A DNA stretch of 64,000 nucleotides from a virus (Duplodnaviria > Caudoviricetes). Position 1 is the first letter of the stretch; every line of letters starts with the position of its first letter. Location: positions 5,113 through 69,112 of IMG/VR virus record IMGVR_UViG_3300044840_000026; one strand, given 5' to 3'. Shown piece by piece: positions 1-64,000 of this stretch. A program made the position numbers and the translations under genes. The notes below the pieces were generated by a model. The model did no database searches, was not told the DNA's origin, and saw only the letters and a list, made by a program, of their open reading frames with translations.

Positions 1-943
1 TACGACACCCCACTACCAAGACATCACGCCTGGTGGGTTCGGGTGCGGGTTCACTGCTCATGCCAGTTTCGATCGCGTCAAAGACCTCATCCTCACTGTT
101 ATATTCGTTGGCTTCCTGGTAGTCGCTGTGCGCCTGCACTGCGGGTGCAGCTATTTCGATCAGCTCAGCGTCGATAACGTGATCGTCGTAACCAGCGGAA
201 ATGGCTAGTGGGGGAGTGCCCCCAGCAGTGACGGCAGCAATCAACGAGCCGCCAGCGCCTGATGAGATGGCAACGATTTCTTGTATGTTCATACCTACGT
301 CAAGGACGGGCACGATGAACTTGAAGGTCTTTCCGCCCTTGACCTCAGTGCGCTTGTCGAGAAACACCGACGCCGGCAGGTTGACGTTATTGGCGGCAGC
401 AGCGGCCAACAGTTGGACATCGCCGCCGAGCTCAACGGCAGCGTTGAACCCGCCTGACTTGATCAGCCAAGTCCCGATCCCGTCGATGTAGGGGAGCATG
501 ACATTGGCTCTGGTTGTCGGTTTGCAGGCCCTGCCGTCTTTTGCCAGTTCGACGCGCTGCGCGATATCCGCTGGACATTTACAGGGGCCGTTGCTCTTTT
601 GCTCCAGCTCGCCGTCACAACGTCTCTGGCAGCCGCCACCTGAGTACATTTCCATCCATTGGGAGATGGCCGCCTCGCCGGGGGGAATGATCACATCGAG
701 GCGATTGACCTTGGACATGACCTCGAATGTCTCGAGCTTGTTCTCGAGAGTGACGAGTCGGTAGTCAACCCCGAAATACTCGGCCGCGCTTTGAGCAGTC
801 TTTTCTGACCGTGAAGTGAGGCGCCAGTATTCAAGTTTGACTGGCATGGTCTTGCCGTTCTTGGCCGTCCCGGTGGTGCCGAAACGAAGTTCGCCTAACT
901 TGCGGCCCATCTTCTGTTGGGCGATGAGTTCGTTGATAGGCAT
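1..943 (-). CDS. Recombination-module protein of the 'recombination directionality factor-like' family; runs off the left edge
   Basis: Not in the ORF track. ATG at 943 overlaps the exonuclease stop; reads MPINELIAQQKMGRKLGELRFGTTGTAKNGKTMPVKLEYWRLTS...CQRRCDGE...CKPTTRANVMLP, the pattern of the actinophage family usually found next to exonuclease genes. Confidence 0.7.
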   Translation of the reverse strand, partial: MPINELIAQQKMGRKLGELRFGTTGTAKNGKTMPVKLEYWRLTSRSEKTAQSAAEYFGVDYRLVTLENKLETFEVMSKVNRLDVIIPPGEAAISQWMEMYSGGGCQRRCDGELEQKSNGPCKCPADIAQRVELAKDGRACKPTTRANVMLPYIDGIGTWLIKSGGFNAAVELGGDVQLLAAAAANNVNLPASVFLDKRTEVKGGKTFKFIVPVLDVGMNIQEIVAISSGAGGSLIAAVTAGGTPPLAISAGYDDHVIDAELIEIAAPAVQAHSDYQEANEYNSEDEVFDAIETGMSSEPAPEPTRRDVLVVGCR

Positions 944-2334
944 CAGTTCACCCCCGCACTGCTAAGCGCAGCTTCAAGCCCTGGGGCAGATGCGGGAGCA
1001 GTGTCATCCGCACTGGTAGGTGCAGTGACCAGTGAGAGCCCATAGACCGACATTGCGTTGGTGATTGGCTCGACCGCCTTAGGCCCAATGCCGCCGAGAC
1101 CTTGCAGTTCCTCGATGGTGAAATGGACCAAATCATCAATACGACGGAGGTTGGCTTTCTTGAGAGGGGAGCGGTACCGGCTGAATCCGGCAGTGTCGAT
1201 GTCCTCAATGAGAGGCAATGGCTGGGAACCATCGGGTAGGGGAGGGTAGATAACTTCCCCGAACTGCTTTGGCTGCTCGGCAGTCGTTTCAAGCATCTGT
1301 ACCTTGGCGCAGAACCGCTCAAATTGCTCGATGCTGGAATCAACCAGAATCAGCTTGTAGCCAGCGTCATAAGTGCGGCGGAGATGCAACACTGCGGCGC
1401 CGTCAACGGCGGGCATGGGGGCCGTGTTGCCCAAGAAGTCGAGCCAAACTTCGGTCGAGTATCGGTAGGCAGCCAGCTGCATTCTGATTTGATCCTTGAG
1501 CCACTTACCAGCCTTGAGATCAATCAACAGCGTGTAATAGGTAACCCCGTCGATCTTGAGCCCATCAGGGAACCAGACGATCAAGTCGAGCGTGCCGGCG
1601 GTCCCGAGTTCTGGGTTGGCTACCGTTGCCTCGGCCATCTTGACGACAGCGTTTGGGTAGTCGGTGAAGAATTGCAGCAACCCGTCTGAGATGTCGTCGT
1701 GGGTGTGTTCGTCAATGATTTCGCCGTCGACTTCGATACCCAGAATGTGATCGGGCACGTCTGGGATTTCTTCATCTAGCACCAAAGCTTCAAGAATGTG
1801 GTGCTGATGTGAGCCGATGTCGGCCTTGATTTCGGACAAGCCGATGGCGCCCTGAGTGATGAATTCAGTGACCTTTTTGTCAGCCTGCTTTTTGATGAGA
1901 GCGGAGAGCTTCTTTGCCTCGCCGTACTTGATGATTACCTTGTCGCCGGCGTCGTTAAATTCGCCGTCCCACTCAGCGCTATATTCCTCGGTCGCGGTGG
2001 CGGTTTCCTTCTCGCGGAGTTCGATGAACTCGGCCATGTGGTCAATGGCGAACGTTGACGCGAGTTTGAAATACCAGTTCTTGAGGAATCCAGTGTCGCC
2101 GGTTCGCTCAAGAGCGTTGGTGGTGGACATGAGCACCAATTGATCTGACGGCCTCACATAAGTACGGCCCTTGTCGTCATCGTTTCTCCCAAAGACACCC
2201 GTGATGATGTTGGGAGCTTTGGGAATGAGGGTTTTAGGACGGTCCTCGGTGGGTACTGACCATTCACTGAGATTCAAACGCTCAGGAGGAGTGGATTCGC
2301 CCCCCGGTTCCATCCCGGATGCTGGATAGGTCAT
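943..2334 (-). CDS. PD-(D/E)xK (Cas4/YqaJ-like) phage exonuclease with C-terminal RNAP alpha-CTD-like HhH domain
   Basis: Nuclease motifs TAGTLDLIV, LIDLKAGK, QLAAYR; C-terminal RSPLKKANLRRIDDLVHFTIEELQGLGGIGPKAVEPITNAMSVYGLSL. Confidence 0.8.
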   Translation of the reverse strand: MTYPASGMEPGGESTPPERLNLSEWSVPTEDRPKTLIPKAPNIITGVFGRNDDDKGRTYVRPSDQLVLMSTTNALERTGDTGFLKNWYFKLASTFAIDHMAEFIELREKETATATEEYSAEWDGEFNDAGDKVIIKYGEAKKLSALIKKQADKKVTEFITQGAIGLSEIKADIGSHQHHILEALVLDEEIPDVPDHILGIEVDGEIIDEHTHDDISDGLLQFFTDYPNAVVKMAEATVANPELGTAGTLDLIVWFPDGLKIDGVTYYTLLIDLKAGKWLKDQIRMQLAAYRYSTEVWLDFLGNTAPMPAVDGAAVLHLRRTYDAGYKLILVDSSIEQFERFCAKVQMLETTAEQPKQFGEVIYPPLPDGSQPLPLIEDIDTAGFSRYRSPLKKANLRRIDDLVHFTIEELQGLGGIGPKAVEPITNAMSVYGLSLVTAPTSADDTAPASAPGLEAALSSAGVN

Positions 2335-2446
2335 CTACTACGATCCATTTCTTCGGACGCTTACCTCGTCCGTTCGGTGGAGTTGCTGGCGGTCCTTTTA
2401 CGGATGAGGGGACTTGCCAGCGCTTCCCGACTGATGGCCACAGATT

Positions 2447-2461
2447 ATCAGGATTCTTGAA
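2447..2461 (-). promoter_or_regulatory. TTCAAG-type box, copy 1 (TTCAAGAATCCTGAT), in the repressor/exonuclease divergent region
   Basis: Matches five other promoter-located copies; immediately followed on the minus strand by TAATCT; extra TCAAG half-site at 2466-2470. Confidence 0.6.
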
Positions 2462-2528
2462 TAAATCAAGGATTATGGTTTTATTTCTTTTGTTTCCTGG
2501 GATTTGGCTTTCTATTCATGTTGGTTGA

Positions 2529-2558
2529 TTGCCATTAGTAGGTCTTTCGACCTATAAT
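2529..2558 (+). promoter_or_regulatory. Sigma70-type promoter of repressor 1 (leaderless mRNA likely)
   Basis: TTGCCA-N18-TATAAT, then GATCGCC and GTG at 2566. Confidence 0.65.
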
Positions 2559-2565
2559 GATCGCC

Positions 2566-2988
2566 GTGCCCCGTCATACGCTCAGAGCTGACTCTGATCC
2601 GACTTCGGATGACATCTGCCAAGCAATTCGTGAACTCGCCATCGAGGCAGGTTTCGTGCATGACGGGGGAGCCAAAGACGGTCGCATTAACACTCGAGGG
2701 TTGGCGGCGAGACTCGAGCAAAACGACTCGACGGTCTTCATGTGGTGCAATCAAAACCCGCCTCGTCTTACTGATTTCCCGTGGATTGAGCGGGCACTTG
2801 GTTACCCGAATGGGGAAATCCTCAGGCGTGCCGGCTTCGTAGCCAACCAAGATCTCATCTCATTCATCGAGAACTACAAAGAACTCTCAGACGAATGGCG
2901 TGAAGTGCTCGGCGATTACGCTCGAGCGGCAATCGCAAGATCAACCGGCAACGATGAAGCTTTGCGCAAAACGTCACTCGCTAGCTGA
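2566..2988 (+). CDS. XRE-like HTH immunity repressor candidate (paralogue 1)
   Basis: HTH-like GLAARLEQNDSTVFMWCNQNPPRLTDFPWIERALG; divergent from the recombination operon; start moved from 2557 to 2566 because ATG 2557 overlaps the -10. Confidence 0.7.
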   Translation: MPRHTLRADSDPTSDDICQAIRELAIEAGFVHDGGAKDGRINTRGLAARLEQNDSTVFMWCNQNPPRLTDFPWIERALGYPNGEILRRAGFVANQDLISFIENYKELSDEWREVLGDYARAAIARSTGNDEALRKTSLAS

Positions 2989-3095
2989 GCGCTAGCCCGT
3001 AGTCGCGAGATCTCGGCTTCAAGCTGATCCACACGTGCCCTTAGGCCAACGACTTCGTTATCCCCTAATGGCAACGCGATGATCTTGGCTTCCAT
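2916..3095 (-). CDS. Small coiled-coil hypothetical protein (59 aa)
   Basis: MEAKIIALPLGDNEVVGLRARVDQLEAEISRLRASAQ...; G-rich RBS; overlaps the repressor 3' end. Confidence 0.35.
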   Translation of the reverse strand: MEAKIIALPLGDNEVVGLRARVDQLEAEISRLRASAQLASDVLRKASSLPVDLAIAARA

Positions 3096-3889
3096 TCATC
3101 CCCCCGGATCGAAACGGTTTGCTGGCGCCTTGTGATCAGTGTGCCACGCTTCGCGAGTCCACGTATCTAGGTCGGTATGCCCAAAAATGTGGCATTCGGG
3201 TGGCGCTGTGACCTACAGTCTGCGATGCTCACAAGACGAGCAAAATCGAGGGTCCGAACATCCCGACAAACGACGCGCGAAGCTGTCGGCCTCGGGTGTC
3301 GATACCCGCAAGATCTGAGAAGGAGAGGCCACTAGCAAAAGAGGCCTAGACGCGAAGGTGCCCCGACCGAAATCGGGGCGACCAGTTCGACGTACATGAC
3401 GAAGCTCAACACTCGTCATCGTAGGTCCCTCTGGGACTCGGTGCAAGTCTTTGCGATCGAGTTTCTTAGCTGCGCGCCCAAATCCAGGTAATTCACCTGA
3501 TGACAACTTTTGAACGTCGGTATCCGATGGGATTAGGGCCTAGGACGCAAGCGCCAGGTGGGGTTGGGAAGACCCCGGTAGAACGCATCGAAAGATGACG
3601 ATGAAGCCGCCCGTAAGTGGATGCACTCAAAAGACAATCAATTTGGAGCTGACTGCTTCGTCGCGCAAGCGTGAGTCCTTTAGCTCAGCTTTGCAAGAAC
3701 TGTGTGTAGTTAGCTCAGAGTTGGGTGGGTTGGTATGCCTCACCGACGTGAGTGACAAACCGACTTGACGACAAACGACCTAACGCCCCTTCGCTCCGCT
3801 ACGGGTTGTTCTCGGAAGAAAGCAGGAACTCAAGGCGATGACGAGAAAAACAACAAACACCGACGCTCGAAAGCAGCTATGTTGCGCAG

Positions 3890-4102
3890 ATGGAATTGCT
3901 TACGGGCTATGAAGAACTGATTCAAATCTTGGATGGTCTCCCAACGCTGGTAAGAGAAACACGGCGCCGAAAACGCTTAGGTGTAAATGATGCAGCCAAA
4001 GACGCAGGGGTGCCGGCAAGTGTTCTTTCACGAGTTGAGAATGGCAAAGCGCAACCAGCTCTCCCCACCGTGATTGCATTATTAAAATGGGCCAGCAAAT
4101 GA
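3890..4102 (+). CDS. Cro/XRE-like HTH protein
   Basis: RKRLGVNDAAKDAGVPASVLSRVENGKAQPALPTV is a canonical XRE HTH. Confidence 0.85.
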   Translation: MELLTGYEELIQILDGLPTLVRETRRRKRLGVNDAAKDAGVPASVLSRVENGKAQPALPTVIALLKWASK

Positions 4103-4488
4103 CCAAGAAGGAAACACCAGCAGATCTCGTGGCTCGCCGTGAAGAGATAAAAGCGCGATGGCTTGAAGTCGGAGACGAGATGGTTGAATATCGCGCCGAC
4201 ATTGCTCGGTACGTTGGCGAACGCAAACGACGAGGCGGGCTCACCAAAGAAGAGTCAGAAGACCAAGCTGATGCCCGACTTGCTCTGAAGGAAGCTGGAG
4301 CCGAACATCAGAGACTTGCCCAGCAAATGGGTGCGATTACTCGTGAGCTCGGGGGAGAGTTTGTCGTGAAGGCGTTGTATGAGGTGGCCGGCGAGAAAAT
4401 GGCTGTCCGTGTCTTGCAAAGATCCAAAGAACTTTCTGCTGAACGTAGGCAATTAGTCGAGGCCGCTCGAGGTCACCACGATGAATAA
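4099..4488 (+). CDS. Hypothetical protein
   Basis: ATGA overlap with the Cro-like gene; helical, charged sequence. Confidence 0.65.
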   Translation: MTKKETPADLVARREEIKARWLEVGDEMVEYRADIARYVGERKRRGGLTKEESEDQADARLALKEAGAEHQRLAQQMGAITRELGGEFVVKALYEVAGEKMAVRVLQRSKELSAERRQLVEAARGHHDE

Positions 4489-4900
4489 AACTCGCAACCT
4501 TCATAAGCATCGTTCCTGCTTTCATCAGCCAAAGTCAGGTTTGGAGAAGTTCTGCATCGCTTTGGCTGATGGCGCCGGTAAGGCTGCCCGCCAGCTCGCC
4601 AGATGGGTGAATAAGGGGTTTGGCAGTTTGTTTCGACCTCAACAAAGACGTATGGATCAGTACGCCTTCGACCGTTATGCAGGCATCCATAAGAAATGGC
4701 ACCCAAAGACACCTCCGCCAGACTGGGCAGGTCTGCAGCCGTATTCAAAGATCATCGATCAGCGGGTGACGGAGCTTGCTAGTGGGACAGGGGTTCCAAT
4801 ACAACTACTGTCATTTGATGGCAAACCCCAGGTCAAGAGCTTAAAAGTCTCAGAGATAACACAAAAGGCAGTTTCAAACAGGGGGAACAGGAATGTCTGA
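4481..4900 (+). CDS. Hypothetical protein
   Basis: Overlapping start/stop chain in a + strand operon. Confidence 0.6.
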   Translation: MNKTRNLHKHRSCFHQPKSGLEKFCIALADGAGKAARQLARWVNKGFGSLFRPQQRRMDQYAFDRYAGIHKKWHPKTPPPDWAGLQPYSKIIDQRVTELASGTGVPIQLLSFDGKPQVKSLKVSEITQKAVSNRGNRNV

Positions 4901-5495
4901 ACTAGAGGAACCAAAGTTCAAGGCTGGCGACCGGGTACGGGTGAGGGCTAACGCCCCTGCTGGATTGAGCTATTTCGGTGGGCGCCAAGGGACACTTGTC
5001 CCGAATGAAGGGCCATCCAGGACGTGGGTAATTCAGCTTGATGAAACTCCGTCCGCTAATGCTGTAGACATCGAGGCCTTTGACCTGAACATCGAGCTAA
5101 TCGAATCGAGTCAAGAACCTCAGCCCTACGTGGTGAAGGACATCGATCTCGACACCTTCCGTCATGAACTCGTGAAAGAGCTTGACGATAACTGGGTCGT
5201 CGTCCGCGACAAGCCTCCTGCACTTTCACTTAAGACGCTGCGCACATTGTTGTCAGAACATATTGAGTCAGATGACGTCGATGTTGTTATGGATCTGTTC
5301 GCTCAATGGTGGGACGCACCTCACGACGCTTTGACCGCTGCCGTAGAAGGTCAAATCAGAGCCGCATGGTGTGACGGTGAGCGAGTAACGCGTACCGGGA
5401 CAGCACAGTTCGGGGGGCGTGATGAATACAGCAAGGGCGCGACCGAACTGATCATGTCGCAGTGTCGACGTGCCCAGCTTGGTGAGGAAGTATGA
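4893..5495 (+). CDS. Hypothetical protein with N-terminal SH3-like FKAGDRVRV motif
   Basis: FKAGDRVRVR beta-barrel motif common in small phage proteins; operon coupling. Confidence 0.6.
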   Translation: MSELEEPKFKAGDRVRVRANAPAGLSYFGGRQGTLVPNEGPSRTWVIQLDETPSANAVDIEAFDLNIELIESSQEPQPYVVKDIDLDTFRHELVKELDDNWVVVRDKPPALSLKTLRTLLSEHIESDDVDVVMDLFAQWWDAPHDALTAAVEGQIRAAWCDGERVTRTGTAQFGGRDEYSKGATELIMSQCRRAQLGEEV

Positions 5496-5677
5496 ACCAA
5501 CTACGACCCCATGAACGACTGGCGTTGACGCTGGCAAAGAACTTCACGCGTCGCTGTAAATCCGTTGAATTCGCGGTGGCGACCGTCCTAATTGAAACAG
5601 TCGAGCGACTTGCGAGTGACGAACCGGATGGCTCAGAGGTCGCAGCGAGAGCTATCCAAAGTGACTTGCCCGAATGA
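5492..5677 (+). CDS. Hypothetical protein
   Basis: ATGA overlap with the previous gene. Confidence 0.5.
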   Translation: MNQLRPHERLALTLAKNFTRRCKSVEFAVATVLIETVERLASDEPDGSEVAARAIQSDLPE

Positions 5678-5908
5678 TTTGTCGAACTCGCTGTGCTCCA
5701 GTGAGCGTTTGTCTTTCCTGAGCTGATCACTGAGCCCATCCCAATAGGCTTGGGCGTGGTCGGCTGATTCAAAAGTGTGATTGGTCAGCTCGACAACCTC
5801 GTCGACGGTGCTTTCCTGCAGCGTGATGGTGCGGGCCGTCTCACGACCGAGCTGAGATAGTCGGCGTAGTTCCATGCGGTGCTGATGCCTGGCGTCTTCG
5901 GTGTTCAT
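5633..5908 (-). CDS. Hypothetical protein
   Basis: Preceded by the conserved AACAGAGAGG start-associated motif (5917-5926). Confidence 0.6.
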   Translation of the reverse strand: MNTEDARHQHRMELRRLSQLGRETARTITLQESTVDEVVELTNHTFESADHAQAYWDGLSDQLRKDKRSLEHSEFDKSFGQVTLDSSRCDL

Positions 5909-5970
5909 TTCAGAGTCCTCTCTGTTTGGGGGATAGTCGGGTTGTTGCTCCGACAGGGTTGTATCGGCAG

Positions 5971-6219
5971 TTATCGAGTGAGCTTTAGGACTTGGCGATC
6001 AAAGTCGTCCCAGTCGTAACCAATATGGTCTACGAGTTCATGGGCATCGAAGTACATGAAGTTGTGATGCCCCCATGCGCTGACGTAATCCACTCGGACG
6101 CGACCGTTCTTGATGAGTTCAATGCCGGCCACGGTGCGATCGAATCCAGCCCACCGGATCTTGTCGTTGCGGTGGAGATCTTTGGCCTCGACCTGAGCGG
6201 CTTCGGTTGACGTTTTCAT
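5971..6219 (-). CDS. Hypothetical protein
   Basis: GGAGAGG RBS; promoter at 6241-6279. Confidence 0.65.
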   Translation of the reverse strand: MKTSTEAAQVEAKDLHRNDKIRWAGFDRTVAGIELIKNGRVRVDYVSAWGHHNFMYFDAHELVDHIGYDWDDFDRQVLKLTR

Positions 6220-6240
6220 GATGGGTTCCTCTCCGTGTTC

Positions 6241-6279
6241 TGTACCCCCAACGGTACACCAAATACAGGATGGGCGTCA
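6241..6279 (-). promoter_or_regulatory. Promoter TTGACG-N18-TACCGT with variant operator TGTACC-N5-GGTACA
   Basis: Palindrome at 6241-6257 with a 5-nt rather than 6-nt spacer. Confidence 0.5.
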
Positions 6280-6399
6280 AGGGACAAGACGGTTTACAAT
6301 GGGGGAGTGCCACTAAGTTTCGATGTCGAGCCGCCCAAGCCTTTGTCGTTCTTCGGTTGGTTGTGGGCAGCCATTAAGGCGATAGCCAAAGCCCTGTGA

Positions 6400-6428
6400 T
6401 TGCGTAGGCGTACCGCTGAGGGTACGGT
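6400..6428 (+). promoter_or_regulatory. GTACC-box promoter/operator copy 1
   Basis: TTGCGT-N17-TACGGT with CGTACC-GCTGAG-GGTACG at 6409-6426. Confidence 0.85.
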
Positions 6429-6456
6429 GTTCTCATGACACATAGCGTGGTGACCA

Positions 6457-7230
6457 ATGGGTAAGAAAAACGCTCTCAACATCGGCGGAGATTGTTGGCT
6501 ACCCAAAGAACTGGTAACAGAGACCGTCGCCATGCTTGCCAAACGCGGCATGGGCAAATCCAACGCCGCCGTTGTGCTCGCCGAGGAGTTCTCCGCATCG
6601 AACTTTCAATGGGTCGCTATTGATCCCAAGGGTGACTGGTGGGGCATCCGTTCTGGTGTTGACGGTAAAGGTCCAGGGCTAATCAGTGCCTATTTTCGGC
6701 GGGCGTCATGGAGACATTCCGCTTGAGCCAACTGCTGGCCACCTCATGGCATCGTTGATTGCCGAACGCGGGCTGACGTGTTTGTTGGATGTTTCGCTGT
6801 TCTCAAAAGGTGACCAGATTCGTTTTGTCACCGACTTCGCTGAGAGCCTTTTCAGGATGATGGCTGACAACCCGCACGCCTGTCATGTCTTCTTGGAAGA
6901 GGCAGAGGAGTTCCTACCCCAGCGCGTCGACGCTCGTTCAGCTCGAATGGTTGGGGCATACAGCAAGATTGCAAAACAAGGCCGTACCCACGGGTTGGGA
7001 ATGACGTTGATTACACAACGCTCGGCATCGTTGAATAAGGACGCCCTCTCGCAAACTGACACTTTGGTGTTGTTCCGCACGGTCAGTCCTCATGATCGTA
7101 AAGCCGTCGTCGCGTGGACCGAACATCATGATGAATCCGCCCAGGTGGCCTGTCCAAGCTGCGGACTCTCGGGCTTATCGAGAAATCAGGACAGCTCATG
7201 TCCTCGGAATTCATGGAAAGTATTGGGTAG
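6457..7230 (+). pseudogene. HerA/DUF87-like P-loop ATPase remnant (frameshift plus internal deletion)
   Basis: Walker A AKRGMGKS and IDPKGDWW; an extra A at 6681-6682 breaks GPGL(S)VPIFGG; Walker B-like VFLEEAEEF and LITQRSA; after ~7143 another frame reads GGLSKLRTLGLIEKSGQLMSSEFMESIG*, which I recognise as the family's extreme C-terminus. Confidence 0.75.
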
Positions 7231-7233
7231 CTC

Positions 7234-7262
7234 TTGCACGTCAGTACCGTTAGGGGTACAGT
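7234..7262 (+). promoter_or_regulatory. GTACC-box promoter/operator copy 2
   Basis: TTGCAC-N17-TACAGT with GTACC-GTTAGG-GGTAC at 7244-7259. Confidence 0.85.
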
Positions 7263-7268
7263 GACCAC

Positions 7269-7517
7269 ATGAGCACAATCGAATCCTCGGCCACCTTCAC
7301 AGACCTTACTTACGGTTACAGCCTTCTGAATGGCGTTGTGGTTGACGTGGACGAAGAGCCAGTCGAGATCCTCAACCACTGTAACTGCGACGTGGACTTC
7401 CTCTGCTCAAACCCGGAGTGCATCGACAGGCAGATGAAGATGGAGTCGTACTACGGGCGCCGCAACATTGCGCCTGAGTGGACTGAGTATTTCGAGAAGT
7501 GGAAGGCGAACAAATGA
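7269..7517 (+). CDS. Hypothetical protein with Cys cluster
   Basis: ATG 6 nt after the -10 of promoter copy 2 (leaderless); HCNC...C...C. Confidence 0.65.
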   Translation: MSTIESSATFTDLTYGYSLLNGVVVDVDEEPVEILNHCNCDVDFLCSNPECIDRQMKMESYYGRRNIAPEWTEYFEKWKANK

Positions 7518-7747
7518 GCACGCCACTAGACGACGCAACGGACGCAGTGATGGAGACATTTCATCACTGCTTTGACAGCAAAGAGCGATGTCGGGAAGTG
7601 TTGGGCGTTGCGTTCGGTGCAGCGCGTGAACATGCGCCAGCGCGCATCGGAACAGCGATTGCATTCTCTGACTTCCAAGGCAATATTCCATTTACCTTGT
7701 TAGGCAGCATGGCCGATGCCGCTCTCGGAGAGGCAGTAACACCATGA
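7514..7747 (+). CDS. Hypothetical protein
   Basis: ATGA overlap. Confidence 0.55.
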   Translation: MSTPLDDATDAVMETFHHCFDSKERCREVLGVAFGAAREHAPARIGTAIAFSDFQGNIPFTLLGSMADAALGEAVTP

Positions 7748-7887
7748 ATCGTTCTGTAGCCCTATGGCTGTGTCTCGGGCTCTCGTTCCTGTCATCCGTC
7801 GTAGTCCATGACCGCTGGAGTGCTGCGTCATTCATCACGGGCGCGTTAGTTCTGCAAGGGACCAGACCGGAGAAGCCGAAACCATGA
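7744..7887 (+). CDS. Small membrane protein (47 aa)
   Basis: MNRSVALWLCLGLSFLSSVVVHDRWSAASFITGALVLQG...; ATGA overlaps at both ends. Confidence 0.55.
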   Translation: MNRSVALWLCLGLSFLSSVVVHDRWSAASFITGALVLQGTRPEKPKP

Positions 7888-8096
7888 GCGAACTAGATGA
7901 CTTGTTTGATGAGGCTCCATCGTCGGATGCTCGCGAGCTGTATGCGGTGCCCGACGCTCGGGCACCACTACCCACCATGCGTCCGGTAGCGAATGAGGAT
8001 GACCCCATTCTGTGTGGTGACGCGGCCAAAGAAGCCGTAGCCAAAGCTCGCTCTGCTCTTATGGGCGAGCGCACGAACCATCAGAGGTCAGCATGA
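7884..8096 (+). CDS. Hypothetical protein
   Basis: ATGA coupling. Confidence 0.55.
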   Translation: MSELDDLFDEAPSSDARELYAVPDARAPLPTMRPVANEDDPILCGDAAKEAVAKARSALMGERTNHQRSA

Positions 8097-8269
8097 AGTT
8101 CGTCTATTTCGTCGCGTACCAAACGCCCGACTCATTTGGAAGCGTGGAAATTTCGACACCGGCTGCGTTGACCACCCTCGACCAAATACGGGCAATCGAG
8201 AGCGATCTGAACGAGACGCACGGCGGGTCCGTGTCCGTGCGGAACTGGCAACTACTCCGCGAGATCTGA
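8093..8269 (+). CDS. Hypothetical protein (58 aa)
   Basis: MKFVYFVAYQTPDSFGSVEIS...VRNWQLLREI; ATGA coupling. Confidence 0.55.
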   Translation: MKFVYFVAYQTPDSFGSVEISTPAALTTLDQIRAIESDLNETHGGSVSVRNWQLLREI

Positions 8270-8280
8270 ATCCCGGATCT

Positions 8281-8316
8281 TTCAAGAGTCTTGAAGCTAT
8301 GCTCAGACCATGAGCT
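8281..8316 (+). promoter_or_regulatory. Composite promoter: TTCAAG box + TATGCT -10 + TGCTCA-type box
   Basis: TTCAAGAGTCTTGAA (8281-8295), TATGCT (8299-8304), TGCTCA-GACCA-TGAGCT (8300-8316); same module as at 26352. Confidence 0.7.
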
Positions 8317-9023
8317 CAGAGCACATCACTCGCCTTGTCCCTGAAACCCAAAGCTACGAAGGGCGCAGCTTTGGTCGCCACATCGAGCACGACCCTCGCT
8401 CGTTTGCATTCGCTCACGGGGTGCTGCCACGGCCAGTCATTAAGTCCCAGCAGTGGACCCGCCGTATTCCGATCCTGAATCAGGGTAACGTCGGTTCTTG
8501 TACGGCGAACGCCTCGACGGGGTGGGTGGGCACCGATAACGCCTGGCGCCAAGGACTCACCGCTGTTGAAAACATCGCACTGGATGAGGCGTGGGCACTC
8601 AGGTTCTACGAAATCGAAACTCGCCTCGATGGAATCCCTGGTGAATACCCACCTGATGACACCGGGAGTTCGGGCCTGGCTGCGGGTAAGACGCTGCACA
8701 AGCTCGGCTTGGTCTCGAAGTACCTTCATGCATTCTCGTTGAGCTCCCTCGAGGCGGCACTGCAGAATGGGCCGGTACTCTTGGGCTTGCCATGGCACTC
8801 CGACATGATGGACGCCGACGCTGATGGCAATGTCCAAATCACGGGCGACATCGTTGGTGGTCACGAACTCTGTGCCGATGGGCTGGACGTTGAAGGTAAG
8901 CGCGTCAAGATCAGCAATTCATGGGGCGCCGAGTGGGGCAACCAGGGAACCTTCTGGCTGACCTTCGACCAACTCGAGGAATTGCTCGACGATAGCGGCG
9001 ACGTGACAATCCCCATCGTCTGA
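8310..9023 (+). CDS. Papain-like C1 cysteine peptidase
   Basis: NQGNVGSCTANA (Gln/Cys), IVGGHEL (His), SNSWGAEWG (Asn). Confidence 0.9.
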   Translation: MSSEHITRLVPETQSYEGRSFGRHIEHDPRSFAFAHGVLPRPVIKSQQWTRRIPILNQGNVGSCTANASTGWVGTDNAWRQGLTAVENIALDEAWALRFYEIETRLDGIPGEYPPDDTGSSGLAAGKTLHKLGLVSKYLHAFSLSSLEAALQNGPVLLGLPWHSDMMDADADGNVQITGDIVGGHELCADGLDVEGKRVKISNSWGAEWGNQGTFWLTFDQLEELLDDSGDVTIPIV

Positions 9024-9226
9024 TGATTGGGCGCTTCGTTAAGTCCTGGTGGAGCGGCTGGCCAGCGGTGTTTTGGTTCGTATCCTTTATATGGTGGATG
9101 GGAATCCTTCGCCATGACGTTGTTCGCCACCGATGGATTTCGTCGGGGTGGGATCTGGCCTTTCTGGCTCTCGCTTTTTATTGGGCCGCCAAGTCAGTAG
9201 AGCGATACGACAAGAAGCACCAGTAA
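9023..9226 (+). CDS. Small membrane protein
   Basis: Two Trp-rich hydrophobic segments. Confidence 0.6.
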   Translation: MIGRFVKSWWSGWPAVFWFVSFIWWMGILRHDVVRHRWISSGWDLAFLALAFYWAAKSVERYDKKHQ

Positions 9227-9408
9227 TGCTCGGGTGCCCGACAGGCGAATGCTCACATGACGAGAGATTGCACGATGCGTCTATAAGCGGCCACCCCGTG
9301 TGTTTTGCCGGGGGCTGTGACTGCGGGCGTAGCGGAGGAATGTCCGTGGGCGCCCAATGCTCGCCTTTGATGCCAAGCTCGTCTATCAGCCTGGAGTGTC
9401 CGATATGA
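9226..9408 (+). CDS. Small Cys/His-rich protein
   Basis: TAATG overlap; CPTGECSH...H...C...CDC. Confidence 0.45.
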   Translation: MLGCPTGECSHDERLHDASISGHPVCFAGGCDCGRSGGMSVGAQCSPLMPSSSISLECPI

Positions 9409-9632
9409 GGTTATTTCGCCGCTCACATCGTGAGCCTAAGCATTCCTATCCAGAGAGCATTCCAGCATTCGACACGCTGGCGATAGATGCTCCAAAAGCA
9501 TACGCTCAACGCCCCTCATGCCCATTGTGTGGGGAAACCAAACGTCGCGTCTGCACAAGATCGTTTGCTTCGGAGTTCCGTTGCACAAATGACGAATGCT
9601 CAGTCAAAGGGGACTACCTATGGGCTATGTAA
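9405..9632 (+). CDS. Small Zn-ribbon protein
   Basis: CPLCG...C...FRCTNDEC; ATGA overlap. Confidence 0.5.
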   Translation: MRLFRRSHREPKHSYPESIPAFDTLAIDAPKAYAQRPSCPLCGETKRRVCTRSFASEFRCTNDECSVKGDYLWAM

Positions 9633-9728
9633 TCACGGGTTTGGTTTGCGGCGTCGCGGGCTTTTTGCTCGCATGCGGAGCGGCCTGGGTGATCAACAAA
9701 CTAGAAGACTGGCCCTAAATCAGAGCGA

Positions 9729-9763
9729 TTGACGTTGTAGGCGCGATCACTTAGAATGATCGC
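9729..9763 (+). promoter_or_regulatory. Consensus promoter of repressor 2 with overlapping palindrome
   Basis: TTGACG-N17-TAGAAT; GCGATCA-N7-TGATCGC (9743-9763) covers the -10. Confidence 0.75.
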
Positions 9764-9764
9764 T

Positions 9765-10163
9765 ATGAGCCGTACCGATTCCCCCATCCGGCCTATTGTG
9801 TCGTCCATTCGCTTCGATGTCGCCCGTGTGCTCACCCGCATGGCCAACGAGCAAGGGCTATCACGATCGACCCTCTACACCCGCCTCCGCCGGCCACGAC
9901 AGACCGTCGACAACTGGCTTTGCGCCCGTGCCGTTCCACGTCTTGAGGATTTCCCCGACGTTGACAAGGCCCTGGGGTTCTTCCGCGGGAAAGTGCTCGT
10001 CGAGACCGGATTCGTAGATGAAGAGGCCACCGCCAAAAACTGGCTCGCCACTACTGAGTCGATTGCTCCAGAGTTCCGACCGTTCATTCTTGACGCCATC
10101 ACTGCGGCACAGACTCGTAGTCGCGCAGACAGTCGTCCCGAACAAGGGCGCTTGGTCGGTTAG
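9765..10163 (+). CDS. XRE-like HTH regulator (paralogue 2)
   Basis: Shares TV..W.....PRL.DFP....ALG...G..L...GFV with 2566-2988. Confidence 0.7.
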   Translation: MSRTDSPIRPIVSSIRFDVARVLTRMANEQGLSRSTLYTRLRRPRQTVDNWLCARAVPRLEDFPDVDKALGFFRGKVLVETGFVDEEATAKNWLATTESIAPEFRPFILDAITAAQTRSRADSRPEQGRLVG

Positions 10164-10191
10164 CGTTTAAAAGTGGTGGGGTGGAAGCCAC

Positions 10192-10233
10192 AAGCCCCCG
10201 ACGACAGACCCCAAGCCTTGTCGTCGGGGGCTT
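10192..10233. terminator. Bidirectional terminator hairpin
   Basis: 15-bp perfect stem AAGCCCCCGACGACA / TGTCGTCGGGGGCTT between convergent genes. Confidence 0.85.
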
Positions 10234-10236
10234 TCG

Positions 10237-10880
10237 TCATTCCGCACACGTTGCGTGAGTGAGGAAGGCCTGCGCCGCGACGACTTCTTGCCCAGTCGTA
10301 CACGGTTGGAGGCCTCAGCACAAGGCGTTCCGCAGTGAACGTCGCCTTCGCAAAGGATCAGCCGCAGCACTGGGCCAAGACGCTCGAGTCGTTCGGATGT
10401 CAAGTACCGCTCACCCTGGTATTCCTTCAAGCATGGTTTGCACCAGCTTTTGAGCTGACCCGTCCGCTTGTTCTTGATGCCGAATGCCCTCTTGGGTTGA
10501 GGTCCGCAGCGACCGCAGATGCGGACACCGGCACGCGGTTCCTTCTTGCGCTTTTTGGCGGCGTTGGCCTTATGTAGATTCTTCGGCACCGGCTTTACAG
10601 GTTCGGGATCTGGTTTGTGCGGAGGTATCAACGGGTCACCAGCGCGTGCCGGTACTGACGTGAGCTTGACTCGTCGGCCGGCGCGCAACTGCTCCCATGC
10701 CGCAGCCACCATCGGAATCGGCACACTTACCGCGGCTGCAAGCTCAGCGACTGTTCGTGGCGACTTCCTTACGAGCCCGGAGTCAAGAACGAGAGCAAGT
10801 ACCTCGGCGGCTACCTGTAGCTCGGTTCTCCCACCCGGTAGGCCGTAGGCATTTCGCTTATCTGTCACGAAAGTGCTCAT
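10237..10880 (-). CDS. Winged-HTH plus Zn-finger protein; 1-nt deletion at ~10313
   Basis: RTVAELAAAVSVPIPMVAAAWEQL; CGRC...WCKPC; restoring one T gives CAECLQPC...THATCAE* ending just before the terminator. Confidence 0.65.
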
Positions 10881-10908
10881 CGCTCTGCGTCACTCAAAGA
10901 ATGCAAAT

Positions 10909-10970
10909 TGCTCATAAAGTGAGCATAGCTGTGATACCATCCCTCGCATAAGCGGCGCCGGATGCCCGCG
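10909..10970 (+). promoter_or_regulatory. Capsid-operon late promoter with TGCTCA box and 20-nt leader
   Basis: TGCTCA-TAAAG-TGAGCA (10909-10925), 9 nt, TACCAT, then AGCGGCGCCGGATGCCCGCG (10951-10970). Confidence 0.8.
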
Positions 10971-11054
10971 CTGGATCTCGTCTTGGTGACGACGACAGCA
11001 CCGTAAAGACCAAATCGGATTGCGCAAACGCGCAAGGCATCTCGGAGGCCCAAA

Positions 11055-11972
11055 GTGGCAGAAAACGTTTATACCAGCTGGATTCCTGAGGAATTTAGCG
11101 GCAATGTCATTCAACGTGTCAACCAGGTTTCGGCTATCGAGGCCCTTGCACGTCGTGAACCCATGTCAACAAACGTGCGTTCCGTTCCTCGTTCCGGTGG
11201 TGTTGATGTTGAGTCAATCCCCAACGGCGGCGTTTACGGTGAAGACACCACGGCAAACGATGGCGTGCTGCTGACCGCTCGTAAGTTCGGTAAGGCCATT
11301 CGCATTGCGGATGAGGACCTCAAGGACTCCACGATGGTCGACATCATTGCGACCAAGCAAATCGACTGGGCAACGTCCTACGGCAAGATGCTCGACAACT
11401 CGTCAGTTGGTGTAACGGGTGCAACCAACGGAACAACCATTCCGTTCAGCTCGGTTTACTACCAGCTTGCGCACACCAACGCGACTACTGGCTACACCGC
11501 CAATTCCAACATCACCCAGACCGGCTCAGGTGGCGTCTCATACGACAACATCTCCGCAGCCTGGGGCTCATACGAGCAAGGCGACTACTTCGACTTGAGC
11601 GACACAATCGTGATCGCCCACAGCTCGTTCCGCGCCAAGTTCCGTGGAGTAAAGGACAACTACGGTCGTCCGATCTTCCAAGAGAACGCTCATCCAGGCA
11701 TCGACACCTTGTTTGGTGCGGTTATCCACTGGTCAACGTCTCTCAAGACTTCGGCAGTGGCTACACCGAACCCAGTCGGTAACCCACTCATGTTGGTTGG
11801 TAACAAGCAATACCTGATCCTCGGCGTCCGTTCTGGCCCTGAGTCTCGTGTTGCCGGTGCCGACAGCGGTGCTGCATTCCTCACTGACGAGGCATTGCTC
11901 AAGATGCGTTCTCGTCGTGGATTCAATGTCGGTCACGAGAAGGCATTGAGCATCCTGGAAGACAACCACTAA
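11055..11972 (+). CDS. Major capsid protein (HK97 fold)
   Basis: 305 aa; WIPEEFSGNVIQ, LTARKFGKAIRIADEDL, VKDNYGRPIF, LKMRSRRGF; GGAGG RBS; heads the structural operon. Confidence 0.9.
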   Translation: MAENVYTSWIPEEFSGNVIQRVNQVSAIEALARREPMSTNVRSVPRSGGVDVESIPNGGVYGEDTTANDGVLLTARKFGKAIRIADEDLKDSTMVDIIATKQIDWATSYGKMLDNSSVGVTGATNGTTIPFSSVYYQLAHTNATTGYTANSNITQTGSGGVSYDNISAAWGSYEQGDYFDLSDTIVIAHSSFRAKFRGVKDNYGRPIFQENAHPGIDTLFGAVIHWSTSLKTSAVATPNPVGNPLMLVGNKQYLILGVRSGPESRVAGADSGAAFLTDEALLKMRSRRGFNVGHEKALSILEDNH

Positions 11973-11983
11973 ATCAAACGCTT

Positions 11984-12028
11984 AGTGCTCGCAGGGCCTA
12001 TTCGGGGGAATCCGGTCCTGCGAGCACT
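11984..12028 (+). terminator. Hairpin after the capsid gene
   Basis: AGTGCTCGCAGG / CCTGCGAGCACT inverted repeat followed by GATTT. Confidence 0.7.
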
Positions 12029-12048
12029 GATTTCTTAGGGGGTGAACC

Positions 12049-12579
12049 ATGCCGCAAGTGATGTCCGACGAAGCTGGGATCACGGCATGGGCCACCACCG
12101 ACGAAGTGGCTGCGATAACGGGTGTCGATGAAACAACGATCACCGATGAGGCGATCAACCGCGCCCAGTACATCATCGACATGACCTCGGGTCGTTCGTT
12201 TGCAATGAAGCAGTTGCTTGAGAGCCACCTACACCAACGCGATCTGTACTACTTGAAGCTGGCAACGGCATATCAGACGGTATGGATGATGGCGCAACCT
12301 GACATGTTCACTCGTTCTGACTTGGGAAATCCCATCCAACAGGACAAGGGATTGTCAGTGAGCTTCATGCCGGGTGGCACGACTCTTGCTCCTCTCGCAA
12401 AGCGCGCCCTTCGTCGTTTGAGCTGGAAGGGATCACGCAGCCAAATGATTGGGCGCCGCGGCGAACTCACCATGAACGACTTCATGAACCCAACAGGTCC
12501 GATCGTTGATCAACCAGGCGAAGCGTGGTCTTCTCTCGGCGGCATCAACGACTCATCTGCCATTTGGGAAGGTGACTGA
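12049..12579 (+). CDS. Head-to-tail adaptor
   Basis: Position after capsid; WATTDEVAAITG, LKLATAYQ, LAPLAKRALRRLSW. Confidence 0.75.
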   Translation: MPQVMSDEAGITAWATTDEVAAITGVDETTITDEAINRAQYIIDMTSGRSFAMKQLLESHLHQRDLYYLKLATAYQTVWMMAQPDMFTRSDLGNPIQQDKGLSVSFMPGGTTLAPLAKRALRRLSWKGSRSQMIGRRGELTMNDFMNPTGPIVDQPGEAWSSLGGINDSSAIWEGD

Positions 12580-12911
12580 TGCTTGCGCCAGCCACGACAA
12601 CCATGTCGGTCATACGAGGAACGACAACCGATGAATTCGGTGACGTAATCGATGACAACTCAGTTGCTGTGAGTTCAGGAAATCCAGTGCAACTGACAGA
12701 GATCGCTCGCAATGTCTTCGATCAGGTGACGGGTACTCCGAAGATTGTTCGGACCATCACGGCTCTTGCCGGTTCAAATCTTGATGTCGTACAGACTGAT
12801 CGGCTGCGCGACGAAAAAACCGGCGCCATCTATGCCATCAACGACATCACTGCTGCGCAACGAATTGGCTACACGCCTGACTTGCGACTGGATCTAGAAA
12901 AAACAAACTGA
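12579..12911 (+). CDS. Head-to-tail stopper
   Basis: Position, size, TGATG overlap; RGTTTDEFGD, DRLRDEKTGAIY. Confidence 0.7.
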   Translation: MLAPATTTMSVIRGTTTDEFGDVIDDNSVAVSSGNPVQLTEIARNVFDQVTGTPKIVRTITALAGSNLDVVQTDRLRDEKTGAIYAINDITAAQRIGYTPDLRLDLEKTN

Positions 12912-12993
12912 ATAAACCAACGCTCAGAGATTCGCATACACCCGTAAACGGTGTGAATCAACAGGCGGCAACGTTCCGTAAAGGGGGTGCGCA

Positions 12994-13371
12994 ATGGTAG
13001 TTATGACTAATCCCGCCTGGGCTCAAGAAGCTATGGCCCGCGGGGGTTCTGAACTCCTCGACAAGATCGGTGAGGACATCGAACGCGATGCCATTGGTTT
13101 CGCACCCTTCAAGACAGGCGAACTCAAAGCAGCCATCGGTCACGAGATGCGCGGCGAGTCCACCGTTCGCATCGGCACGGGAGTTGGCGGACACCCATCA
13201 TGTGGCCATGCCGTGTATGTAGAACTCGGTACGCGCCCGCATGAGATCAACGTGAAGAACGCCAAGGTGCTGACAAACGGAGCTTCATTCTTCGGCAGGC
13301 ACGTCGATCACCCCGGTACGGCGCCACAGCCGTATTTGAGTCGCGCTCTCTACATAAGGCGCTCGGCATGA
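12994..13371 (+). CDS. HK97 gp10-like neck/tail-completion protein
   Basis: APFKTGELKAAI, AVYVELGTRPH, HPGTAPQPYL. Confidence 0.85.
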   Translation: MVVMTNPAWAQEAMARGGSELLDKIGEDIERDAIGFAPFKTGELKAAIGHEMRGESTVRIGTGVGGHPSCGHAVYVELGTRPHEINVKNAKVLTNGASFFGRHVDHPGTAPQPYLSRALYIRRSA

Positions 13372-13817
13372 CGATCCTTCATGCAAACACCGAACTCGTC
13401 GCTGTCGCGTGGCTTAGCGGCGTCAATGGCATTTCGCCGGCCATGGTCGGTACAACGGTGCCCGAAGACAACTCAACCTGGGCTGCGTCGGGATTCTTGC
13501 AGGTTGAGGTTCTTGGCGGCACTCCTGGTTTCAACTTGCCATGGGTGAACCCAGTCGTGCGCGTTCATTCATGGGCCAATACCGGCACATCAAAGAAAGT
13601 CCCATGGGGTAAGGCAGCGAACCTTCTTGAACTCGTGCGTGATGCAACTTACGTCGAAGCAGGCAAACGACGCGTGACACTTCCCAGCGGTTTCCCCCAG
13701 GCTCGTGTGGCCGTCGCTGGGCTTGTAGGCGAGCCGCACCGTGTCCCCGCCGACACTGCTTCGTATGCCCATTACTACGTCGATATGCAAATGAATTGGC
13801 TGGAGGTAGCCGCATGA
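13368..13817 (+). CDS. Tail terminator
   Basis: Position before the major tail gene; ELVAVAWL..., PVVRVHSW. Confidence 0.7.
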   Translation: MTILHANTELVAVAWLSGVNGISPAMVGTTVPEDNSTWAASGFLQVEVLGGTPGFNLPWVNPVVRVHSWANTGTSKKVPWGKAANLLELVRDATYVEAGKRRVTLPSGFPQARVAVAGLVGEPHRVPADTASYAHYYVDMQMNWLEVAA

Positions 13818-13996
13818 GAATTCGCACGACCATCACCCCCTCGGTGGTGATGGAGGTCTCTGACTCAGAGTTCAAAGACCTCAAAGCACAAGGCCTCATT
13901 CACGAAGTCGTGAGTGACGAACCTTCCACGGGTCAACCGCCGGAAGAACCAAACACAGATGGGGACCTAGAGACCCCGGAAAACAAGGAGGACTGA
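13814..13996 (+). CDS. Small structural-region hypothetical protein
   Basis: ATGA overlap; MRIRTTITPSVVMEVSDSEF. Confidence 0.6.
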   Translation: MRIRTTITPSVVMEVSDSEFKDLKAQGLIHEVVSDEPSTGQPPEEPNTDGDLETPENKED

Positions 13997-13997
13997 C

Positions 13998-14558
13998 ATG
14001 TCGGTCACTACATCGAACCTGGTCATGGGTCCAGCCACCATCTACTTTGGTGCGTTCGGAGCAACAGAACCAGATCCAACTAACATCAACACAACTCCCG
14101 CAGCGTCAGCATGGACTGACCTCGGTGGAACGATGGACGGTGCTGAATGGAGCATCTCCCAGACATACACAGACTTGCAGGTTGACCAATTGGTCGACAA
14201 GGTTGGCGCGCGTTTGACTGGTCGTGACGTTCAGTTAACGACAAACCTCGCGGAGATCACGCTAAGTAACCTGGCGTTTATTCTCAACGACGGCACAACT
14301 GCGTCGGGTGCGAACTACAAGACATATACGCCCAACTTCGCCACGTCGGCTACACAGCCCACGTATCACGCGTTGTTGATGGACGGTTTTGGACCCAACC
14401 AGGAACGACGTCGCGTGATCATGCGCCGTTGTCTCTCCACCAAGGGCACCAAGATTCCCTACAGCAAGTCCAAGCAAACCATGACGCCAGTGACGTGGGA
14501 CGCCTATTACGTGTCCAACTCAATCGCTTCGTTCGTGATCATTGACGAGGCTGACTAG
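13998..14558 (+). CDS. Major tail protein
   Basis: NLVMGPATIYFG, WTDLGGTMDG, VDQLVD, LAEITLSNL; precedes the chaperone pair. Confidence 0.85.
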   Translation: MSVTTSNLVMGPATIYFGAFGATEPDPTNINTTPAASAWTDLGGTMDGAEWSISQTYTDLQVDQLVDKVGARLTGRDVQLTTNLAEITLSNLAFILNDGTTASGANYKTYTPNFATSATQPTYHALLMDGFGPNQERRRVIMRRCLSTKGTKIPYSKSKQTMTPVTWDAYYVSNSIASFVIIDEAD

Positions 14559-14905
14559 TGGGCGACGTTGACCTCGACAACGCGCAACCTGTTGAGCTGA
14601 CGACAAATACAGACCAGACATCGCCCGAACTCAGACATCTGTTTTCGATCGATGGCAAGCCGTATTACATCGTCAACAAGCCTCGACCAAACATCGCACT
14701 CAAATCACTTTGGGTTCTCAAGACCCAAGGTGAAGAGCAAGCGCAAATGACAATGCTTGTTGCCATGCTCGGGGAGGACGGATATCAGGCGTTGATGAAC
14801 TATGACGACCTGACAGCCGACCAGCTCGAGCAGATCGTCAAGATTGCCAACGACACGGTATTCGGGACGCTGGCGGCATCAACAGGCGAGTCGGGAAAAG
14901 GTTAG
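14558..14905 (+). CDS. Tail assembly chaperone (gpG-like)
   Basis: Position between major tail and tape measure; ends with a slippery site. Confidence 0.8.
   Translation: MGDVDLDNAQPVELTTNTDQTSPELRHLFSIDGKPYYIVNKPRPNIALKSLWVLKTQGEEQAQMTMLVAMLGEDGYQALMNYDDLTADQLEQIVKIANDTVFGTLAASTGESGKG
14893..14899 (+). other. Programmed -1 frameshift site G GGA AAA
   Basis: Canonical X XXY YYZ-type heptamer; the -1 frame is open into the 14956-15288 ORF. Confidence 0.85.
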
Positions 14906-15288
14906 AGGCCCACGCTGATGAGTTTGAGCAGGTCGTTGCTTGGAAGGGCGGCGACTTGCTCAGACGGGCTTTGCACATTGGGTGGGTCATCAATTACCTC
15001 GAAGACCTCGAAGCTGATTTTCGAGTCTTCTACCGGGTCGATGACTTTGACGAGATTGACGGGCCGAAGTTCTTTCGCCTCGCAATGCGAGTGGGCGCAT
15101 ATCAAGGCGCCATCGCTGCGCGTATGGCCGAAGAGCGTGAGGAGGAAGAAGAGGTTGCTCCACGACAGGGACCGCCAAGACGACAGCAGAACACAGACGA
15201 CAGGACCGTGCGGGCGACCGTTGGTGAGCTCGGAATGGCGGCTCCTGGCTGGTTTGCATTCACGAAAGTAAAGAAGACGAAGGACTGA
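14893..15288 (+). CDS. Tail assembly chaperone, frameshifted extension (gpGT-like)
   Basis: In the -1 frame from the slippery site; DLEADFRVFYRVD...FFRLAMRVGAYQG. Confidence 0.8.
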   Translation, partial: GKRLEAHADEFEQVVAWKGGDLLRRALHIGWVINYLEDLEADFRVFYRVDDFDEIDGPKFFRLAMRVGAYQGAIAARMAEEREEEEEVAPRQGPPRRQQNTDDRTVRATVGELGMAAPGWFAFTKVKKTKD

Positions 15289-15291
15289 GAC

Positions 15292-18200
15292 ATGGCTGAC
15301 GAAGGTTTCAAAATTGCCGACGCCTATGTTGAGGTTCACGCGAGGGCGAATGAGTCTGACGGGGCTAAGGCCGCAGAAGAGATTGAAAAAGAAGTCGATT
15401 CCAAAAAGCCAACTGCCAAAGTTGGCGCTACTGCAGACCAGAAGGCTGGCCGAGCAGCAGGCGAGGACATCGCCGAGTCAGCTGGCAAAGGAATCAGCAG
15501 TCGCAGTTCGTTCTTGCGAGGCATCTTCTCCAGGACTGTTACTGACTCAAGATCCGATATCGCACGCGCTGCTCTCGATAACGGTGACGTAGCAGCTGCT
15601 CAGTTCGCTCTCGGGTTTCAACGTGACGCCGCGGGTAAGTTGCGCAACGCTAGTTCTCGGTTCGTTGCCGAGGGGCTGTCGGGTGTTGAAAGCGAGTTAC
15701 AGCGCATCGGGGAGAGCGGCGGCGACAAATTAGGCAATGGGTTCCTAAGTCGTGTCGTACCCTCCATCACCTCATTTGGTTCCGTTCTTTCCAGGCTCGG
15801 CCCCAAGATAAGTGAGGTCGGGGCCGCAGTCACTCGAATAGGCGTACTGGATGTCTTTGGGTCTCTGGCCGTAGGGGCGATGAATTTCGGCGCCTCACTT
15901 GGGCCTGTGCTGGGCCTCCTCGCTGCGATTCCCGCGGTTGCGATGTCTGCCGCAGCAGCCCTATCGACTCTTGCTATTGGGCTGGCCGGCGTGTTCAAAG
16001 CATTGTCGGCATTCGGTAAATCCTCTGGTGGTGGTGGCGGAGGCGGTGGGTCGAATCCTGCACAGCAGATACATCAACTCCAAGAGGCCGTGCATGCCGC
16101 TAGCGAGGCCGTTCAACAAGCCGACCACGGAATCGTCATTGCGGAACGAAGCGTGGCCGATGCTCAGCACCAAACTAAACAAGCCCAAGAGGCGCTAACT
16201 CAAGCGCGCCTCGATGCCGTTGCCGCCATTCAGGCATATGACAACCAGCTGGCTGACGCTCAAATCAGTGAGCGCCAGGCCATGTTCGACCTGCAAGACG
16301 CCCAGCAAACGTTGAACCAATACCAACAATGGGGCATCACGTCGGGCGAGAACTACCAGAAGGCCCAGCTTGGCGTTGTATCTGCCCAGCAGAAGTTAAA
16401 AGAAGCCAGTGAGAACGTCACCAGCACTCAAAAAGCGCAAGCTGACGCCCAGGCAAAAGGGGTCGATGGCAATTCACAAGTCATTTCGGCTCAAGATCAA
16501 GTCAATAAGGCGCTTGAGCAACAAAGCGACGCCTCCTACAACCTCCAGCAATCCCAGCAGCAACTAGCCGACGCAACCCAAAAGCTGGCCGACGCTCAAT
16601 ACAACCTTGCCCACTCGGCGGGTAGCGGAGGGGCGGCCGGGGGCATTAACCAGTTCGCTGCGGCACTAGCCAAACTGTCGCCGAACGCACGGGAGTTCGT
16701 GCTCGCGGTCGTCGGGCTAAAAGGCCAGTTCGACGCGCTGCGAGCCACGGTGCAACAGAACATGTTCGCGGGCCTGGCGACCGAAGTGAAGCAAACCGCC
16801 GCCGTTACATTCCCGACCTTGACGACTGGCATGGGTCTTGTTGCCACATCGTTCAATAACATGGCCAAAGCGGGTTTTGAGGCCGTCAAGACTCCGATCT
16901 TCCAAGGCGCGTTGGCGACGGTGTTTCGAGGTACGGCGCAAGCCACTCAGATGTGGGCCAGCGCAACAGGCCCGCTAATTACGGGACTCGCCAATCTCGC
17001 AGCAGTGGGGATGCCGTTCATTCTGCAATTCACCAAGGCTCTTACGAGCTGGCTAACTGCCAAGGGCGTGTTTCTGTCGTCGGCTGAAGGTGCCCAAAAG
17101 ATGCACGAGGTGCTGGGCAAGGCGGCAGATGCGGCCAGCAACCTATGGCACATTGCCCTAAATCTGGGTACTGCGCTCAAGAACATCGCTGGCGCCATGC
17201 ACGTCGAGGGCTTGCTTGCGAGCCTGTCGAAGGTGACCGCGGAGTTTGCGAAATGGACGGGTTCAGCTCAAGGCCAACAACAACTGTCGCAGTTCTTCCA
17301 GTTCCTTACCCAGACCGCGGCAAAGACCGCGGCCGTCATGCCTCTGGTGTGGAACGTGATTTCAAAGATCATCAACTTCCTAAATGCAAACCCGGCTATC
17401 AAGAACCTTGCCGAGGACTTCTTGGCGTGGTCGATCGCGCTCGGCCCGGTTATTTCGCTCGGCGGCAAGGTGGTATCCATCGTGGGAGGATTCTCCAAGA
17501 TCGTCGGCCCAGTCAAAGCCCTTGCCGCGTCGTTCAAGGAGGGAGGGACAGCCGCAAAACTTCTTAGCGGAGAAATGACTGTGTTGGATGTGATCATGTC
17601 TGCCAATCCAATCTTCCTGATTGTCGCGGCCCTCGTCGTGTTGGGCGTTGCCTTCTACGAGGCGTATCACCACATCACTCCATTTCGTAACGCAGTGAAT
17701 GAAGTGGCGTCCTTCCTTAAGACGGTCGTAGTCGACGCGTTTCACATTTTGCAATCCGTCGTAACCACGGTGTTTTCGTTCATCGTGGGCTACATCTCGG
17801 GGCAAGTCAATGCCGTCATCTCATTCATCGGCTTTCTAAGCCGCATCCCCGGCGACATTGGGGGTTGGTTCCGCTCTGCGTACAACGCGGTGGTCGGGGC
17901 GCTTGGTGACATGGTGAGCTTTGTCAGCGGCATTCCCGGCAAGGTGATCGGCGCACTGGGTGATGTCGGTTCGATGCTCTACGACTCTGGTAAGTCGATC
18001 ATCAGAGGCTTGATAAACGGCATCAAAAATATGGCGGGCGGAGTTAAAGATGCGGTGAGCGGCGTCCTCAAGGATGCTCGTAACTTGCTGCCGTTCTCGC
18101 CTGCAAAAGAAGGCCCGTTCAGCGGTAAGGGATGGACCCTGTACTCAGGCCAGGCAATGATGCAGGGCCTAAGTGAAGGTATCGACTCGCAATTAAGTGC

Positions 18201-18489
18201 CGTGAAGTCAAGCGCCGCACGGGCCATGACTGCCGCTTCCTCGGCTTTCAAGGGCGGTAAGTTTGGCCTGGCGCTCACGGGAGCGGGCGGTTCAAGCCTT
18301 CCGAACACGTCTGGCCCGACCAGCTTGTCGGCGGCTAATAACTCCGCCACCCCAGGTTCAACAATCACTGTCGGGAATCTGACGTTGCAAGTCAACGGCG
18401 CCATGGACCTGACATCGGATAGTGACAGGCGGAAACTCGTTCGCAAGATCCGCGACGAGCTTGTGAAACTGGAATCGAGTACCCGTTAA
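15292..18489 (+). CDS. Tape measure protein
   Basis: 1065 aa, Ala/Gln coiled coil, W/F-periodic repeats, LPFSPAKEGPFSG. Confidence 0.95.
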   Translation: MADEGFKIADAYVEVHARANESDGAKAAEEIEKEVDSKKPTAKVGATADQKAGRAAGEDIAESAGKGISSRSSFLRGIFSRTVTDSRSDIARAALDNGDVAAAQFALGFQRDAAGKLRNASSRFVAEGLSGVESELQRIGESGGDKLGNGFLSRVVPSITSFGSVLSRLGPKISEVGAAVTRIGVLDVFGSLAVGAMNFGASLGPVLGLLAAIPAVAMSAAAALSTLAIGLAGVFKALSAFGKSSGGGGGGGGSNPAQQIHQLQEAVHAASEAVQQADHGIVIAERSVADAQHQTKQAQEALTQARLDAVAAIQAYDNQLADAQISERQAMFDLQDAQQTLNQYQQWGITSGENYQKAQLGVVSAQQKLKEASENVTSTQKAQADAQAKGVDGNSQVISAQDQVNKALEQQSDASYNLQQSQQQLADATQKLADAQYNLAHSAGSGGAAGGINQFAAALAKLSPNAREFVLAVVGLKGQFDALRATVQQNMFAGLATEVKQTAAVTFPTLTTGMGLVATSFNNMAKAGFEAVKTPIFQGALATVFRGTAQATQMWASATGPLITGLANLAAVGMPFILQFTKALTSWLTAKGVFLSSAEGAQKMHEVLGKAADAASNLWHIALNLGTALKNIAGAMHVEGLLASLSKVTAEFAKWTGSAQGQQQLSQFFQFLTQTAAKTAAVMPLVWNVISKIINFLNANPAIKNLAEDFLAWSIALGPVISLGGKVVSIVGGFSKIVGPVKALAASFKEGGTAAKLLSGEMTVLDVIMSANPIFLIVAALVVLGVAFYEAYHHITPFRNAVNEVASFLKTVVVDAFHILQSVVTTVFSFIVGYISGQVNAVISFIGFLSRIPGDIGGWFRSAYNAVVGALGDMVSFVSGIPGKVIGALGDVGSMLYDSGKSIIRGLINGIKNMAGGVKDAVSGVLKDARNLLPFSPAKEGPFSGKGWTLYSGQAMMQGLSEGIDSQLSAVKSSAARAMTAASSAFKGGKFGLALTGAGGSSLPNTSGPTSLSAANNSATPGSTITVGNLTLQVNGAMDLTSDSDRRKLVRKIRDELVKLESSTR

Positions 18490-19748
18490 TGCCTCTTGTC
18501 TTTTATACCTTCGATCCAGGTGACGACGTTTGGTTCGGGAATGTCTATGTCGGTCGGTTGCTCCTCACGGAGTATTTCGACGCTACTGACGCGCTCAACA
18601 GCGGTGGCTCTAGCGAAATGTCACGGCAGTTAACGATCACCGGGCAAGAATCGTGGCCGCCGTTAGCGGGCCTGGAGGATGTTCGCTATCGCGGTGAACA
18701 AATCATGGCGATGAACAACATGATCGTCCCGGTGGTGTTTGCGTCAAAGACAGATCGAAACGGTTACTACCTCGTCAGCTCACCCGAAGTCGATTGGCAC
18801 CATTACGGCGGGGTGGCGAGTTCGTTTGAGTGGACGATAGTTCTCGAGCGTTACGGCACAGAAGCCGAAGTCATGATCGAATCTCGTCTTATCGGGGGGG
18901 TCAGGACAAGTTATTACCCCGGCAACGTTGCAGAGAAATGGCATTCACCCGGTTCGGGTTCGATTGGCTACTACGCAGGTTCTACCGTCCCAACGTCGAT
19001 GAGTCGGTCAGGTTCGGAAGGTTCCATTACCGTCTACCGCGGCCTTGCCCCGACTGCCTCTGCTCGCTGGGGCGCCGCACCACAGGATTACCTTGACGGG
19101 TCTAGCCGCATCACGGTGGCCGGCGACGTCATGTGTGGCCTGACGTTGCAGAATCACCCCACAAATTGGACGCTGGAAAACACCCTGATTCGCATCGCGC
19201 CTATAAGTGACTCTGGGACGTTCACGCTGTCGTATTACGACGGCGCGGGCTTCATTGCATCTTGTGATTGGGACATCAACGTCGGCTCAACTCTGCTGAC
19301 AGATCCCAGTTACGTCACGATCTTGCGGAACGACCCCGAAGAATGCATCTTGCGAATCTCCTACATTACGGTGGCGGGGTACTCCACCGTCGACGTAGCG
19401 CTCCGACGAGGCGCACGATTCGCAAACATCACAGTTCAGCATCAAGACAGCCAAACATTCCATGTCGGTCCAGCCCTAGCGACAGCGGCGACAAACTCGG
19501 GGAACGGCTACATCTACCAAACAAGCAACGATAGCGACGGCAATCGCTTCACGTCAGGCTCAGCGGTGCAGATCGATGCGAACACCCTTACTGGCCAGAT
19601 CAGCAACCACACGGCGCAAACGTTCTTTTCGTTTTGGATCGCCATTGAATATGGGGGCTCTGGTGCTGCAGCGGGGGACACAGCGGCGAACGTGGCCGGT
19701 CAGTATCTCGGCCTGAGCGCAGAAGATACACGGGTCATCTCACGATGA
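18489..19748 (+). CDS. Minor tail protein (distal-tail position)
   Basis: First gene after the tape measure; beta-rich. Confidence 0.75.
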   Translation: MPLVFYTFDPGDDVWFGNVYVGRLLLTEYFDATDALNSGGSSEMSRQLTITGQESWPPLAGLEDVRYRGEQIMAMNNMIVPVVFASKTDRNGYYLVSSPEVDWHHYGGVASSFEWTIVLERYGTEAEVMIESRLIGGVRTSYYPGNVAEKWHSPGSGSIGYYAGSTVPTSMSRSGSEGSITVYRGLAPTASARWGAAPQDYLDGSSRITVAGDVMCGLTLQNHPTNWTLENTLIRIAPISDSGTFTLSYYDGAGFIASCDWDINVGSTLLTDPSYVTILRNDPEECILRISYITVAGYSTVDVALRRGARFANITVQHQDSQTFHVGPALATAATNSGNGYIYQTSNDSDGNRFTSGSAVQIDANTLTGQISNHTAQTFFSFWIAIEYGGSGAAAGDTAANVAGQYLGLSAEDTRVISR

Positions 19749-19761
19749 GTAGGGGCAAGCA

Positions 19762-22700
19762 GTGTCGATAACCGCCGTATTGCAAAAGAGCGGACAATGG
19801 ACCATCGGGTTCAAGGACTCGATGCCGCTTGAGACCATGAACGCCATTGACTACTTCGAGCACTTCGCTTTCATACCGGGGCGCGTGGACGTCAAGGGCA
19901 TGGGCGATCAGCTACTCGACATCGCTCGTTACGTTGGCATCGTCCGCAACAAAAATGACACCTCAGTCGGCGGCATTGACATGTCGGGATGGCTCGGCGA
20001 CGAGAGCCAAAAGGGCGCCATCTATGAGACCGCAGTAATCCTCAACGCCTCGACCTTCGCAGATGCCATGCGTGCCCTGTTGCCCGAAGCAGTGCATGAG
20101 GGGACGTTTCACTCCGTGCCGGGGACGTTCACCGACACGATCCTTTACCAAGACCCGCGGACGGCGATTGATTACGTGGCGACGACATTTAAGGCGTCAT
20201 GGCGCGTTAATAACGACGCCACGTTGGATGCCGGGTTAGCCAGTGATCTGTACGTCACTGATCCCAAGGCGATCATCGTTTCCAAGAACTGGGGAGCTGA
20301 TCTTAATCTCCTTGCTTTGCAGGGCAACATCGACCCGAACATCGACGCCAAGAACTACGTGACGCGCGTTCTGCTCATGGGGCAAGGTTCGGGACTGTCA
20401 ATGGCTGTCGGGTCAGCGGACAACCCAGAGGTCGATTACCTCGACATGTATGGGAACCCAGTACAGCGCACGCAGATGGTGTCGATGTCCACCAGCTCGC
20501 CGACGAACGTAAACGTTCAGGCGCAAGTGGCGTTGAACACAAATTCTGCTCCCATTCGCAGCCTGACAATGGACACAGAGGAATACGATATCTCTGGTGA
20601 TTTCCACGTCGGTGACATGGTGTGGGTGTTCGACCCGGCGTCGGGACTTTATGACCAGTCGAACCCGGTTCCGTTTCGCGGACAGACGCTCTACCCCACA
20701 AAGATCCAATGCATTCAGCTCACGATTCCGGTTCTTGATGGGTACACGGTGGCATGGCGAGACAAGCACGGCACTTGGACGGACCTCTCGGAGTACTACC
20801 AGCCGGAAACTGGAGCAACGAACGTCGAAGTAGCCGACTCTTATTCGACGCTGCTCGTGAATGGATCAGAGGCCGTTCAGCCCCGTTTGTCGGCCGACAC
20901 TATGCCCCCTGCGTCGCCGCACATTACAAGCGTGCTCACTGCTAGCTACCTCGCCGGCAACGGCCTGGTGAAAGCGCGCTTGACCATCTCCTGGAATACC
21001 CCACTCAACCAAGACGGCTCAACGGTCACGGATGGCAACTACTACACCGTGCGTTACCGCGTGCATGGCGCTACTTCCTACCAATACCAGTCGGTTGCAT
21101 GGGGCACCAACGTAACGACCATTGGTGACCTGTCCAACGGTACGGATTACGACGTTTCCATTGAAGCAGTTGACTTGTCGATCAATCGCTCGGGTTACGA
21201 CACTGACGGCGTTTATACGGCGCAGCCTGATGTAACTCCTCCGTCAACTCCTGCTGCGCCATCGGTGGCAGGCAATACGCTTTCCATCCAGGTAAGTCAC
21301 AATCTCGGCAAAGCAAGCGGTGGCACGTTCAACCTTGAGAACGACCTTGAGTTCCTGTTCATCTACGCCGGAACGACGAGTGGCTTCACCCCGTCAAGCG
21401 CAAACTTCGTCGGTCGCATTCCATGTGGCAATGGCAACCTGGAGTTGTCGATACCTGCCATTGGATCATTCCAAGTCGTCAATGGTGCAACGAAGTTCGT
21501 CAAGGTCACAGCGGTCGACTCTTCGGGCAATGAGTCACTGCCGTCGACGTCGTCGAACACAACGGCTCTGCTGGTCGACACTGCCAACATCACGAACCTG
21601 GCGGTCACCAACGCCAAAATTGCCGATATGTCGGCCACCAAGATCACGGCGGGAACGATTGGTGCTTACGAGATCATTCTCAGCACAGGCGGCGCGATCC
21701 ATTCAAATGGTTTTGTCTCGGGCTCGGTTGGTTGGGAAATCACCGGAGCAGGCAACGCCGAGTTCTACAACGCAACGGTTCGTGGTGCCTTTGAGAGCGG
21801 CAACCCAACCGGCTCTCATATTGAAATAAATGGTGGCACCTACAACGGATGGGCGGAAATTGGATTCTTCACGGGGAGCGTGAACCAAGTTCAAGAGGGC
21901 TACATTTGGGTGTGGCAGCGGCTTACTGGCGCTGCTGATTCGTGGGTGTTGGAACTCAAAGCTCCAACGACACAGGGTGCTGTTGGCTTCGCGTCATCGC
22001 CTTACATCCAGATGGCTGGTAAGTCGCACGACAGTTCTTCGCTCTCGTATTTATTGCTTGGGTCAGACCCAGATACACTGCTTTCGCTGCATCAGTCAGA
22101 TGGCGTCTTCCTCCAGACTTACGCAAACCAGTTTCTTGCTATGCAAAATCCCGGCAGTACCACATTGCAGCGAGAAGTCGGTCAGTACATCGATCTTGAG
22201 CTTGACCCCGGATTTTTTTCCATCGTGCAAGGCCCAGGCGGCGGCGGGTTCGCTTCCTTCCAGTGCAGGCAATCCATCGGGTTCACTGATGCGCGCTTCG
22301 CAGGCATACCGCCATCATCCACTGATGCGCTCATGCGTTGGTCTACGTCATCGGGCCAGATTTGGTATGACTCCTCGTCGGCGCGATTCAAGCATGACAT
22401 TCGCGATATCGAAGATGTTTACGACCTTGATCTAATTGACAAGATCCGCGCAGTCGCATATCGAGAGAACGACAAGACGACAGGCGATGAGAAGCCTCAT
22501 CACTACATCGGCTTGGTAGCTGAGGAAATTGCCGAAGTCATACCTGCGTTGGTCGTAAACGACCACGAGGACAACCCTCTGTCAGTTCATTACGACAAGA
22601 CAAGCGTGTTGACTCTGGCGGCAGTACAAGACCTACGTCGTCGTGTGGCGGCACTGGAAGGTTCAGTCATTCCCAAACGCCCTAAGGTGCGCCGCTCTTA

Positions 22701-22806
22701 CGCGACGGCAGGGACAAAAGAGTCAGGTGAGGATTTCCGTCTACCGATACCCAAGCGTGAGTCGCAAGTGAAACGCCCAGATCGGGCTATTCATGAGCAG
22801 ACTTGA
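19762..22806 (+). CDS. Minor tail/central fibre with FN3-like domains and C-terminal S74 intramolecular chaperone
   Basis: YQSVAW...LSNGTDYDVSIEAVD (FN3); SSARFKHDIRDI...YIGLVAEE...VHYDK...LAAVQDLRRRVAALE (S74). Confidence 0.85.
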   Translation: MSITAVLQKSGQWTIGFKDSMPLETMNAIDYFEHFAFIPGRVDVKGMGDQLLDIARYVGIVRNKNDTSVGGIDMSGWLGDESQKGAIYETAVILNASTFADAMRALLPEAVHEGTFHSVPGTFTDTILYQDPRTAIDYVATTFKASWRVNNDATLDAGLASDLYVTDPKAIIVSKNWGADLNLLALQGNIDPNIDAKNYVTRVLLMGQGSGLSMAVGSADNPEVDYLDMYGNPVQRTQMVSMSTSSPTNVNVQAQVALNTNSAPIRSLTMDTEEYDISGDFHVGDMVWVFDPASGLYDQSNPVPFRGQTLYPTKIQCIQLTIPVLDGYTVAWRDKHGTWTDLSEYYQPETGATNVEVADSYSTLLVNGSEAVQPRLSADTMPPASPHITSVLTASYLAGNGLVKARLTISWNTPLNQDGSTVTDGNYYTVRYRVHGATSYQYQSVAWGTNVTTIGDLSNGTDYDVSIEAVDLSINRSGYDTDGVYTAQPDVTPPSTPAAPSVAGNTLSIQVSHNLGKASGGTFNLENDLEFLFIYAGTTSGFTPSSANFVGRIPCGNGNLELSIPAIGSFQVVNGATKFVKVTAVDSSGNESLPSTSSNTTALLVDTANITNLAVTNAKIADMSATKITAGTIGAYEIILSTGGAIHSNGFVSGSVGWEITGAGNAEFYNATVRGAFESGNPTGSHIEINGGTYNGWAEIGFFTGSVNQVQEGYIWVWQRLTGAADSWVLELKAPTTQGAVGFASSPYIQMAGKSHDSSSLSYLLLGSDPDTLLSLHQSDGVFLQTYANQFLAMQNPGSTTLQREVGQYIDLELDPGFFSIVQGPGGGGFASFQCRQSIGFTDARFAGIPPSSTDALMRWSTSSGQIWYDSSSARFKHDIRDIEDVYDLDLIDKIRAVAYRENDKTTGDEKPHHYIGLVAEEIAEVIPALVVNDHEDNPLSVHYDKTSVLTLAAVQDLRRRVAALEGSVIPKRPKVRRSYATAGTKESGEDFRLPIPKRESQVKRPDRAIHEQT

Positions 22807-22809
22807 AGT

Positions 22810-23166
22810 TTAATTAGCCGGTTGGGGAATCGTCGTAGGGTGAGGTGCGTGCGTGGTCGTGGTTGTCGGCACCGTGTCAACTGGACCGGACGGCGTAATG
22901 GCCGGGACGTTCGGGTGAGATGTCGTTGCGTTCAACGACGGCTTAACGGTTGTCGTCGGCGCGACCTTGACGACTGCCGTCGCGGTAGTAGTGGGTGCCT
23001 GAGCCGCAGCGGGGACAGCCGTTGTCGAAGTAGTGGTGCTATCCGTTGTCACAACATTGGTGCTGTGAAGCGTCTCGCTTGATGATGCAAAAACAATCGC
23101 AGTAACAGCCAAGGCGGTCACCACAACCAGTGATGCTATAAGCCGTTTTGTCATGAGTTCCTCCAT
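22810..23166 (-). CDS. Secreted or membrane-anchored Thr/Pro-rich protein
   Basis: Signal-like KRLIASLVVVTALAVTAIVFA, then low-complexity T/P tracts; own promoter. Confidence 0.7.
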   Translation of the reverse strand: MEELMTKRLIASLVVVTALAVTAIVFASSSETLHSTNVVTTDSTTTSTTAVPAAAQAPTTTATAVVKVAPTTTVKPSLNATTSHPNVPAITPSGPVDTVPTTTTTHAPHPTTIPQPAN

Positions 23167-23172
23167 ATAGGC

Positions 23173-23201
23173 ACCGTACCGTCATGGGTACAGCAAAGCA
23201 A
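23173..23201 (-). promoter_or_regulatory. GTACC-box promoter/operator copy 3
   Basis: TTGCTT-N17-TACGGT with CGTACC-GTCATG-GGTACA at 23175-23192. Confidence 0.85.
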
Positions 23202-23205
23202 GTGA

Positions 23206-23376
23206 TTATTTATCGTCGTCCGGTAGCGAAGGACCATCATCATTTTCTGCCTCAAGCTCGTCCACTCGCTGGCGTTGTTTCTCGACGGTGATGCGCAACA
23301 TGGCGATCTCGTATTGCTGCGGGAACTGGGTACGGAACGCCTCGGCAATCTCGTTCGGCGTGATTGAAATTTGCAT
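23206..23376 (-). CDS. Small coiled-coil protein (56 aa)
   Basis: MQISITPNEIAEAFRTQFPQQYEIAMLRITVEKQRQRVDELE...; TAATG overlap. Confidence 0.6.
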   Translation of the reverse strand: MQISITPNEIAEAFRTQFPQQYEIAMLRITVEKQRQRVDELEAENDDGPSLPDDDK

Positions 23377-23693
23377 TATCGACCTCTTCGTTTCAACAGC
23401 GTATGGCTATAGGTTTGCGCCGCCATATATTCGGCGGTTGTCTCGCTGAATCCGGCATCAATGAGACGCTGACGTTCACCGATTGTGAATGCGTGGGCCT
23501 CGTCATAAACGTCGGCGAGGTCGAAAGTCGAAGACTCGGGTTCGGGGGAGTCGGCCGTTTGGGGGTCGAACTTCTTGAGTATGCGATCAACGATGTAGCC
23601 CAAGCTGAACGCCGCAACGACGCTCGCTAACTCAATGAAAACCGTCATACCAAAACCCTCTCTGCCAGCAGGCTGTGAATCGCTGTCTCCCAT
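23376..23693 (-). CDS. Hypothetical membrane protein
   Basis: Hydrophobic N-terminal segment; coupled to the downstream gene. Confidence 0.5.
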   Translation of the reverse strand: MGDSDSQPAGREGFGMTVFIELASVVAAFSLGYIVDRILKKFDPQTADSPEPESSTFDLADVYDEAHAFTIGERQRLIDAGFSETTAEYMAAQTYSHTLLKRRGR

Positions 23694-24640
23694 TTATGCA
23701 CATTATTTTGAATCGTCCAACTCTTTGCCGCCATATAGGCGTTTAGGGCGATGTCAGCAGCCAATTCAGGTTCCTGAATGAGCGAGCGCAGGTGTGTTGC
23801 CCAGTCCCGGTCATACTGGACCAGGAACCCCGTTTTGCCGTGTTCAATAATTTCGGCGTAGGGCTCGACGTTGCTTGCGACACAGGGGATGCCCAGTGCC
23901 GCGAACTCGACAAACTTCAATCCCGATTTCGATCGGTTGAAGCGGTGATGGGCGAGGGGAGCGATGCCGATGTTCAGCCTGGCCATAACTCGGTAGTGAT
24001 CCCACACGTCCATCTCGTAAGGCATGAACGTGTATCGATCGGGCGGAAAGATCTTGCGACCGTAGTCAGCCCCGGAGAATTGGAAGTGCGCTTGAGGGAA
24101 CCTGCGGGCGACGGTCTTGAGCATTCCTCGGGCTTGATCGAAGTCCATCTGATGACTTGTGGAGCCGGCCCAGCCGATCGTCAGATGAGGATTCTTCGGC
24201 ACACTGATTTCAAAGATGTTTTGGTCCACATAGTTCGGGATGACGACAACGTTGTCGTTGAACTCACGCATGACAACAGCGAGGGTTTCTGTCGTCACCG
24301 TCACCATCGACGCGACGGATGCGTTCTTACGAATGTGGTCTTTGACTTCCTTTTGGGAGTACCACTTGTACGCATGAGGGCTCGATGGGTCTACACGGAA
24401 GAGGTCGTCATCAATCTCGTAGATGAGCTTTCTTCCCTCGACTGCAAGTCGTTGCCATGTTTCTGATGGTCCGTCTTTGCAGATGCGTTGGCCGATAATC
24501 ACGTCCGCCTCAGCGTGGTGAGGCTCAAGCATCATGGAAGCGAACGCTTCGTGGCCTCTCTCCCGCAGAGCGTTGCAGACAAGGCCTACGCGGTAGTACC
24601 CGCAGCCAGTTTGATCAGCAGCTATTTGGTATCCGCCCAC
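23645..24640 (-). CDS. GT-B (family 4-like) glycosyltransferase
   Basis: GCGYYRV, IYEIDDDLF, IGWAGSTSH, IGIAPL...FNRSKSGLKFVEFAALGIPCVASNVEPY. Confidence 0.9.
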   Translation of the reverse strand: MGGYQIAADQTGCGYYRVGLVCNALRERGHEAFASMMLEPHHAEADVIIGQRICKDGPSETWQRLAVEGRKLIYEIDDDLFRVDPSSPHAYKWYSQKEVKDHIRKNASVASMVTVTTETLAVVMREFNDNVVVIPNYVDQNIFEISVPKNPHLTIGWAGSTSHQMDFDQARGMLKTVARRFPQAHFQFSGADYGRKIFPPDRYTFMPYEMDVWDHYRVMARLNIGIAPLAHHRFNRSKSGLKFVEFAALGIPCVASNVEPYAEIIEHGKTGFLVQYDRDWATHLRSLIQEPELAADIALNAYMAAKSWTIQNNVHKWETAIHSLLAERVLV

Positions 24641-24698
24641 CCGTAGACTTTCAGCGGTTGCTGCGTCTCGGGTGGGGGGAGGGTCATCACGTCGTTAG

Positions 24699-24947
24699 TC
24701 ACGACATCCTTTCAAAATTTAGTGGTGCTTCATTGCCCCATGCTTCAATTGCCGCATGGTCATAAGCGCGTGCAGCCTCTTGTTCGTCCGTGAAGCGGCC
24801 CAGGTTGCGAGATTTGCCATTTACCTGAATCGTGGCCTGCCATTTGTTGCGATCTTTAACGAGGCTCACTCCAACATACTCAGATGAATATCGTCTGTTT
24901 TGGAAATCCCGAAGTGGGGATCTGGTGTGGTCGATGCCTGTTGCCAT
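24699..24947 (-). CDS. Isolated AP2 DNA-binding domain (HNH-AP2 remnant)
   Basis: SSEYVGVS...KWQATIQVNGKSRNLGRFTDEQEAARAYDHAAIEAWG...LNF. Confidence 0.75.
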   Translation of the reverse strand: MATGIDHTRSPLRDFQNRRYSSEYVGVSLVKDRNKWQATIQVNGKSRNLGRFTDEQEAARAYDHAAIEAWGNEAPLNFERMS

Positions 24948-25096
24948 CAGCTTTACGCTTTACGCTCGTCGGCCAAAACGGTATGCGAGTTGTCGATCTC
25001 GGCAGGTACGACTACTGCCCCGACTGCGAACACTTCAAATGCTTTGTTCAACGCACGCGCCGTGACATCAAGTCGAGATTCAAAACGGATAGCTGA
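24884..25096 (+). CDS. Small CxxC-CxxC Zn-binding protein, antisense to the island
   Basis: WCGRC...YCPDC; overlaps the 5' part of the AP2 ORF. Confidence 0.4.
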   Translation: MNIVCFGNPEVGIWCGRCLLPSALRFTLVGQNGMRVVDLGRYDYCPDCEHFKCFVQRTRRDIKSRFKTDS

Positions 25097-25100
25097 CGCG

Positions 25101-25694
25101 TCACCACGTCGGAACGCCTGAGGTGTTGGAGCCATGGTGTGACCAAGCCCAGCTTCGTTCTGGAATGTGAACGATCTTGCCGCCCGCAGCGATGCATCCG
25201 GTGGTGAACTGGAAATCCTCGCCCAGCTTCTGGTGATTGATCATCTCGCCTTCGGGCGGATTGTGAAAGCCCACCTCTTGTGCCAGCTCCGTTCGCACAA
25301 GAGTGGTGATGGTCGTTTGGTGGGGATCGGCAGAGTCGAATACTTTGCCGAAGTTCTCGAGCGGGTCGATGTCGGGACGAGGGCGCCCGGTGAAGTCGTG
25401 AACCATGTAGTAGCTGAACACGTAGTCAGCCCCGTACTCGGCGGCACCGCGGAAAAGCGTTTCGAGATGCTCGGGATAGAACCAGTCGTCATCGTCGAGG
25501 AACGCCGTCCACTCCGTTTTCACGCCTTCAAGGCCGCGTTGCCTGGTGACGGCGGCACCTTCTCGGCCGAGGTCGATTGCCAATGAGATGCCGGCAGCGG
25601 GTTGAGTCTGACTGAGCACCGATTCCACGGCCCGTTTGAGGTAGGTAGATCTCGGGGGAATAGACGGAATAACGACCGTGATGCCTGGATTCAT
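25101..25694 (-). CDS. GT-A (family 2) glycosyltransferase
   Basis: ITVVIPSIPPR, AFLDDDDWFYPEHL (DxD), GEDFQF. Confidence 0.9.
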   Translation of the reverse strand: MNPGITVVIPSIPPRSTYLKRAVESVLSQTQPAAGISLAIDLGREGAAVTRQRGLEGVKTEWTAFLDDDDWFYPEHLETLFRGAAEYGADYVFSYYMVHDFTGRPRPDIDPLENFGKVFDSADPHQTTITTLVRTELAQEVGFHNPPEGEMINHQKLGEDFQFTTGCIAAGGKIVHIPERSWAWSHHGSNTSGVPTW

Positions 25695-25762
25695 CGGGTG
25701 AGCCTTTCGGGGGATTCGTGAGATTCATGGTAGCCGCCCAATGCCCAAGATATGGTCTTGGT

Positions 25763-26365
25763 ATGGAACATCGGCTGTTTGAAGAGGGTACGGTCCCCGA
25801 ATACACCACAGAGGCTTGGTACCGAGACCGCGAGACGGCGCCACACCTTGAGCAAGGTATCCACCAAGGGCGCCTTCATCAGGCCGCTGACCTTGTGAAT
25901 CGTGTTCACGATGCGAATTTGGCTTATGGCCTGACGGCAGTGGATCTTGGGTGCGGAGACGGCGGTTTGCTGAGCCTGCTTGCTCCGACATTGCGCGCCT
26001 GGGGTTATGACCTGCAGCCGAGCAATATCGAGGCATCAAAGGCCCGTAACGTCGACGTACGGCTCGGTTCCATCTTTGATGATGACATTGAATGGGGCGA
26101 TATCGCGGTGGTCACCGAATGCCTTGAGCACCTCCTAGACCCTCACGCCTTTGTTCGTAAGGTTGCCGAGCACTCCCGCTTTCTTGTCGCTTCCTCGCCG
26201 TGTAATGAGACGCCGGAGTCGCACTACGAGTTTCACACCTGGTGTTGGGACCATGAGGGTTACAACGACCTGCTTACTCAGAGCGGGTTCACCAACATCA
26301 CTCACTGGGACGTGGATATCTTCCATGTGGTGATTGGCGAGAACATGTCACTTCAACTTTCTTGA
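25763..26365 (+). CDS. Class I SAM-dependent methyltransferase
   Basis: AVDLGCGDGGLLSLL, GYDLQP, TECLEHLLDPH. Confidence 0.9.
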   Translation: MEHRLFEEGTVPEYTTEAWYRDRETAPHLEQGIHQGRLHQAADLVNRVHDANLAYGLTAVDLGCGDGGLLSLLAPTLRAWGYDLQPSNIEASKARNVDVRLGSIFDDDIEWGDIAVVTECLEHLLDPHAFVRKVAEHSRFLVASSPCNETPESHYEFHTWCWDHEGYNDLLTQSGFTNITHWDVDIFHVVIGENMSLQLS

Positions 26366-26393
26366 CGCTATGCTTTTGCTCATCTGGTGAGCA
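26352..26393 (+). promoter_or_regulatory. Terminase-operon composite promoter
   Basis: TTCAACTTTCTTGAC (26352-26366), TATGCT (26369-26374), TGCTCA-TCTGG-TGAGCA (26377-26393). Confidence 0.75.
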
Positions 26394-26447
26394 TGACGCC
26401 ACCAGTGGTGATTTCGGTGCGCTAGGTGCCATCGGGAGGGAACGTCA

Positions 26448-26615
26448 ATGGTCGAGGAAGAAGTATCTAAGACGGAGGATTCCCAGGGTCTCCAACGGCT
26501 CGGTGATGCATTTGCCTGGGGCGTAGCTTTGATCGTCAGCATCGGCCTCTTGGGCGTGCTGGGCCTCATCATGGTCGCTTCACTCGATGCCCTTTACGGT
26601 CACCTGTTCGGCTAA
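26448..26615 (+). CDS. Small membrane protein (55 aa)
   Basis: GGAGG RBS; one long hydrophobic helix; TAATG overlap with the next gene. Confidence 0.6.
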   Translation: MVEEEVSKTEDSQGLQRLGDAFAWGVALIVSIGLLGVLGLIMVASLDALYGHLFG

Positions 26616-27157
26616 TGGCAAAAGCCGAGGCGTACCCACCCAAGCAGCGCGAGAGAGCAGTAGAACTCGCTCTCGAAATTGGCATTGACGAAACCGTTGT
26701 CAAGTTCAAAGAGACCTATGGGCGCGCTCTACGGCGCGACACGCTCCGCAAGTGGCTTAGCAACGCGGGTAAAGCTTCCGAACTCTCAGAAACCCGTCAA
26801 CGCGCCATCGACGCAGCAGGTAAAGAGTGGGAACGCCGTCGTGAGGAATTGAAACTGTCCATACTCACGGAGGCCGAAGCGTTCTTGGGAGACATGCGCA
26901 AGGGTTACGAACGTGTGGTTGTCGATCAAAAGGGTGGCGAGCACGTCATCCACACGGCCCCAGAGCCCGCTGATCGAGCGAGGCTAGCTACAGGTTTCGG
27001 TATCTTGTTCGACAAGTTGCAACTGTCCACGGGCGGCCCCACGTCGAATCAGACCGTGCAGAACCCATCGCTTACGGCTCTTGTGAAGCAGCAGAACGAG
27101 GCGAACGACACAATCAAGGCCGGGTTACTCGCGGCCGCAGCGGGGGCAGAGTCATGA
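26615..27157 (+). CDS. Terminase small subunit candidate (N-terminal HTH)
   Basis: YPPKQRERAVELALEIG...TLRKWL; first large gene of the terminase operon. Confidence 0.6.
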   Translation: MAKAEAYPPKQRERAVELALEIGIDETVVKFKETYGRALRRDTLRKWLSNAGKASELSETRQRAIDAAGKEWERRREELKLSILTEAEAFLGDMRKGYERVVVDQKGGEHVIHTAPEPADRARLATGFGILFDKLQLSTGGPTSNQTVQNPSLTALVKQQNEANDTIKAGLLAAAAGAES

Positions 27158-27387
27158 GCACAGAATCGAACCGTGGTTACACGGTAGTTGCGTTACGCCC
27201 GTCATTCCGCGGCGATGGCGTGACCGAAGTTAGTTCAGTCGGAAGTATTTGGTCGGATATCGAGCCCTGCGAGAACCACAAAGTCTATTGCCAAGAATTG
27301 GCAAAACGTGACCCCAAGAAATACGGCGGCGACGTGAGTTACGCCATCGTGAAGTTGGTCGAGGTCGAGCAGGACGTGACGCCATGA
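27154..27387 (+). CDS. Hypothetical protein
   Basis: ATGA coupling. Confidence 0.55.
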   Translation: MSTESNRGYTVVALRPSFRGDGVTEVSSVGSIWSDIEPCENHKVYCQELAKRDPKKYGGDVSYAIVKLVEVEQDVTP

Positions 27388-27758
27388 GCGAACAATCGCT
27401 TTACTATCTCGAATCGTTCGTACCGTCTTGGCTGACGCAAGACGCTGGTTACGTCGCCGCGTTCAAGACGCGCCTCAAAGACCTGATGGAGATGCAGGAG
27501 TTCGCCGTCGATGAGATTGACGAACCCTTCGTCAAAAAGACCCCCGACTGTCCATCCATGCCAGGTATGTGCGTGTTCCGCGTCGAGGCGACAGTTCGTG
27601 AATACGACGTGGACGTGCCGGATGAGGACGAAGAAGATGAACAGACTACGTGGTTCGTTACCCCGGAGCCGCAGGAAACGCTCACCGACCTTATAGCGTC
27701 ACACGTTCGGAGTGTCGCTAGGGGTATCGCTGCAAGATCATCACAGGAGATTCGATGA
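27384..27758 (+). CDS. Hypothetical acidic protein
   Basis: ATGA coupling. Confidence 0.55.
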   Translation: MSEQSLYYLESFVPSWLTQDAGYVAAFKTRLKDLMEMQEFAVDEIDEPFVKKTPDCPSMPGMCVFRVEATVREYDVDVPDEDEEDEQTTWFVTPEPQETLTDLIASHVRSVARGIAARSSQEIR

Positions 27759-27922
27759 CAAAGGTGACCAGCAAGACTAAGACCTGCACCCGCTGTAGGG
27801 ACGAGCAAGACGCACGCCAGTTCCGCATCATCGGGTCGTATCAAGCCACCGGCAAACCACGTCGTCATCCGTGGTGCAGGACGTGCGAGAAGCTGAGCAA
27901 TGACGAACGCCGAGCGCGATGA
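27755..27922 (+). CDS. Small Zn-finger protein (55 aa)
   Basis: KTCTRC...F...WCRTC; ATGA overlaps on both sides. Confidence 0.6.
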   Translation: MTKVTSKTKTCTRCRDEQDARQFRIIGSYQATGKPRRHPWCRTCEKLSNDERRAR

Positions 27923-28494
27923 CAGCGGCTATTGCATACGGTGACGGCCAAAACGTCTGGATGGCCGCTGACTCAATGACGAACATTTACACGCGGCCAG
28001 TGCTGAGTGCGAAGAAGATTGCCCGGTTAGCCGTGACGCAGACGGGTGGTCTGGACTTGGACCCGTTTGCATTGATTAGCACGGCTGGCGACGGCGGCCT
28101 AATGCAACTCATTCGCAAGTGGACGCCTCCTGAGTTCGCGACCGGCAGCGACGTAGACGCATGGGCACAAACGGTTGCCGAAGCGATAACGATGATGGCA
28201 ATCGCTAACGGCATGACCGAAGGCGGGCGCATGGGGGCGTCATGCCTGCTTGGATTCCAGGGGCGTGTCTGGACTATCTCGCATATGTACGCTGTGTCGC
28301 ATCCCGACAACATCAGCGCAATCGGCAGCGGTGAGGGGCCAGCAATCGGAGCCCTAGATGCTCAGTTGGAACGCAGCAAGCAGGATCATGGTGCATGGTC
28401 ATATTCCCCAGAGAACATGCTCATCAGAGCCATGAAGATTGCCATCAATAGAGATCAACACGTTGCCGGTGAAATTCAGATCGAAACCGCATGA
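27919..28494 (+). CDS. Proteasome-beta/HslV-like Ntn-hydrolase
   Basis: N-terminal M-T (Thr nucleophile), WMAADS, conserved Lys in AKKI, SAIGSG. Confidence 0.75.
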   Translation: MTAAIAYGDGQNVWMAADSMTNIYTRPVLSAKKIARLAVTQTGGLDLDPFALISTAGDGGLMQLIRKWTPPEFATGSDVDAWAQTVAEAITMMAIANGMTEGGRMGASCLLGFQGRVWTISHMYAVSHPDNISAIGSGEGPAIGALDAQLERSKQDHGAWSYSPENMLIRAMKIAINRDQHVAGEIQIETA

Positions 28495-28703
28495 CTGAAT
28501 TGCAGCTCTTCCAGCAATGGCTGGACTACTGCGATATTAGCGAGGCGCAGGTCGACCGCGATGAGTTGCTAAGTAACCCTCGGAAGTACTTCGCTCACGA
28601 CGAGACATGGGGAACACGCTTCGAGTTCGGTGTCATGGGTAATGACTTCATGTCCGCGTGTTTCAATGAGGCCGGTGCCTTCGTTTGTTTTGAGCGTCGG
28701 TAA
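28491..28703 (+). CDS. Hypothetical protein
   Basis: ATGA coupling. Confidence 0.55.
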   Translation: MTELQLFQQWLDYCDISEAQVDRDELLSNPRKYFAHDETWGTRFEFGVMGNDFMSACFNEAGAFVCFERR

Positions 28704-28706
28704 TGG

Positions 28707-30272
28707 ATGGACTACGACCTTCTCACTAATGAAGGCTTTGAGGCGTACGTTGCCTCGATAGATGAGCGGTTATTGGCAAGCCCCGAGGGGCGATGCGCTC
28801 TGACAAATATCGACCCATTAGCGTTTGCGTTGGTCTACTTGCCGCACCATCTTCGCAGCGAGCAAACACGCAACCGTATAACTTTCGCTGATCTTCATGT
28901 TGCGCTGATTGAGCAAGCCAAGACGTGGACGGTCAAGTCAACAAAACCACGCCAATATCGCGATGCCTATGTCGCTCCTCGCGAATCTGGTAAAAGCACG
29001 TTCTTGCATTTGATTCTTCCGTTGTGGGCCGCAGCGCACGGACACATCAAGTTCCTTGCCGCGTTCTCTGATTCAGGGCCGCAAGCCGAGATACATCTGG
29101 CAACGTTTAAGCGGGAACTTGAACGCAACGAGCTATTGCGAAATGACTTCCCCGACCTGTGCAGCCCGGCGCGTCGTATTGCCGGGTCAACGGAATCAGA
29201 TACACAAAAGCAGTTCCGTTCGGAATCTGGATTTGTGTTTGTGGCACGTGGTGTCGATCAGGGCGTGTTGGGACTCAAGGTGGGCGAGGACCGTCCGGGC
29301 TTGATCCTGCTTGATGACCTTGAGCCTGATGAGTCAAGCTATTCGGCTTACCAATGTGCCAAACGATTGACGACGCTACAAGACGCCATTCTTCCCTTGA
29401 ATGAGTTTGCCAGGGTCGTCTTGACGGGAACCGTGACGATGAGCGGTTCAATCGTTCATCAGCTCGTTAAGACAGTCACATCGTCAGATGAGGAACAAGC
29501 ATCGTGGGTTAAAGAGCAGAACTTTCGCGTGCATTACTTCGCCCCGATCGTCACGGATGAAAAGACAGGCGAAGAACGTTCGACGTGGCCGCAAAAGTGG
29601 ACGCTTGATTACTTCAATTCCATTCGTCACACGCGCAGCTACAAGAAGAACTTTGCTAACGATCCAATGGGTAAGGACGGCGATTACTGGAATGACGAAG
29701 ACTTCGTTTACCAATGGCTTGAAGGAACCAGCAAAACGCTGTTGTCGATTGACCCGTTCGTAAAAAAGCAGAAGAAGAGCGACCCCTGCGGACTCGCGGT
29801 TGTTTCGTTTCTGCCGAAACAGTTGATGAACCCCAACCGCCCGAAAGGCGCGCCGCCGATATATCAGCCGAGCCGATGCATGGTCGAGTACGCCGATGAC
29901 TGCACCAAGACGGGCAAGGAATTGCGCACCGTTGTTCTTAAGCTGCTCGATCAGTTCCCCCACATCGGGCGAGTCTTTGTCGAGTCCAACCAAGGCGGCG
30001 ATCTCTGGCATGACATCTTGCATTCCCTGCCCGTGAAAGTTGTTTGTGAGAGCAACACGGTGAATAAGGAAGTGCGTGCCGGCCAGCTCCACACCCTCTA
30101 CCAGTCAAAGCGTGTTGTCCATGCTCGGCGCTTTGGCAAGGCCGAAGAGCAGATGGTTGGATTCCCCGGCGCGCATGATGACATCGTGGATGCCGTAGGC
30201 AATGGAGTATTTCGCTTCATAAAACCGCCGACAAAGCTCGTTCCAGGGTTGCAGACGACCAGCTACCTGTAA
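28707..30272 (+). CDS. Terminase large subunit
   Basis: Walker A APRESGKST, Walker B LILLDDLE, nuclease IDP...VESNQGG...HDDIVDA. Confidence 0.95.
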   Translation: MDYDLLTNEGFEAYVASIDERLLASPEGRCALTNIDPLAFALVYLPHHLRSEQTRNRITFADLHVALIEQAKTWTVKSTKPRQYRDAYVAPRESGKSTFLHLILPLWAAAHGHIKFLAAFSDSGPQAEIHLATFKRELERNELLRNDFPDLCSPARRIAGSTESDTQKQFRSESGFVFVARGVDQGVLGLKVGEDRPGLILLDDLEPDESSYSAYQCAKRLTTLQDAILPLNEFARVVLTGTVTMSGSIVHQLVKTVTSSDEEQASWVKEQNFRVHYFAPIVTDEKTGEERSTWPQKWTLDYFNSIRHTRSYKKNFANDPMGKDGDYWNDEDFVYQWLEGTSKTLLSIDPFVKKQKKSDPCGLAVVSFLPKQLMNPNRPKGAPPIYQPSRCMVEYADDCTKTGKELRTVVLKLLDQFPHIGRVFVESNQGGDLWHDILHSLPVKVVCESNTVNKEVRAGQLHTLYQSKRVVHARRFGKAEEQMVGFPGAHDDIVDAVGNGVFRFIKPPTKLVPGLQTTSYL

Positions 30273-30311
30273 GGCGCTCACAATCTGGGCATATGCCCTA
30301 CACTGGCGGTT

Positions 30312-31901
30312 GTGCCGCTAACTGATCTGATCACAGGTGTAAAGAACATCCTTGCGCATCAGCGTAAGTATGACGTGGCCGAGGACTACTACGAGGGCGA
30401 GCAAGACGAGATCTTCGCTTCGGCGAACATGCGCCACCGACTCCATGCCCTCAGCGCCGCCTACAAGATCAATCTCTGCAACACCCCTGTCGACGTCTTG
30501 GCCGAACGTCTCGAAATCGTCTCGGTATCAGTAGCCGATAATGACGCCGCGAACAGGGCTCTTCAAGAGCAGATATGGACACACTCCATTCAGCTGGACG
30601 TAAAGGACTGGCTTCGTCAAGCGGGCGAGTATGGCGACGGAATTCTCTTTGTCTGGCCCTCAAATGACTCGATTGAGGAAGTCGACGCGGAGTCAGAAAA
30701 TGACCAAACCGCCGTCGAAGACATCTCGAGTGATGACGAAAGCCAGGAAGCCGAGCCACCTCCTGGTCCTGGCGTTGACATCATTTGGAACTCGCCTAAA
30801 ACCGCCCGCGTCATTTATGACGCCGAGAACGAGTCGTATCCCATATTTGCGATCAAGTTCTGGAAAGAGCCAGGCGCGCTTCGCTGCTCGATTTACTACC
30901 CGACGACCATCGAACGATGGATTGCCGGCGACGACGCTGACCCGAAAGACCCGAAAGTCTGGAAGCAGTACGTCGATGATGCCGATGAGAACGGCGTCGG
31001 CATCTGGCCTGTAGAAAACCCCTACGGCAAACTACCTATTTTCCACCTCCGTAACGCAAAGCCTTATGGGCGCCCAGAGCACAAGAACGCCTACGGGCCG
31101 CAGAACGCTATCAACAAGCTCATCCCCGCCCACATGGCGACGATCGACTTCCAGAGCTTCCCGCAGCGTTATGCGCTCACTGAGACCAACCCTGACGGCG
31201 AGCAAGAAGACGACGCCACCGATTGGTATCCAGACGACAACTTGGCTCAAACCGTGTCGCAACAGGACCGCTCTAAGCTCAAGGCGGGGGCCGGCGAGCT
31301 GTGGTGGCTGGACAACGTAAAAGAGGTCGGCCAATTCGTCCCAGCCGACTCGACTGTCTTCACTGACCCTCTCCCGCTCTACATCAAGCTGATGGCTCAG
31401 ACGACCAAGACGCCATTGCATTACTTCGATCCTTCTGGCGGAGCACCCTCAGGCGAGTCTTTGCGGGCAGCTGATATGCCGATGGTGAAGAAGGCCGAGG
31501 ATCGCCAACAGAGATATGGAGCGACTCTTTCAGACGTGCTGTCGTTCTCGTTGCAGATCATGGGCTTCCCTGATTGCATCGTGGACATCAGTTGGGCGAG
31601 CGCCGGCGTGGCCGATGATCAAAGCAGTTGGGAAACAACGCAGCTCAAGATCGACGCAGGTCTGCCCGTCCGCCAAGCGCTGCTGGAGTCGGGCTACACG
31701 ACAGACCAGCTCGACGCCTGGGGCATCACGAACGACCAAAGTGATATCGCTCAGAAACGTAAGGTCGAGATCCTTGCTCAAATCGCCACGGCAGGCCAGG
31801 CCTTCGGAGCCGCGGCCGGGTTTGGTATCTTCGATGTGGAAGCAATCAAGGCACTGCTTGAGACTGTGGTGAATCCGCCCGAGCTACCCGCTTCGACGTG
31901 A
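30312..31901 (+). CDS. Portal protein (SPP1 gp6-like)
   Basis: Follows terminase; YYEGEQ, NLCNTPVDVLAERL, NPYGKLPIFH, FQSFPQRY, PSGESLR. Confidence 0.9.
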   Translation: MPLTDLITGVKNILAHQRKYDVAEDYYEGEQDEIFASANMRHRLHALSAAYKINLCNTPVDVLAERLEIVSVSVADNDAANRALQEQIWTHSIQLDVKDWLRQAGEYGDGILFVWPSNDSIEEVDAESENDQTAVEDISSDDESQEAEPPPGPGVDIIWNSPKTARVIYDAENESYPIFAIKFWKEPGALRCSIYYPTTIERWIAGDDADPKDPKVWKQYVDDADENGVGIWPVENPYGKLPIFHLRNAKPYGRPEHKNAYGPQNAINKLIPAHMATIDFQSFPQRYALTETNPDGEQEDDATDWYPDDNLAQTVSQQDRSKLKAGAGELWWLDNVKEVGQFVPADSTVFTDPLPLYIKLMAQTTKTPLHYFDPSGGAPSGESLRAADMPMVKKAEDRQQRYGATLSDVLSFSLQIMGFPDCIVDISWASAGVADDQSSWETTQLKIDAGLPVRQALLESGYTTDQLDAWGITNDQSDIAQKRKVEILAQIATAGQAFGAAAGFGIFDVEAIKALLETVVNPPELPAST

Positions 31902-32704
31902 ACCTAAACGACTGGTTGGCGCTTAGTCGTCGCCGCTCCGATCAGCTCCAGGCATGGGAAACAACCGCGCTGGCTGGACTCACGGCGCCGATGGCAACCC
32001 AGCTGCAGGCCATTCTTGTAGAACTCGCCAAGCGATATGTCATTGAAATCGGCTCGATCTATGAACGCGACCCCGACCCCAAGGCAGTCGCTGACATCAC
32101 GCGATGGCTCGATGGGCAACTCGCCGCGATCGACCTTTCCGCTATCGCCCCCCAAGTGACGGCGCTGGCCAAAGAGCCATATGTGCATGGCATGGTCACG
32201 GCAGCGATGATGGTGGGCGCCACCATACCCAAGCCGCTACAAAAACCCGTAGTCACTGAGAACGCACGCCAATCGGGCAAGCTTGCAGCCGAGAATGCCG
32301 TCATGAGGATGGGCGAGGCACGAGGATTCACGACAAGTGCCAAGAGCTGGGGCGGGTTCACCTTGGCGATGGCAAAGGCAAGCCAAGCGGTCACCGCGAT
32401 CAAGACCTCGGCGAGTTGGGCGATCGTGGCCTCGGCCGCTGCAGGGGTCGTCGCCTACGCAACAACCAGGGGCGCAAAGCTCGACGTGATCTGGATCTGT
32501 GATGAGGGCGCGTGCCCTATATGTCTCCCCTTTGGCGGCGCGGTCATGACCAAAGAGGGCGTTTTCATCTCCGCTGACGGCGCCATGATCTCGTCCCCAC
32601 CGACTCACCCGAATTGCCGATGTGAGACGGGCACGGTGGACAAGAGCCTTACTGGTCTGCTCGTCGCGGCCCTCAGTTCTGGTTCATCGCAATCGATTCG
32701 GTGA
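31898..32704 (+). CDS. MuF/gp7-like minor head protein
   Basis: ACPICLP...PPTHPNCRC. Confidence 0.8.
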   Translation: MNLNDWLALSRRRSDQLQAWETTALAGLTAPMATQLQAILVELAKRYVIEIGSIYERDPDPKAVADITRWLDGQLAAIDLSAIAPQVTALAKEPYVHGMVTAAMMVGATIPKPLQKPVVTENARQSGKLAAENAVMRMGEARGFTTSAKSWGGFTLAMAKASQAVTAIKTSASWAIVASAAAGVVAYATTRGAKLDVIWICDEGACPICLPFGGAVMTKEGVFISADGAMISSPPTHPNCRCETGTVDKSLTGLLVAALSSGSSQSIR

Positions 32705-32709
32705 GTGGC

Positions 32710-32740
32710 TATGCTTTCCAAGACGCTCACTATGTGAGCA
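32710..32740 (+). promoter_or_regulatory. Scaffold promoter with TGCTCA-type box
   Basis: TATGCT (32710-32715), CGCTCA-CTATG-TGAGCA (32724-32740). Confidence 0.65.
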
Positions 32741-32764
32741 TTTCCCCCCAACTTGGAGGTATGG

Positions 32765-33448
32765 ATGCCCAAGGACAATGACGACGTCGACGACGAAGAG
32801 ACCGGCGACGACGAAGACATTGATACCGAAATCCCAGATGACGACGACAGCAATGACGACGACACTGGTGATGAGGATGAAGACAAATCCAAAAAGAAGA
32901 AGGAAGATGACGCTTGGAAGCCCCCGAGCGAAGCTGAATGGCGCAAAGCCGAACGCGCTCGCCGTCGTGCCAACAAGCAAGGCCATGACCTTCGGGGCAG
33001 GGTGAAAGAACTTGAAGCAAAGGCCGGTAGCAAAACCGAAGAAGGTGACCAAGAGGATCTGGAAGCCAAACTCGAGGAAGCTCGCACCGCTGCCTCAACG
33101 GAAGCAGCAACCGTCTGGAAAACCCGAGTCGTCAAGCAAGCTGCCAAGACCTCCTTCGTAAGTCAAGGACTCAAGGGTTCGCCGGACAAGCTCATTCGTT
33201 TGCTCGACCTTGAGGACATCGAAGTCGATGACGAGGGTGAAATTGATGGCCTCGATGAGCAGGTGCTCGAGATCAAAGAGGAATACCCCGATCTCTTCCC
33301 TGGCCCAAAATCCGACGATGATGGCAAGGAAAAGGACAAGAAGCGCAAGGTCGCCGACAACGTCGACAAGGGCAACAAGAAACATGTCGAAGAAAAGATG
33401 AGCTCAGCCGCGCAAGTAGCGGCGGCGCTCATGGGCGGCGGGCGATAA
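32765..33448 (+). CDS. Capsid scaffolding protein
   Basis: Asp/Glu-rich N-terminus, coiled coil, LIRLLDLEDIEVDDEGEIDGLDEQV...YPDLF; GGAGG RBS. Confidence 0.85.
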   Translation: MPKDNDDVDDEETGDDEDIDTEIPDDDDSNDDDTGDEDEDKSKKKKEDDAWKPPSEAEWRKAERARRRANKQGHDLRGRVKELEAKAGSKTEEGDQEDLEAKLEEARTAASTEAATVWKTRVVKQAAKTSFVSQGLKGSPDKLIRLLDLEDIEVDDEGEIDGLDEQVLEIKEEYPDLFPGPKSDDDGKEKDKKRKVADNVDKGNKKHVEEKMSSAAQVAAALMGGGR

Positions 33449-33802
33449 ATGACGGTTAATGACCCACTGCCGGTGGGAAACATTCCGTCAGATAGGTTCA
33501 CTGAACCGTTTAGCCGACGATCGTTGGGCGGGGATCGACCGGCGCCGTTTGAGCACTGCGACGGCATTCAGGGATCTGTCCCTGATGAAGTCGACTGGGT
33601 GAACGAGCCACCTCATTATCGAAGTCATGCGTCTGGCATCGAATGTATAGATGTTGTTGAGCACATGACCTTCAACGTGGGCAACACGGTGAAGTACTGC
33701 TGGCGTGCCGGTCTCAAGGGCGACATCATCGAGGATCTCAAAAAGGCAGCTTGGTATTTAGAGCACGAGATCCAGCGCCTTGAGAAGCTGAAAGGCAAAT
33801 AG
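33449..33802 (+). CDS. DUF3310-like protein with atypical N-terminal extension
   Basis: VNEPPHYRSHASGIECID...FNVGNTVKYCWRAGLKG..IEDLKKAAWYL. Confidence 0.85.
   Translation: MTVNDPLPVGNIPSDRFTEPFSRRSLGGDRPAPFEHCDGIQGSVPDEVDWVNEPPHYRSHASGIECIDVVEHMTFNVGNTVKYCWRAGLKGDIIEDLKKAAWYLEHEIQRLEKLKGK
33545..33582 (+). repeat. Copy of fibre-gene segment 39548-39591
   Basis: 20-bp identity + 1 mismatch + 17-bp identity; the fibre copy has an extra ATTCAG. Confidence 0.9.
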
Positions 33803-33812
33803 CCTTCGCCCG

Positions 33813-34403
33813 GTGCTTTCCCGCAAGAGGCTCTGCCTCCCCTTCGCGGCGTTTGTACTGGTGCTATCGGGGGACATCAACGCGGCTACAGCCCCGGCAG
33901 TAGCTACATCGCCAATCGTCGCGGTCGGTATCGATTCGGCTCCCTCATTTGAGGTGAGTAAATCGATACCGGCTACTACAACCGTTCCCGAACGTGCGGC
34001 GCCCGCCACCGCGAGTCGAAGTGAGAACGTGGGTCATAATATGCGGCCTCTCGTCACACTCGGCAGTGGGTCGATTGTTGATGTCGCGATTGATCAGCTG
34101 GGCAAGCCGTATCGCTATGGAGCGACGGGGCCTAATGCTTTTGACTGTTCGGGGCTCGTCTATTACGTATTGAACCGTGCCGGCATCCATGTGCCGCGCT
34201 TGACGTCAGATGGTTACTACCGACTGTTCGCGAAGACGACTCGAGCAGCACTCGTTCCAGGTGACCTCGCTGTGTACCCCGACCACATCGCCATCTATGT
34301 CGGCGGCGGAAACATCATCGCGGCTACCACTCCACGAGGCGGCGTCAAACGTCAATCTATTGATGCACCCGGTCGACCGTTTGGTTTCGTGCATCCTGCT
34401 TAG
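33813..34403 (+). CDS. Secreted NlpC/P60 peptidoglycan endopeptidase
   Basis: Signal-like N-terminus; QLGKPYRYGATGPNAFDCSGLV; HIAIYVGGG. Confidence 0.9.
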   Translation: MLSRKRLCLPFAAFVLVLSGDINAATAPAVATSPIVAVGIDSAPSFEVSKSIPATTTVPERAAPATASRSENVGHNMRPLVTLGSGSIVDVAIDQLGKPYRYGATGPNAFDCSGLVYYVLNRAGIHVPRLTSDGYYRLFAKTTRAALVPGDLAVYPDHIAIYVGGGNIIAATTPRGGVKRQSIDAPGRPFGFVHPA

Positions 34404-34938
34404 AGTTTCTCGGGTCAAGTTGAGCAAGAAGAATCTGCCCCATGGGAGAATCCAGCGGGTTGTAGCTTGGATGTGGCTTACCTCGGCGTGAGTCGCACCA
34501 AAGATTCGGTGCATGGACCGGCGCCTCTATCGTTCCTCGTATCCAGTTATATATGAGACTTCCAGTGCGTCCATTGCCGTCAGCAAATGGATGGATGTTT
34601 TCGTAGGCACGGAACCATTCAACGGCTTCGTCTTCGTTGCAGTCGTCTTTGGGAGGTTGAGCGACGACCAGTCTCTTAAGAGCCGATGGAACGTCAGTGA
34701 AGTGCATTTTGACTTCAAAACCAACCTGCACATCATGAGTGCGAAAACCATCGGCGTTCTTGACGGGCTCGACCAATCGCCCTAGTTCGATGATTCGTGC
34801 AGTCGTTAGCCGATCAAATGTGCGGATTCTGAGCCATGCCCGAGCCATATTCGCCACGGATTGTTCGCCTGACATCTGCCACTCGCACTCTTGGGCGCAG
34901 TAGTCAACGACAGACAGGGGAATCGAAACGTCGGACAT
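34357..34938 (-). CDS. Fic/Doc-family protein
   Basis: ENIHPFADGNGRTGS. Confidence 0.85.
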   Translation of the reverse strand: MSDVSIPLSVVDYCAQECEWQMSGEQSVANMARAWLRIRTFDRLTTARIIELGRLVEPVKNADGFRTHDVQVGFEVKMHFTDVPSALKRLVVAQPPKDDCNEDEAVEWFRAYENIHPFADGNGRTGSLIYNWIRGTIEAPVHAPNLWCDSRRGKPHPSYNPLDSPMGQILLAQLDPRNSKQDARNQTVDRVHQ

Positions 34939-34947
34939 GGATCAAGT

Positions 34948-35451
34948 TTAGGACTTACGAAACCATCGTCGCTTAGCCGCAGCGAGAACCTTTTCACGCT
35001 CTGACTCAAGCTGTTCTTTTAGGTCGTCGACCACCTGTTGAAGATCGCGGGCCCGTTCAATCTTGAACTCGGCTTTTGCTTCCGCTCGCGCCTGAGCCCT
35101 TTCGGCCTCAATGAGTTGTTCACGCATCTCACGAAGGTCGTCGAACACTTCGACAGGGATGGGCAGGATGTTGACCTCGCGCTCCCTGGCCGGACTTTTA
35201 GCTGCTGCCTCAAGAACGTCCTCTATCGCTACCAGTAGCGGAGCGTTACTTGGCCCGTCTTGTTTCCAGCGTACGGAGTCAGTGTCTTTCGCCCAAAAGC
35301 GGATGCGGCGCTCCACCTTCTTGAGCGATTCACCATCGGCTATCTGTTCGGCGGCCTCTTTGATGGTGAGCCATTCAGGCTCGGGAGCCTTGTGCAGTTC
35401 GAGTGCGGTTGACAGTGCTCGCGGCACTGCGGGTTCAGGTGCGGGGGACAT
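34948..35451 (-). CDS. HTH plus coiled-coil protein
   Basis: WLTIKEAAEQI...RRIRFWAK; C-terminal heptads. Confidence 0.7.
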   Translation of the reverse strand: MSPAPEPAVPRALSTALELHKAPEPEWLTIKEAAEQIADGESLKKVERRIRFWAKDTDSVRWKQDGPSNAPLLVAIEDVLEAAAKSPAREREVNILPIPVEVFDDLREMREQLIEAERAQARAEAKAEFKIERARDLQQVVDDLKEQLESEREKVLAAAKRRWFRKS

Positions 35452-35526
35452 GACGCGAGTATCGCACCGCTAGCGATCATTGTCACGGGACGGACTGCAG
35501 CCCGCCCCGTGAGTTTCCTTTTGACG

Positions 35527-35769
35527 TTAAACGTTCATGCCCTCTTTACCCTTAGGCGCTGGCGTGAAGTCGAGGTAGAACTCCTCACCCGGCGTGAACT
35601 GCTCAACCGCTTGTTCGTTATTGATGTGCATCATCAGCAGGCCAGCGGGCGTGTACTTGGCCCATTCCTTGTTGTCTTCACCTCGGCAAACCGGGGCCAA
35701 AACGACTTCGGAAGAAGCGGTGGCGGTGTGCTTCACAGACTGAACGAAGAATTTTGCTCGGACGGACAT
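35527..35769 (-). CDS. Conserved small phage protein
   Basis: MSVRAKF...WAKYTPAG...INN..A.EQF.PGEEFYLDFTPA family pattern. Confidence 0.75.
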   Translation of the reverse strand: MSVRAKFFVQSVKHTATASSEVVLAPVCRGEDNKEWAKYTPAGLLMMHINNEQAVEQFTPGEEFYLDFTPAPKGKEGMNV

Positions 35770-35860
35770 ATTTGTCTCCTCGGTAAAAGTGGGTGGTTTT
35801 AACCGAGGATGCGACGGGACTAGCCAGGCCGACCTCAGAAAGCGATGTTAGCGCCAAGAC

Positions 35861-35919
35861 CGCTCATAAAGTGAGCACGCGTTTGGTAGTATCCAAACCA
35901 GCGGCGCCGGATGCCCGCG
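35861..35919 (+). promoter_or_regulatory. Late promoter of the 1905-aa fibre with TGCTCA-type box and 20-nt leader
   Basis: GCTCATAAAGTGAGCA identical to the capsid promoter, 9 nt, TAGTAT, leader at 35900-35919. Confidence 0.8.
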
Positions 35920-35977
35920 AATCGATGCCCCTGGATAGGGGTGATATCCGTTCGCTAGAGCATCTAGGACGCCACCC

Positions 35978-38900
35978 ATGCCAGACGTGTTCGCCGGTTT
36001 TTGGTCAGACGCTTTACTCAACACCAACACCAAGCTCTTAAAATCCACGTCCTTTTCCGTCTACTTGGACGCGGCATGTACCTCGCTAGCTACGACCTAC
36101 ACTGACCGCACCAAAAACACAGCGGTTCACGCTTGGGTGACAGACAACGCCGGCCAAGCTGAAATCTTCGCTACGCCGGGTACGTATTGGATCTACATCG
36201 ACGGCTCGATGCCAGCGCGTCAAATCGCGGTACAGCCTGACCTCGCAGACGACCCGCCATCAAGCGATGTCCTACTCAAGGCAAACAACCTTTCTGATCT
36301 GAATAACGTCGCGTCGGCTCTAGGCAATCTCGGACTCGGCGGCACGAGGATCACTGTCATAGGAGACGACGGCGGTGTCCAGGCATTGGACAAGGTGCCA
36401 TTAGGCACGGCTATATCTAAGACTGTCGCTCGTCAGATCCCCGTCACAAAGCATGACATTCAGATTTCTAGTGGTCCCTGGGGCGAAGCAGCGGCGTCGG
36501 CGGACAACCGCAATGTCTGGGGCCATCAATTCATCAAGCTCCGCAAGCTCATTGATGCGGCTCGCATCACCTCAGTAGCCTGGTACCTCGATGACGCGGC
36601 AGTAGCGGGATGGGACGGCCGAGGCCCGCACCCAACGCCCAACACCAGCCCGATCGACACTCAGACGGTTGCTCCGTACGCGCTTGGGGGAGTCAACGCA
36701 GACGGTTCGATGGTCGGGTATGACTTTTCGGCTGTAACGCCTGACCAAGCTCTTCACACCCTGTCTGCGATCGTCACTTACGAAGGCAATGGTTCGACCA
36801 AGGGCGCGACAGTTTCGTTGTGGGTGCAGAACGTCCCCTACGACGGCATGACTCTCCTGGCTACGGCGGGCGGTGCCGTATCCGTTCCACGTGGGCGTTA
36901 CATCGCGTATGGCGCGTTCATTGGTTCGACTCTCGGCGGGAAGTATTACGGCAGTCATGGTGACTGCACTACTCACGCAACCACTCTTGAACTGATCGCG
37001 AACAACGGCCCGGTCGACTGGGACGGTCAAGTAGATCTGTTCGGCGGCAACGTTACGTTCCGCGGCCAGCACAAGTTCAACGGCCAAGTCAACGTTCGTG
37101 GTGAAGACAACTCCACCATTGAGGGCGATGGGGTTTGGAAGGCCGAATTCACGAACCCGGTGTGGCAAAACTGTGAGATCCCGGCCTACCGCACCGCTAA
37201 CGGCTTTCTGGGTGATGTCCTCGCCGCCTCTGTCGCGAATGTTGTATTGGGCTCATTCGGCCTCGGTGTTCTTGATGGCATTCAAACGCTTGCCACCAAC
37301 CGCTATCTGCTGTCATTTCAAACGACCGCGAGCGAGAACGGCATCTACACCGTTAACAGCGGTGGAGTGTGGACTAAAGCCGCCGACACCATCGTGCAGT
37401 GGTCGAGAGTCCACGTGCTCTCTGGTGATACCAACGGCCAGAAGGCGTTCGTCAACACAGCGCCAAGCGGCTCCAATGCATGGCTCCCATTTACATATGG
37501 CACGAGCGGCCTGGCTATCAACAAGTCGGGGGCGTTAGGTGCATACCAAACTAACATCGTCACCGGCATTCGCTTGCGCGACTTCTTCATCCATGATGTC
37601 AAAGAAGACGGCATCTTCCTGGTCCACACGCTAAATGTCGAGATCACTGACGGGCTCATTGAGCGCTGCGCAGATCAAGGCGGCGGCTCGGTTCTCACGG
37701 GTCTGTTGCACTCAGACCACATTCAGTTCGGTGGCGACAACAAGAACACTTACATCAACCGAGTCAACTCAAGCGGAAACATCCGCCTCAAGAGTGATTT
37801 CGGAGATATCGAAAACACGTATCTGAATGATGTCGTGATCCACGATGGCCCGACGCAGGTGTACCAACTCGAATGCACCACGGCGGCAACGGCACCATTC
37901 GGCGTTGGTGGCGCGACCGGCAACATCGTCAACATCAACTACTCCAGCGTGCATGTGTGGGGCGGTTCGTTCTACAACTACATCGAAGATGGTAACGGCA
38001 CGATCACCAAAACTGGTCAGCCGATCTTCCACAATCCGTTTGATAGCTCAACTGACGCTGATCTGATTCCTCCGAGCTTCCAGGGCAAGCGCCGGCCACC
38101 GATGGTTGTGGACCTGGCCAAGAACTACGGCACCGGAACGGCTGTCTCAGTTCCTCGCCCAACGTCTTCGGCTCCGGGCCATGTGTTCGTAACGCTCATC
38201 TCGGTATCTGATCCCACAGTGACTGTTACGGCCCCTGGCGGCTGGGTTGCTGCTGGTAACTCGGGTGCTGCCTCAACCGGGCGTGTGTACGCCTTCTGGC
38301 GCCCATTCACCTCACTTGTGTCGGGCGACGGTCAACTCGGGCCGTATGCGTTTACGCTGTCTGGCTCCTGTAATTGGTCGGCTGATATTCGCGCTCTTCG
38401 CAACGCTGATCAGACGGCCCCCATCGAAGACATTCAATGGACGCTTAACAACTCTCCCTCGGGAACGCTTTCGCTTCCTTCTGCGACCTCTCTGGACACC
38501 CAGCGCGTGGCAGTTCGCCAAGCATCGGTGTTCGGCATCGACCCCTCTGTTTCATGGGGTGCGCCGCCACTCAGCTACGCCATTTCGGTATCGGCCAATC
38601 TCAACTACAACCCTCGAGGTCGTGGAGCATATGACTCCACCAAGTACTACCAGGCAGGCGATCTGGTCACCTCAAGTGGTGTTTGGTATCTCTGCACTCG
38701 ATCGGCTCCGTTCCACAACCAGGCTCCTCCAAATGGTGGCTATTGGTCAGTGTGGACTGGACCGACCTCAAGCGCGGTTGTGTCGAACGTCTATCAGCAG
38801 CTGTTTGCTGACTTCACGCCAACTGGCGCACTCGGAGCGGTAACGGTCAACATCCCTGCGGGAGCATCGTCGGCCATTGGATGCACCTACGTCGTCAAGC

Positions 38901-41695
38901 CTCGCTACCCCAAGGGCCAACCCGACCGCTACTCATTCGCTGGACTCATGGCCGAGTCGATCGCGTTCCGACCGTCATCAACGATTCCGGCCAACAACCC
39001 ACAAGACGCGATTGATTACCTCGGTTCCCTTGTTGCCGCTGCTGCCACAAATGCAACGGTTGGCCAAGCTCAGGCGGATGCACAGTGGAACTCACTTGTG
39101 GAGGCGTACCGCCGTTCGGCGCCGTTCCTCACTCGCCCTGATCTTGCAACGACGGGAACGCGTGGGCGGGCACTGACGACCTGGGTTGGCGATTTCAACA
39201 CCTCATCAGATGGTCAGGTCATCGACGGCCTACTGATTACCGGCAACCTGAACCTGAATCACAAGAACGTTCGTATAAATGAAACGTGGGTGCAGGGTTA
39301 CGCCCGCAATTTCTATTCTCCCAATTCCGGTACCGGCCGACATATCTTCACTTATTGCGAAATCGGCTCAGACTCAGGCGTCGTAACAGTCGGCAAGGGC
39401 GGCATCTGCTTCGACGGCTACATGGCCATTGGGTGTTACATCCACGGTGTCGGTGACGGTTTCAAGGTCGGCCGCGAGTGCAAGCTGTACAGCAACTACG
39501 TCACCAAGCTTTATGTCTACGGCCTCAACTCAGACATCACTCAAGCTCCGTTTGAGCACTGCGACGGTATTCAGATTCAGGGATCTGTCCCCGGCGACCA
39601 GAACATCGACATCCTCGGGAACTTCCTCGATGCCACCAATGCCTTTGGGCCGGGATCGACATCCGGCGCAGGGTCAAACTCTGCTTTCCTCATCAAGGCC
39701 GACCTCGGGCCGATAGACAATGTTCGCGTCGAATACAACTGGCTCCGCTGCGATTCGTTGGTACCGACATATGTCACTGCTGGTAACTGGACTGCGGCGC
39801 CGAACCCGACGCGAGTGCGCTTCCGTTACAACCGCATCATTCCGCATGCAAGTAACACAAGTCCGTTCCGCCTCGATGATCAGTCGTTCATGGCGTATAA
39901 CCGCTATGAAGACATCAACGGCAACTATCTCGGGCCAGTCGATGCAAACCCGATCGTCGGCAAGAACGGTGTTTGGCTCGATGGTGTAAACAACACCTCA
40001 AACGTCTCGACGCCCTACGTCGCGGCGCGAGTTCCTCAGTCGCTTTATGTGGATGCTGATATTGCGCCAGCCAGTCTGAACACAGGGGCCACTCAACGCA
40101 TTATCTCGGCGGTGGACTTCACCTCCAATGCTCCCCGAACGTTCAGCCTCTACATCGACTCGACCGGTCACATCGGCTTTACGTGGTGGAAGGACGCGGC
40201 GGGCGGAAGTGTATCGACGTCCTCGTCGCTCACACTGGCAGCATTAGGCGCGCAAGTGGGCGGCCGATTTAAGATCGGTGTGTGGCTCGCGCCCACATCT
40301 CCATACAAGGTTCATTTCTTCTTTGGTGCTTACGGCGAGGCCTACCAAGAAATTGAAGTGCAAACAGGTTCTGGCGCTGCGGTAGTAAACGACGGGAACA
40401 CTCCGATTGTGCTTTCGGGTCGTGGAACGAGCTCGGGCATCAACTCAGCCGATCGTTATAAGGGCTCGGTGTATTACGCCTCGATTCGCGATGGGGCCAC
40501 CGGCTCGCTCGGCTCGCTCGGCAACCTGGTCGCCGTCTTTGATCCTTCATCGATCGCTATCACCGATAGCCGCACACCGTCCACTCTCACAGCGACAACC
40601 AGCGAAGTGTGGTCATTGGGATCTGGGGCACTCGGCGCCCAGTCGTATTGGATTGCGTCCAAGACTCTCGCTGCGTCGGACTACGCCTCTCACGCGAAGC
40701 CCAAGGCAGCGGGTCAAGCATCCTCGGGCGCAGGGAACACCACGTATTCCCTGTCTGATCACCAACACCCAATGTGGAACCCGGTGACAGTCACGTTCGC
40801 CATGTCGCCATATCAAATCATCCCAGGCGACTACGTGAAGGCCGACCCAACCGCCGGAAATATCAGCCTTCTCCCGCCTACCAACGCTGCCGGCGTCACT
40901 TATGCGTGTGCAAAAATGGATAGCGGCGGGAACACCGTAACGCTTACCGGTGCCGTCGTCGACGGGGTGACCAGCCCAGTGCTGACAGCGCAGTTCGACC
41001 GTAAGTGCGTTCTAGGTGACGGCTCAGCGTGGACGACCTTTAGTGAGAAGTCCGCAGCCAGTGGGATCTTGCCATCGATTGTCACTACCAAGGGTGACCT
41101 GATTGTCGGCTCGGCCAGTGGAGCGGTTTCTCGCTATGGAGCTGGCGCAGACGGGACTATCGATTACAACGACTCATCCCAAACCCTGGGCAAGATAGCA
41201 AAACTGCCGTACACGGGCCTCGTGGTCGTCACTTCTCAGCTCGTGCTCAGCAACACCACAACCGAAACTGTTGTGCATGGCCCGTACACCGTCCCTGCCG
41301 GTTCTGTCATCGCTGGTCGCACTTATCGATGGACGCTATGGGGCTCGGTAGACAACATCGCTGCGGGTTCGGTCACTCTCAAGTTCCGCTACGGCGGGGT
41401 GGCTGGTAACAGCTTCGGCACCTACGGCATATCTAACGCCTCGATCAAAACAAACCAGTCGTTCAAGTACCACGGCGTCTGCACATTCCGGGCCGCCTCG
41501 GGCTCATCGGTGCCATTGGTAGCTGGAATCGATACGTTCAACTCGACAAATAACAGCAGCAACTTTCTCCAGACCACGGCGTCGAACGTGAACACGACTA
41601 CCGATAAAGATCTCGTAATCACGGCAGTATGGGGCGGAGCCGACCCAGCCAATGTGCTGCGCATCGAAGGCGGCTCTTGGGAGCTTGTCAAGTGA
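35978..41695 (+). CDS. 1905-aa multidomain virion fibre / depolymerase candidate
   Basis: N-terminal module shared with 49983-52169; two beta-helix-like regions (IHDVKEDGI...HSDHIQ; GCYIHGVGDG...HCDGIQ); CBM5/12-like GAYDSTKYYQAGDLVTSSGVWY; LamG-like region; TTKGDLIVG fibre motif. Confidence 0.75.
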   Translation: MPDVFAGFWSDALLNTNTKLLKSTSFSVYLDAACTSLATTYTDRTKNTAVHAWVTDNAGQAEIFATPGTYWIYIDGSMPARQIAVQPDLADDPPSSDVLLKANNLSDLNNVASALGNLGLGGTRITVIGDDGGVQALDKVPLGTAISKTVARQIPVTKHDIQISSGPWGEAAASADNRNVWGHQFIKLRKLIDAARITSVAWYLDDAAVAGWDGRGPHPTPNTSPIDTQTVAPYALGGVNADGSMVGYDFSAVTPDQALHTLSAIVTYEGNGSTKGATVSLWVQNVPYDGMTLLATAGGAVSVPRGRYIAYGAFIGSTLGGKYYGSHGDCTTHATTLELIANNGPVDWDGQVDLFGGNVTFRGQHKFNGQVNVRGEDNSTIEGDGVWKAEFTNPVWQNCEIPAYRTANGFLGDVLAASVANVVLGSFGLGVLDGIQTLATNRYLLSFQTTASENGIYTVNSGGVWTKAADTIVQWSRVHVLSGDTNGQKAFVNTAPSGSNAWLPFTYGTSGLAINKSGALGAYQTNIVTGIRLRDFFIHDVKEDGIFLVHTLNVEITDGLIERCADQGGGSVLTGLLHSDHIQFGGDNKNTYINRVNSSGNIRLKSDFGDIENTYLNDVVIHDGPTQVYQLECTTAATAPFGVGGATGNIVNINYSSVHVWGGSFYNYIEDGNGTITKTGQPIFHNPFDSSTDADLIPPSFQGKRRPPMVVDLAKNYGTGTAVSVPRPTSSAPGHVFVTLISVSDPTVTVTAPGGWVAAGNSGAASTGRVYAFWRPFTSLVSGDGQLGPYAFTLSGSCNWSADIRALRNADQTAPIEDIQWTLNNSPSGTLSLPSATSLDTQRVAVRQASVFGIDPSVSWGAPPLSYAISVSANLNYNPRGRGAYDSTKYYQAGDLVTSSGVWYLCTRSAPFHNQAPPNGGYWSVWTGPTSSAVVSNVYQQLFADFTPTGALGAVTVNIPAGASSAIGCTYVVKPRYPKGQPDRYSFAGLMAESIAFRPSSTIPANNPQDAIDYLGSLVAAAATNATVGQAQADAQWNSLVEAYRRSAPFLTRPDLATTGTRGRALTTWVGDFNTSSDGQVIDGLLITGNLNLNHKNVRINETWVQGYARNFYSPNSGTGRHIFTYCEIGSDSGVVTVGKGGICFDGYMAIGCYIHGVGDGFKVGRECKLYSNYVTKLYVYGLNSDITQAPFEHCDGIQIQGSVPGDQNIDILGNFLDATNAFGPGSTSGAGSNSAFLIKADLGPIDNVRVEYNWLRCDSLVPTYVTAGNWTAAPNPTRVRFRYNRIIPHASNTSPFRLDDQSFMAYNRYEDINGNYLGPVDANPIVGKNGVWLDGVNNTSNVSTPYVAARVPQSLYVDADIAPASLNTGATQRIISAVDFTSNAPRTFSLYIDSTGHIGFTWWKDAAGGSVSTSSSLTLAALGAQVGGRFKIGVWLAPTSPYKVHFFFGAYGEAYQEIEVQTGSGAAVVNDGNTPIVLSGRGTSSGINSADRYKGSVYYASIRDGATGSLGSLGNLVAVFDPSSIAITDSRTPSTLTATTSEVWSLGSGALGAQSYWIASKTLAASDYASHAKPKAAGQASSGAGNTTYSLSDHQHPMWNPVTVTFAMSPYQIIPGDYVKADPTAGNISLLPPTNAAGVTYACAKMDSGGNTVTLTGAVVDGVTSPVLTAQFDRKCVLGDGSAWTTFSEKSAASGILPSIVTTKGDLIVGSASGAVSRYGAGADGTIDYNDSSQTLGKIAKLPYTGLVVVTSQLVLSNTTTETVVHGPYTVPAGSVIAGRTYRWTLWGSVDNIAAGSVTLKFRYGGVAGNSFGTYGISNASIKTNQSFKYHGVCTFRAASGSSVPLVAGIDTFNSTNNSSNFLQTTASNVNTTTDKDLVITAVWGGADPANVLRIEGGSWELVK

Positions 41696-41743
41696 CCTTA
41701 AGAACTAATTCCGACACCCGACCAGGAAATTGAGGCAGGGCAT

Positions 41744-42055
41744 ATGGGCTTCGTAACACATCCCCAACCGTGGAGCGCCACGTTATCAACGACCGTTGAC
41801 ACCCAGATAGCAGCAGGCAACTGGGGCGATTCCCTACCGGACCTGGCGTGTTTCTTTGTGGCATCTCAGCCTTTTTGGTTCTTCACAGGCGCATGGAGCC
41901 CTGGAGTGACCAATAACGCCACTCCAGGGGCAACAGGCCGCGGTGCGTTGCTTCCTGCCGGGGGCTATTCCTGGAAAATCCCGGACGACGCTGTGCTTTT
42001 GTTTCGTGACAATGGTGCTGGCTGTGTCCTCAATGGCGTCGTCTCGTCGGTATAG
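41744..42055 (+). CDS. Hypothetical (probable virion accessory) protein
   Basis: GAGG RBS; in the fibre operon. Confidence 0.6.
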   Translation: MGFVTHPQPWSATLSTTVDTQIAAGNWGDSLPDLACFFVASQPFWFFTGAWSPGVTNNATPGATGRGALLPAGGYSWKIPDDAVLLFRDNGAGCVLNGVVSSV

Positions 42056-42064
42056 GGGAGCCAG

Positions 42065-42760
42065 ATGATCAATTACTCACCCGACTTCACTGGATCAGTT
42101 GCAAAAATTTCAGCTGACCTCTTAGCAGAGGCTTCTATAGCTAGAGAGAATGAAGCAGGGAAGCGAGCACGGTTCGTAGATCAGGGTGCAGCAAAGAGCG
42201 CCTCGTACGCAGCCTCAGCGTGGGATAGCGCGACGTTCAACGCTACGGCAGGCTCGATCTCCCAAGCGTTACCGGCATCGCCTGCAAGCGGCGATGAAGT
42301 CGAGTTCTACCTGTCGGCAACGTCGGGAACCAATGTTCTCACCGTTACAGGTACGGGTGGACCGTTCAGCACTACGACCGCAGGACACGGAGTTACGTTC
42401 CGCTGGACGGGCTCGGCGTGGGTAGAGCGGCAAGATCGCAAGACGAAGGCGTCGCTGGATGCGGCCTACCCCCGCATCGGCGGTGATACGTGGCTGAAAC
42501 AGGCAGCACTTGCCCAAGCGTTTCTGTTGACCTCAGTACCACCAACCTATGACGCGACGTTCGGCACCTTGACGGCTTCCAACATCACCTGGCCTGATGA
42601 CACAACCGGCGCGTATGCAACGACCAGTCTTGACAGCAACGGCGCGGTTACGGCGTTCACAGCCACTTATGTCGGCTCAACCACAAAGACGGTGACAGTG
42701 ACTATTCCTCGGAACAGCTCTAGTCAGGTCAACGCTGCAATGACCGCGAGCGTGGCGTAA
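42065..42760 (+). CDS. Small Thr/Ala-rich fibre-like protein
   Basis: ALPASPASGDEVEF motif typical of tail/baseplate fibre modules. Confidence 0.6.
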   Translation: MINYSPDFTGSVAKISADLLAEASIARENEAGKRARFVDQGAAKSASYAASAWDSATFNATAGSISQALPASPASGDEVEFYLSATSGTNVLTVTGTGGPFSTTTAGHGVTFRWTGSAWVERQDRKTKASLDAAYPRIGGDTWLKQAALAQAFLLTSVPPTYDATFGTLTASNITWPDDTTGAYATTSLDSNGAVTAFTATYVGSTTKTVTVTIPRNSSSQVNAAMTASVA

Positions 42761-43986
42761 TGGGATTCCTCGACGTCCCGATACCTATCGTCACAACATC
42801 GCGGCGGCCAACGACGGTCAGATCAGAAGCGGCTTCTCTGGTGTTGACAGACGGAACATGGGGTTACGCAGGCACACACCCGGCTGGTTCGCTCACAGAT
42901 ACCTCTGATTTTGTGCTCGGCGCATCGAGCGCGTATCTCACAACCAATGCTGCTGGGGCCTACGGAGCCATCGACAAAACTGTGACATGGGATGTGTCTG
43001 CGAAAATGGTACGTGTCACCTTCAAGGTGACAGGAATAGCTAACATCACGACGCTCAAGTTGTATCTGGGTGATTCCTCACTGACAAACTATTTCCAAGT
43101 CAGTCTCAATCCCGGCACTGGTCGAACGACACAGCTTATTGTTCGCGATGGAGATTGGGCAACGTTAGATATTTCGAGAGGCGATTTCACGACGGGCGCC
43201 GGTGCCCCGTCGTGGGCATCTATTGCCAAGGTACGGTTCTTCTGTCAGGACAACGCGACCGGCGCAGTGACGTTTCGTGTTAATGCAATCGGCTTGGTGC
43301 CTGATACTGCTGTGTTTCCGAACGGTTGTGTTGTCTTCGCACTCGACGACGCCGACGCGTCGCATTGGACGATCGCCAAGCCCTATATGGATCGATACTC
43401 CTTCCCGGCGACTTGCTTTCCGATTCTTGGCACGCTTGATGGAACAGGCCTACAAACATCGCAGCTCAAGACAGCGCGTGACTATTCAGGTTGGGAAGTC
43501 GGCGGGCATGCATCGACGACCGCGGTCCACAGCGCTGGACTGGCAGGGTTAACGTCAGCAGCGGTCAAAACGGAATTCGAGACCATCAAGAAGTGGATGC
43601 TAGCCAACGGGTTTAATTCTGATGCTTACGCCTGGCCGAATGGTGATAGCGACGGCATCAGTGAGGCAGTTGCAAGAACATACTGGGCCTGCGGCCGAGG
43701 AACAATTAACCAGTACACGCAGGCAAGTTCGGTGCCAAATCCGTACCGCATAACCAGTTTTAATCTCACGTCATTGTCGAGCGGCCAAGCAACAGCGATT
43801 GTTGACAAGGTTAAAACCGGGAAAGCTCTTGGCGTAATCGTTGCTCACAAGATTATCGCATCACCAGTAGGTTTGAATGATGTGTCAACAGCAACGTTCC
43901 AGGCAGTCGTGGATTACTGCGCCGCACAGAGCGTGCCGGTTCTTACGTTGTCTGAAGCATTGAAGCAATTGGGCCGTCGTCCGTAA
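42760..43986 (+). CDS. CE4/NodB polysaccharide deacetylase with N-terminal beta-sandwich
   Basis: VFALDD, GWEVGGHASTTAVH, AYAWPNG, IVAHKI. Confidence 0.85.
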   Translation: MGFLDVPIPIVTTSRRPTTVRSEAASLVLTDGTWGYAGTHPAGSLTDTSDFVLGASSAYLTTNAAGAYGAIDKTVTWDVSAKMVRVTFKVTGIANITTLKLYLGDSSLTNYFQVSLNPGTGRTTQLIVRDGDWATLDISRGDFTTGAGAPSWASIAKVRFFCQDNATGAVTFRVNAIGLVPDTAVFPNGCVVFALDDADASHWTIAKPYMDRYSFPATCFPILGTLDGTGLQTSQLKTARDYSGWEVGGHASTTAVHSAGLAGLTSAAVKTEFETIKKWMLANGFNSDAYAWPNGDSDGISEAVARTYWACGRGTINQYTQASSVPNPYRITSFNLTSLSSGQATAIVDKVKTGKALGVIVAHKIIASPVGLNDVSTATFQAVVDYCAAQSVPVLTLSEALKQLGRRP

Positions 43987-44249
43987 GCGCACGTCCCGGT
44001 TCCATAATCCCTAATAACACCCCTAAACCCCGAGTAACCCTGTGAAAACGTTGTGAAAGATACAAAAGTGCAGGTCAAAAACAATTTAGTAAACGTAACG
44101 GCTAGCGGAAACCAAACCAAGCGGTAACGGAAACGAATGTCCCGACTCTTCACCAACAACTCAACGTCACCCTTCATCTCCGGCACTGATGGAACTAACG
44201 AGCCTCTGGGTTCAGTTCCCGCAGATGGTCCAGCAGGGTCCGTTTTGCA

Positions 44250-44549
44250 TTAGGACGCCAGGCGAACCATCACGTTGGGGTATTCCTGCACAAGGGCATC
44301 GAGTTCGCAGTTGCCGTAGACGACGCCGTCGACCACGGTGGCAAAGTAGCTGTCGTCCTCAAGCAGTACGCGGTCAATGAAGCCGTACTCATCTTCGACC
44401 TCCGCGTAGACCTGGACGAAGCGGGCGACATTGCCGTCCTCAAGCATGAACATCTTGGCTGTGATCTCGATTTGGTCGGCGCTGTAGTCGTTGAGAGCGT
44501 TCTCAAGTATCAGCTTTTCGGTTGTTTGCATCTCGGTCGTTGTTTCCAT
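44250..44549 (-). CDS. Small acidic hypothetical protein
   Basis: ATG 6 nt after the -10 of GTACC promoter copy 4. Confidence 0.7.
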   Translation of the reverse strand: METTTEMQTTEKLILENALNDYSADQIEITAKMFMLEDGNVARFVQVYAEVEDEYGFIDRVLLEDDSYFATVVDGVVYGNCELDALVQEYPNVMVRLAS

Positions 44550-44555
44550 GTAGAT

Positions 44556-44606
44556 ACCGTACCCCCGTCGGTACAGTGTCGCAAGTCATTCGTCAGGAAA
44601 CTTGAA
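44556..44606 (-). promoter_or_regulatory. GTACC-box promoter copy 4 with upstream TTCAAG box
   Basis: TTGCGA-N17-TACGGT; operator 44558-44575; TTCAAGTTTCCTGAC (44592-44606) 7 nt upstream of the -35. Confidence 0.85.
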
Positions 44607-44613
44607 GTTTCTT

Positions 44614-45305
44614 TCAGCATTTTGTTTTGTTCATCTGACTATTTGCTTGAGAGAGGAGTGAACCCCACTGAGTGGCCGTGTATTTGGACTCCGCCCAATG
44701 ACTGTTCATGGCTGCGTTGAATACGGCAAAGGGGTCAGAACCTTTAAGAGCCTTGATGATTCCGCCGTAGAGGCCGTTGTGAAGCGTGTCGAGGGTAGCT
44801 TTCATCCCAACCTCATAAGTGGGGTAGGCGCGGGCCCCCTTGCCTGCCATCCACCAGCTGCCTGGTTCGCTTCGTTTCGTGTTGAGCGGGTTGTACTGAG
44901 CCGCGTTTTGGAAATGGCCGCCCTCGGCGATTGACCAGGCCACAAGAGCAGCCTGGTTGTCACCATTTTTGGGTATGCCCAGGCGCGCCAGCAGATCCCC
45001 AGCCCACTGGGCGCGAGTAAAGCAGACGCCTGGGCTTGTTATTTTGGGTGTGAGGCCCCAGCGGTAGCGGCGGCGGGCTGCATCTGACTATTGGTCTGCG
45101 AGGACGCTGCGGGGATATGAAGGGCCATCCAAGCGCCTCCAATGAGGAACCCGATCGATGCGCACAGAAGCTTTTCAAAGCGACTTCTCATCGTTGCCTG
45201 GAACGACTGGCGGCGTTTCTTGCCGGCGACCACTGCTTCGGGTGTGACGGGCATGCTCGCCCATTCACGGAGTTCGGATAGACGGGGTAATTCGGTAGTA
45301 GCCAT
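44614..45305 (-). CDS. Membrane-anchored putative lysozyme-like protein; 1-nt deletion in a G run at ~45057
   Basis: TM CASIGFLIGGAWMAL; restoring one G joins 45039-45305 to TRAQWAGDLLARLGIPKNGDNQAALVAWSIAEGG...YNPLNT. Confidence 0.65.
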
Positions 45306-45338
45306 TTCAAAAGTTCCCTCTCTGTTTGCTGTCCGGGT

Positions 45339-45389
45339 ACCGTACCTCTATCGGTACGACCGTGCAACACATTAGCCAGGATTTTTGAA
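45339..45389 (-). promoter_or_regulatory. GTACC-box promoter copy 5 with upstream TTCAAG-type box
   Basis: TTGCAC-N17-TACGGT; CGTACC-TCTATC-GGTACG (45341-45358); TTCAAAAATCCTGGC (45375-45389) 7 nt upstream of the -35. Confidence 0.85.
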
Positions 45390-45515
45390 ACTTTGCGGAT
45401 ACCGTTCACACAAGAGGGCCGATGGTAAGCTGGCACCAGCCTTCCAGAATTCCTCTCTGTGGGTCACGAAAAGCCGTTCATGGGTGAGCCCGGACGGCTT
45501 TTCGTTTGTCTCGAT

Positions 45516-46292
45516 TTATTTGCTGGTTTCCTGTGCGTCGACGGTCAGGTCCGCGGCGCTGGCATCCACAAAGCAGGTTGAAATATCGGGGCGTCGAGAG
45601 TCGGTGATGTCAAACACCACTGCTCGTAAGCCAGCGCATTCATCGGGTCCAAGGTTGTCCTCGTTGCCAACGATGTGATCAACCTCATGAAGCCTTAGCC
45701 GTCGATCGTCTGACTCCTTGAGAAGTGCAGGGATGCATTCAGTGAGTCGATCAATGGCTGCGTCGTAGTCGTTACTAGGGGTGTGCCCGACGTATCTGTT
45801 TGGCGAACCGAGCGGGAAGTGTTCGCGTGTGTACGTCCGCGCTTCCGTCACGGTCAGCAAATCATCCTTGATGGCTTGTAGCCCCTCCGGCGTCATAGCC
45901 CGTGTTTCCTCCGTTGTGCTCTGAGGTGTCTTGCTTCGCGATTGCATATCAAACAGCTCTGCAATCTCACACCATGGCGCATGGAATTTGAAATTGCCGT
46001 TGCCGCAATCGACGCAGTAACCGTCTTCGTTGTAAGCCCACTCGGGCCGGTCTTTGTGTTGGCGTTCTGAATAGGGCGTTGTGCCGACATCACGATGCCA
46101 ACTGTCAATTTCGTCTTGGCTTGGCGTAGGAGTCCCGGCACTTTCCCGGTGTTCATTGTGGGCGTAGACGACAATCTCGCTGATCTCACTTACCAGTTTG
46201 TCGACGTCCATTGTGAGCTGACCGCCCCGCATGCCATCGAACATGTTTGCGTAGATAGCGTCTGCTATCGATTCTTGCGAGATGTCAGTCAC
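45516..46292 (-). CDS. Hypothetical protein with Zn-ribbon
   Basis: YCVDCG...HAPWC; GTGA overlap. Confidence 0.6.
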   Translation of the reverse strand: MTDISQESIADAIYANMFDGMRGGQLTMDVDKLVSEISEIVVYAHNEHRESAGTPTPSQDEIDSWHRDVGTTPYSERQHKDRPEWAYNEDGYCVDCGNGNFKFHAPWCEIAELFDMQSRSKTPQSTTEETRAMTPEGLQAIKDDLLTVTEARTYTREHFPLGSPNRYVGHTPSNDYDAAIDRLTECIPALLKESDDRRLRLHEVDHIVGNEDNLGPDECAGLRAVVFDITDSRRPDISTCFVDASAADLTVDAQETSK

Positions 46293-46813
46293 GACACGGC
46301 CGCTTCTTTTGCGGCGTAATACTCACTCAACGAAACAGGCGTGAATACCTTGTTGCCAGTCCACTTCGCCCGCTCATCCCAAATCACGTAGAGCGTGTCT
46401 CCGTATTTGTGGACACCAGGCGAGTAGACATGGCCGTCAAACGCAGCGCCGTCAATTGACATGCTGTCTCTCGGAACGCCGAATTGCTTGAGCTTGCTCA
46501 TGACGTCCACGCCTTTGAGGGAGGCCATCCACTCACGGGCTACTTTACCTGCCTTGGTTCTGCGATTCGGAGTCAGGTAGTCGTTGGCCTTGAGCTTGGC
46601 CCAACCTTCTGGGTATGTCTCCGCCGTTTCGTTCTCGCGTCGGGCAATGCCAGTGATTTGCGTAACGCCCCAGTTGTCGATTGTCCAGAAGTCTCGGCCG
46701 TCGATCTTGGATGTTCGTAACCGTTCGCGCCAGGCGGCGTACTCTGCGGTTGCCTCGTCCCACACCGTGACAACTTCTGGGTCGCTGGAGGCAAAGGCTT
46801 GTACCTCGCTCAT
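46289..46813 (-). CDS. Hypothetical protein
   Basis: GGAGG RBS, ATGA overlap. Confidence 0.65.
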   Translation of the reverse strand: MSEVQAFASSDPEVVTVWDEATAEYAAWRERLRTSKIDGRDFWTIDNWGVTQITGIARRENETAETYPEGWAKLKANDYLTPNRRTKAGKVAREWMASLKGVDVMSKLKQFGVPRDSMSIDGAAFDGHVYSPGVHKYGDTLYVIWDERAKWTGNKVFTPVSLSEYYAAKEAAVS

Positions 46814-47043
46814 GATCCCTCCGTCAGCCGGCCAGTCTTAATCAGCCATTTTTGCACCTTGGTCCAGTTGTACAGATGCACCGTAGTAGTGCCTTGTTTG
46901 CGCGGCAGAGGGAACATAGGGGAGCGCGAGGCCCACCGCTTAACGATTTGAGGGTCGTAGGGGTGGCCGTCTCGACCCATCACGCCAAGAGCCGTCATGC
47001 GTTCTACTATTTCTCCGGCCGTCAGCCATTCATGTGTTGTCAT
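46810..47043 (-). CDS. Small winged-HTH (MerR/Xis-like) DNA-binding protein
   Basis: WLTAGEIVERM...IVKRW...FPLP...LYNWTKVQKWL; start taken at ATG 47043, 8 nt after the promoter -10. Confidence 0.7.
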   Translation of the reverse strand: MTTHEWLTAGEIVERMTALGVMGRDGHPYDPQIVKRWASRSPMFPLPRKQGTTTVHLYNWTKVQKWLIKTGRLTEGS

Positions 47044-47051
47044 TATCTGGT

Positions 47052-47080
47052 AGCGTACCGCCATAGGTACGTGAACGCAA
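47052..47080 (-). promoter_or_regulatory. GTACC-box promoter/operator copy 6
   Basis: TTGCGT-N17-TACGCT with CGTACC-GCCATA-GGTACG (47054-47071). Confidence 0.85.
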
Positions 47081-47109
47081 GAACACGTTATGAACTATTG
47101 GGGGCCAGC

Positions 47110-47808
47110 TTGAGCAAACGAATGGTGGTCATCGTCCCATCGCGTGGACGACCTCAGAACATTGAGCGTCTTATTAAAGCGTGGAGCGAAACCAACGCGT
47201 CAGCTGATTTGCTGGTAGCCATCGACAAAGACGATCCCGAAGTGCCGCGCTACATGGAAGTGCTCGCGCCGACCTGTAATGATTTACACGTTGCCATTGA
47301 GCCTCGTCGGCGTCTGTGCGGCACTCTGAATCATGAAGCGATGCGCGTGGCCGACAAGTACGACGTAGTGGGGTTTCTTGGAGACGACCATCTCCCGCAA
47401 GGGGATTGGAGCACGGCGGTTGACGACGCTCTCACGGAGATGGGAACGGGCATTGTCTACGGTAACGATTTGATTCAGGGACCAAACCTTCCCACCGCTG
47501 TCTTCATGACTAGCGACATCGTGCGGGCTCTTGGCTATATGGCACCTCCGGCGCTAGTCCACCTATTTCTTGACAATTATTGGAAGTCGATAGGTGAAGC
47601 AATCGGGAGATTGCGTTACCTTCCTGACGTGATTATTGAGCACCTGCATCCGCTGAGAGACGCCTCACTGCACGATGCCAGTTACCAAGAGTCGTGGTCA
47701 TACGAGAATGCGGACGCGCTTGCATATCGGTCGTTCGTGTCTCATGGCGAGTTCGCACAAGACGTACAGAAATTGCAACAACTACTGAGCGAAGGAACAG
47801 CTGCGTGA
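47110..47808 (+). CDS. GT-A (family 2-like) glycosyltransferase
   Basis: VIVPSRGRP, VGFLGDDH (DxD-like), IVYGNDL, HLFLDN, IIEHLHP; start 47110 or 47122 rather than 46852. Confidence 0.85.
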   Translation: MSKRMVVIVPSRGRPQNIERLIKAWSETNASADLLVAIDKDDPEVPRYMEVLAPTCNDLHVAIEPRRRLCGTLNHEAMRVADKYDVVGFLGDDHLPQGDWSTAVDDALTEMGTGIVYGNDLIQGPNLPTAVFMTSDIVRALGYMAPPALVHLFLDNYWKSIGEAIGRLRYLPDVIIEHLHPLRDASLHDASYQESWSYENADALAYRSFVSHGEFAQDVQKLQQLLSEGTAA

Positions 47809-48065
47809 AACTTATATTCAGATATTCAGGACTGACTGGGACGGTCAGTCGTAACGATCCGCCCAAGCGATGGCAGACTGAGCTGTACGGCGATGAGGTA
47901 CCTCGCATTCCTAACATCGGTGAATCCGTAGAAGGCCCTGACCACCGTACGTACTTAGTCGATAGCGTGGCATGGGCTCCCTGGGGAGAATCGGGTTGGC
48001 AAGAAGACGTTGACGATCCCCTCGTGAGTGGGCCATACGTGATGCTGATATTGCGAGCTGGTTAA
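47805..48065 (+). CDS. Hypothetical protein
   Basis: GTGA overlap with the glycosyltransferase gene. Confidence 0.55.
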   Translation: MKLIFRYSGLTGTVSRNDPPKRWQTELYGDEVPRIPNIGESVEGPDHRTYLVDSVAWAPWGESGWQEDVDDPLVSGPYVMLILRAG

Positions 48066-48068
48066 ACA

Positions 48069-48947
48069 ATGAACACAGCCGTAGTTTCAGGCAACGAAGG
48101 ATTCGTTGGGCGTCACATCAGCCAGGCGTTAGAGCGAGAAGGTTTCGATGTCGATGGTTTCGACATTAAGACTGGCCTTGACGCTCGAGATTGGTTCCGC
48201 AATGCATATGCAGATGAAGCGCCTGACGTGTTCGTGCATTGCGCTGCGGTAGTTGGAGGCCGAGCAAACATTGACGGCAAACCGTTAAGTGTTGCGCAGA
48301 ACTTCTCTATCGATGCCGAATGCATTCAATGGGCGTTGCGTTGTCGTCCTCGCAAACTGGTGCTGTTCTCGTCAAGCGCCGCTTATCCGATCGACTTACA
48401 AGACGGAGTGATGTTTGAAGGGACTCTGCCTGAGTATGCCATTCGACTGGACGACATTGAAATGCCTGACCAGGTTTACGGAACAGCAAAACTCGTGTTA
48501 GAGATGCAAGCCGAGAAGGTGCGCGAGGCTGGACTTGATGTGATCATTCTTCGCCCGTTCTCCGGCTGGGGCGAGGATCAAGACCTCACTTACCCGATGC
48601 CGTCGTTTATCGAACGAGCAAAGCGGCGTGACGATCCATTCCAAATATGGAGTGATGGCGAGCAGGTGCGCGACTGGTTGCACATTGATGACATCTGTGA
48701 CGCAATCCTTACAATGGTTCGACAAGACATTTCCGGCACGGTGAATTTGTGTAGCGGCGTCGGGACATCGTTTAACGATCTCGCTGGAATGCTCTGTGAG
48801 ATCGTCGGTTACTCCCCAGAATTCCAACACATTCTCAGTGCTCCCAAGGGAGTCCAATATCGCGTCGGAGACCCAGCCAGGATGAACCAGTTCTACCTGC
48901 CGAAGTTCAACCTCAGAGAGCGGTTAGAGCAGGCAATCCACGCATAA
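48069..48947 (+). CDS. NAD-dependent epimerase/dehydratase (extended SDR, GDP-fucose-synthase-like)
   Basis: GNEGFVG, HCAAVVGG, FSSSAAY, YGTAK, VRDWLHIDD. Confidence 0.9.
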   Translation: MNTAVVSGNEGFVGRHISQALEREGFDVDGFDIKTGLDARDWFRNAYADEAPDVFVHCAAVVGGRANIDGKPLSVAQNFSIDAECIQWALRCRPRKLVLFSSSAAYPIDLQDGVMFEGTLPEYAIRLDDIEMPDQVYGTAKLVLEMQAEKVREAGLDVIILRPFSGWGEDQDLTYPMPSFIERAKRRDDPFQIWSDGEQVRDWLHIDDICDAILTMVRQDISGTVNLCSGVGTSFNDLAGMLCEIVGYSPEFQHILSAPKGVQYRVGDPARMNQFYLPKFNLRERLEQAIHA

Positions 48948-48988
48948 ATCTTCTGCGCACCCTACGCTTTTGAGTGGAGGTGGTTGGA

Positions 48989-49150
48989 GTGAAAAAACGC
49001 TACCGGGTCATTGCTATCGGCCCATCTCAGACAGTCGCCGTCACGCGGACATGGACTCGCAAGGGTGCTCTAAAGAAGATGAGCCATTACCCGCAGCCGA
49101 CGAAGCGAGAGGGCGGCCTATGGGCCTTCCGAATCGAGAAGGCTGCTTAG
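48989..49150 (+). CDS. Small basic protein (53 aa)
   Basis: GGAG RBS, GTG start; MKKRYRVIAIGPSQ... Confidence 0.4.
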   Translation: MKKRYRVIAIGPSQTVAVTRTWTRKGALKKMSHYPQPTKREGGLWAFRIEKAA

Positions 49151-49983
49151 CCCGTATACGTCCACATGCTGCAGTGGTCCATGTAAACGTTTGCGTCTAA
49201 CGAGGGTTGAGAACCAGAAAGCGGATTCTCCGTCTGAGCCATCCAGAACATTGGTTCGGCCGGGTGAACGGAAGTTGACATGACGGGCGTCGTCATGTCA
49301 TCGAGGAAGAACTTGACTCCAGTCGGCGTCCACTCAAGTGCTGAGGTATGCCACGTGGCATACGTAGCTGATCCCGTAGTATAAAACGCCGCGTTGGTCG
49401 ACGGAGACAACGGCTTATGCACAAAGCCACCGATGGTGCTGTTTAAGTTTCCCTCGGGAAAGTCCATCTCATTGGTCCACGCCCAGGTCTTGGGCCACCA
49501 CAGCCAAGCCGTCTTCCACAAGGCAACTTGATCGGCTTTGAAGCGCGTCTCGACACGTCCGTAGAGCATTGCCGACGCTGCAGCTCCAGCCCCGTATGAA
49601 CCGAGATTCGGATACGGATTTGCTCCGACTCGTTTACCGGTGCCGTCGTTGTGGATGAGGCGCATACGCATGCAGTTGCCCGTAGAACCGCTGATGCCAG
49701 ATACGACGCTCATGTTGTTGATGCCGTAGTAGTCGCCTGTGCCGTTTTGCGAACCGTAAGTCGTTAGGTAGGTCTGCGCGCCCCAGTTCTTGTATGAGCC
49801 AAGTCCCTGGGCGTGATCGCCGTTAACGCCGAACATTGAACCCTCGGCAACGGTGCCGGCAGAGAAGTCATCGAAGAAAACAAGATTCCACGGGCCGCCG
49901 ATTCCACCTCCGACACCACCTCCAGAACCTCCAGAGACACCGCCAACCCCGGCCTTTTTATTGACCGAAAGATGAGCGCCCAT
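49147..49983 (-). CDS. GH16-like glycoside hydrolase with Gly linker
   Basis: LVFFDDFS, YGRVETRFK, NEMDFPE (ExDxxE), WHTSALEWTP..VKFFLD. Confidence 0.85.
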   Translation of the reverse strand: MGAHLSVNKKAGVGGVSGGSGGGVGGGIGGPWNLVFFDDFSAGTVAEGSMFGVNGDHAQGLGSYKNWGAQTYLTTYGSQNGTGDYYGINNMSVVSGISGSTGNCMRMRLIHNDGTGKRVGANPYPNLGSYGAGAAASAMLYGRVETRFKADQVALWKTAWLWWPKTWAWTNEMDFPEGNLNSTIGGFVHKPLSPSTNAAFYTTGSATYATWHTSALEWTPTGVKFFLDDMTTPVMSTSVHPAEPMFWMAQTENPLSGSQPSLDANVYMDHCSMWTYTG

Positions 49984-52169
49984 TACGACGTTCCGAAATA
50001 GGCTTTTTGATTACTGCGTATCGCTGCTTGTGCCGTAGCGTCGATGTCAACTAGGAACACAATGGCCTCGGAGATGGACGCGCCGGTAACCGATTGTATT
50101 GCGTTGCCCGTATTGCCGACACCGATCTTGGTGAATGAGAAGGCCCCGACAGATGCGGTCAAGTGTGAATTGACACCGTCGACCCAGGTATCCATGGTGG
50201 TTGCACCGTTGTCGATTTGTGTCATGAGTTGCTGGAGCTGCGAGTAAACGGCACCGCCGGAAGCTGCCAGTGATGAAGCGTTGTGACGTGTAAGCCAAGC
50301 CTGGGTAGGCGTCGCTGAGCCGTTGCGAGCAAAGAGTTCGGCGCCAACGTTGTCTGAGTTGTCGGTGTTGCTGGCTCCCCACACTGTCAAGAACCGCGGC
50401 GCGGCGGTCGTAACCGAATTGGTCATCTTTGCTACTGCGGCGCCTGACACGATCGTTCCCGTGTATGCCGTGAAGGCCGTACATGACATTCCTCGGGCGG
50501 CATCGGGTGAAAATAGGCTAGGGATAGATTTGGTACCCGCTACATCTATTGCCCCGGATGCGTAGATGCGCCACATGTTGGCCTGTGTCGCTTGCACGAG
50601 GTCATGCCCATTCCCGGATTGGTCATACCACTTGCTTATGTAGCCCGTTGTCCCAGCGCAGAACGTAGCGAGAGTGCCTACGTCCAAAGTTCCGCCTGCT
50701 GTAAAACCGATGTCTTGCGGGGTCGAGTCACTTGCTCGAGTGACCTGGATCGCGCTTCCCGCATACGCAGCAGCCAGTTGGCGTAATCCATAAGCGGCGA
50801 ATGCAGTTGGTACGCCAGATGTGTCGAGCAGCAACGGTGCGGCACCTGTATATCCACTGACTTGGTAGCTAACGCTGGTTCCGTTGTTGGCCACGCAGCG
50901 GATGAGTAGGGATGCGTATGCCTTGGCGGTCGAATAAAGCGCATCGGGCTCAACTACTGATGCACCTGATGCAGCGACGATTGAATCCTGGTGAGCTGAG
51001 CCTTGAGTAACGAGCGCCCAACTGCCCACACCTAGCGTTGTGTCGTTAGGCAACGTGAGGACACAGCCGATTGAGTTTGTGAGTTGACGTGACGAGCCCC
51101 ACGGAATATCTATACCTAGAAGGGCAGTAGCGGCCGTGTAGTTGGCTTGGTCGTCGCGGTAGTTCTTGAGAACGTGAGCGCCGAAGTCATTGTCTTTATC
51201 AAGACGAGCCAGGCTTGCAGCTGGGTAATAGGCGCTTGTTGCTAACCAGCTTGTGCCGTCACCAATGAATTCATATGCCGACTTCAACATGGGAAACGTA
51301 GGCGGCGTGGATTCAAAGCTCCCGGTAAGCGTGGGGGGGGTTGTTCCGGCCTTCCACTTCACACCCCATTTTTTGTTCAGCGTTGGTGTTGGTGCTGTGA
51401 TCGCAAAGCCACCACTCGCAGAAGTGGTATCGGCGACTATGTAGTCCCATGCCGCGGCAGTAGCCGGCGCGGTCACGTTGTTGCGCAAGTTCCAGGAGCT
51501 ACCGCCACCGCCGCTGGCAAACGCCACTGAGTTTGTATAGGCCTGTGCCGTTGCCAATGCAGCCGCCGCTGCTCCGGCCGCGTCGAACCCCGATGCCGGC
51601 TGGGTGGCTGCGGAACCTAAACCCAAGTTCGTGCGAGCCGACGCCACGTTGTTCAAGTCAGAAAGGTTGTTGATGGCGAACAACGCTCCAGCCCCGCCGC
51701 TGCCTGCTGCGACAGCATTCGCATAGGCCTGGGCCATGGCGTAAGCACTCGCCGCCGCCCCCGCGTTATCAAACCCACTTGCGGGTTGAGTGGCCGCAGA
51801 ACCAAGGCCGAGGTTGGTGCGCGATGTCGCGACGTTGTTCAGATCAGAGAGGTTGTTGGTTTTGAGAAGCCCAGTGTTTGTGTCGAGGGTGTCGGCGATG
51901 TCTTCTCGCACGTCGATCTTGCGGGCAAGTAGTGCCGACTCGACATAGATCCAGTACGTGCCGGGTGTCGCGTAGATCTCGGCTTCACCCGTGTTGTCGG
52001 TCATCAGCGTCGAACTACCGACGGTCGTGGACTTAGTGCGGTCGGTGTACGTCGTCGCAGATGCGGTAAGAGCTGAGTCGGTCCAGACCGTGAACGATGT
52101 ATTTTTTATGAGTTTCGAGTTCTGGTCAAAAAGGGCATCCGCCCATCGACCTGCATACTGATCCGACAC
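49983..52169 (-). CDS. 728-aa virion fibre with C-terminal ConA/arabinofuranosidase-B-like domain
   Basis: N-terminus paralogous to the 1905-aa protein; duplicated NNLSDLNNVA..RTNLGLGSAATQPASGFD unit; AAYGLRQLAAAYAGSAIQVTRASD..QDIGF...KWYDQSGNG. Confidence 0.75.
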   Translation of the reverse strand: MSDQYAGRWADALFDQNSKLIKNTSFTVWTDSALTASATTYTDRTKSTTVGSSTLMTDNTGEAEIYATPGTYWIYVESALLARKIDVREDIADTLDTNTGLLKTNNLSDLNNVATSRTNLGLGSAATQPASGFDNAGAAASAYAMAQAYANAVAAGSGGAGALFAINNLSDLNNVASARTNLGLGSAATQPASGFDAAGAAAAALATAQAYTNSVAFASGGGGSSWNLRNNVTAPATAAAWDYIVADTTSASGGFAITAPTPTLNKKWGVKWKAGTTPPTLTGSFESTPPTFPMLKSAYEFIGDGTSWLATSAYYPAASLARLDKDNDFGAHVLKNYRDDQANYTAATALLGIDIPWGSSRQLTNSIGCVLTLPNDTTLGVGSWALVTQGSAHQDSIVAASGASVVEPDALYSTAKAYASLLIRCVANNGTSVSYQVSGYTGAAPLLLDTSGVPTAFAAYGLRQLAAAYAGSAIQVTRASDSTPQDIGFTAGGTLDVGTLATFCAGTTGYISKWYDQSGNGHDLVQATQANMWRIYASGAIDVAGTKSIPSLFSPDAARGMSCTAFTAYTGTIVSGAAVAKMTNSVTTAAPRFLTVWGASNTDNSDNVGAELFARNGSATPTQAWLTRHNASSLAASGGAVYSQLQQLMTQIDNGATTMDTWVDGVNSHLTASVGAFSFTKIGVGNTGNAIQSVTGASISEAIVFLVDIDATAQAAIRSNQKAYFGTS

Positions 52170-52219
52170 CAGATCGCCCCTTATTTGGTCGATGCTTCAA
52201 CGAACGTCTGTTAGGTGTT

Positions 52220-52278
52220 CGCGGGCATCCGGCGCCGCTGACGCCCACATTGTAGGCGAAAGTTTCAAGTTCTTTGAT
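52220..52278. promoter_or_regulatory. Divergent fibre/endolysin promoters with 20-nt leader and TTCAAG box
   Basis: Leader on the minus strand at 52220-52239 behind TACAAT (52249-52254); TTCAAGTTCTTTGAT at 52264-52278 before TATATT. Confidence 0.75.
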
Positions 52279-52291
52279 ATATTGCCTGATC

Positions 52292-53185
52292 ATGGGGAAC
52301 CTGACGTATGCCGACGTATCGGAACACCAGCCCAACGCTGATTTCGTCGGCATCCGTAAGCAGAGCGATGTAATCGCAGCTCGGACTGCTTACGGAACCC
52401 GTCTTGATCTCACGATGCCCAGCCGACGAGACAAGATCCGAGCCGCTCAGTTCCAGGTCGTGATCTGGTACATGTTCCTTCGGGCATCCCAGGACGCTCG
52501 GAAACAGGCTGAGGCCACAATTGCCATGATCGGCGATCTGTTGCCCAATGAATTCTTCTGCGTGGATTACGAGAGTGACTCAAGCCACCTTTTGCGCACG
52601 TCGGGCGCCGAGGCGTCATTCGATTTGGCGACAGCCTCCTCGTCCATGCCCACCGTGGATCAGCGCAATCTTGCCGCTCAGACTTTTGAAGATCATGCCA
52701 AGCGCAAGACGCTGATCTACATGAACGCGTCTACCGCGGGTATTTACCCGGACCCCTCAAGACCCCTTTGGGCCGCTGCTTATCAGAAATCGGAACCCTC
52801 GATTAAGCACGTTGCCTGGCAGCATACGAATGCCGGCGGTCCCTGGGCGGGCTGTGGACACTGTGACACGTCAACCTTTCACGGCACCTCTGAGGACTTT
52901 CTCGGAGCTCTCGGGCCAGTCCAACATTCTTCACTGGCCCCTTGTGTCGCCATCGCGGCAACCAAAACAGGTCAGGGCTACTACCAAGTCGGGGCCGATG
53001 GGGGAGTCTTCTGCTACGGCGACGCCCAGTTCTACGGCTCGATGGGCGGCAAGCCACTGCAGGCGCCGGTCGTGGGAATGCAGGTCACGCCATCAGGCGG
53101 GGGTTACTGGCTCGTTAGTGCTGACTACGGCATCTTTGCCTTCGGTGACGCTCCCTTCTTCGGGCACTTCACCCCCAGCCGATGA
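52292..53185 (+). CDS. Endolysin: GH25 muramidase plus C-terminal cell-wall-binding repeats
   Basis: DVSEHQ, VDYES, LWAAAY, AWQHT; repeats GYYQVGADGGVFCYGDAQFYGS and GYWLVSADYGIFAFGDAPFFG. Confidence 0.9.
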   Translation: MGNLTYADVSEHQPNADFVGIRKQSDVIAARTAYGTRLDLTMPSRRDKIRAAQFQVVIWYMFLRASQDARKQAEATIAMIGDLLPNEFFCVDYESDSSHLLRTSGAEASFDLATASSSMPTVDQRNLAAQTFEDHAKRKTLIYMNASTAGIYPDPSRPLWAAAYQKSEPSIKHVAWQHTNAGGPWAGCGHCDTSTFHGTSEDFLGALGPVQHSSLAPCVAIAATKTGQGYYQVGADGGVFCYGDAQFYGSMGGKPLQAPVVGMQVTPSGGGYWLVSADYGIFAFGDAPFFGHFTPSR

Positions 53186-53529
53186 CTCCTCAACGCGTTC
53201 TCATCATTGACGATGATTTGATGACAGCAAAGATCACGTCGCTTTCGCTCGAGCGCCTCGGTCACAACACAACCGTCCGTGAGGACGACTGGGCCAACGC
53301 TGCAGAGGGCGTGAATTGGGATGACTACGACGCCGTAATTGTCGATCGTCATCTCGGCACTTTCGACGGGATGGGAATCCTTGAATGGCTGTGTGAACAT
53401 CAACCGCGTGTAAAACGCATTCTCTTAACGGTGGACTCCTCTACTCCCGATCTTCCTTACGTGGAATTCCGATTCATCAAACCGAGCTCAACCGCGATGC
53501 TTGCCATGGCGTTGGAGTCAGACAGATGA
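53182..53529 (+). CDS. Stand-alone CheY-like response-regulator receiver domain
   Basis: VLIIDDD (D10-D12), VIVD55RHL, LLT83, FIK100P; ATGA overlaps on both sides. Confidence 0.9.
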   Translation: MTPQRVLIIDDDLMTAKITSLSLERLGHNTTVREDDWANAAEGVNWDDYDAVIVDRHLGTFDGMGILEWLCEHQPRVKRILLTVDSSTPDLPYVEFRFIKPSSTAMLAMALESDR

Positions 53530-53978
53530 GCGACATAGGGGCAAACAGACGTATTACCGATGTTCACGTTGCTGAACTCTCGGGCGAAATCAAAACGCTA
53601 AACGTCAAAGTCGATGGCCTTAAAGAAGGCACCGAACGAGGCTTTGTTCACGTCGAGCACTTGATTACCGATCAAGGCAAGACGACAGAACTACGCATGA
53701 CTTCGTTTATGGAAGACGTTCGCCAGCAGATGGGTTTTATGTCGGATGCGATTCGCAGTGTCTCTGATGAACAAAAACGCCAGGGTGATGTTCGTAAGGA
53801 TCTCACCGGGATAGTCGATGAACAAAAGCGTCAAGGCGATGTTCGTCTAGACGTTACGCGACTGGAGAACACAGTTCGCTGGATCAGCCGTACGTCCGTC
53901 GCCGCAATGATCACTGGCGTTACCAGCATCGTCACAGTTCTTTTGCTCCATGCGTTAACCAATCAGGTTTACCCCTGA
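53526..53978 (+). CDS. Coiled-coil protein with C-terminal TM helix (lysis-associated)
   Basis: Internal duplication DEQKRQGDVR x2; C-terminal SVAAMITGVTSIVTVLLLHAL. Confidence 0.75.
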   Translation: MSDIGANRRITDVHVAELSGEIKTLNVKVDGLKEGTERGFVHVEHLITDQGKTTELRMTSFMEDVRQQMGFMSDAIRSVSDEQKRQGDVRKDLTGIVDEQKRQGDVRLDVTRLENTVRWISRTSVAAMITGVTSIVTVLLLHALTNQVYP

Positions 53979-53992
53979 TCCTAGAAAGGGAA

Positions 53993-54259
53993 ATGAAAAT
54001 GCTGCAATTCCTCAAGACATTCGTAAGTGAACTCGCTGCGGCCAACCCGGCGCGTCTTATCGGCACAGTCATCAGCGTCATCTCTGGCGTGTCCGCTTTC
54101 ATCGTGACTCTGCAGCCGGCGCTTTCAAAAGTCAACGGTTGGGGACAGGCTGTGATCGTCATTGCCGCCGCGGTGATTCCGTTCATTCAAGCGCGCTACA
54201 CAACCAAGCTGGTTTCGTTCTCCGTAAAAAAGCGATCCAACGCTAAAGGCGTCAACTAG
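53993..54259 (+). CDS. Holin candidate
   Basis: 88 aa, two TM segments, basic C-tail KKRSNAK; last gene of the lysis cassette. Confidence 0.7.
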   Translation: MKMLQFLKTFVSELAAANPARLIGTVISVISGVSAFIVTLQPALSKVNGWGQAVIVIAAAVIPFIQARYTTKLVSFSVKKRSNAKGVN

Positions 54260-54518
54260 AGCTAAGGCACCGCTCGTAAAAGCTGCGTTCGGAGTCAATC
54301 TCGCCAGGCGTCCATTCCTCGCCAGCCTCTTGGAGACGACGGCATATCTCGTCACTCAGAAGCGAACTGTCGAATCCAATATGGACATCAAGACAGATCC
54401 GCTCCCAAAGCGTCATGACTAGTAGCGCCGCCGTGGGCGCATTGCCCCGAACTTCATAACTCTGAATCTACTTCGTTGCTATCGGCGCATTGCTCGATTT
54501 CTTCGGTCATTTTGGGTA

Positions 54519-54650
54519 TCAATTCTGCTGGTTTCGCAATATGCCACCAGTCCCTACTGTGTGAATCCAAAAGTTGTGGTGCCAGTGAATGTGCAGACCA
54601 CAAACCTCGCAGAGTCGGCCCCACTTGCTCAGCCTCGGTGGCCAAGTCAT
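54519..54650 (-). CDS. Small hypothetical protein (43 aa)
   Basis: TAATG overlap; MTWPPRLSKWGRLCEVCGLH... Confidence 0.4.
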   Translation of the reverse strand: MTWPPRLSKWGRLCEVCGLHIHWHHNFWIHTVGTGGILRNQQN

Positions 54651-55117
54651 TACCGGGTTGCGCCTTCGCCTAGCTCAGTGCGGATGCGTGGCCAGAACGC
54701 CATCATGACTTCCATCCAGTCTTGATGTGCTTTCTTGAAGGTTTCCTTGCATGCCTGGTAATCCCCGAACTTCGTCGCGTCAATCAACGCACTCTCAGCC
54801 TTGAGGGCTTCTAGCGCCGCTATGCGCTCTCGCCAAGTCTCGTCTGCATGTTGCAAGATCCTCTCTATCGGGATTTCGCCGCCAGGAGAACCCGTGTCAG
54901 GATTCGTCTGCCGCGCCAGGTTTACGACCGTCTCGTTGGCTAGATGTCGTTTGTCCACATGAATACCCCAAGCTGTTCGGCGCCAGCCAACGCGTAGGTG
55001 AGCGCCCCTCGTCTCTTTGCTCCGCCAGCCTTGGACTTTCGGGTAACGCCAATACGGGTCGGATGTTTCACGGCTAATCGACATGCTCCACCAATAGAGG
55101 CCTTCGCGGTGCTTCAT
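54650..55117 (-). CDS. Hypothetical protein
   Basis: Leftward early operon coupling. Confidence 0.6.
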   Translation of the reverse strand: MKHREGLYWWSMSISRETSDPYWRYPKVQGWRSKETRGAHLRVGWRRTAWGIHVDKRHLANETVVNLARQTNPDTGSPGGEIPIERILQHADETWRERIAALEALKAESALIDATKFGDYQACKETFKKAHQDWMEVMMAFWPRIRTELGEGATR

Positions 55118-55446
55118 TGTTTCCGCCTTGGGTCTGACTCACCACGGAGCATCGCTGGAACTACCTCTTGATAGGGACACGGGCTCCCAAAGTGAAAACC
55201 TTCATGCGTTATGTAATGCGTGTCGAAAGCTGGATTCAACCAGTCGCACAATTGTTCAATTCGTGTGATCACATCCACGTCAAACAGAACGGCCAGTTTT
55301 ACGTTTTCAGTCCCGCACATTTCTTCGGCTGCTGGTAATTCGGCGATCGCATTCTCGTGACTGGTATGGACTTCCGCGTCCCAATCGTCCTTCCAGGCGC
55401 CGTCGCGGTTGCTCGTAAGGACCATCCAACCAATGGGACCACTCAT
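55114..55446 (-). CDS. Hypothetical protein
   Basis: Start at 55446 by ATGA overlap. Confidence 0.55.
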   Translation of the reverse strand: MSGPIGWMVLTSNRDGAWKDDWDAEVHTSHENAIAELPAAEEMCGTENVKLAVLFDVDVITRIEQLCDWLNPAFDTHYITHEGFHFGSPCPYQEVVPAMLRGESDPRRKQ

Positions 55447-55940
55447 GACTGCTGCTTTTGGTCTGACACCGCTTGGGCCTTTGCTTTGTTCCACAGCACA
55501 ATCGACTCATCGTCAACAGCATCAACTTCGTTGAGATCGTCGCCCACGTCTTCGATGAGCTGAACCCAATCACCCTTGGCTGCGTTCTGCATGACGTGAT
55601 CCATCCACTGAATCGAACGGTTGACTGCCTCTGCATGCATTCGAGCGCAAGAATCTCGCTCAGCGATTAGGCGGTCTACCTCTTCTAAGAGCTTCTCTAC
55701 GTCTACGCGCGAGTGTGCAATGAACTCGGCGTCCGCTGCTTCCATCTCGACATCCGTTGAGCATGACGTTGACCAACTGCCTTCACGGTGTTCGATGTAA
55801 ATCACGTCGTCAGTGCTCGTGGAGTGCTCCCAGCGTGACCCGCCGATCAGCGTCTTTGGTTGGCGGTCCTCCCAGTACCATGGGCCAGGCGTTGCCTTTG
55901 TTAGTCGTTCTTGTATTTGTGAAAGCTCAGCCGCGTTCAC
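55443..55940 (-). CDS. Ead/Ea22-like protein
   Basis: KATPGPW...DAEFIAHSR.DV..LL.EVDRL. Confidence 0.7.
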   Translation of the reverse strand: MNAAELSQIQERLTKATPGPWYWEDRQPKTLIGGSRWEHSTSTDDVIYIEHREGSWSTSCSTDVEMEAADAEFIAHSRVDVEKLLEEVDRLIAERDSCARMHAEAVNRSIQWMDHVMQNAAKGDWVQLIEDVGDDLNEVDAVDDESIVLWNKAKAQAVSDQKQQS

Positions 55941-56499
55941 AGCGCGCCTTCAAGTTCTCGTCAAGATGCTCAACGCAGTGAGAGCATGGGGCCGCTTTAT
56001 GACAGCTGCATCCGTCACATTCTTCGTCGTTTTGTGAGCCGAGCCGCTCATGCATCGCCTCGACGTTGGCCTTGGCTTGTTCTTGCGTCTGGTTGCCCAG
56101 GGTATCGGGGTGGACTGGAATGTCGTTCTCAACCGCCCATTGCCAGAGCCACTCGCCATAGCTGTCACCCGCGTCGGCTGCTGACCAAATGTCGTACGCG
56201 ACCGCATTGGCCTTGACGGTATCGACCGCGACCAAAGCCTTCAACGCTACGACTGTCTGGTACCAGCCCTGCATCGCAGTTAGTTGGGCAAAGTGCAGAG
56301 CTTTGGATTCTTTAGTCGCGTCGTCACCGAACATGTCGTCCGCGTCCATCGCTTCAAGACGAGCCAGAGCAATGCCGATGCTCACTTTGATCATTGCATC
56401 TGCGGTGGCATCTTCGGGTCGAGATGGCCAGTGACCGTTAGTATGACGGTTCAGCCGCACGATGTACTCGACATCAGATACGGGTTGAGTTGTGCTCAT
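55927..56499 (-). CDS. Hypothetical protein with C-terminal Cys cluster
   Basis: CDGCSCHKAAPCSHC; operon coupling. Confidence 0.6.
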   Translation of the reverse strand: MSTTQPVSDVEYIVRLNRHTNGHWPSRPEDATADAMIKVSIGIALARLEAMDADDMFGDDATKESKALHFAQLTAMQGWYQTVVALKALVAVDTVKANAVAYDIWSAADAGDSYGEWLWQWAVENDIPVHPDTLGNQTQEQAKANVEAMHERLGSQNDEECDGCSCHKAAPCSHCVEHLDENLKARCERG

Positions 56500-56738
56500 A
56501 TCGTCCCCGGCATGTCGCCAGGTTGCACAAGATGCAGTCCGGTAGACGCCTCAATTAGCGAGGAGCCAACGCTCCGTGCAAGTTCCGTGGGCATACTCAC
56601 TATCGTCATACCCGTGGTGTGTTCGATGCGCAACACGATAATTTTGGAACCGTCTTCAACGGCCATCTGTTGCACCATAAAACCGACCGGGCCAGGCTGA
56701 GCTAAATGGCCCGGTCCTGGGATGTCTTGACTGCTCAT
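56496..56738 (-). CDS. Hypothetical protein
   Basis: Start at 56738 by ATGA overlap. Confidence 0.6.
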   Translation of the reverse strand: MSSQDIPGPGHLAQPGPVGFMVQQMAVEDGSKIIVLRIEHTTGMTIVSMPTELARSVGSSLIEASTGLHLVQPGDMPGTI

Positions 56739-56953
56739 TTGTTCCCCTTGAGTCTCTCGTAGGCCTGCAGCATCGCCACTACATCCCCCTGCATCGTTGC
56801 TTTGTGAGCAGATGCGAGGTCTTCTTTGATCATTGCCACACCAAACCAACCAGATTGTGGCGGGAGTGACGCGTACATGGTTAACAGTTCTTCATTACGG
56901 ACAATCTCTTGTGGCAATAACTCGCCGAGCGATTGCGTTTCGGATATAGCCAT
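56735..56953 (-). CDS. Hypothetical protein
   Basis: AACAGAGAGG motif upstream. Confidence 0.65.
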   Translation of the reverse strand: MAISETQSLGELLPQEIVRNEELLTMYASLPPQSGWFGVAMIKEDLASAHKATMQGDVVAMLQAYERLKGNK

Positions 56954-57294
56954 TATAAAATCCTCTCTGTTTTAGGCAACGCTTGAATGGTGTACCCGTC
57001 GTTTTCGTCGGGGACGCATTGAATGCTAAGAACTCCGTCGAAGTCCATGACGTGGATTCGTGAAACCTTCACTGGGCCAGTCAGAGACAGCACGAGTTCA
57101 AAGGCGTTTGTGATGGCGTCTAGAGAACGTCGTATTTCTGCGAGTTCAGCTTCATGATCCATCTGAAAACACAGCGCGGCGACTACTGCTTGGTTCAGCA
57201 CGTGGTCAGCCACTGCTAACTGTCTGTCGTCAGTAGCGTCGAGGAACTGCTGTCGCCACGCTGCGGCAGTGAGCGCAATCGTTTCGTCGACCAT
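56953..57294 (-). CDS. Hypothetical protein
   Basis: AACAGAGAGG motif fixes the start at 57294. Confidence 0.6.
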   Translation of the reverse strand: MVDETIALTAAAWRQQFLDATDDRQLAVADHVLNQAVVAALCFQMDHEAELAEIRRSLDAITNAFELVLSLTGPVKVSRIHVMDFDGVLSIQCVPDENDGYTIQALPKTERIL

Positions 57295-57295
57295 T

Positions 57296-58207
57296 TCAAA
57301 GTCCTCTCTGTTGTAGATCTTCGTACGCTTCTTTGCGTTTTGCATCGCTGATCTTGGTGTAGCCAGCAATCGATCCCAAACCGCGATGACCAAGTGTCTC
57401 AGCGGTCAATCGCGCGTCGCCCATCGATTCTTGGAGCAATGTGCCGAGGGTGTGACGTAAGCGATGTGGGTGGAAAGGCGGGATGCCAACCCTCATCGAG
57501 AACTGTCGACAAATGTAGTTCGCACCTTGGATTGAGAGTCGGCGAATCTTGTTGTTCTGAGCTGTCGAGAGACCAATGAACAGAGCAGGGGAGTCGTCAG
57601 TCCGATTCTCCAAGTAGTCCTTCATGGCTGCTCGCGCTCGCATCGTGACCTCGACAATCCGTTCTTTGTCGCCTTTACCGATGATCCGTTGACGCTTGGG
57701 TATGTAACGCTCTATGTCGAGGTTTAAGGCTTCCGAGATACGAGCGCCAGTAGACAGCAGAAACAGGACCAGCGCCTTGTCTCGGCGGTCCTTAGCCGTC
57801 TCTCCGGGCTCTTCAAGGTAGGCGAGCACGGCTATGCGAACGTCGTCATCAAGAGGCTTAGGCAGGCGTTCGGGGATCTTAGGTATGTCGATCAGCACGC
57901 CGAGGTCACCCGGTGTCCATTCCTCGCGGGCGGCGAATTTGAGGAACGACCGTAAGGCGATCAGCCGGCGCGCTCGAGTCGCCATCGCCAGAGGTCGGCG
58001 GTTGCCTTTGGGGCCTGTATGAAGTCGCGCTAGATGGCGCTGGTAATCGCGGAGCACCTCTCTGTTGATGTCTTTGACATTCGTGACAGCGGAAAATTCA
58101 ACGAAACGGGAGAGGTCAAAGTCGTATCCTTTAACTGTTCCCTGCGCCGCATGCTTGTCGAGCTCTAGCCATGAGAGGTACTCGTCGATTGCCTGGTTGA
58201 GTTTCAT
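57296..58207 (-). CDS. XerC/D-like tyrosine recombinase (integrase candidate)
   Basis: TGARISE (R), GKGDKER (K), HRLRH, LGH, AGY (Y); SAM-like N-domain. Confidence 0.92.
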   Translation of the reverse strand: MKLNQAIDEYLSWLELDKHAAQGTVKGYDFDLSRFVEFSAVTNVKDINREVLRDYQRHLARLHTGPKGNRRPLAMATRARRLIALRSFLKFAAREEWTPGDLGVLIDIPKIPERLPKPLDDDVRIAVLAYLEEPGETAKDRRDKALVLFLLSTGARISEALNLDIERYIPKRQRIIGKGDKERIVEVTMRARAAMKDYLENRTDDSPALFIGLSTAQNNKIRRLSIQGANYICRQFSMRVGIPPFHPHRLRHTLGTLLQESMGDARLTAETLGHRGLGSIAGYTKISDAKRKEAYEDLQQRGL

Positions 58208-58806
58208 TCAAGCTCGCCAAGAGGGAGGGCCAATTTGACGTGACCGACTAGTCCACCATTACGTCGAGCAATACGGCCGAGCTTTTGTCTCGTCTCGGGA
58301 TTGTCTCCGCCATCAAACCGCTCGATGCCTCGCATTGGTGCCGCAGAGGGATCTACGAACTGTAAAACAGGCTCGCAGTGATCAAAGCGAACGACGTGGA
58401 AATCACTTCGGAACGCCGGACATACGGAAGCTGAGAAGTCGAGGCAGGGCTCACATGTGGGGGGTGCATATGAACAAGCAAAGACGCGGCCGTGCATCTC
58501 GACTTGGTGCAATGCCATTGTCGTTACCCGAAGTTCGCTGCGCTCCATCTGTTGATCGCATGTCGAGCAGTGAGACAACATGACTGAACGTCGTTGCCGC
58601 TCTTCGTTGATTGACGCAAGCAGCGGCGTCCCTGACCGTTGACGACCTTCGCTATATAGCGCCCAGCGTTTGCCGACAAGTGGGTCCATGCGCGCAATGC
58701 CCCAGCGTTCAGAAGACCATGAAGCGACATGGGGAACGGGCACTCCGGCGTTGGTCAGTGGTAGGTGAGCCAGATGATCAGGGATCGTGAGTCTCATTCG
58801 CCCCAC
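58204..58806 (-). CDS. Conserved Cys-rich phage protein
   Basis: PVPHVASWSSE...RQRR...CSTC...CEPC...VCP. Confidence 0.65.
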   Translation of the reverse strand: MGRMRLTIPDHLAHLPLTNAGVPVPHVASWSSERWGIARMDPLVGKRWALYSEGRQRSGTPLLASINEERQRRSVMLSHCSTCDQQMERSELRVTTMALHQVEMHGRVFACSYAPPTCEPCLDFSASVCPAFRSDFHVVRFDHCEPVLQFVDPSAAPMRGIERFDGGDNPETRQKLGRIARRNGGLVGHVKLALPLGELE

Positions 58807-59240
58807 ACAACCACTGCCGCGGTGATCATGGCTTTGATGTGATCATCTTGCTCAAGTTCGGACTTCTCGTCATCTGTTGGCTTACGAATGCCGTGCTCGG
58901 TGAAAAATCCAATTCGTTTGCAGTAAGCACAAATACTCACGTCACCCGGTGTGGGTGTGTTGGTGTGGTCTGACGATGAATATCCATCGTTGGGAGATCC
59001 GCAGTAAGGGCAATTAGTTGTGAAAATGGGAGAGAGCGATCGAGCTTGTTCGACGTGACTCCTGCGTGTGTCGTATTGAGCAATAGGCTTTTGTGTCTTG
59101 CGCGCCTGCTCAACGGCGTATGCGTAATACTCGCAAGTTTCAGAGCAGGGAACCATGACAAAAGCATTCGTTTTGATGTGGTTGCCAATCACACAGCCAC
59201 AGGGCAACCGTTCGGCGTCCTTAATTTCAGAACTATTCAT
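58794..59240 (-). CDS. Hypothetical Zn-binding protein
   Basis: LPCGC, CPYCG, ICAYC. Confidence 0.6.
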   Translation of the reverse strand: MNSSEIKDAERLPCGCVIGNHIKTNAFVMVPCSETCEYYAYAVEQARKTQKPIAQYDTRRSHVEQARSLSPIFTTNCPYCGSPNDGYSSSDHTNTPTPGDVSICAYCKRIGFFTEHGIRKPTDDEKSELEQDDHIKAMITAAVVVWGE

Positions 59241-59455
59241 GACGGCCTTACGACTTCCATCTTCATCGCGTCTGTGGTGACGAAGGTAGTGATTGAGTCG
59301 CCGAAGGCTTTCTGCGTGATCTCCTGTAAATCTTGGAGTCCGAAGAAGCCGTCATCGAAATCATCGCTAACTGTGAACACGACAACATCGCCAGGGCGTG
59401 GGCGGTACACCTGGACTGACTGAATTTTATTGAAGTTGATTTTACGGCGCTTCAC
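59237..59455 (-). CDS. Hypothetical protein
   Basis: GTG start overlapping the previous gene; RPRPGDVVVFTV. Confidence 0.55.
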   Translation of the reverse strand: MKRRKINFNKIQSVQVYRPRPGDVVVFTVSDDFDDGFFGLQDLQEITQKAFGDSITTFVTTDAMKMEVVRPS

Positions 59456-59744
59456 GAGGCCCCTTAATGACAGGAACGCCATCGCGGTCCATAAGTCGAT
59501 AGCTTGCTGATTCTTTGAATGGCTTGCGATACAGGGCGAGCATGCTGCGAATGCGTGAGCACGTGCAGGGAGCCACGGTGAAAGCACCCGCGACATTCTT
59601 TCGCTTCACAGAGCGTTTGTTAATCCGAACGAAATTGGCATAGTGGCATTCGGAACGGTGGACGTGTACGCCCCAGTGCCAGTTCATCCATGTCACTGCC
59701 GAACGCCATTTGGCACCGTCAACAGTTCGTAGAGGGCGTTTCAT
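59442..59744 (-). CDS. Hypothetical protein
   Basis: ATGA coupling. Confidence 0.5.
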   Translation of the reverse strand: MKRPLRTVDGAKWRSAVTWMNWHWGVHVHRSECHYANFVRINKRSVKRKNVAGAFTVAPCTCSRIRSMLALYRKPFKESASYRLMDRDGVPVIKGPREAP

Positions 59745-59953
59745 CGGGCACTCCCCATGTCTGCCGTTTGCAGTTCTTGGATTCGTATTTCAAGCGCTGT
59801 TATGTGCCGGACTAGGTAGGTCTCCCGAATGATGGGGTTCTGGCCACCGGACTTTATGTACGCCTCGTATTCATCCCAGGCGCTCATCGGCTCTTTGAAC
59901 TTTGCCATTTTTACTTTCTCGCTTTGCGTTTCGGGGGAACGGGGATAGGCCAC
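59741..59953 (-). CDS. Hypothetical protein
   Basis: Operon coupling. Confidence 0.5.
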   Translation of the reverse strand: MAYPRSPETQSEKVKMAKFKEPMSAWDEYEAYIKSGGQNPIIRETYLVRHITALEIRIQELQTADMGSAR

Positions 59954-60045
59954 ACTGCGCGTCTTACGACGTGTCGCGTGAGCCGTCCGCGCTTAGCAGC
60001 TCGTACCGTTTTGTAAATGCGACGCGTTCTCAGAATGCCGAACAT

Positions 60046-60222
60046 TCACTCATCCTTGGATTTGCAGTCATGTAGCGGAGGGTTGCCCCAGCGCAGTTCG
60101 TCGTCACGGAACCAAACGATCGACTCGCAGCCGGAACACTTGAAGCTGGACATGTAAATGTCCCTGCCAGGCCGACGACGAACCTGTCTTTTGCTCTCTG
60201 GTAACAGCTCCCACTTATTCAT
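60046..60222 (-). CDS. Small Cys-containing hypothetical protein
   Basis: FKCSGC...HDC. Confidence 0.45.
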   Translation of the reverse strand: MNKWELLPESKRQVRRRPGRDIYMSSFKCSGCESIVWFRDDELRWGNPPLHDCKSKDE

Positions 60223-60245
60223 GGTCGTCTCTTGAGTAATCCGAA

Positions 60246-60309
60246 CCACTTGGCGCAGGACTGCTTAGACAGTCTTGGGGGCCGACTGGCCGAGGACAGC
60301 GCCAAGTGG
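60246..60309. terminator. Extended hairpin (terminator or RNA-processing site)
   Basis: CCACTTGGCGC / GCGCCAAGTGG outer stem with inner GTCTTGG / CCGAGGAC stem. Confidence 0.6.
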
Positions 60310-60319
60310 ACCGCATCAC

Positions 60320-60463
60320 TCAGGATTGGTTGCCGTTGAGCCATGCCACACGTTCGGCGGCTTCGCCTTTGGATTCATGGTCGGTGTCAGTGTGCCACTC
60401 ACCGTCAGGGGCGTAGTAGCCGACCGTCCAAAGTTCTGACTCTGTTTGCTTATAGACCCACAT
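60320..60463 (-). CDS. Small conserved phage protein (47 aa)
   Basis: MWVYKQTESELWTVGYYAPDGEWHTDTDHESKGEAAERVAWLNG; AACAGAGAGG motif upstream. Confidence 0.7.
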   Translation of the reverse strand: MWVYKQTESELWTVGYYAPDGEWHTDTDHESKGEAAERVAWLNGNQS

Positions 60464-60492
60464 TTCACAGTTCCTCTCTGTTGGGGGATACC

Positions 60493-60870
60493 CTAGCACG
60501 TCACTGGTTTAAATTGTCGTTTTCTATTCTCCGAGCAGACCGCTTCTTGTGACGACCTGATTATCGCTTGGTGTTCAGCAAAGGTGACATCTATGCCGTC
60601 AAAAGCATCGGGTAACACGCATACGTTTTCTTGCCATAGATAAATCGCGTTCGGACCGTCGCAGGTTGCGTCGTCGTAAACATGAACCGCAAAGAAGACG
60701 TAGATCTTTTTGACATGCGCTAGGTGGCGATCACAAAGCAACTGATTGTCAAGGTCCGAAGAGTAGAAAACATGTTGAGCGGCAGGCTCGGCACAATAGT
60801 TTTCAGGAGTTCCCCAACTACAGATTCCGTCAGGAGCGGGACCGCCAGTCTTTGGGGGCCTTAGGTTCAC
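60493..60870 (-). CDS. Hypothetical Cys/His protein
   Basis: GTGA overlap; C...C...H...CDRH. Confidence 0.55.
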   Translation of the reverse strand: MNLRPPKTGGPAPDGICSWGTPENYCAEPAAQHVFYSSDLDNQLLCDRHLAHVKKIYVFFAVHVYDDATCDGPNAIYLWQENVCVLPDAFDGIDVTFAEHQAIIRSSQEAVCSENRKRQFKPVTC

Positions 60871-61361
60871 TTGCCCACTCGCTCGTCATACCAGGCCATA
60901 TATTGCGCTGCCGTCTTGTCGTTGACGGAGACCTTTCGGGCTACAGCTTTGGCGACGGCGAGTGCTTCATCGCTGGTAGCAAACCGGAATGGTTTCCTGT
61001 TCCGAGGTCTCCAAGTGCCTCGTGGAGTCTTCCCTTTAGCGCTTGTGCGAGAGAACTCATATTCCATGTGAGCGACTGCCCACCCAGTGCCCCGCCATCT
61101 CACTACGATTGTCCAGATGTGGTGCTCGGGGTATGAAGCCGGAACGGCACTGACGGTGAACTCAGGGATTACCCGTATGCCCTCAGCCTTCGTCATCGCG
61201 TTCGCTCCTATGGCTTGTGTCTTCATCGTGCAGTGGACAGGGCATCTCCGGGCGTACTCGCACGCGCCCCCGCAATGCTCATGCGAACATGGTCCGTACA
61301 CGTCTCCTTGAATGCATAACAAGTCGTCGTCATGCGGACAGATGCAGGCTGCGTCACTCAT
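60867..61361 (-). CDS. Hypothetical protein
   Basis: Operon coupling. Confidence 0.55.
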   Translation of the reverse strand: MSDAACICPHDDDLLCIQGDVYGPCSHEHCGGACEYARRCPVHCTMKTQAIGANAMTKAEGIRVIPEFTVSAVPASYPEHHIWTIVVRWRGTGWAVAHMEYEFSRTSAKGKTPRGTWRPRNRKPFRFATSDEALAVAKAVARKVSVNDKTAAQYMAWYDERVGK

Positions 61362-61578
61362 GTGGAGGATCTCTCTTGCCCCACATGCCGCAGGGTTGGC
61401 CGCCCGTATCCGCTCCTAAGCATGCAGGGCAAGCACGCTCGAAACCTTGGTAACCGTCGTTGTATCCCTGCTCGTAGTCCGAACTACTGCCGCTTGGTTC
61501 CCAGGTCGAGTCGTGACTTTCACGGCTGTCGTCGACGCCTTTGCGGTAGCCAGCTCGATAACTTCGATCTTGGGTCAC
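61354..61578 (-). CDS. Hypothetical protein
   Basis: SYRAGYRKG...YEQGYNDGY repeats. Confidence 0.55.
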   Translation of the reverse strand: MTQDRSYRAGYRKGVDDSRESHDSTWEPSGSSSDYEQGYNDGYQGFERACPACLGADTGGQPCGMWGKRDPPHE

Positions 61579-62018
61579 TTCTCCCCCTGTGTCGTATCCA
61601 CCGTCGATTCGTCACTGTGACGAATGTCGCGTGTATCGGCCCACTCCCAAAGACCGAGCTTGCCGGTCGCTAGTTGGGGTGTATCAAAACAGATCGGGTT
61701 TGACAACACCCAGTGCCAATGATCGTCAAATGCCCACTTGGAATCGCTGTCGTTGACGCAATCAACAAGCTGCACCGTCCCGATGATGTGGCCGGCGGCG
61801 AAGTTACCCATCCAGGCGAGTGCTCCATTTGCGCTTTCTCCTACGGATAGGGATTCGGACCACTTATTAGTCTTGAACTGTTTTACCGTGATTGAGGCCT
61901 TGGCAACATGGATCGCGATACGGCCGCGGTAGTGGGTTCGCTGCTTCCTGTTTTCGACATCCTTTAGCCCTGTCATGATCAGGTGGGCATATGGTTGTTT
62001 CACGGTGAGAGCTTTCAT
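61575..62018 (-). CDS. ASCH-domain protein
   Basis: MKALTVKQPYAHLIMTGLKDVENR...YRGRIAIH...GKLGLW. Confidence 0.9.
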   Translation of the reverse strand: MKALTVKQPYAHLIMTGLKDVENRKQRTHYRGRIAIHVAKASITVKQFKTNKWSESLSVGESANGALAWMGNFAAGHIIGTVQLVDCVNDSDSKWAFDDHWHWVLSNPICFDTPQLATGKLGLWEWADTRDIRHSDESTVDTTQGEK

Positions 62019-62451
62019 GTGGTTTCTCCCCAAATGTGTCCGCGGTCAAGCGCCTCATCCACCATTGAGCGATCACTAGAAATGCACCATTGCCGCGCCT
62101 CACGCAATACTTGTTTCAGGATGAAACCGGAGGCCACAGTGGCTTTACGGTCACCAGTCCCACCTTCTAGCCGTACAACCCAGCGAGCCATTGTGAAGAC
62201 GGGGTGAGCGGTTATCGTTACCCATGCGCCATCTACATAGCCATTGAGACGTTCAGCCTCCCAAAGTAACCGTTCGGCTTTCACGGCTTCTCCCCTGGCT
62301 TCCACAATTCGTCTGCGTGATCGCCCAACTCTCGCTTTGTTCCATCGTGATACTCATCACACGCACCGCAGAACTTGAATCGAATGTCGTTCGGGTTGTA
62401 GCTAGTTCGTTCGCATTTGGGACAAGTGATATTCGGCTGGTCCGTGCTCAC
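62015..62451 (-). CDS. Hypothetical Zn-ribbon protein; probable 1-nt deletion at ~62305
   Basis: CPKCERTSYNPND..FKFCGAC; one added G joins ...HADEL to VEARGEAVKAERL. Confidence 0.5.
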
Positions 62452-62746
62452 GGGTTCTCCAATCTGAACACCAGTAATGTGCTGTAATTGCGCCTTGCGT
62501 GGACTTGCCTTACTCCTGCTGGTTGTGGCCGATAGCTGGAGATGTGCAACATATCGACTAGCCGACAACCGAGCGATTCAGCATGGTCAGCAATCATGCG
62601 GATTTGCCAGTGGACTTTGCCTGACTCTTCCAGTCCTTATCGAGGTACCCGAGACGCGCTACGTCCGCGATGAGTTCGGCGTTGTTTAGCCAGGCACCGT
62701 TTGCCATGACGGCAGTTGGTGTGTCTATCAAGGCAATCTCGCTCAT
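62448..62746 (-). pseudogene. Internally deleted methyltransferase-like gene
   Basis: N-terminus WLNNAELIADVARLGYLDKDW joined out of frame at ~62630 to SGKVHWQ...LVDMLH...RPQP...QVHARRNYSTLLVF; family assignment is from memory. Confidence 0.55.
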
Positions 62747-63198
62747 GGAGAGTGCTCCCCTTGCAGAACATAGACAGTCAGGTCAATTGAGCTTTGAGTA
62801 GCCAGTTTTTGTATGGCCGGCCCGACTTCACTCCATTGCAGCCCCCCGATTCCGCACCCAATACGTGGCATGGCGATGCTCTTCATGCCGACTGATTCTG
62901 CGTCCTTCAACATTGCTTTCACGGCTATTTCGATCCACTCCAATTGAGCGTCCGGGCCAGGAAGTTGTTGAGTGGCAAGGTTGTAGATCGCGGGTTTGTC
63001 AGAGCGCCGCAGGTAGTAGCTGCCGGGATTCAGCAGGCGTGCCTCGCACAGCTCCGCATACCTGTCCTTCATCTTTGGATACCGCCTAGCAAACTCGGCG
63101 GCAATGCCGCCACCCATTGAGCCTTGGCAGTTGACGCCATGAGCCAGCGCGTCAACATCAGCGTCAAACAGGTTGCCTACGACCTCGGAATAGCTCAC
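62743..63198 (-). CDS. Macrodomain (DarG/Poa1-like ADP-ribosylhydrolase)
   Basis: GNLFD, AHGVNCQGSMGGGIAAEF, IYNLATQ, SIAMPRIGCGIGGLQW. Confidence 0.9.
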   Translation of the reverse strand: MSYSEVVGNLFDADVDALAHGVNCQGSMGGGIAAEFARRYPKMKDRYAELCEARLLNPGSYYLRRSDKPAIYNLATQQLPGPDAQLEWIEIAVKAMLKDAESVGMKSIAMPRIGCGIGGLQWSEVGPAIQKLATQSSIDLTVYVLQGEHSP

Positions 63199-64000
63199 GC
63201 AGAGACCGCTTCTGCTATCGCCTTACCGTCGATGTCAACTTCGCTGATCACGACGCATTCACGTGCCTTGCATTTTGGCGTTGCGTATTGATCGGTGATC
63301 CCAACCGTCGCGTCCGCTGGTACAGCGCAGAGAAGAAAACGGACATCGGCGCGTCCGCTGTGATATTCCAACGCGTGACGAGGGGTCGGGCCGAAATGCA
63401 AACCACCAGCGCAACGGTCCTGACCGTCCCAGTCAGGCGCTGTAACTATTTCCCCTAGCGGGTATTCCATCCCGTGATCGCTGGTTAGTTCGGAATTGAC
63501 GGCCTTGTAAACCAAAAGCTTGTCGTCTTCGATCTTGACGCCGTGGTACTCCGCCCATTGTGTTGGGTCGGAGAGGTCGATCCCCGTGAGATCAATGAGC
63601 ACGCCGCCTTCAAAAGTAGCCCGCTGGCTGTAAAGGTGAACGCTCACCAGCTTGCCAACGGTGGCCTTTGAGTTGTCACGAAGGTGGACATTTGAGCTTC
63701 CAGAGGCCACGGCATGCGACGATTCCCGCAACACGGCATGCGACGATCCCCACAACACGGCATGCGACGATCCCCACAACTCGGCATGCGACGATTCCCG
63801 CAACTCGGCATGCGACGATTCCCGCAACTCGGCATGCGACGATTCCCGCAACTCGGCATGCGACGATTCCCGCAACACGGCATGCGACGATTCCCGCAAC
63901 ACGGCATGCGACGATCCCCACAACACGGCATGCGACGATCCCCACAACTCGGCATGCGACGATCCCCACAACACGGCATGCGACGATTCCCGCAACACGG
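63195..64000 (-). CDS. 8-aa tandem-repeat protein with conserved C-terminal domain; start beyond the window
   Basis: 12 x (V/E)L(RE/WG)SSHA, then YKAV...Y..GE.V.APDWD....CAGGLHFGPTP. Confidence 0.8.
   Translation of the reverse strand, partial: VLRESSHAVLWGSSHAELWGSSHAVLWGSSHAVLRESSHAVLRESSHAELRESSHAELRESSHAELRESSHAELWGSSHAVLWGSSHAVLRESSHAVASGSSNVHLRDNSKATVGKLVSVHLYSQRATFEGGVLIDLTGIDLSDPTQWAEYHGVKIEDDKLLVYKAVNSELTSDHGMEYPLGEIVTAPDWDGQDRCAGGLHFGPTPRHALEYHSGRADVRFLLCAVPADATVGITDQYATPKCKARECVVISEVDIDGKAIAEAVSA
63708..64000. repeat. 24-bp coding tandem repeat, at least 12 units
   Basis: Unit approximately CGGCATGCGACGAT(T/C)CCC(G/A)CAAC(A/T), abutting with no spacers. Confidence 0.95.

Follow-up and report, generated by a model that had tools for sequence, protein, structure and literature searches.

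Seven copies of one palindrome, six of them inside near-identical putative promoters of small orphan genes, in an uncultured actinobacterial phage

The DNA analysed here, a stretch of 64,000 nucleotides (the window) from a 69,112-bp genome, comes from an uncultured phage of actinobacteria. It carries six near-identical promoter-like sites (P1-P6, written below as -35 hexamer, spacer length and -10 hexamer), each enclosing the palindrome GTACC-N6-GGTAC, together with a seventh palindrome and the genes behind all these sites.

5971-6219, minus strand: 82-aa orphan behind the seventh palindrome, modelled with low confidence as an SH3/KOW-like barrel plus two helices
6242-6257, no strand: seventh palindrome, GTACC-CCCAAC-GGTAC, with its flanks (TGTACC...GGTACA) an 18-bp perfect dyad
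6251-6280, minus strand: candidate promoter P7, read from sequence, TTGACG (6280-6275)-18 nt-TACCGT (6256-6251), for the gene 5971-6219
6400-6428, plus strand: P1, TTGCGT-17-TACGGT, palindrome 6410-6425
6435-6464, plus strand: nine-codon leaderless ORF (MTHSVVTNG), ATG 6 nt past the -10 of P1
6457-7229, plus strand: HerA/DUF87 ATPase remnant, from a homologue match
7234-7262, plus strand: P2, TTGCAC-17-TACAGT, palindrome 7244-7259
7269-8269, plus strand: small-gene operon (7269-7517, 7499-7747, 7884-8096, 8093-8269), putatively leaderless, first ATG 6 nt past the -10 of P2
22810-23166, minus strand: 118-aa protein with an N-terminal hydrophobic segment, ATG 6 nt past the -10 of P3
23173-23201, minus strand: P3, TTGCTT-17-TACGGT, palindrome 23176-23191, beginning 4 nt past the stop of the upstream gene 23206-23376 (minus strand)
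44250-44549, minus strand: 99-aa acidic orphan (pI 4.05), putatively leaderless, ATG 6 nt past the -10 of P4
44556-44584, minus strand: P4, TTGCGA-17-TACGGT, palindrome 44559-44574
44593-44606: TTCAAG-N3-CCTGA box, just upstream of P4
44614-45305, minus strand: two-frame gene for a membrane-anchored protein; 45039-45305 encodes 88 aa including a hydrophobic segment, and 44614-45084, in the -1 frame, adds another domain
45339-45367, minus strand: P5, TTGCAC-17-TACGGT, palindrome 45342-45357
45466-45505, minus strand: hairpin between an A run and a U run (two-way terminator), closing the P6 unit before P5
45516-46813, minus strand: two orphan genes (174 aa and 258 aa), putatively co-transcribed with the winged-helix gene
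46810-47043, minus strand: 77-aa basic protein (pI 10.1), first gene behind P6, predicted MerR/Xis/BldC-type winged-helix fold
47052-47080, minus strand: P6, TTGCGT-17-TACGCT, palindrome 47055-47070, in the 78-bp gap before a divergent glycosyltransferase gene

The six sites of the form TTGCNN-17-TAC(G/A)(G/C)T, first noticed in a sequence-only reading of this DNA, are borne out by pattern counts and shuffling: TTGC-N19-TACRST has exactly six matches in the window (shuffle mean 0.26; none of 100 shuffles reaches six), and the looser TTGC-N19-TANNNT has only eight, six of which are the palindrome sites. The same reading had described the copy at 6241-6257 as a variant with a 5-nt spacer, but it is in fact a further N6 palindrome. 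A scan for GTACC-N6-GGTAC, which had been proposed for the full genome and its relatives, gave seven matches in the window and the same seven in the whole genome, where 0.02 are expected, and variants with N4, N5, N7 or N8 spacers are absent from both. When one mismatch is tolerated only two extra sites appear (0.85 expected), which indicates that the arms are all-or-none. All 70 arm bases of the seven palindromes are invariant, variation being seen in the N6 spacer, the N4 stretch and the flanks, and TTGC stands at a fixed offset in six of the seven. The dyad is exact in every copy, and the arm centres lie 11 bp apart, that is, one helical turn. Among related phages and contigs no relative carrying the motif was found, and Yara, the closest terminase relative among the matches listed, is without it.

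The anatomy of P1-P6 is of the sigma-A/sigma-70 type (TTGnnn, a 17-bp spacer, TAnnnT and G at -14), with TTGCNN at -35 to -30, GTACC at -25 to -21 and GGTAC at -14 to -10, so that the palindrome occupies -25 to -10. The G at -14 and the first three bases (TAC) of the -10 hexamer TACGGT come from the right arm, and because of this overlap the promoter alone may explain part of this arm's invariance. The left arm is likewise invariant and exactly complementary to the arm overlapping the -10, while to our knowledge the region from -25 to -21 plays no role in sigma-70 promoter recognition; this combination fits the operator of a dimeric protein. The seventh palindrome lies outside the TTGC-17-TACGGT register. 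Relative to P7 it would span about -13 to +3, the stretch that a bound protein would cover, and its left arm would supply the TAC of the TACCGT -10. Its occurrence in another register on a different promoter indicates that the palindrome is a separate element, separable from the promoter. The ATG at 6219 behind P7 is preceded by a leader with GGAGAGGAA. The near-identical host-type promoters, sharing one 16-bp palindrome, most likely carry the binding site of one repressor, and the earlier promoter-plus-operator reading is upheld, at the level of sequence inference, by the promoter anatomy, the invariant complementary left arm and the separable palindrome.

Another explanation would be that no repressor is involved and that the motif is only a promoter, an activator site or an RNA hairpin in read-through transcripts. 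The coincidence of the right arm with G-14 and the -10 speaks for it, and as RNA the sites form hairpins of 5-8 bp (-7.5 to -12 kcal/mol). However, the invariance of the left arm is not accounted for by a promoter, the seventh copy is without the promoter register, and the hairpin would lie upstream of the transcription start of each unit, has no U tract and leaves the fixed TTGC register unexplained; the spacer of 17 bp is optimal, compared with 19-20 bp in MerR-activated promoters. Altogether, this explanation is considered very improbable. MerR-type activation from the spacer was rejected separately, as all six sites have the 17-bp spacer and not an over-long one of 19-20 bp with a centred dyad.

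It can also be supposed that a host transcription factor recognises the palindrome and ties the phage genes to a host signal. The motif lies within promoters that the host polymerase should use, and in a Brachybacterium contig resembling a mobile element a comparable promoter, with TGTACCC-N4-GGGTACA, is present in two copies. However, the palindrome is about 40-200 times denser in the phage than in four actinobacterial genomes (1-9 copies per 2.2-4.2 Mb), in which its copies are fewer than those of a reversed-pattern control, and single matches in public genomes are near the chance level, estimated at roughly 280 in 596 Gb. A host factor is therefore regarded as quite unlikely, and a phage-encoded repressor remains the preferred reading.

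The start codons are placed in a regular way with respect to these promoters. At four of the six sites (1-4) the ATG lies exactly 6 nt past the -10 (P about 1e-6), a spacing that implies mRNAs without leaders, as in actinobacteria, and at site 6 it lies 8 nt past the -10; the translation start would be the first transcribed base in four units and probably in five. Each such 38-bp unit would consequently hold the transcription, regulation and translation-start signals together. Among P1-P6 a leader is present only at P5 (33 nt, Shine-Dalgarno sequence GAGAGGGAA), and an extra GTACC half-site adjoins this site. The 118-aa gene behind P3 has a second ATG 12 nt downstream of the first, preceded by GGAGGA. 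Behind P1 the nine-codon ORF ends in a stop that shares bases with the start codon of the ATPase remnant (ATG at 6457; AATGGGTAA), suggesting translational coupling.

The products which the sequence-only reading had assigned to the sites were mostly recovered. The ATPase remnant proved to be of HerA type by homologue comparison; only residues 2-232 of a 622-aa homologue are covered (37% of its length), the frame has a +1 change near 6690 and a second change near 7147, and the probable stop, TAG at 7227-7229, lies 4 nt ahead of the -35 of P2. The truncation of this gene exactly at site 2 and its small genes looks like a gene-replacement scar. The small-gene operon behind P2 was confirmed; its four genes gave no match in a Pfam search, nor did 7269-7517, the sole member searched against PHROGs, match there. 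The T/P-rich protein behind P3 and the acidic protein behind P4 also stand, the former with T, P, S or A as 59% of its residues. The exception is the label "lysozyme-like" for the gene behind P5, which was unconfirmed, as its product has no sequence match in Pfam or PDB; its two frames join at the heptamer CCCAAAA (45048-45042), followed by TAA. The predicted helix-turn-helix gene behind P6 was supported as a winged-helix protein by its structural model. The 174-aa and 258-aa proteins encoded with it have no homologues in 50,697 phage records, and the 77-aa and 82-aa proteins are orphans among 5.8 billion proteins. Apart from the HerA remnant, no family match was found for the genes behind the sites. 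The 146-nt stretch with the hairpin at 45466-45505 is strongly folded (-50.4 kcal/mol, z -3.3, none of 200 shuffles as stable), while the folding stability of the stretches past the P3 and P4 genes is non-significant.

These genes had been described as morons, newly acquired and brought under one repressor by a portable cassette, and this claim stands only in part. In its favour, the tested genes are orphans and one unit adjoins the truncated HerA gene. Against it, the GC content of the downstream genes (0.53-0.59) is ordinary for the genome (0.556), and their GC3 (0.51-0.76) brackets that of core genes (0.61-0.68) without a consistent shift, so recent acquisition is not supported by base composition. 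Moreover, conservation between copies is confined to TTGC, the two 5-bp arms and the -10, with nothing in common outside these functional positions, which argues that the sites are not recent copies of one cassette. A promoter-like unit is present at all six sites, and a clear terminator was seen for the P6 unit only. Morons are not defined by having a repressed promoter. A bolder proposal is that the 38-bp unit (-35, operator, -10 and start codon at +1) would be a self-contained plug-in module spreading by recombination at the shared 29-mer and governed by an orphan Xis/BldC-type winged-helix dimer on the palindrome, with the HerA truncation at P2 and the two units lying 4 nt past a preceding stop as traces of insertion. 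We consider this unlikely; if true, a single step would provide a new gene with transcription, regulation and a translation start, and a winged-helix dimer reading a palindrome would be unusual for its fold class.

Several phage proteins are candidates for the binding protein. Two of them are encoded away from the sites listed above:

2566-2988, plus strand: XRE-like protein of 140 aa, candidate regulator, own leaderless promoter TTGCCA-18-TATAAT-7-GTG without the palindrome
9765-10163, plus strand: paralogue of the former (33% identity, E 3e-11), candidate regulator, leaderless promoter TTGACG-17-TAGAAT-7-ATG

The 77-aa winged-helix protein was previously taken as the obvious autoregulator, and it may repress its own P6 and the other six sites, so that negative feedback would hold accessory-gene expression at a set level. 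It is encoded first behind P6, it is basic, its structure was modelled with confidence (pLDDT 85.5), the best fold matches are DNA-binding winged helices (BldC, lambda Xis, RacA, TnrA, CarH and RdfS), and its language-model neighbours include a MerR cluster. However, those fold matches have weak E-values (0.1-1), Pfam gave nothing even at E 10, a single homologue was found among 1.8 billion representatives, and the model shows only a single short helix at the C-terminus, with no coiled coil through which the protein could dimerise. Head-to-tail repeats are the targets of Xis and BldC, and small members of this fold class often bind direct repeats as monomers, which makes the two leaderless XRE-like paralogues equally good candidates. 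Another possibility is that the protein serves as excisionase partner to the tyrosine recombinase encoded at 57296-58207. Its role as autoregulator is weakened accordingly and can be put forward only tentatively. The 82-aa protein behind P7 is more likely a target gene than a regulator.

Alternatively, the palindrome may be bound by one of the two XRE-like paralogues or by the XRE protein 3890-4102, a duplication of the repressor gene having given rise to two regulators with two operator sets. Both paralogues have consensus-like, palindrome-free leaderless promoters, as is often the case for repressor genes. The 3890-4102 protein matches HTH_31, and the 9765-10163 protein does so weakly, while no Pfam match was obtained for 2566-2988. 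A 16-bp dyad with an 11-bp distance between its arms is a typical target for dimers of the Cro/CI type, the one-turn spacing being that of helix-turn-helix dimers. On the other hand, none of the three XRE genes adjoins a GTACC palindrome: the neighbour of 2566-2988 is a TTCAAG box, and the palindrome found about 750 bp from 9765-10163 is of the TGCTCA kind. Each paralogue lies nearer to another family, which favours the 77-aa protein. At least two other palindrome families in the genome need regulators. This second assignment is likewise possible but doubtful.

Whichever protein is involved, it is rather probable that a single DNA-binding protein, sequence-specific and two-fold symmetric, uses the seven palindromes as its operators; most likely it is a phage product. 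At six sites the operator would lie in fixed register inside a host sigma-A/sigma-70-type promoter, where the protein, once bound, would shield spacer and -10 from RNA polymerase, acting presumably by repression rather than activation. The P1-P6 units would drive six groups of small orphan accessory genes, the P6 unit being set apart from P5 by the terminator, and the seven sites lie in three places of the genome. They would be distinct from the presumed main early switch (2334-2557), whose box is a different one.

A dispersed promoter-operator layout under one repressor is well known in phages. In the Streptomyces phage phiC31 many conserved copies of an inverted repeat lie beside early promoters and are bound by one repressor; the likeness covers an actinophage, a repeated inverted repeat near promoters and, as proposed here, one repressor. 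In capsid and terminase the present phage shares only about 50% identity with cultured Streptomyces phages, and the XerC/D-like tyrosine recombinase is the one feature that points to lysogeny. The operator of phage P1 is an asymmetric sequence of 17 bp (PMC8546580). P1 C1 resembles the proposed system in that a single phage repressor serves numerous operators scattered across the genome, which mostly lie at the promoters of separate operons. It differs in that the present site is a perfect dyad around six variable bases, the promoters, of actinobacterial type, would give mostly leaderless mRNAs, accessory orphans would be controlled instead of core lytic functions, and the regulator stands at the level of candidates, whereas that of P1 is C1. 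In cluster A mycobacteriophages (L5, Bxb1) 20-30 copies of one short repressor site are spread genome-wide, and the true operator lies inside the early promoter Pleft (PMC6550527). Such L5-type sites are 13-14 bp long, without dyad symmetry, bind a monomer, are oriented with transcription, lie mostly outside promoters and block elongation (PMC6550527). The present phage, also an actinobacteriophage, shares with them the many dispersed copies of a single short site; however, all seven sites are palindromic and promoter-associated, and by these criteria (PMC6550527) an identity as L5-type stoperators was rejected.

The promoter-like sites which the sequence-only reading had placed at six positions are all matched exactly by a search for TTGC-N19-TACRST. 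This pattern occurs six times in the window, while shuffled sequences give a mean of 0.26 matches and none of 100 shuffles reaches six, so that a chance origin of the sites is ruled out. The palindrome GTACC-N6-GGTAC, a putative operator, is found seven times in the window, which are also its only seven matches in the whole genome (0.02 expected). The candidate promoters are located as follows.

6400-6428, plus strand: site 1, candidate promoter P1
7234-7262, plus strand: site 2, P2
23173-23201, minus strand: site 3, P3
44556-44584, minus strand: site 4, P4
45339-45367, minus strand: site 5, P5
47052-47080, minus strand: site 6, P6
6280-6251, minus strand: site 7, candidate promoter TTGACG (6280-6275), 18 nt, TACCGT (6256-6251), ahead of gene 5971-6219

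The same arms at other spacings from N4 to N8 have no copy in the window or in the whole 69-kb genome, and the palindrome formerly described as an N5 variant near 6241-6257 has in fact an N6 spacer (6242-6257). When one mismatch is allowed only two extra sites appear, which is the chance level; the arms thus occur in perfect form or not at all. Avoidance of a restriction site was also considered as a reason for GTAC being conspicuous and was rejected, since GTAC falls only mildly short of its expected frequency (ratio 0.70) and the 5-mers GGTAC and GTACC are as frequent as expected.

When the six units are aligned together with their flanks, only TTGC, GTACC, GGTAC and the two to three bases completing the -10 element are conserved. 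The middle of the spacer, the four bases that follow the -35 element and both flanks vary freely, which excludes the units being recent duplicates of one mobile cassette, because only functional positions are common to them. In the promoter register the -35 element is TTGCNN, the left arm occupies -25 to -21, the right arm -14 to -10, and the -10 element is TAC(G/A)(G/C)T. The right arm also provides the promoter's G at -14 and the opening TAC of the -10 element, therefore its invariance could be partly promoter-derived. The left arm is invariant in all units and exactly complementary to the right arm, while its position plays no role in promoter recognition, and this is the main argument for a binding protein of two-fold symmetry. 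The arm centres are 11 bp apart, a half-site distance that suits a helix-turn-helix dimer contacting a single DNA face. Anatomy and statistics together give good support to the earlier view of these units as promoter plus operator, which we infer here from sequence.

Actinobacterial transcripts start about 6 nt past the -10 element. At sites 1-4 an ATG stands exactly 6 nt after it and at site 6 the distance is 8 nt; the chance probability of at least four such ATGs among six sites is about 1e-6, and leaderless starts are predicted at sites 1-4. At site 1 the open reading frame has nine codons and ends in a stop that overlaps the ATG of the gene behind it, and site 5 is the sole unit with a leader (33 nt, with a ribosome-binding sequence). 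A role of the palindrome as an RNA hairpin is rejected in view of its position upstream of each unit's own predicted start. Scans for promoters and terminators of the generic E. coli type gave no signal over background.

The seventh palindrome differs in its promoter context. At site 7 the TAC of the -10 element is supplied by the left arm, so that the palindrome would cover about -13 to +3, and the leader of gene 5971-6219 contains GGAGAGGAA. As the dyad stands here on a different promoter and in a different register, it behaves as a separate element, which a single promoter sequence would not produce as a side effect. The distance between the palindromes of sites 7 and 1 is 168 bp, centre to centre. 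The 82-aa protein encoded by 5971-6219 is modelled, with low confidence, as an SH3/KOW-like barrel, which makes it an unlikely regulator and suggests rather a target. Both this protein and the 77-aa product of the gene behind P6 are orphans among 5.8 billion proteins.

The gene behind P1, previously called an ATPase remnant, deserves that name: it matches a 622-aa HerA/DUF87 ATPase homologue over residues 2-232 alone, and its frame changes twice, near 6690 and near 7147. The gene probably ends with the TAG at 7227-7229, 4 nt ahead of the P2 -35 element, behind which four small genes without Pfam match follow, and P3 likewise begins 4 nt past the stop codon of the preceding gene. The P3 product has 118 aa with a hydrophobic N-terminal segment and is rich in T, P, S, and A, and the P4 product has 99 aa and a pI of 4.05. 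The P6 unit encodes the 77-aa basic protein and then orphans of 174 and 258 aa, which have zero homologues among 50,697 phage records, and is closed by a strong two-way terminator hairpin at 45466-45505. The gene behind P5 is the following.

44614-45305, minus strand: gene for a predicted membrane-anchored protein, in two frames

The lysozyme-like character ascribed to it found no support in Pfam and PDB sequence searches. Its 0-frame reads C-CCA-AAA-TAA at 45042-45048 (minus strand), where CCCAAAA matches the slippery heptamer pattern X XXY YYZ, and a -1 slip there would enter the frame 44614-45084, so that the products would be a membrane protein of 88 aa and a longer fusion; the layout reflects a programmed -1 frameshift or else a broken gene.

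The unit genes had also been regarded as morons under a portable cassette. GC and GC3 of all of them are genome-like, so base composition speaks against the first term. Portability as such lacks sequence support, the flanks not being common. Gene replacement at these points would fit the truncated HerA gene at P2 and the start of two units 4 nt past a stop codon.

The identity of the putative palindrome-binding protein was approached through the candidate regulators. The 77-aa product of 46810-47043 (minus strand), which had been named the obvious autoregulator, matches no Pfam family even at E 10 and has a single homologue among 1.8 billion representatives. Its structural model is confident (pLDDT 85.5), and the fold comparison, in which E-values are weak throughout, ranks BldC, a small-terminase DNA-binding domain, lambda Xis, RacA, TnrA, CarH, and RdfS highest and so points to a MerR/Xis-type winged helix. 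A DNA-binding fold of this kind is in favour of the earlier proposal, but small winged helices of the MerR/Xis class commonly bind head-to-tail repeats as monomers, and the protein could be an excisionase; the word obvious was thus overstated, and binding of the palindrome by this protein is a tentative assignment. Equally tentative is an assignment of the binder to the XRE group, dyads of 16 bp being typical targets of Cro/CI-type proteins. This group includes two XRE-like paralogues (2566-2988 and 9765-10163), each with its own predicted leaderless promoter, and a clear HTH_31 protein (3890-4102). The two promoters, which the scan found at 2566 and 9765 as further leaderless units, are consensus-like and without palindrome. 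Between the -10 element and the start codon both genes have GATCGC in common: TATAAT-GATCGCC-GTG (2531-2568) and TAGAAT-GATCGCT-ATG (9729-9767). Recognition by a host factor is improbable, as the palindrome is not enriched in four actinobacterial genomes, which may not include that of the host (1-9 copies per 2.2-4.2 Mb, below the reversed-pattern control). In the glycosyltransferase island, 24699-24947 (minus strand) encodes an 82-aa protein that matches the AP2 domain below threshold (E 2e-6; 28.3 bits vs cut-off 33.3) and is possibly another DNA-binding protein.

Other repeated boxes are present, of at least two kinds.

2448-2461, 8281-8295, and 44593-44606: TTCAAG-N3-CYTGA box
10909-10925 and 26377-26393: TGCTCA-N5-TGAGCA box

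The divergent region 2334-2557 contains a TTCAAG box and no GTACC dyad, and is flanked by the XRE-like gene at 2566 and by a long minus-strand operon, whose identified genes include a Gp3-like protein, a DNA methylase, and an SNF2 helicase. This region would be the main early switch, which would make the GTACC set a second, separate regulon.

The scan of relatives proposed earlier returned no multi-copy set like the present one, either in 80 metagenome contigs with a 40-61% identical capsid or in Streptomyces phage Yara, which has one intragenic match only. The full pattern gave 16 matches in IMG/VR, all single, and more than 120 in 185,579 species genomes, almost all single, vs about 280 by a rough chance estimate, so that by this estimate the matches are roughly as frequent as chance predicts. 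One exception is JAUNUA010000318.1, a 2.3-kb contig of a Brachybacterium MAG that looks like an actinobacterial mobile element, with two near-identical promoters at 44-72 and 372-400 (TTGC-N6-GTACCC-N4-GGGTACAGT) arranged as in the phage, with small genes downstream. In one of the 80 metagenome contigs, Ga0193742_1000387 (capsid 51% identical), five GTACC...GGTAC dyads lie within 1.5 kb at 140-1600, with N6, N7, and N9 spacers (for example GGTACCCCTAGGGGTACC and GGGGTACCCCCGAGGGGTACCCC), and may reflect a related regulator with different spacing.

The phage record has 69,112 bp, of which the window takes up 5113-69112. The phage itself has a GC content of 55.6%, no tRNA genes in a tRNA search, and a XerC/D-like tyrosine recombinase at 57296-58207. 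Its terminase and capsid share about 50% identity with cultured Streptomyces phages such as Yara, Dryad, and Zuko, and the capsid shares 60-67% with soil metagenome proteins and with Streptomyces and Frankia-type genome records. Head genes form two blocks (8310-22806 vs 26615-34403), with a protease-like gene, capsid, and tail genes at 8-23 kb and large terminase, portal, head-morphogenesis, and scaffold genes at 28.7-33.4 kb, while in Yara the terminase, portal, and capsid genes all lie within about 7 kb; the split is either a rearrangement or an assembly artefact. A Fic/DOC-domain gene (34357-34938, minus strand) and its 167-aa partner form an antisense island without GTACC unit amid virion genes (34357-35451, minus strand). 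The DUF7666 open reading frame 63195-63998 holds a 24-nt tandem unit (12.2 copies, 95% matches, 63708-64000) up to the record end; the assembly probably broke within this repeat, leaving the genome ends undefined.

If confirmed, the GTACC set would place scattered phage accessory genes under one control, separate from the main lysis-lysogeny switch, and would provide a compact regulatory part for actinobacteria, in which promoter, operator, and leaderless start are contained in 38 bp with six natural variants, together with an orthogonal repressor to pair with it. The closest systems are the inverted repeats of Streptomyces phage phiC31, the P1 C1 regulon, and the operators and stoperators of L5-type repressors. 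The P1 C1 regulon has 22 dispersed operators, which are asymmetric and of 17 bp (PMC8546580), and the L5-type sites are asymmetric as well, 13-14 bp long, monomer-bound, and mostly outside promoters (PMC6550527). As control of many scattered operators by a single regulator is already well known from P1 and the L5-type mycobacteriophages, the GTACC set is a new example and not a new concept, distinguished by the perfect dyad in a fixed register, by one arm reused as the -10 element in two registers, and by the leaderless starts.

Follow-up and report, generated by a model that had tools for sequence, protein, structure and literature searches.

A stand-alone phospho-receiver domain encoded within the lysis operon of an uncultured temperate phage

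Why should a phage encode a bacterial signalling domain among the genes with which it bursts its host? The question is raised by an operon of four genes on the plus strand, recognized from its open reading frames at positions 52292-54259 of the window (the whole stretch of DNA that was analysed, 64,000 nucleotides). These genes are the late lysis operon of the phage (Table 1). A preliminary description of this DNA had reported an endolysin, a stand-alone receiver (REC), a coiled-coil/transmembrane (TM) protein and a holin candidate in this order, chained by ATGA overlaps, and both the reading frames and the overlaps are found as reported. The overlaps at 53182-53185 and 53526-53529 join the endolysin, REC and the coiled-coil/TM protein; the three are translationally coupled and therefore produced together. 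The holin candidate starts after a gap of 14 nt and has the ribosome-binding site AAAGGGA. A divergent intergenic region separates the operon from a 728-aa fibre gene on the minus strand; as a consensus scan of its plus strand found no sigma-70-like site, the operon promoter is placed there by the gene layout. An integrase is encoded at 57296-58207, and the phage is temperate; its host is probably a monoderm actinobacterium of the Acidimicrobiia type. Scans with NCBIfam and PADLOC gave nothing specific.

Table 1 Features of the lysis operon (window coordinates) and the corresponding genes of three Alteromonas phages
Feature	Position	Strand	Basis or remark
Divergent intergenic region, presumed operon promoter site	52170-52291	.	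gene layout
GH25 endolysin	52292-53185	+	alternative TTG start at 52274
Stand-alone REC, 115 aa	53182-53529	+	Pfam PF00072
Coiled-coil/TM protein, 150 aa, tail-anchored	53526-53978	+	hydropathy
DEQKRQGDVR-encoding 30-nt copies	53766-53795 and 53817-53846	+	read from sequence
Holin candidate, 88 aa, two TM	53993-54259	+	position and topology
Alteromonas phage V22	ORF28-32		pair ORF29 (partner)/ORF30 (REC)
Alteromonas phage R9Y3	g13-g12-g11		pair g13/g12
Alteromonas phage R8W	gp46-gp49		pair gp47/gp48

The two outer genes of the operon encode the endolysin and the holin candidate. The endolysin matches the GH25 profile PF01183 at 34.8 bits (cut-off 27) over profile positions 2-175 of 180, as well as the PHROG endolysin families 291, 6745 and 3084. 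Its C-terminus presents two repeats of the wall-binding type, GYY/GYW...DGG.F.(Y/F)GDA.F(Y/F)G, a repeat common to thousands of wall-enzyme proteins, many of them named Acidimicrobiia or Acidimicrobiales. Neither a signal peptide nor a SAR segment is found in the endolysin (the 19-residue hydropathy maximum is 1.19), and from its sequence we assign it as a cytoplasmic GH25 muramidase. The holin candidate has two TM helices by hydropathy (residues ~20-40 and 47-71) and a basic C-terminus with 10 Lys and Arg residues vs 1 Asp or Glu. Because its match to the PHROG holin family 3428 is weak (E 0.071), the assignment is made on topology and position. Its Met-Lys-Met start, with ATG codons at 53993 and 53999, is a dual-start motif and suggests that the holin may be under dual-start control.

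Between these genes lies a receiver with a complete active site. REC matches PF00072 at 42.3 bits (cut-off 30.2), and its translation holds the acidic pocket D10-D12, the phospho-acceptor D55, T83 and K100-P101, the very residues listed in the preliminary description. In alignment with solved receivers, D55 falls in the phospho-aspartate column; one of these, 3rqi, is a crystal structure with a phospho-aspartate. The AlphaFold2 model (pLDDT 94.7) has the receiver fold, with TM-scores of 0.75-0.82 in Foldseek to the receivers of PhoP, VicR, PhoB and PorX. The model is confident for five strands and for helices 1, 3 and 5; helix 2 is vestigial (two short turns), and a loop at residues 84-95 takes the place of helix 4. 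As modelled, the protein thus has the core receiver fold but not the full (beta-alpha)5 layout. An aromatic switch residue three positions ahead of K100 is absent, this place being taken by R97.

REC carries no output domain, and the absence of a kinase, initially noted for the window, extends to the entire 69,112-bp record (~86% complete), where searches for HATPase_c, HisKA, HisKA_3 and Hpt found none at E ≤ 0.1. By its sequence context REC is classed as an orphan: the cognate kinase that would define a two-component system is not found within this ~86%-complete record.

The unusual architecture is shared by a family. Its profile matches solved receivers over the full length (E 3e-19), and in an alignment of REC with 22 relatives D11, D55, G63 and K100 are invariant while D50, P75, T83 and P101 are at least 90% conserved. 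Around T83, REC reads RILLTVDSS where the family consensus is MLTAD. The five catalytic positions are all retained among relatives that share just 25-38% identity. REC is a member of a rare family, in which the receivers have ~115 aa, lack helix 4 and are seen as metagenome singletons only. Neither blastn nor tblastn found close relatives of the cassette DNA and REC in cultured phages, even with the threshold set at E 5, and a word-based protein search with REC and with the membrane protein returned for each just itself. Scans of IMG/VR with REC, the endolysin, the membrane protein, the terminase and one REC relative (P0018) gave no relatives; a single candidate was dropped as a chance motif match within an unrelated gene. 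A degenerate DNA pattern for the family motif had no match in IMG/VR, and its two metagenome matches and one genome match were all ordinary REC-kinase hybrids. One relative lies on a 42-kb contig, yet none of the relatives is present in IMG/VR, so they may be bacterial genes. In an indirect comparison of co-occurrence, made on the lengths of contigs, no length was common to the REC relatives and the endolysin relatives.

The membrane protein that follows REC is the candidate for its partner. A single C-terminal TM helix (residues ~123-145, hydropathy maximum 2.0) is preceded by Arg117 and Arg122 and followed by no positive residue, and the N-terminal part is soluble and partly helical or coiled-coil. 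The coiled coil is thus predicted to be cytoplasmic, within the reach of REC. A spanin was considered and rejected, as the TM helix is C-terminal and the positive-inside rule places the coiled coil in the cytoplasm. Two PHROG families without an assigned function, 13142 and 26233, match the protein at E ~1e-5, and its feature neighbours in the atlas are viral coiled-coil proteins. Its similarity to XhlA (PF10779) covers only the 27 TM-proximal residues and stays below the cut-off (16.6 vs 34.7 bits), and AlphaFold2, run on the sequence alone, gives a poor model (pLDDT 52) with helices at 61-102 and 110-148. The duplicated decapeptide DEQKRQGDVR is indeed present, at residues 81-90 and 98-107. 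Its two DNA copies are in frame, 51 nt apart, with dissimilar flanks, and they differ by four synonymous and no non-synonymous substitutions. The chance that four random substitutions would all be synonymous is ~0.0016, and the pattern of substitutions indicates a repeat maintained by purifying selection.

In receivers of the FATGUY type (Sma0114, SdrG), which are linked to HWE/HisKA2 kinases, the fourth helix is likewise replaced by a loop. Membership of REC in this group was rejected, since the PFxFATGY motif is absent, LLTVDSS standing at the equivalent place; nor is there a link to HWE/HisKA2 kinases. CheY (with its target FliM), DivK, Spo0F and EpsW resemble REC in consisting of a receiver only, with a full active site, whose output has to pass through contact with another protein. 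Unlike REC, which is phage-encoded, an orphan, devoid of helix 4 and located in a lysis operon, they are host proteins whose kinase is known and in which helix 4 and the switch residues are retained. EpsW, which is reported to act on a phosphoglycosyl transferase (PMC12802240), sets a precedent for membrane proteins as targets of single-domain receivers. The membrane protein, in turn, resembles XhlA of the PBSX-type Bacillus prophages (XhlA-XhlB-XlyA) in its helical N-terminus, its C-terminal TM helix and its position beside a holin and a wall hydrolase; PBSX, however, has no receiver. Another phage-encoded receiver fold outside two-component operons is the cREC of jumbo phages, a divergent version linked to genes that process NAD+ and ADP-ribose (Iyer et al. 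2021, PMC7824862). A cREC-like, NAD-linked role was rejected for REC, which matches the canonical PF00072 above the cut-off and has lysis genes as neighbours.

The closest parallels in gene arrangement come from three cultured Alteromonas phages that differ in morphotype, V22, R9Y3 and R8W, whose lysis regions contain pairs of a REC and a membrane-helix protein; these are sampled cases. As in the window, the pair comprises a stand-alone REC and a protein that spans the membrane once and has a helical domain placed in the cytoplasm, their genes overlap by 4 nt, and they adjoin an endolysin or holin after tail-fibre genes. There are also differences. The Alteromonas phage receivers are ~150 aa long, carry a helical tail at the C-terminus and have the helix-4 region at full length, and their partner is encoded upstream and has an N-terminal TM helix, whereas the window partner is downstream and tail-anchored; moreover, their hosts are Gram-negative, while that of the window phage is probably a monoderm actinobacterium. 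No similarity is detectable between REC and V22 ORF30 or between the window partner and V22 ORF29 (BLASTP E 9.1 and 22). The resemblance of the pairs is therefore convergent or very ancient. The R8W protein gp48 has been published as a PhoB-like auxiliary metabolic gene (PMC8228385). The literature that was searched contains annotated, uncharacterised examples of a REC in a lysis cassette and no characterisation of the theme, in agreement with the original remark that no characterised system of this type was known. On synteny in other phages, which had been set as a check, the outcome is divided: analogous, non-homologous pairs recur in V22, R9Y3 and R8W, and the lineage of Streptomyces phage Yara, the nearest cultured one by terminase, is without a REC.

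The preliminary description had proposed that lysis timing or holin triggering may be gated through REC. The structural premises of this proposal stand, in that an intact receiver is coupled to an endolysin and to a partner predicted to face the cytoplasm. We favour, tentatively and as something still short of probable, the reading that REC receives phosphate from a donor of the host, binds its membrane partner and so modulates holin triggering. In this biochemistry, all of which we infer, the phosphoryl group on D55 would come from a histidine kinase of the host or from acetyl phosphate. The phosphorylation state would then set the binding of REC to the cytoplasmic coiled coil of the partner, possibly at the DEQKRQGDVR decapeptides. 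The membrane protein could act as a holin accessory, XhlA-like or antiholin-like, and the moment of holin triggering would be tied to the phospho-signalling or energy state of the host, on top of dual-start control. We favour holin modulation because of the gene order, the ATGA overlaps, the canonical intact receiver and the lack of a kinase in the record; because the partner is predicted to present its coiled coil on the REC side of the membrane, with decapeptides under purifying selection; and because of the recurrence in the three Alteromonas phages and the precedent of EpsW. Several observations count against it. In receiver domains helix 4 normally contributes to the output face, and its loss takes away that surface. 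REC is absent from the Yara lineage, homologues of the membrane protein were not detected in the protein-database and IMG/VR searches, and in the databases searched no REC of at least 50% identity was found to go with the most similar endolysin, which is 73% identical and lies on a contig of 4.9 kb. Unrelated accessory genes are, in addition, known to settle in lysis cassettes.

More doubtful is a broader proposal, namely that unrelated phage lineages, in hosts as different as a probable Gram-positive bacterium of the Acidimicrobiia type and the Gram-negative Alteromonas, have repeatedly recruited an orphan receiver and a membrane-anchored helical partner as a so far unrecognised layer of the lysis clock, in which a host kinase or acetyl phosphate gates the holin, the window version, with its helix-4-less receiver and a partner that bears the decapeptides, having evolved independently.

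The loss of helix 4 can also be read in a different manner. If REC were a phosphate sink or decoy, abundant late in infection, it would drain host histidine kinases (those of envelope stress, for example) with no direct action on the holin, and the response of the host would be blunted during the attack on its wall. A complete active site fits this role, as does the lack of an output domain and of a phage kinase in the record; the missing effector face suits a pure phosphate acceptor, and sink-type CheY proteins are established. We consider a sink unlikely, as it leaves unexplained both why translation of REC is tightly coupled to that of a partner anchored in the membrane and why such a partner always accompanies the analogous phage receivers, and no host kinase can be named.

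It is likewise improbable that REC, or the pair, is an accessory late gene (moron) unrelated to lysis, with a role such as superinfection exclusion, envelope remodelling or lysogenic conversion, for which the lysis operon merely offers a permissive, late-expressed site. GC3, at 0.59 in REC and 0.52 in the membrane protein, falls short of the 0.61-0.68 of neighbouring genes, a weak indication in genes this short; the nearest known phages have no relatives and the phage is temperate, all of which would agree with a moron. The ATGA overlaps on both sides of REC, however, favour long residence and co-expression over recent insertion, and three other phage lineages show the same placement. Very unlikely, finally, is a non-phosphorylated structural adaptor (a pseudo-receiver that scaffolds or chaperones the membrane protein or endolysin, its acidic pocket only binding metal): the absent helix 4, vestigial helix 2 and missing aromatic switch residue would suit it, but pseudo-receivers usually lose at least one catalytic position, whereas all five are retained here at such low identity, a pattern characteristic of selection for phosphoryl chemistry.

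Modulation of holin triggering by a phosphorylated REC thus stays the favoured reading, and the position of REC in the operon suggests that host phospho-signalling feeds into the time at which the host is burst. The helix-4-less family represents a new and compact subtype of the receiver fold, and the cassette, four genes in 2 kb, is open to direct work with point mutants. Lysis timing is a central trait of phage fitness that is now explained by holin/antiholin kinetics, with few known inputs from host physiology. If the favoured reading is true, REC would provide a direct route from the phospho-signalling and energy status of the host to the time of lysis, and would represent a new use of the commonest bacterial signalling domain.

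The lysis operon is a + strand island between - strand fibre genes and - strand early/lysogeny genes (the latter from 54650), and its four reading frames lie where the preliminary description had placed them. The chaining by ATGA that it reported was confirmed as well: the endolysin stop overlaps the start of the receiver (REC) at 53182-53185, 53526-53529 is shared in the same way by the REC stop and the membrane-protein start, and the products are co-translated. The 88-aa protein that follows, 14 nt after the membrane-protein gene and behind the ribosome-binding site AAAGGGA, has two transmembrane (TM) helices and a basic tail (10 K+R vs 1 D+E), and is a holin candidate on topology and position only. 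It starts Met-Lys-Met, with ATG codons at 53993 and 53999. In phage lambda, the S107/S105 dual-start motif has this form and yields antiholin and holin; the likeness suggests that conventional dual-start timing control may also be present here.

Features of the lysis operon and its surroundings in the window, and of comparable loci in cultured phages
Source	Feature	Position	Strand	Remarks
Window	408-aa protein	42760-43986	+	weak match to polysaccharide deacetylase (PF01522, E 2.9e-4, narrowly under cut-off); 3' of 1905-aa fibre gene
Window	728-aa fibre with arabinofuranosidase-B-like catalytic domain, and 278-aa GH16-like protein	49147-52169	-	PF09206, E 8.5e-15 (728-aa fibre)
Window	Endolysin	52292-53185 (alternative TTG start 52274)	+	GH25 above Pfam cut-off; three PHROG endolysin families
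Window	Endolysin C-terminal repeats	52900-53185	+	last 80 residues
Window	REC	53182-53529	+	115 aa, stand-alone
Window	Membrane protein	53526-53978	+	150 aa
Window	Holin candidate	53993-54259	+	88 aa; dual-start-like motif 53993-54001
Window	Tyrosine integrase	57296-58207	-	block downstream of lysis operon
Window	ASCH-domain protein	61575-62033	-	same block
Window	Macro-domain protein	62743-63198	-	same block
Alteromonas phage locus L008 (MN877442)	REC/partner pair	24959-27038
Alteromonas phage locus L009 (OM732337)	REC/partner pair	2127-3671
Alteromonas phage locus L011 (MW043865)	REC/partner pair	7920-9286
Burkholderia phage vB_E427, L010 (PQ789820)	N-terminal-REC protein and hypothetical protein	2501-4581		229 and 464 aa; 4-nt overlap
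V22 (myovirus)	ORF28 (amidase), ORF29, ORF30, ORF31, ORF32			after tail-fibre genes
R9Y3 (siphovirus)	g13 (N-terminal TM helix + helical domain), g12 (REC), g11 (lysozyme)			linked by 4-nt overlaps
R8W (podovirus)	gp46 (class II holin), gp47 (N-terminal TM helix + helical domain), gp48 (REC), gp49			arrangement as in R9Y3

The endolysin has no hydrophobic segment at its N-terminus and ends in two repeats, GYYQVGADGGVFCYGDAQFYG and GYWLVSADYGIFAFGDAPFFG. Repeats of this type are common to thousands of wall-acting proteins (CHAP, L,D-transpeptidase, deacetylase, amidase and chitinase), many of them from Acidimicrobiia MAGs and Actinoplanes or named Acidimicrobiia or Acidimicrobiales, and likely constitute a wall-binding module without a Pfam model and a host indicator. 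The IMG/VR record is linear, 69,112 bp long and ~86% complete, the window being its bases 5113-69112. Gene content (portal, scaffold protein, fibres, tyrosine integrase and further phage genes), a terminase ~47-50% identical to those of ~69-kb Streptomyces phages such as Yara, Dryad and Wentworth, and the endolysin repeats point to a siphovirus-like actinophage, probably of an Acidimicrobiia host and, given the integrase, temperate. Several tail proteins of the phage seem to degrade glycans, and the 408-aa protein may be a further virion or late protein that acts on the envelope.

Against PF00072, REC reaches 42.3 bits (cut-off 30.2). Every catalytic position previously read from it (D10-D12, D55, T83, K100-P101) is present. 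In alignment with solved receivers, one of which (3rqi) contains a phospho-aspartate, D55 falls on the acceptor Asp. An exhaustive phmmer search of 1.84 billion representatives matched 793 proteins at E <= 0.001; the full-length relatives are stand-alone proteins of ~111-132 aa, 25-38% identical to REC. Across an alignment of 22 relatives, D11, D55, G63 and K100 are invariant, D50, P75, T83 and P101 nearly so, and Trp at REC position 46 is common. In the AlphaFold2 model built on this alignment (pLDDT 94.7, pTM 0.88), all five strands and helices 1, 3 and 5 are present; two short turns are what is left of helix 2, and a loop at 84-95 takes the place of helix 4. T83 and K100 are 17 residues apart; the equivalent spacing in CheY, PhoB and Spo0F is usually ~22, and profile alignment of the family with NtrC1 places a 4-residue deletion in this stretch. 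The aromatic switch of CheY lies three positions before the conserved Lys; R97, at that position in REC, is not conserved in the family. Foldseek ranks ordinary receivers highest (PhoP, VicR, PhoB, PorX; TM 0.75-0.82). Active-site conservation, the loss of helix 4 and the unconserved R97 together indicate a catalytically complete receiver with a predicted atypical output face. REC belongs to the receiver superfamily, where it falls into a small, undescribed group that lacks helix 4. Identity as a FATGUY-type receiver was rejected, as the motif is absent, and so was the NAD-linked cREC of jumbo phages.

The membrane protein has a single hydrophobic segment (123-145), with arginines directly ahead of it and no positive residue after it. 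By the positive-inside rule, its 120-residue N-terminal part is therefore predicted to face the cytoplasm, on the same side as REC. Homologue searches detected none and the match to XhlA was below threshold; two PHROGs of unknown function match at about 1e-5, and its neighbours in Atlas feature space are coiled-coil proteins of viruses. The DEQKRQGDVR duplication noticed earlier is real, the copies lying 17 residues apart. Between the two DNA copies there are four differences, every one synonymous (P about 0.0016), and the flanks are unrelated. This points to selection on both peptide copies; the pair would fit a putative bivalent binding site.

The picture of synteny in other phages is mixed: analogous REC/membrane-partner pairs occur in the Alteromonas phages V22, R9Y3 and R8W, and Yara, the nearest cultured lineage by terminase, has no REC. 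In V22, the N-terminus of ORF29 is hydrophobic and KKK and a helical domain come next, ORF30 is a 149-aa REC, ORF31 is spanin-like (N-terminal TM helix and coiled coil) and ORF32 has two TM helices. The helical domain of the partner is predicted to be cytoplasmic in all three phages. These three cultured phages, of different morphotypes, have a homologous pair adjoining their lysis genes (loci L008, L009 and L011 of the table); the partners have in common a C-terminal L..L.M.L.NQR-like motif, and annotation of the pairs in the records goes no further than hypothetical protein, hybrid kinase or PhoB. In PMC8228385 the authors of R8W took gp48 to be an auxiliary metabolic gene resembling PhoB. 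The window REC and partner have no pairwise similarity to those of V22, and whereas the partner in the three phages is encoded upstream and has an N-terminal TM helix, that of the window is encoded downstream and tail-anchored. On these grounds the arrangement in the window is read as an independent occurrence, and its phage probably has a Gram-positive host. The Burkholderia phage pair, directly 3' of a very large structural-looking gene, has a REC architecture different from that of the window.

Within its own lineage REC looks like a rare acquisition. The other proteins of its family occur as metagenome singletons, most of them on 1-6 kb contigs and a few on contigs of 20-42 kb. A degenerate DNA pattern expected to match most of them found none in IMG/VR and only unrelated REC-kinase hybrids in metagenome and genome collections. 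The closest endolysin (73% identity) has no accompanying REC at >=50% identity among 15 billion proteins, and indirect matching of contigs by their length found no co-occurrence of REC and endolysin relatives.

The reported lack of a histidine kinase in the window extends to the whole record, in which HATPase_c, HisKA, HisKA_3 and Hpt profiles had no match (control genomes were positive). Any phosphoryl donor must be supplied by the host or be encoded on the missing ~14% of the genome. We tentatively favor a reading in which a host donor would phosphorylate REC at D55, and REC, by phosphorylation state, would bind the tail-anchored membrane protein at its cytoplasmic coiled coil; that protein would in turn modulate holin triggering. 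A host donor and a complete active site would also suit a REC that is a phosphate sink for host kinases, a reading in which the co-translated partner has no part and which we consider unlikely. Similarly unlikely is that REC and its partner are a late accessory gene pair unrelated to lysis; the rarity of REC in its lineage speaks for this reading, the recurrence of such pairs beside lysis genes against it. Retention of the full catalytic set at such low identity argues for real phosphoryl chemistry, and a non-phosphorylated adaptor is improbable.

In agreement with the earlier statement that no such system has been characterised, full-text literature searches found no paper describing or testing a receiver in a lysis cassette. 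The association of REC with lysis cassettes is real and recurrent, and its role in lysis is a proposal; the holin-endolysin cassette with an embedded receiver/membrane-partner module is uncharacterised as a system, with unrecognised examples in public phage genomes.
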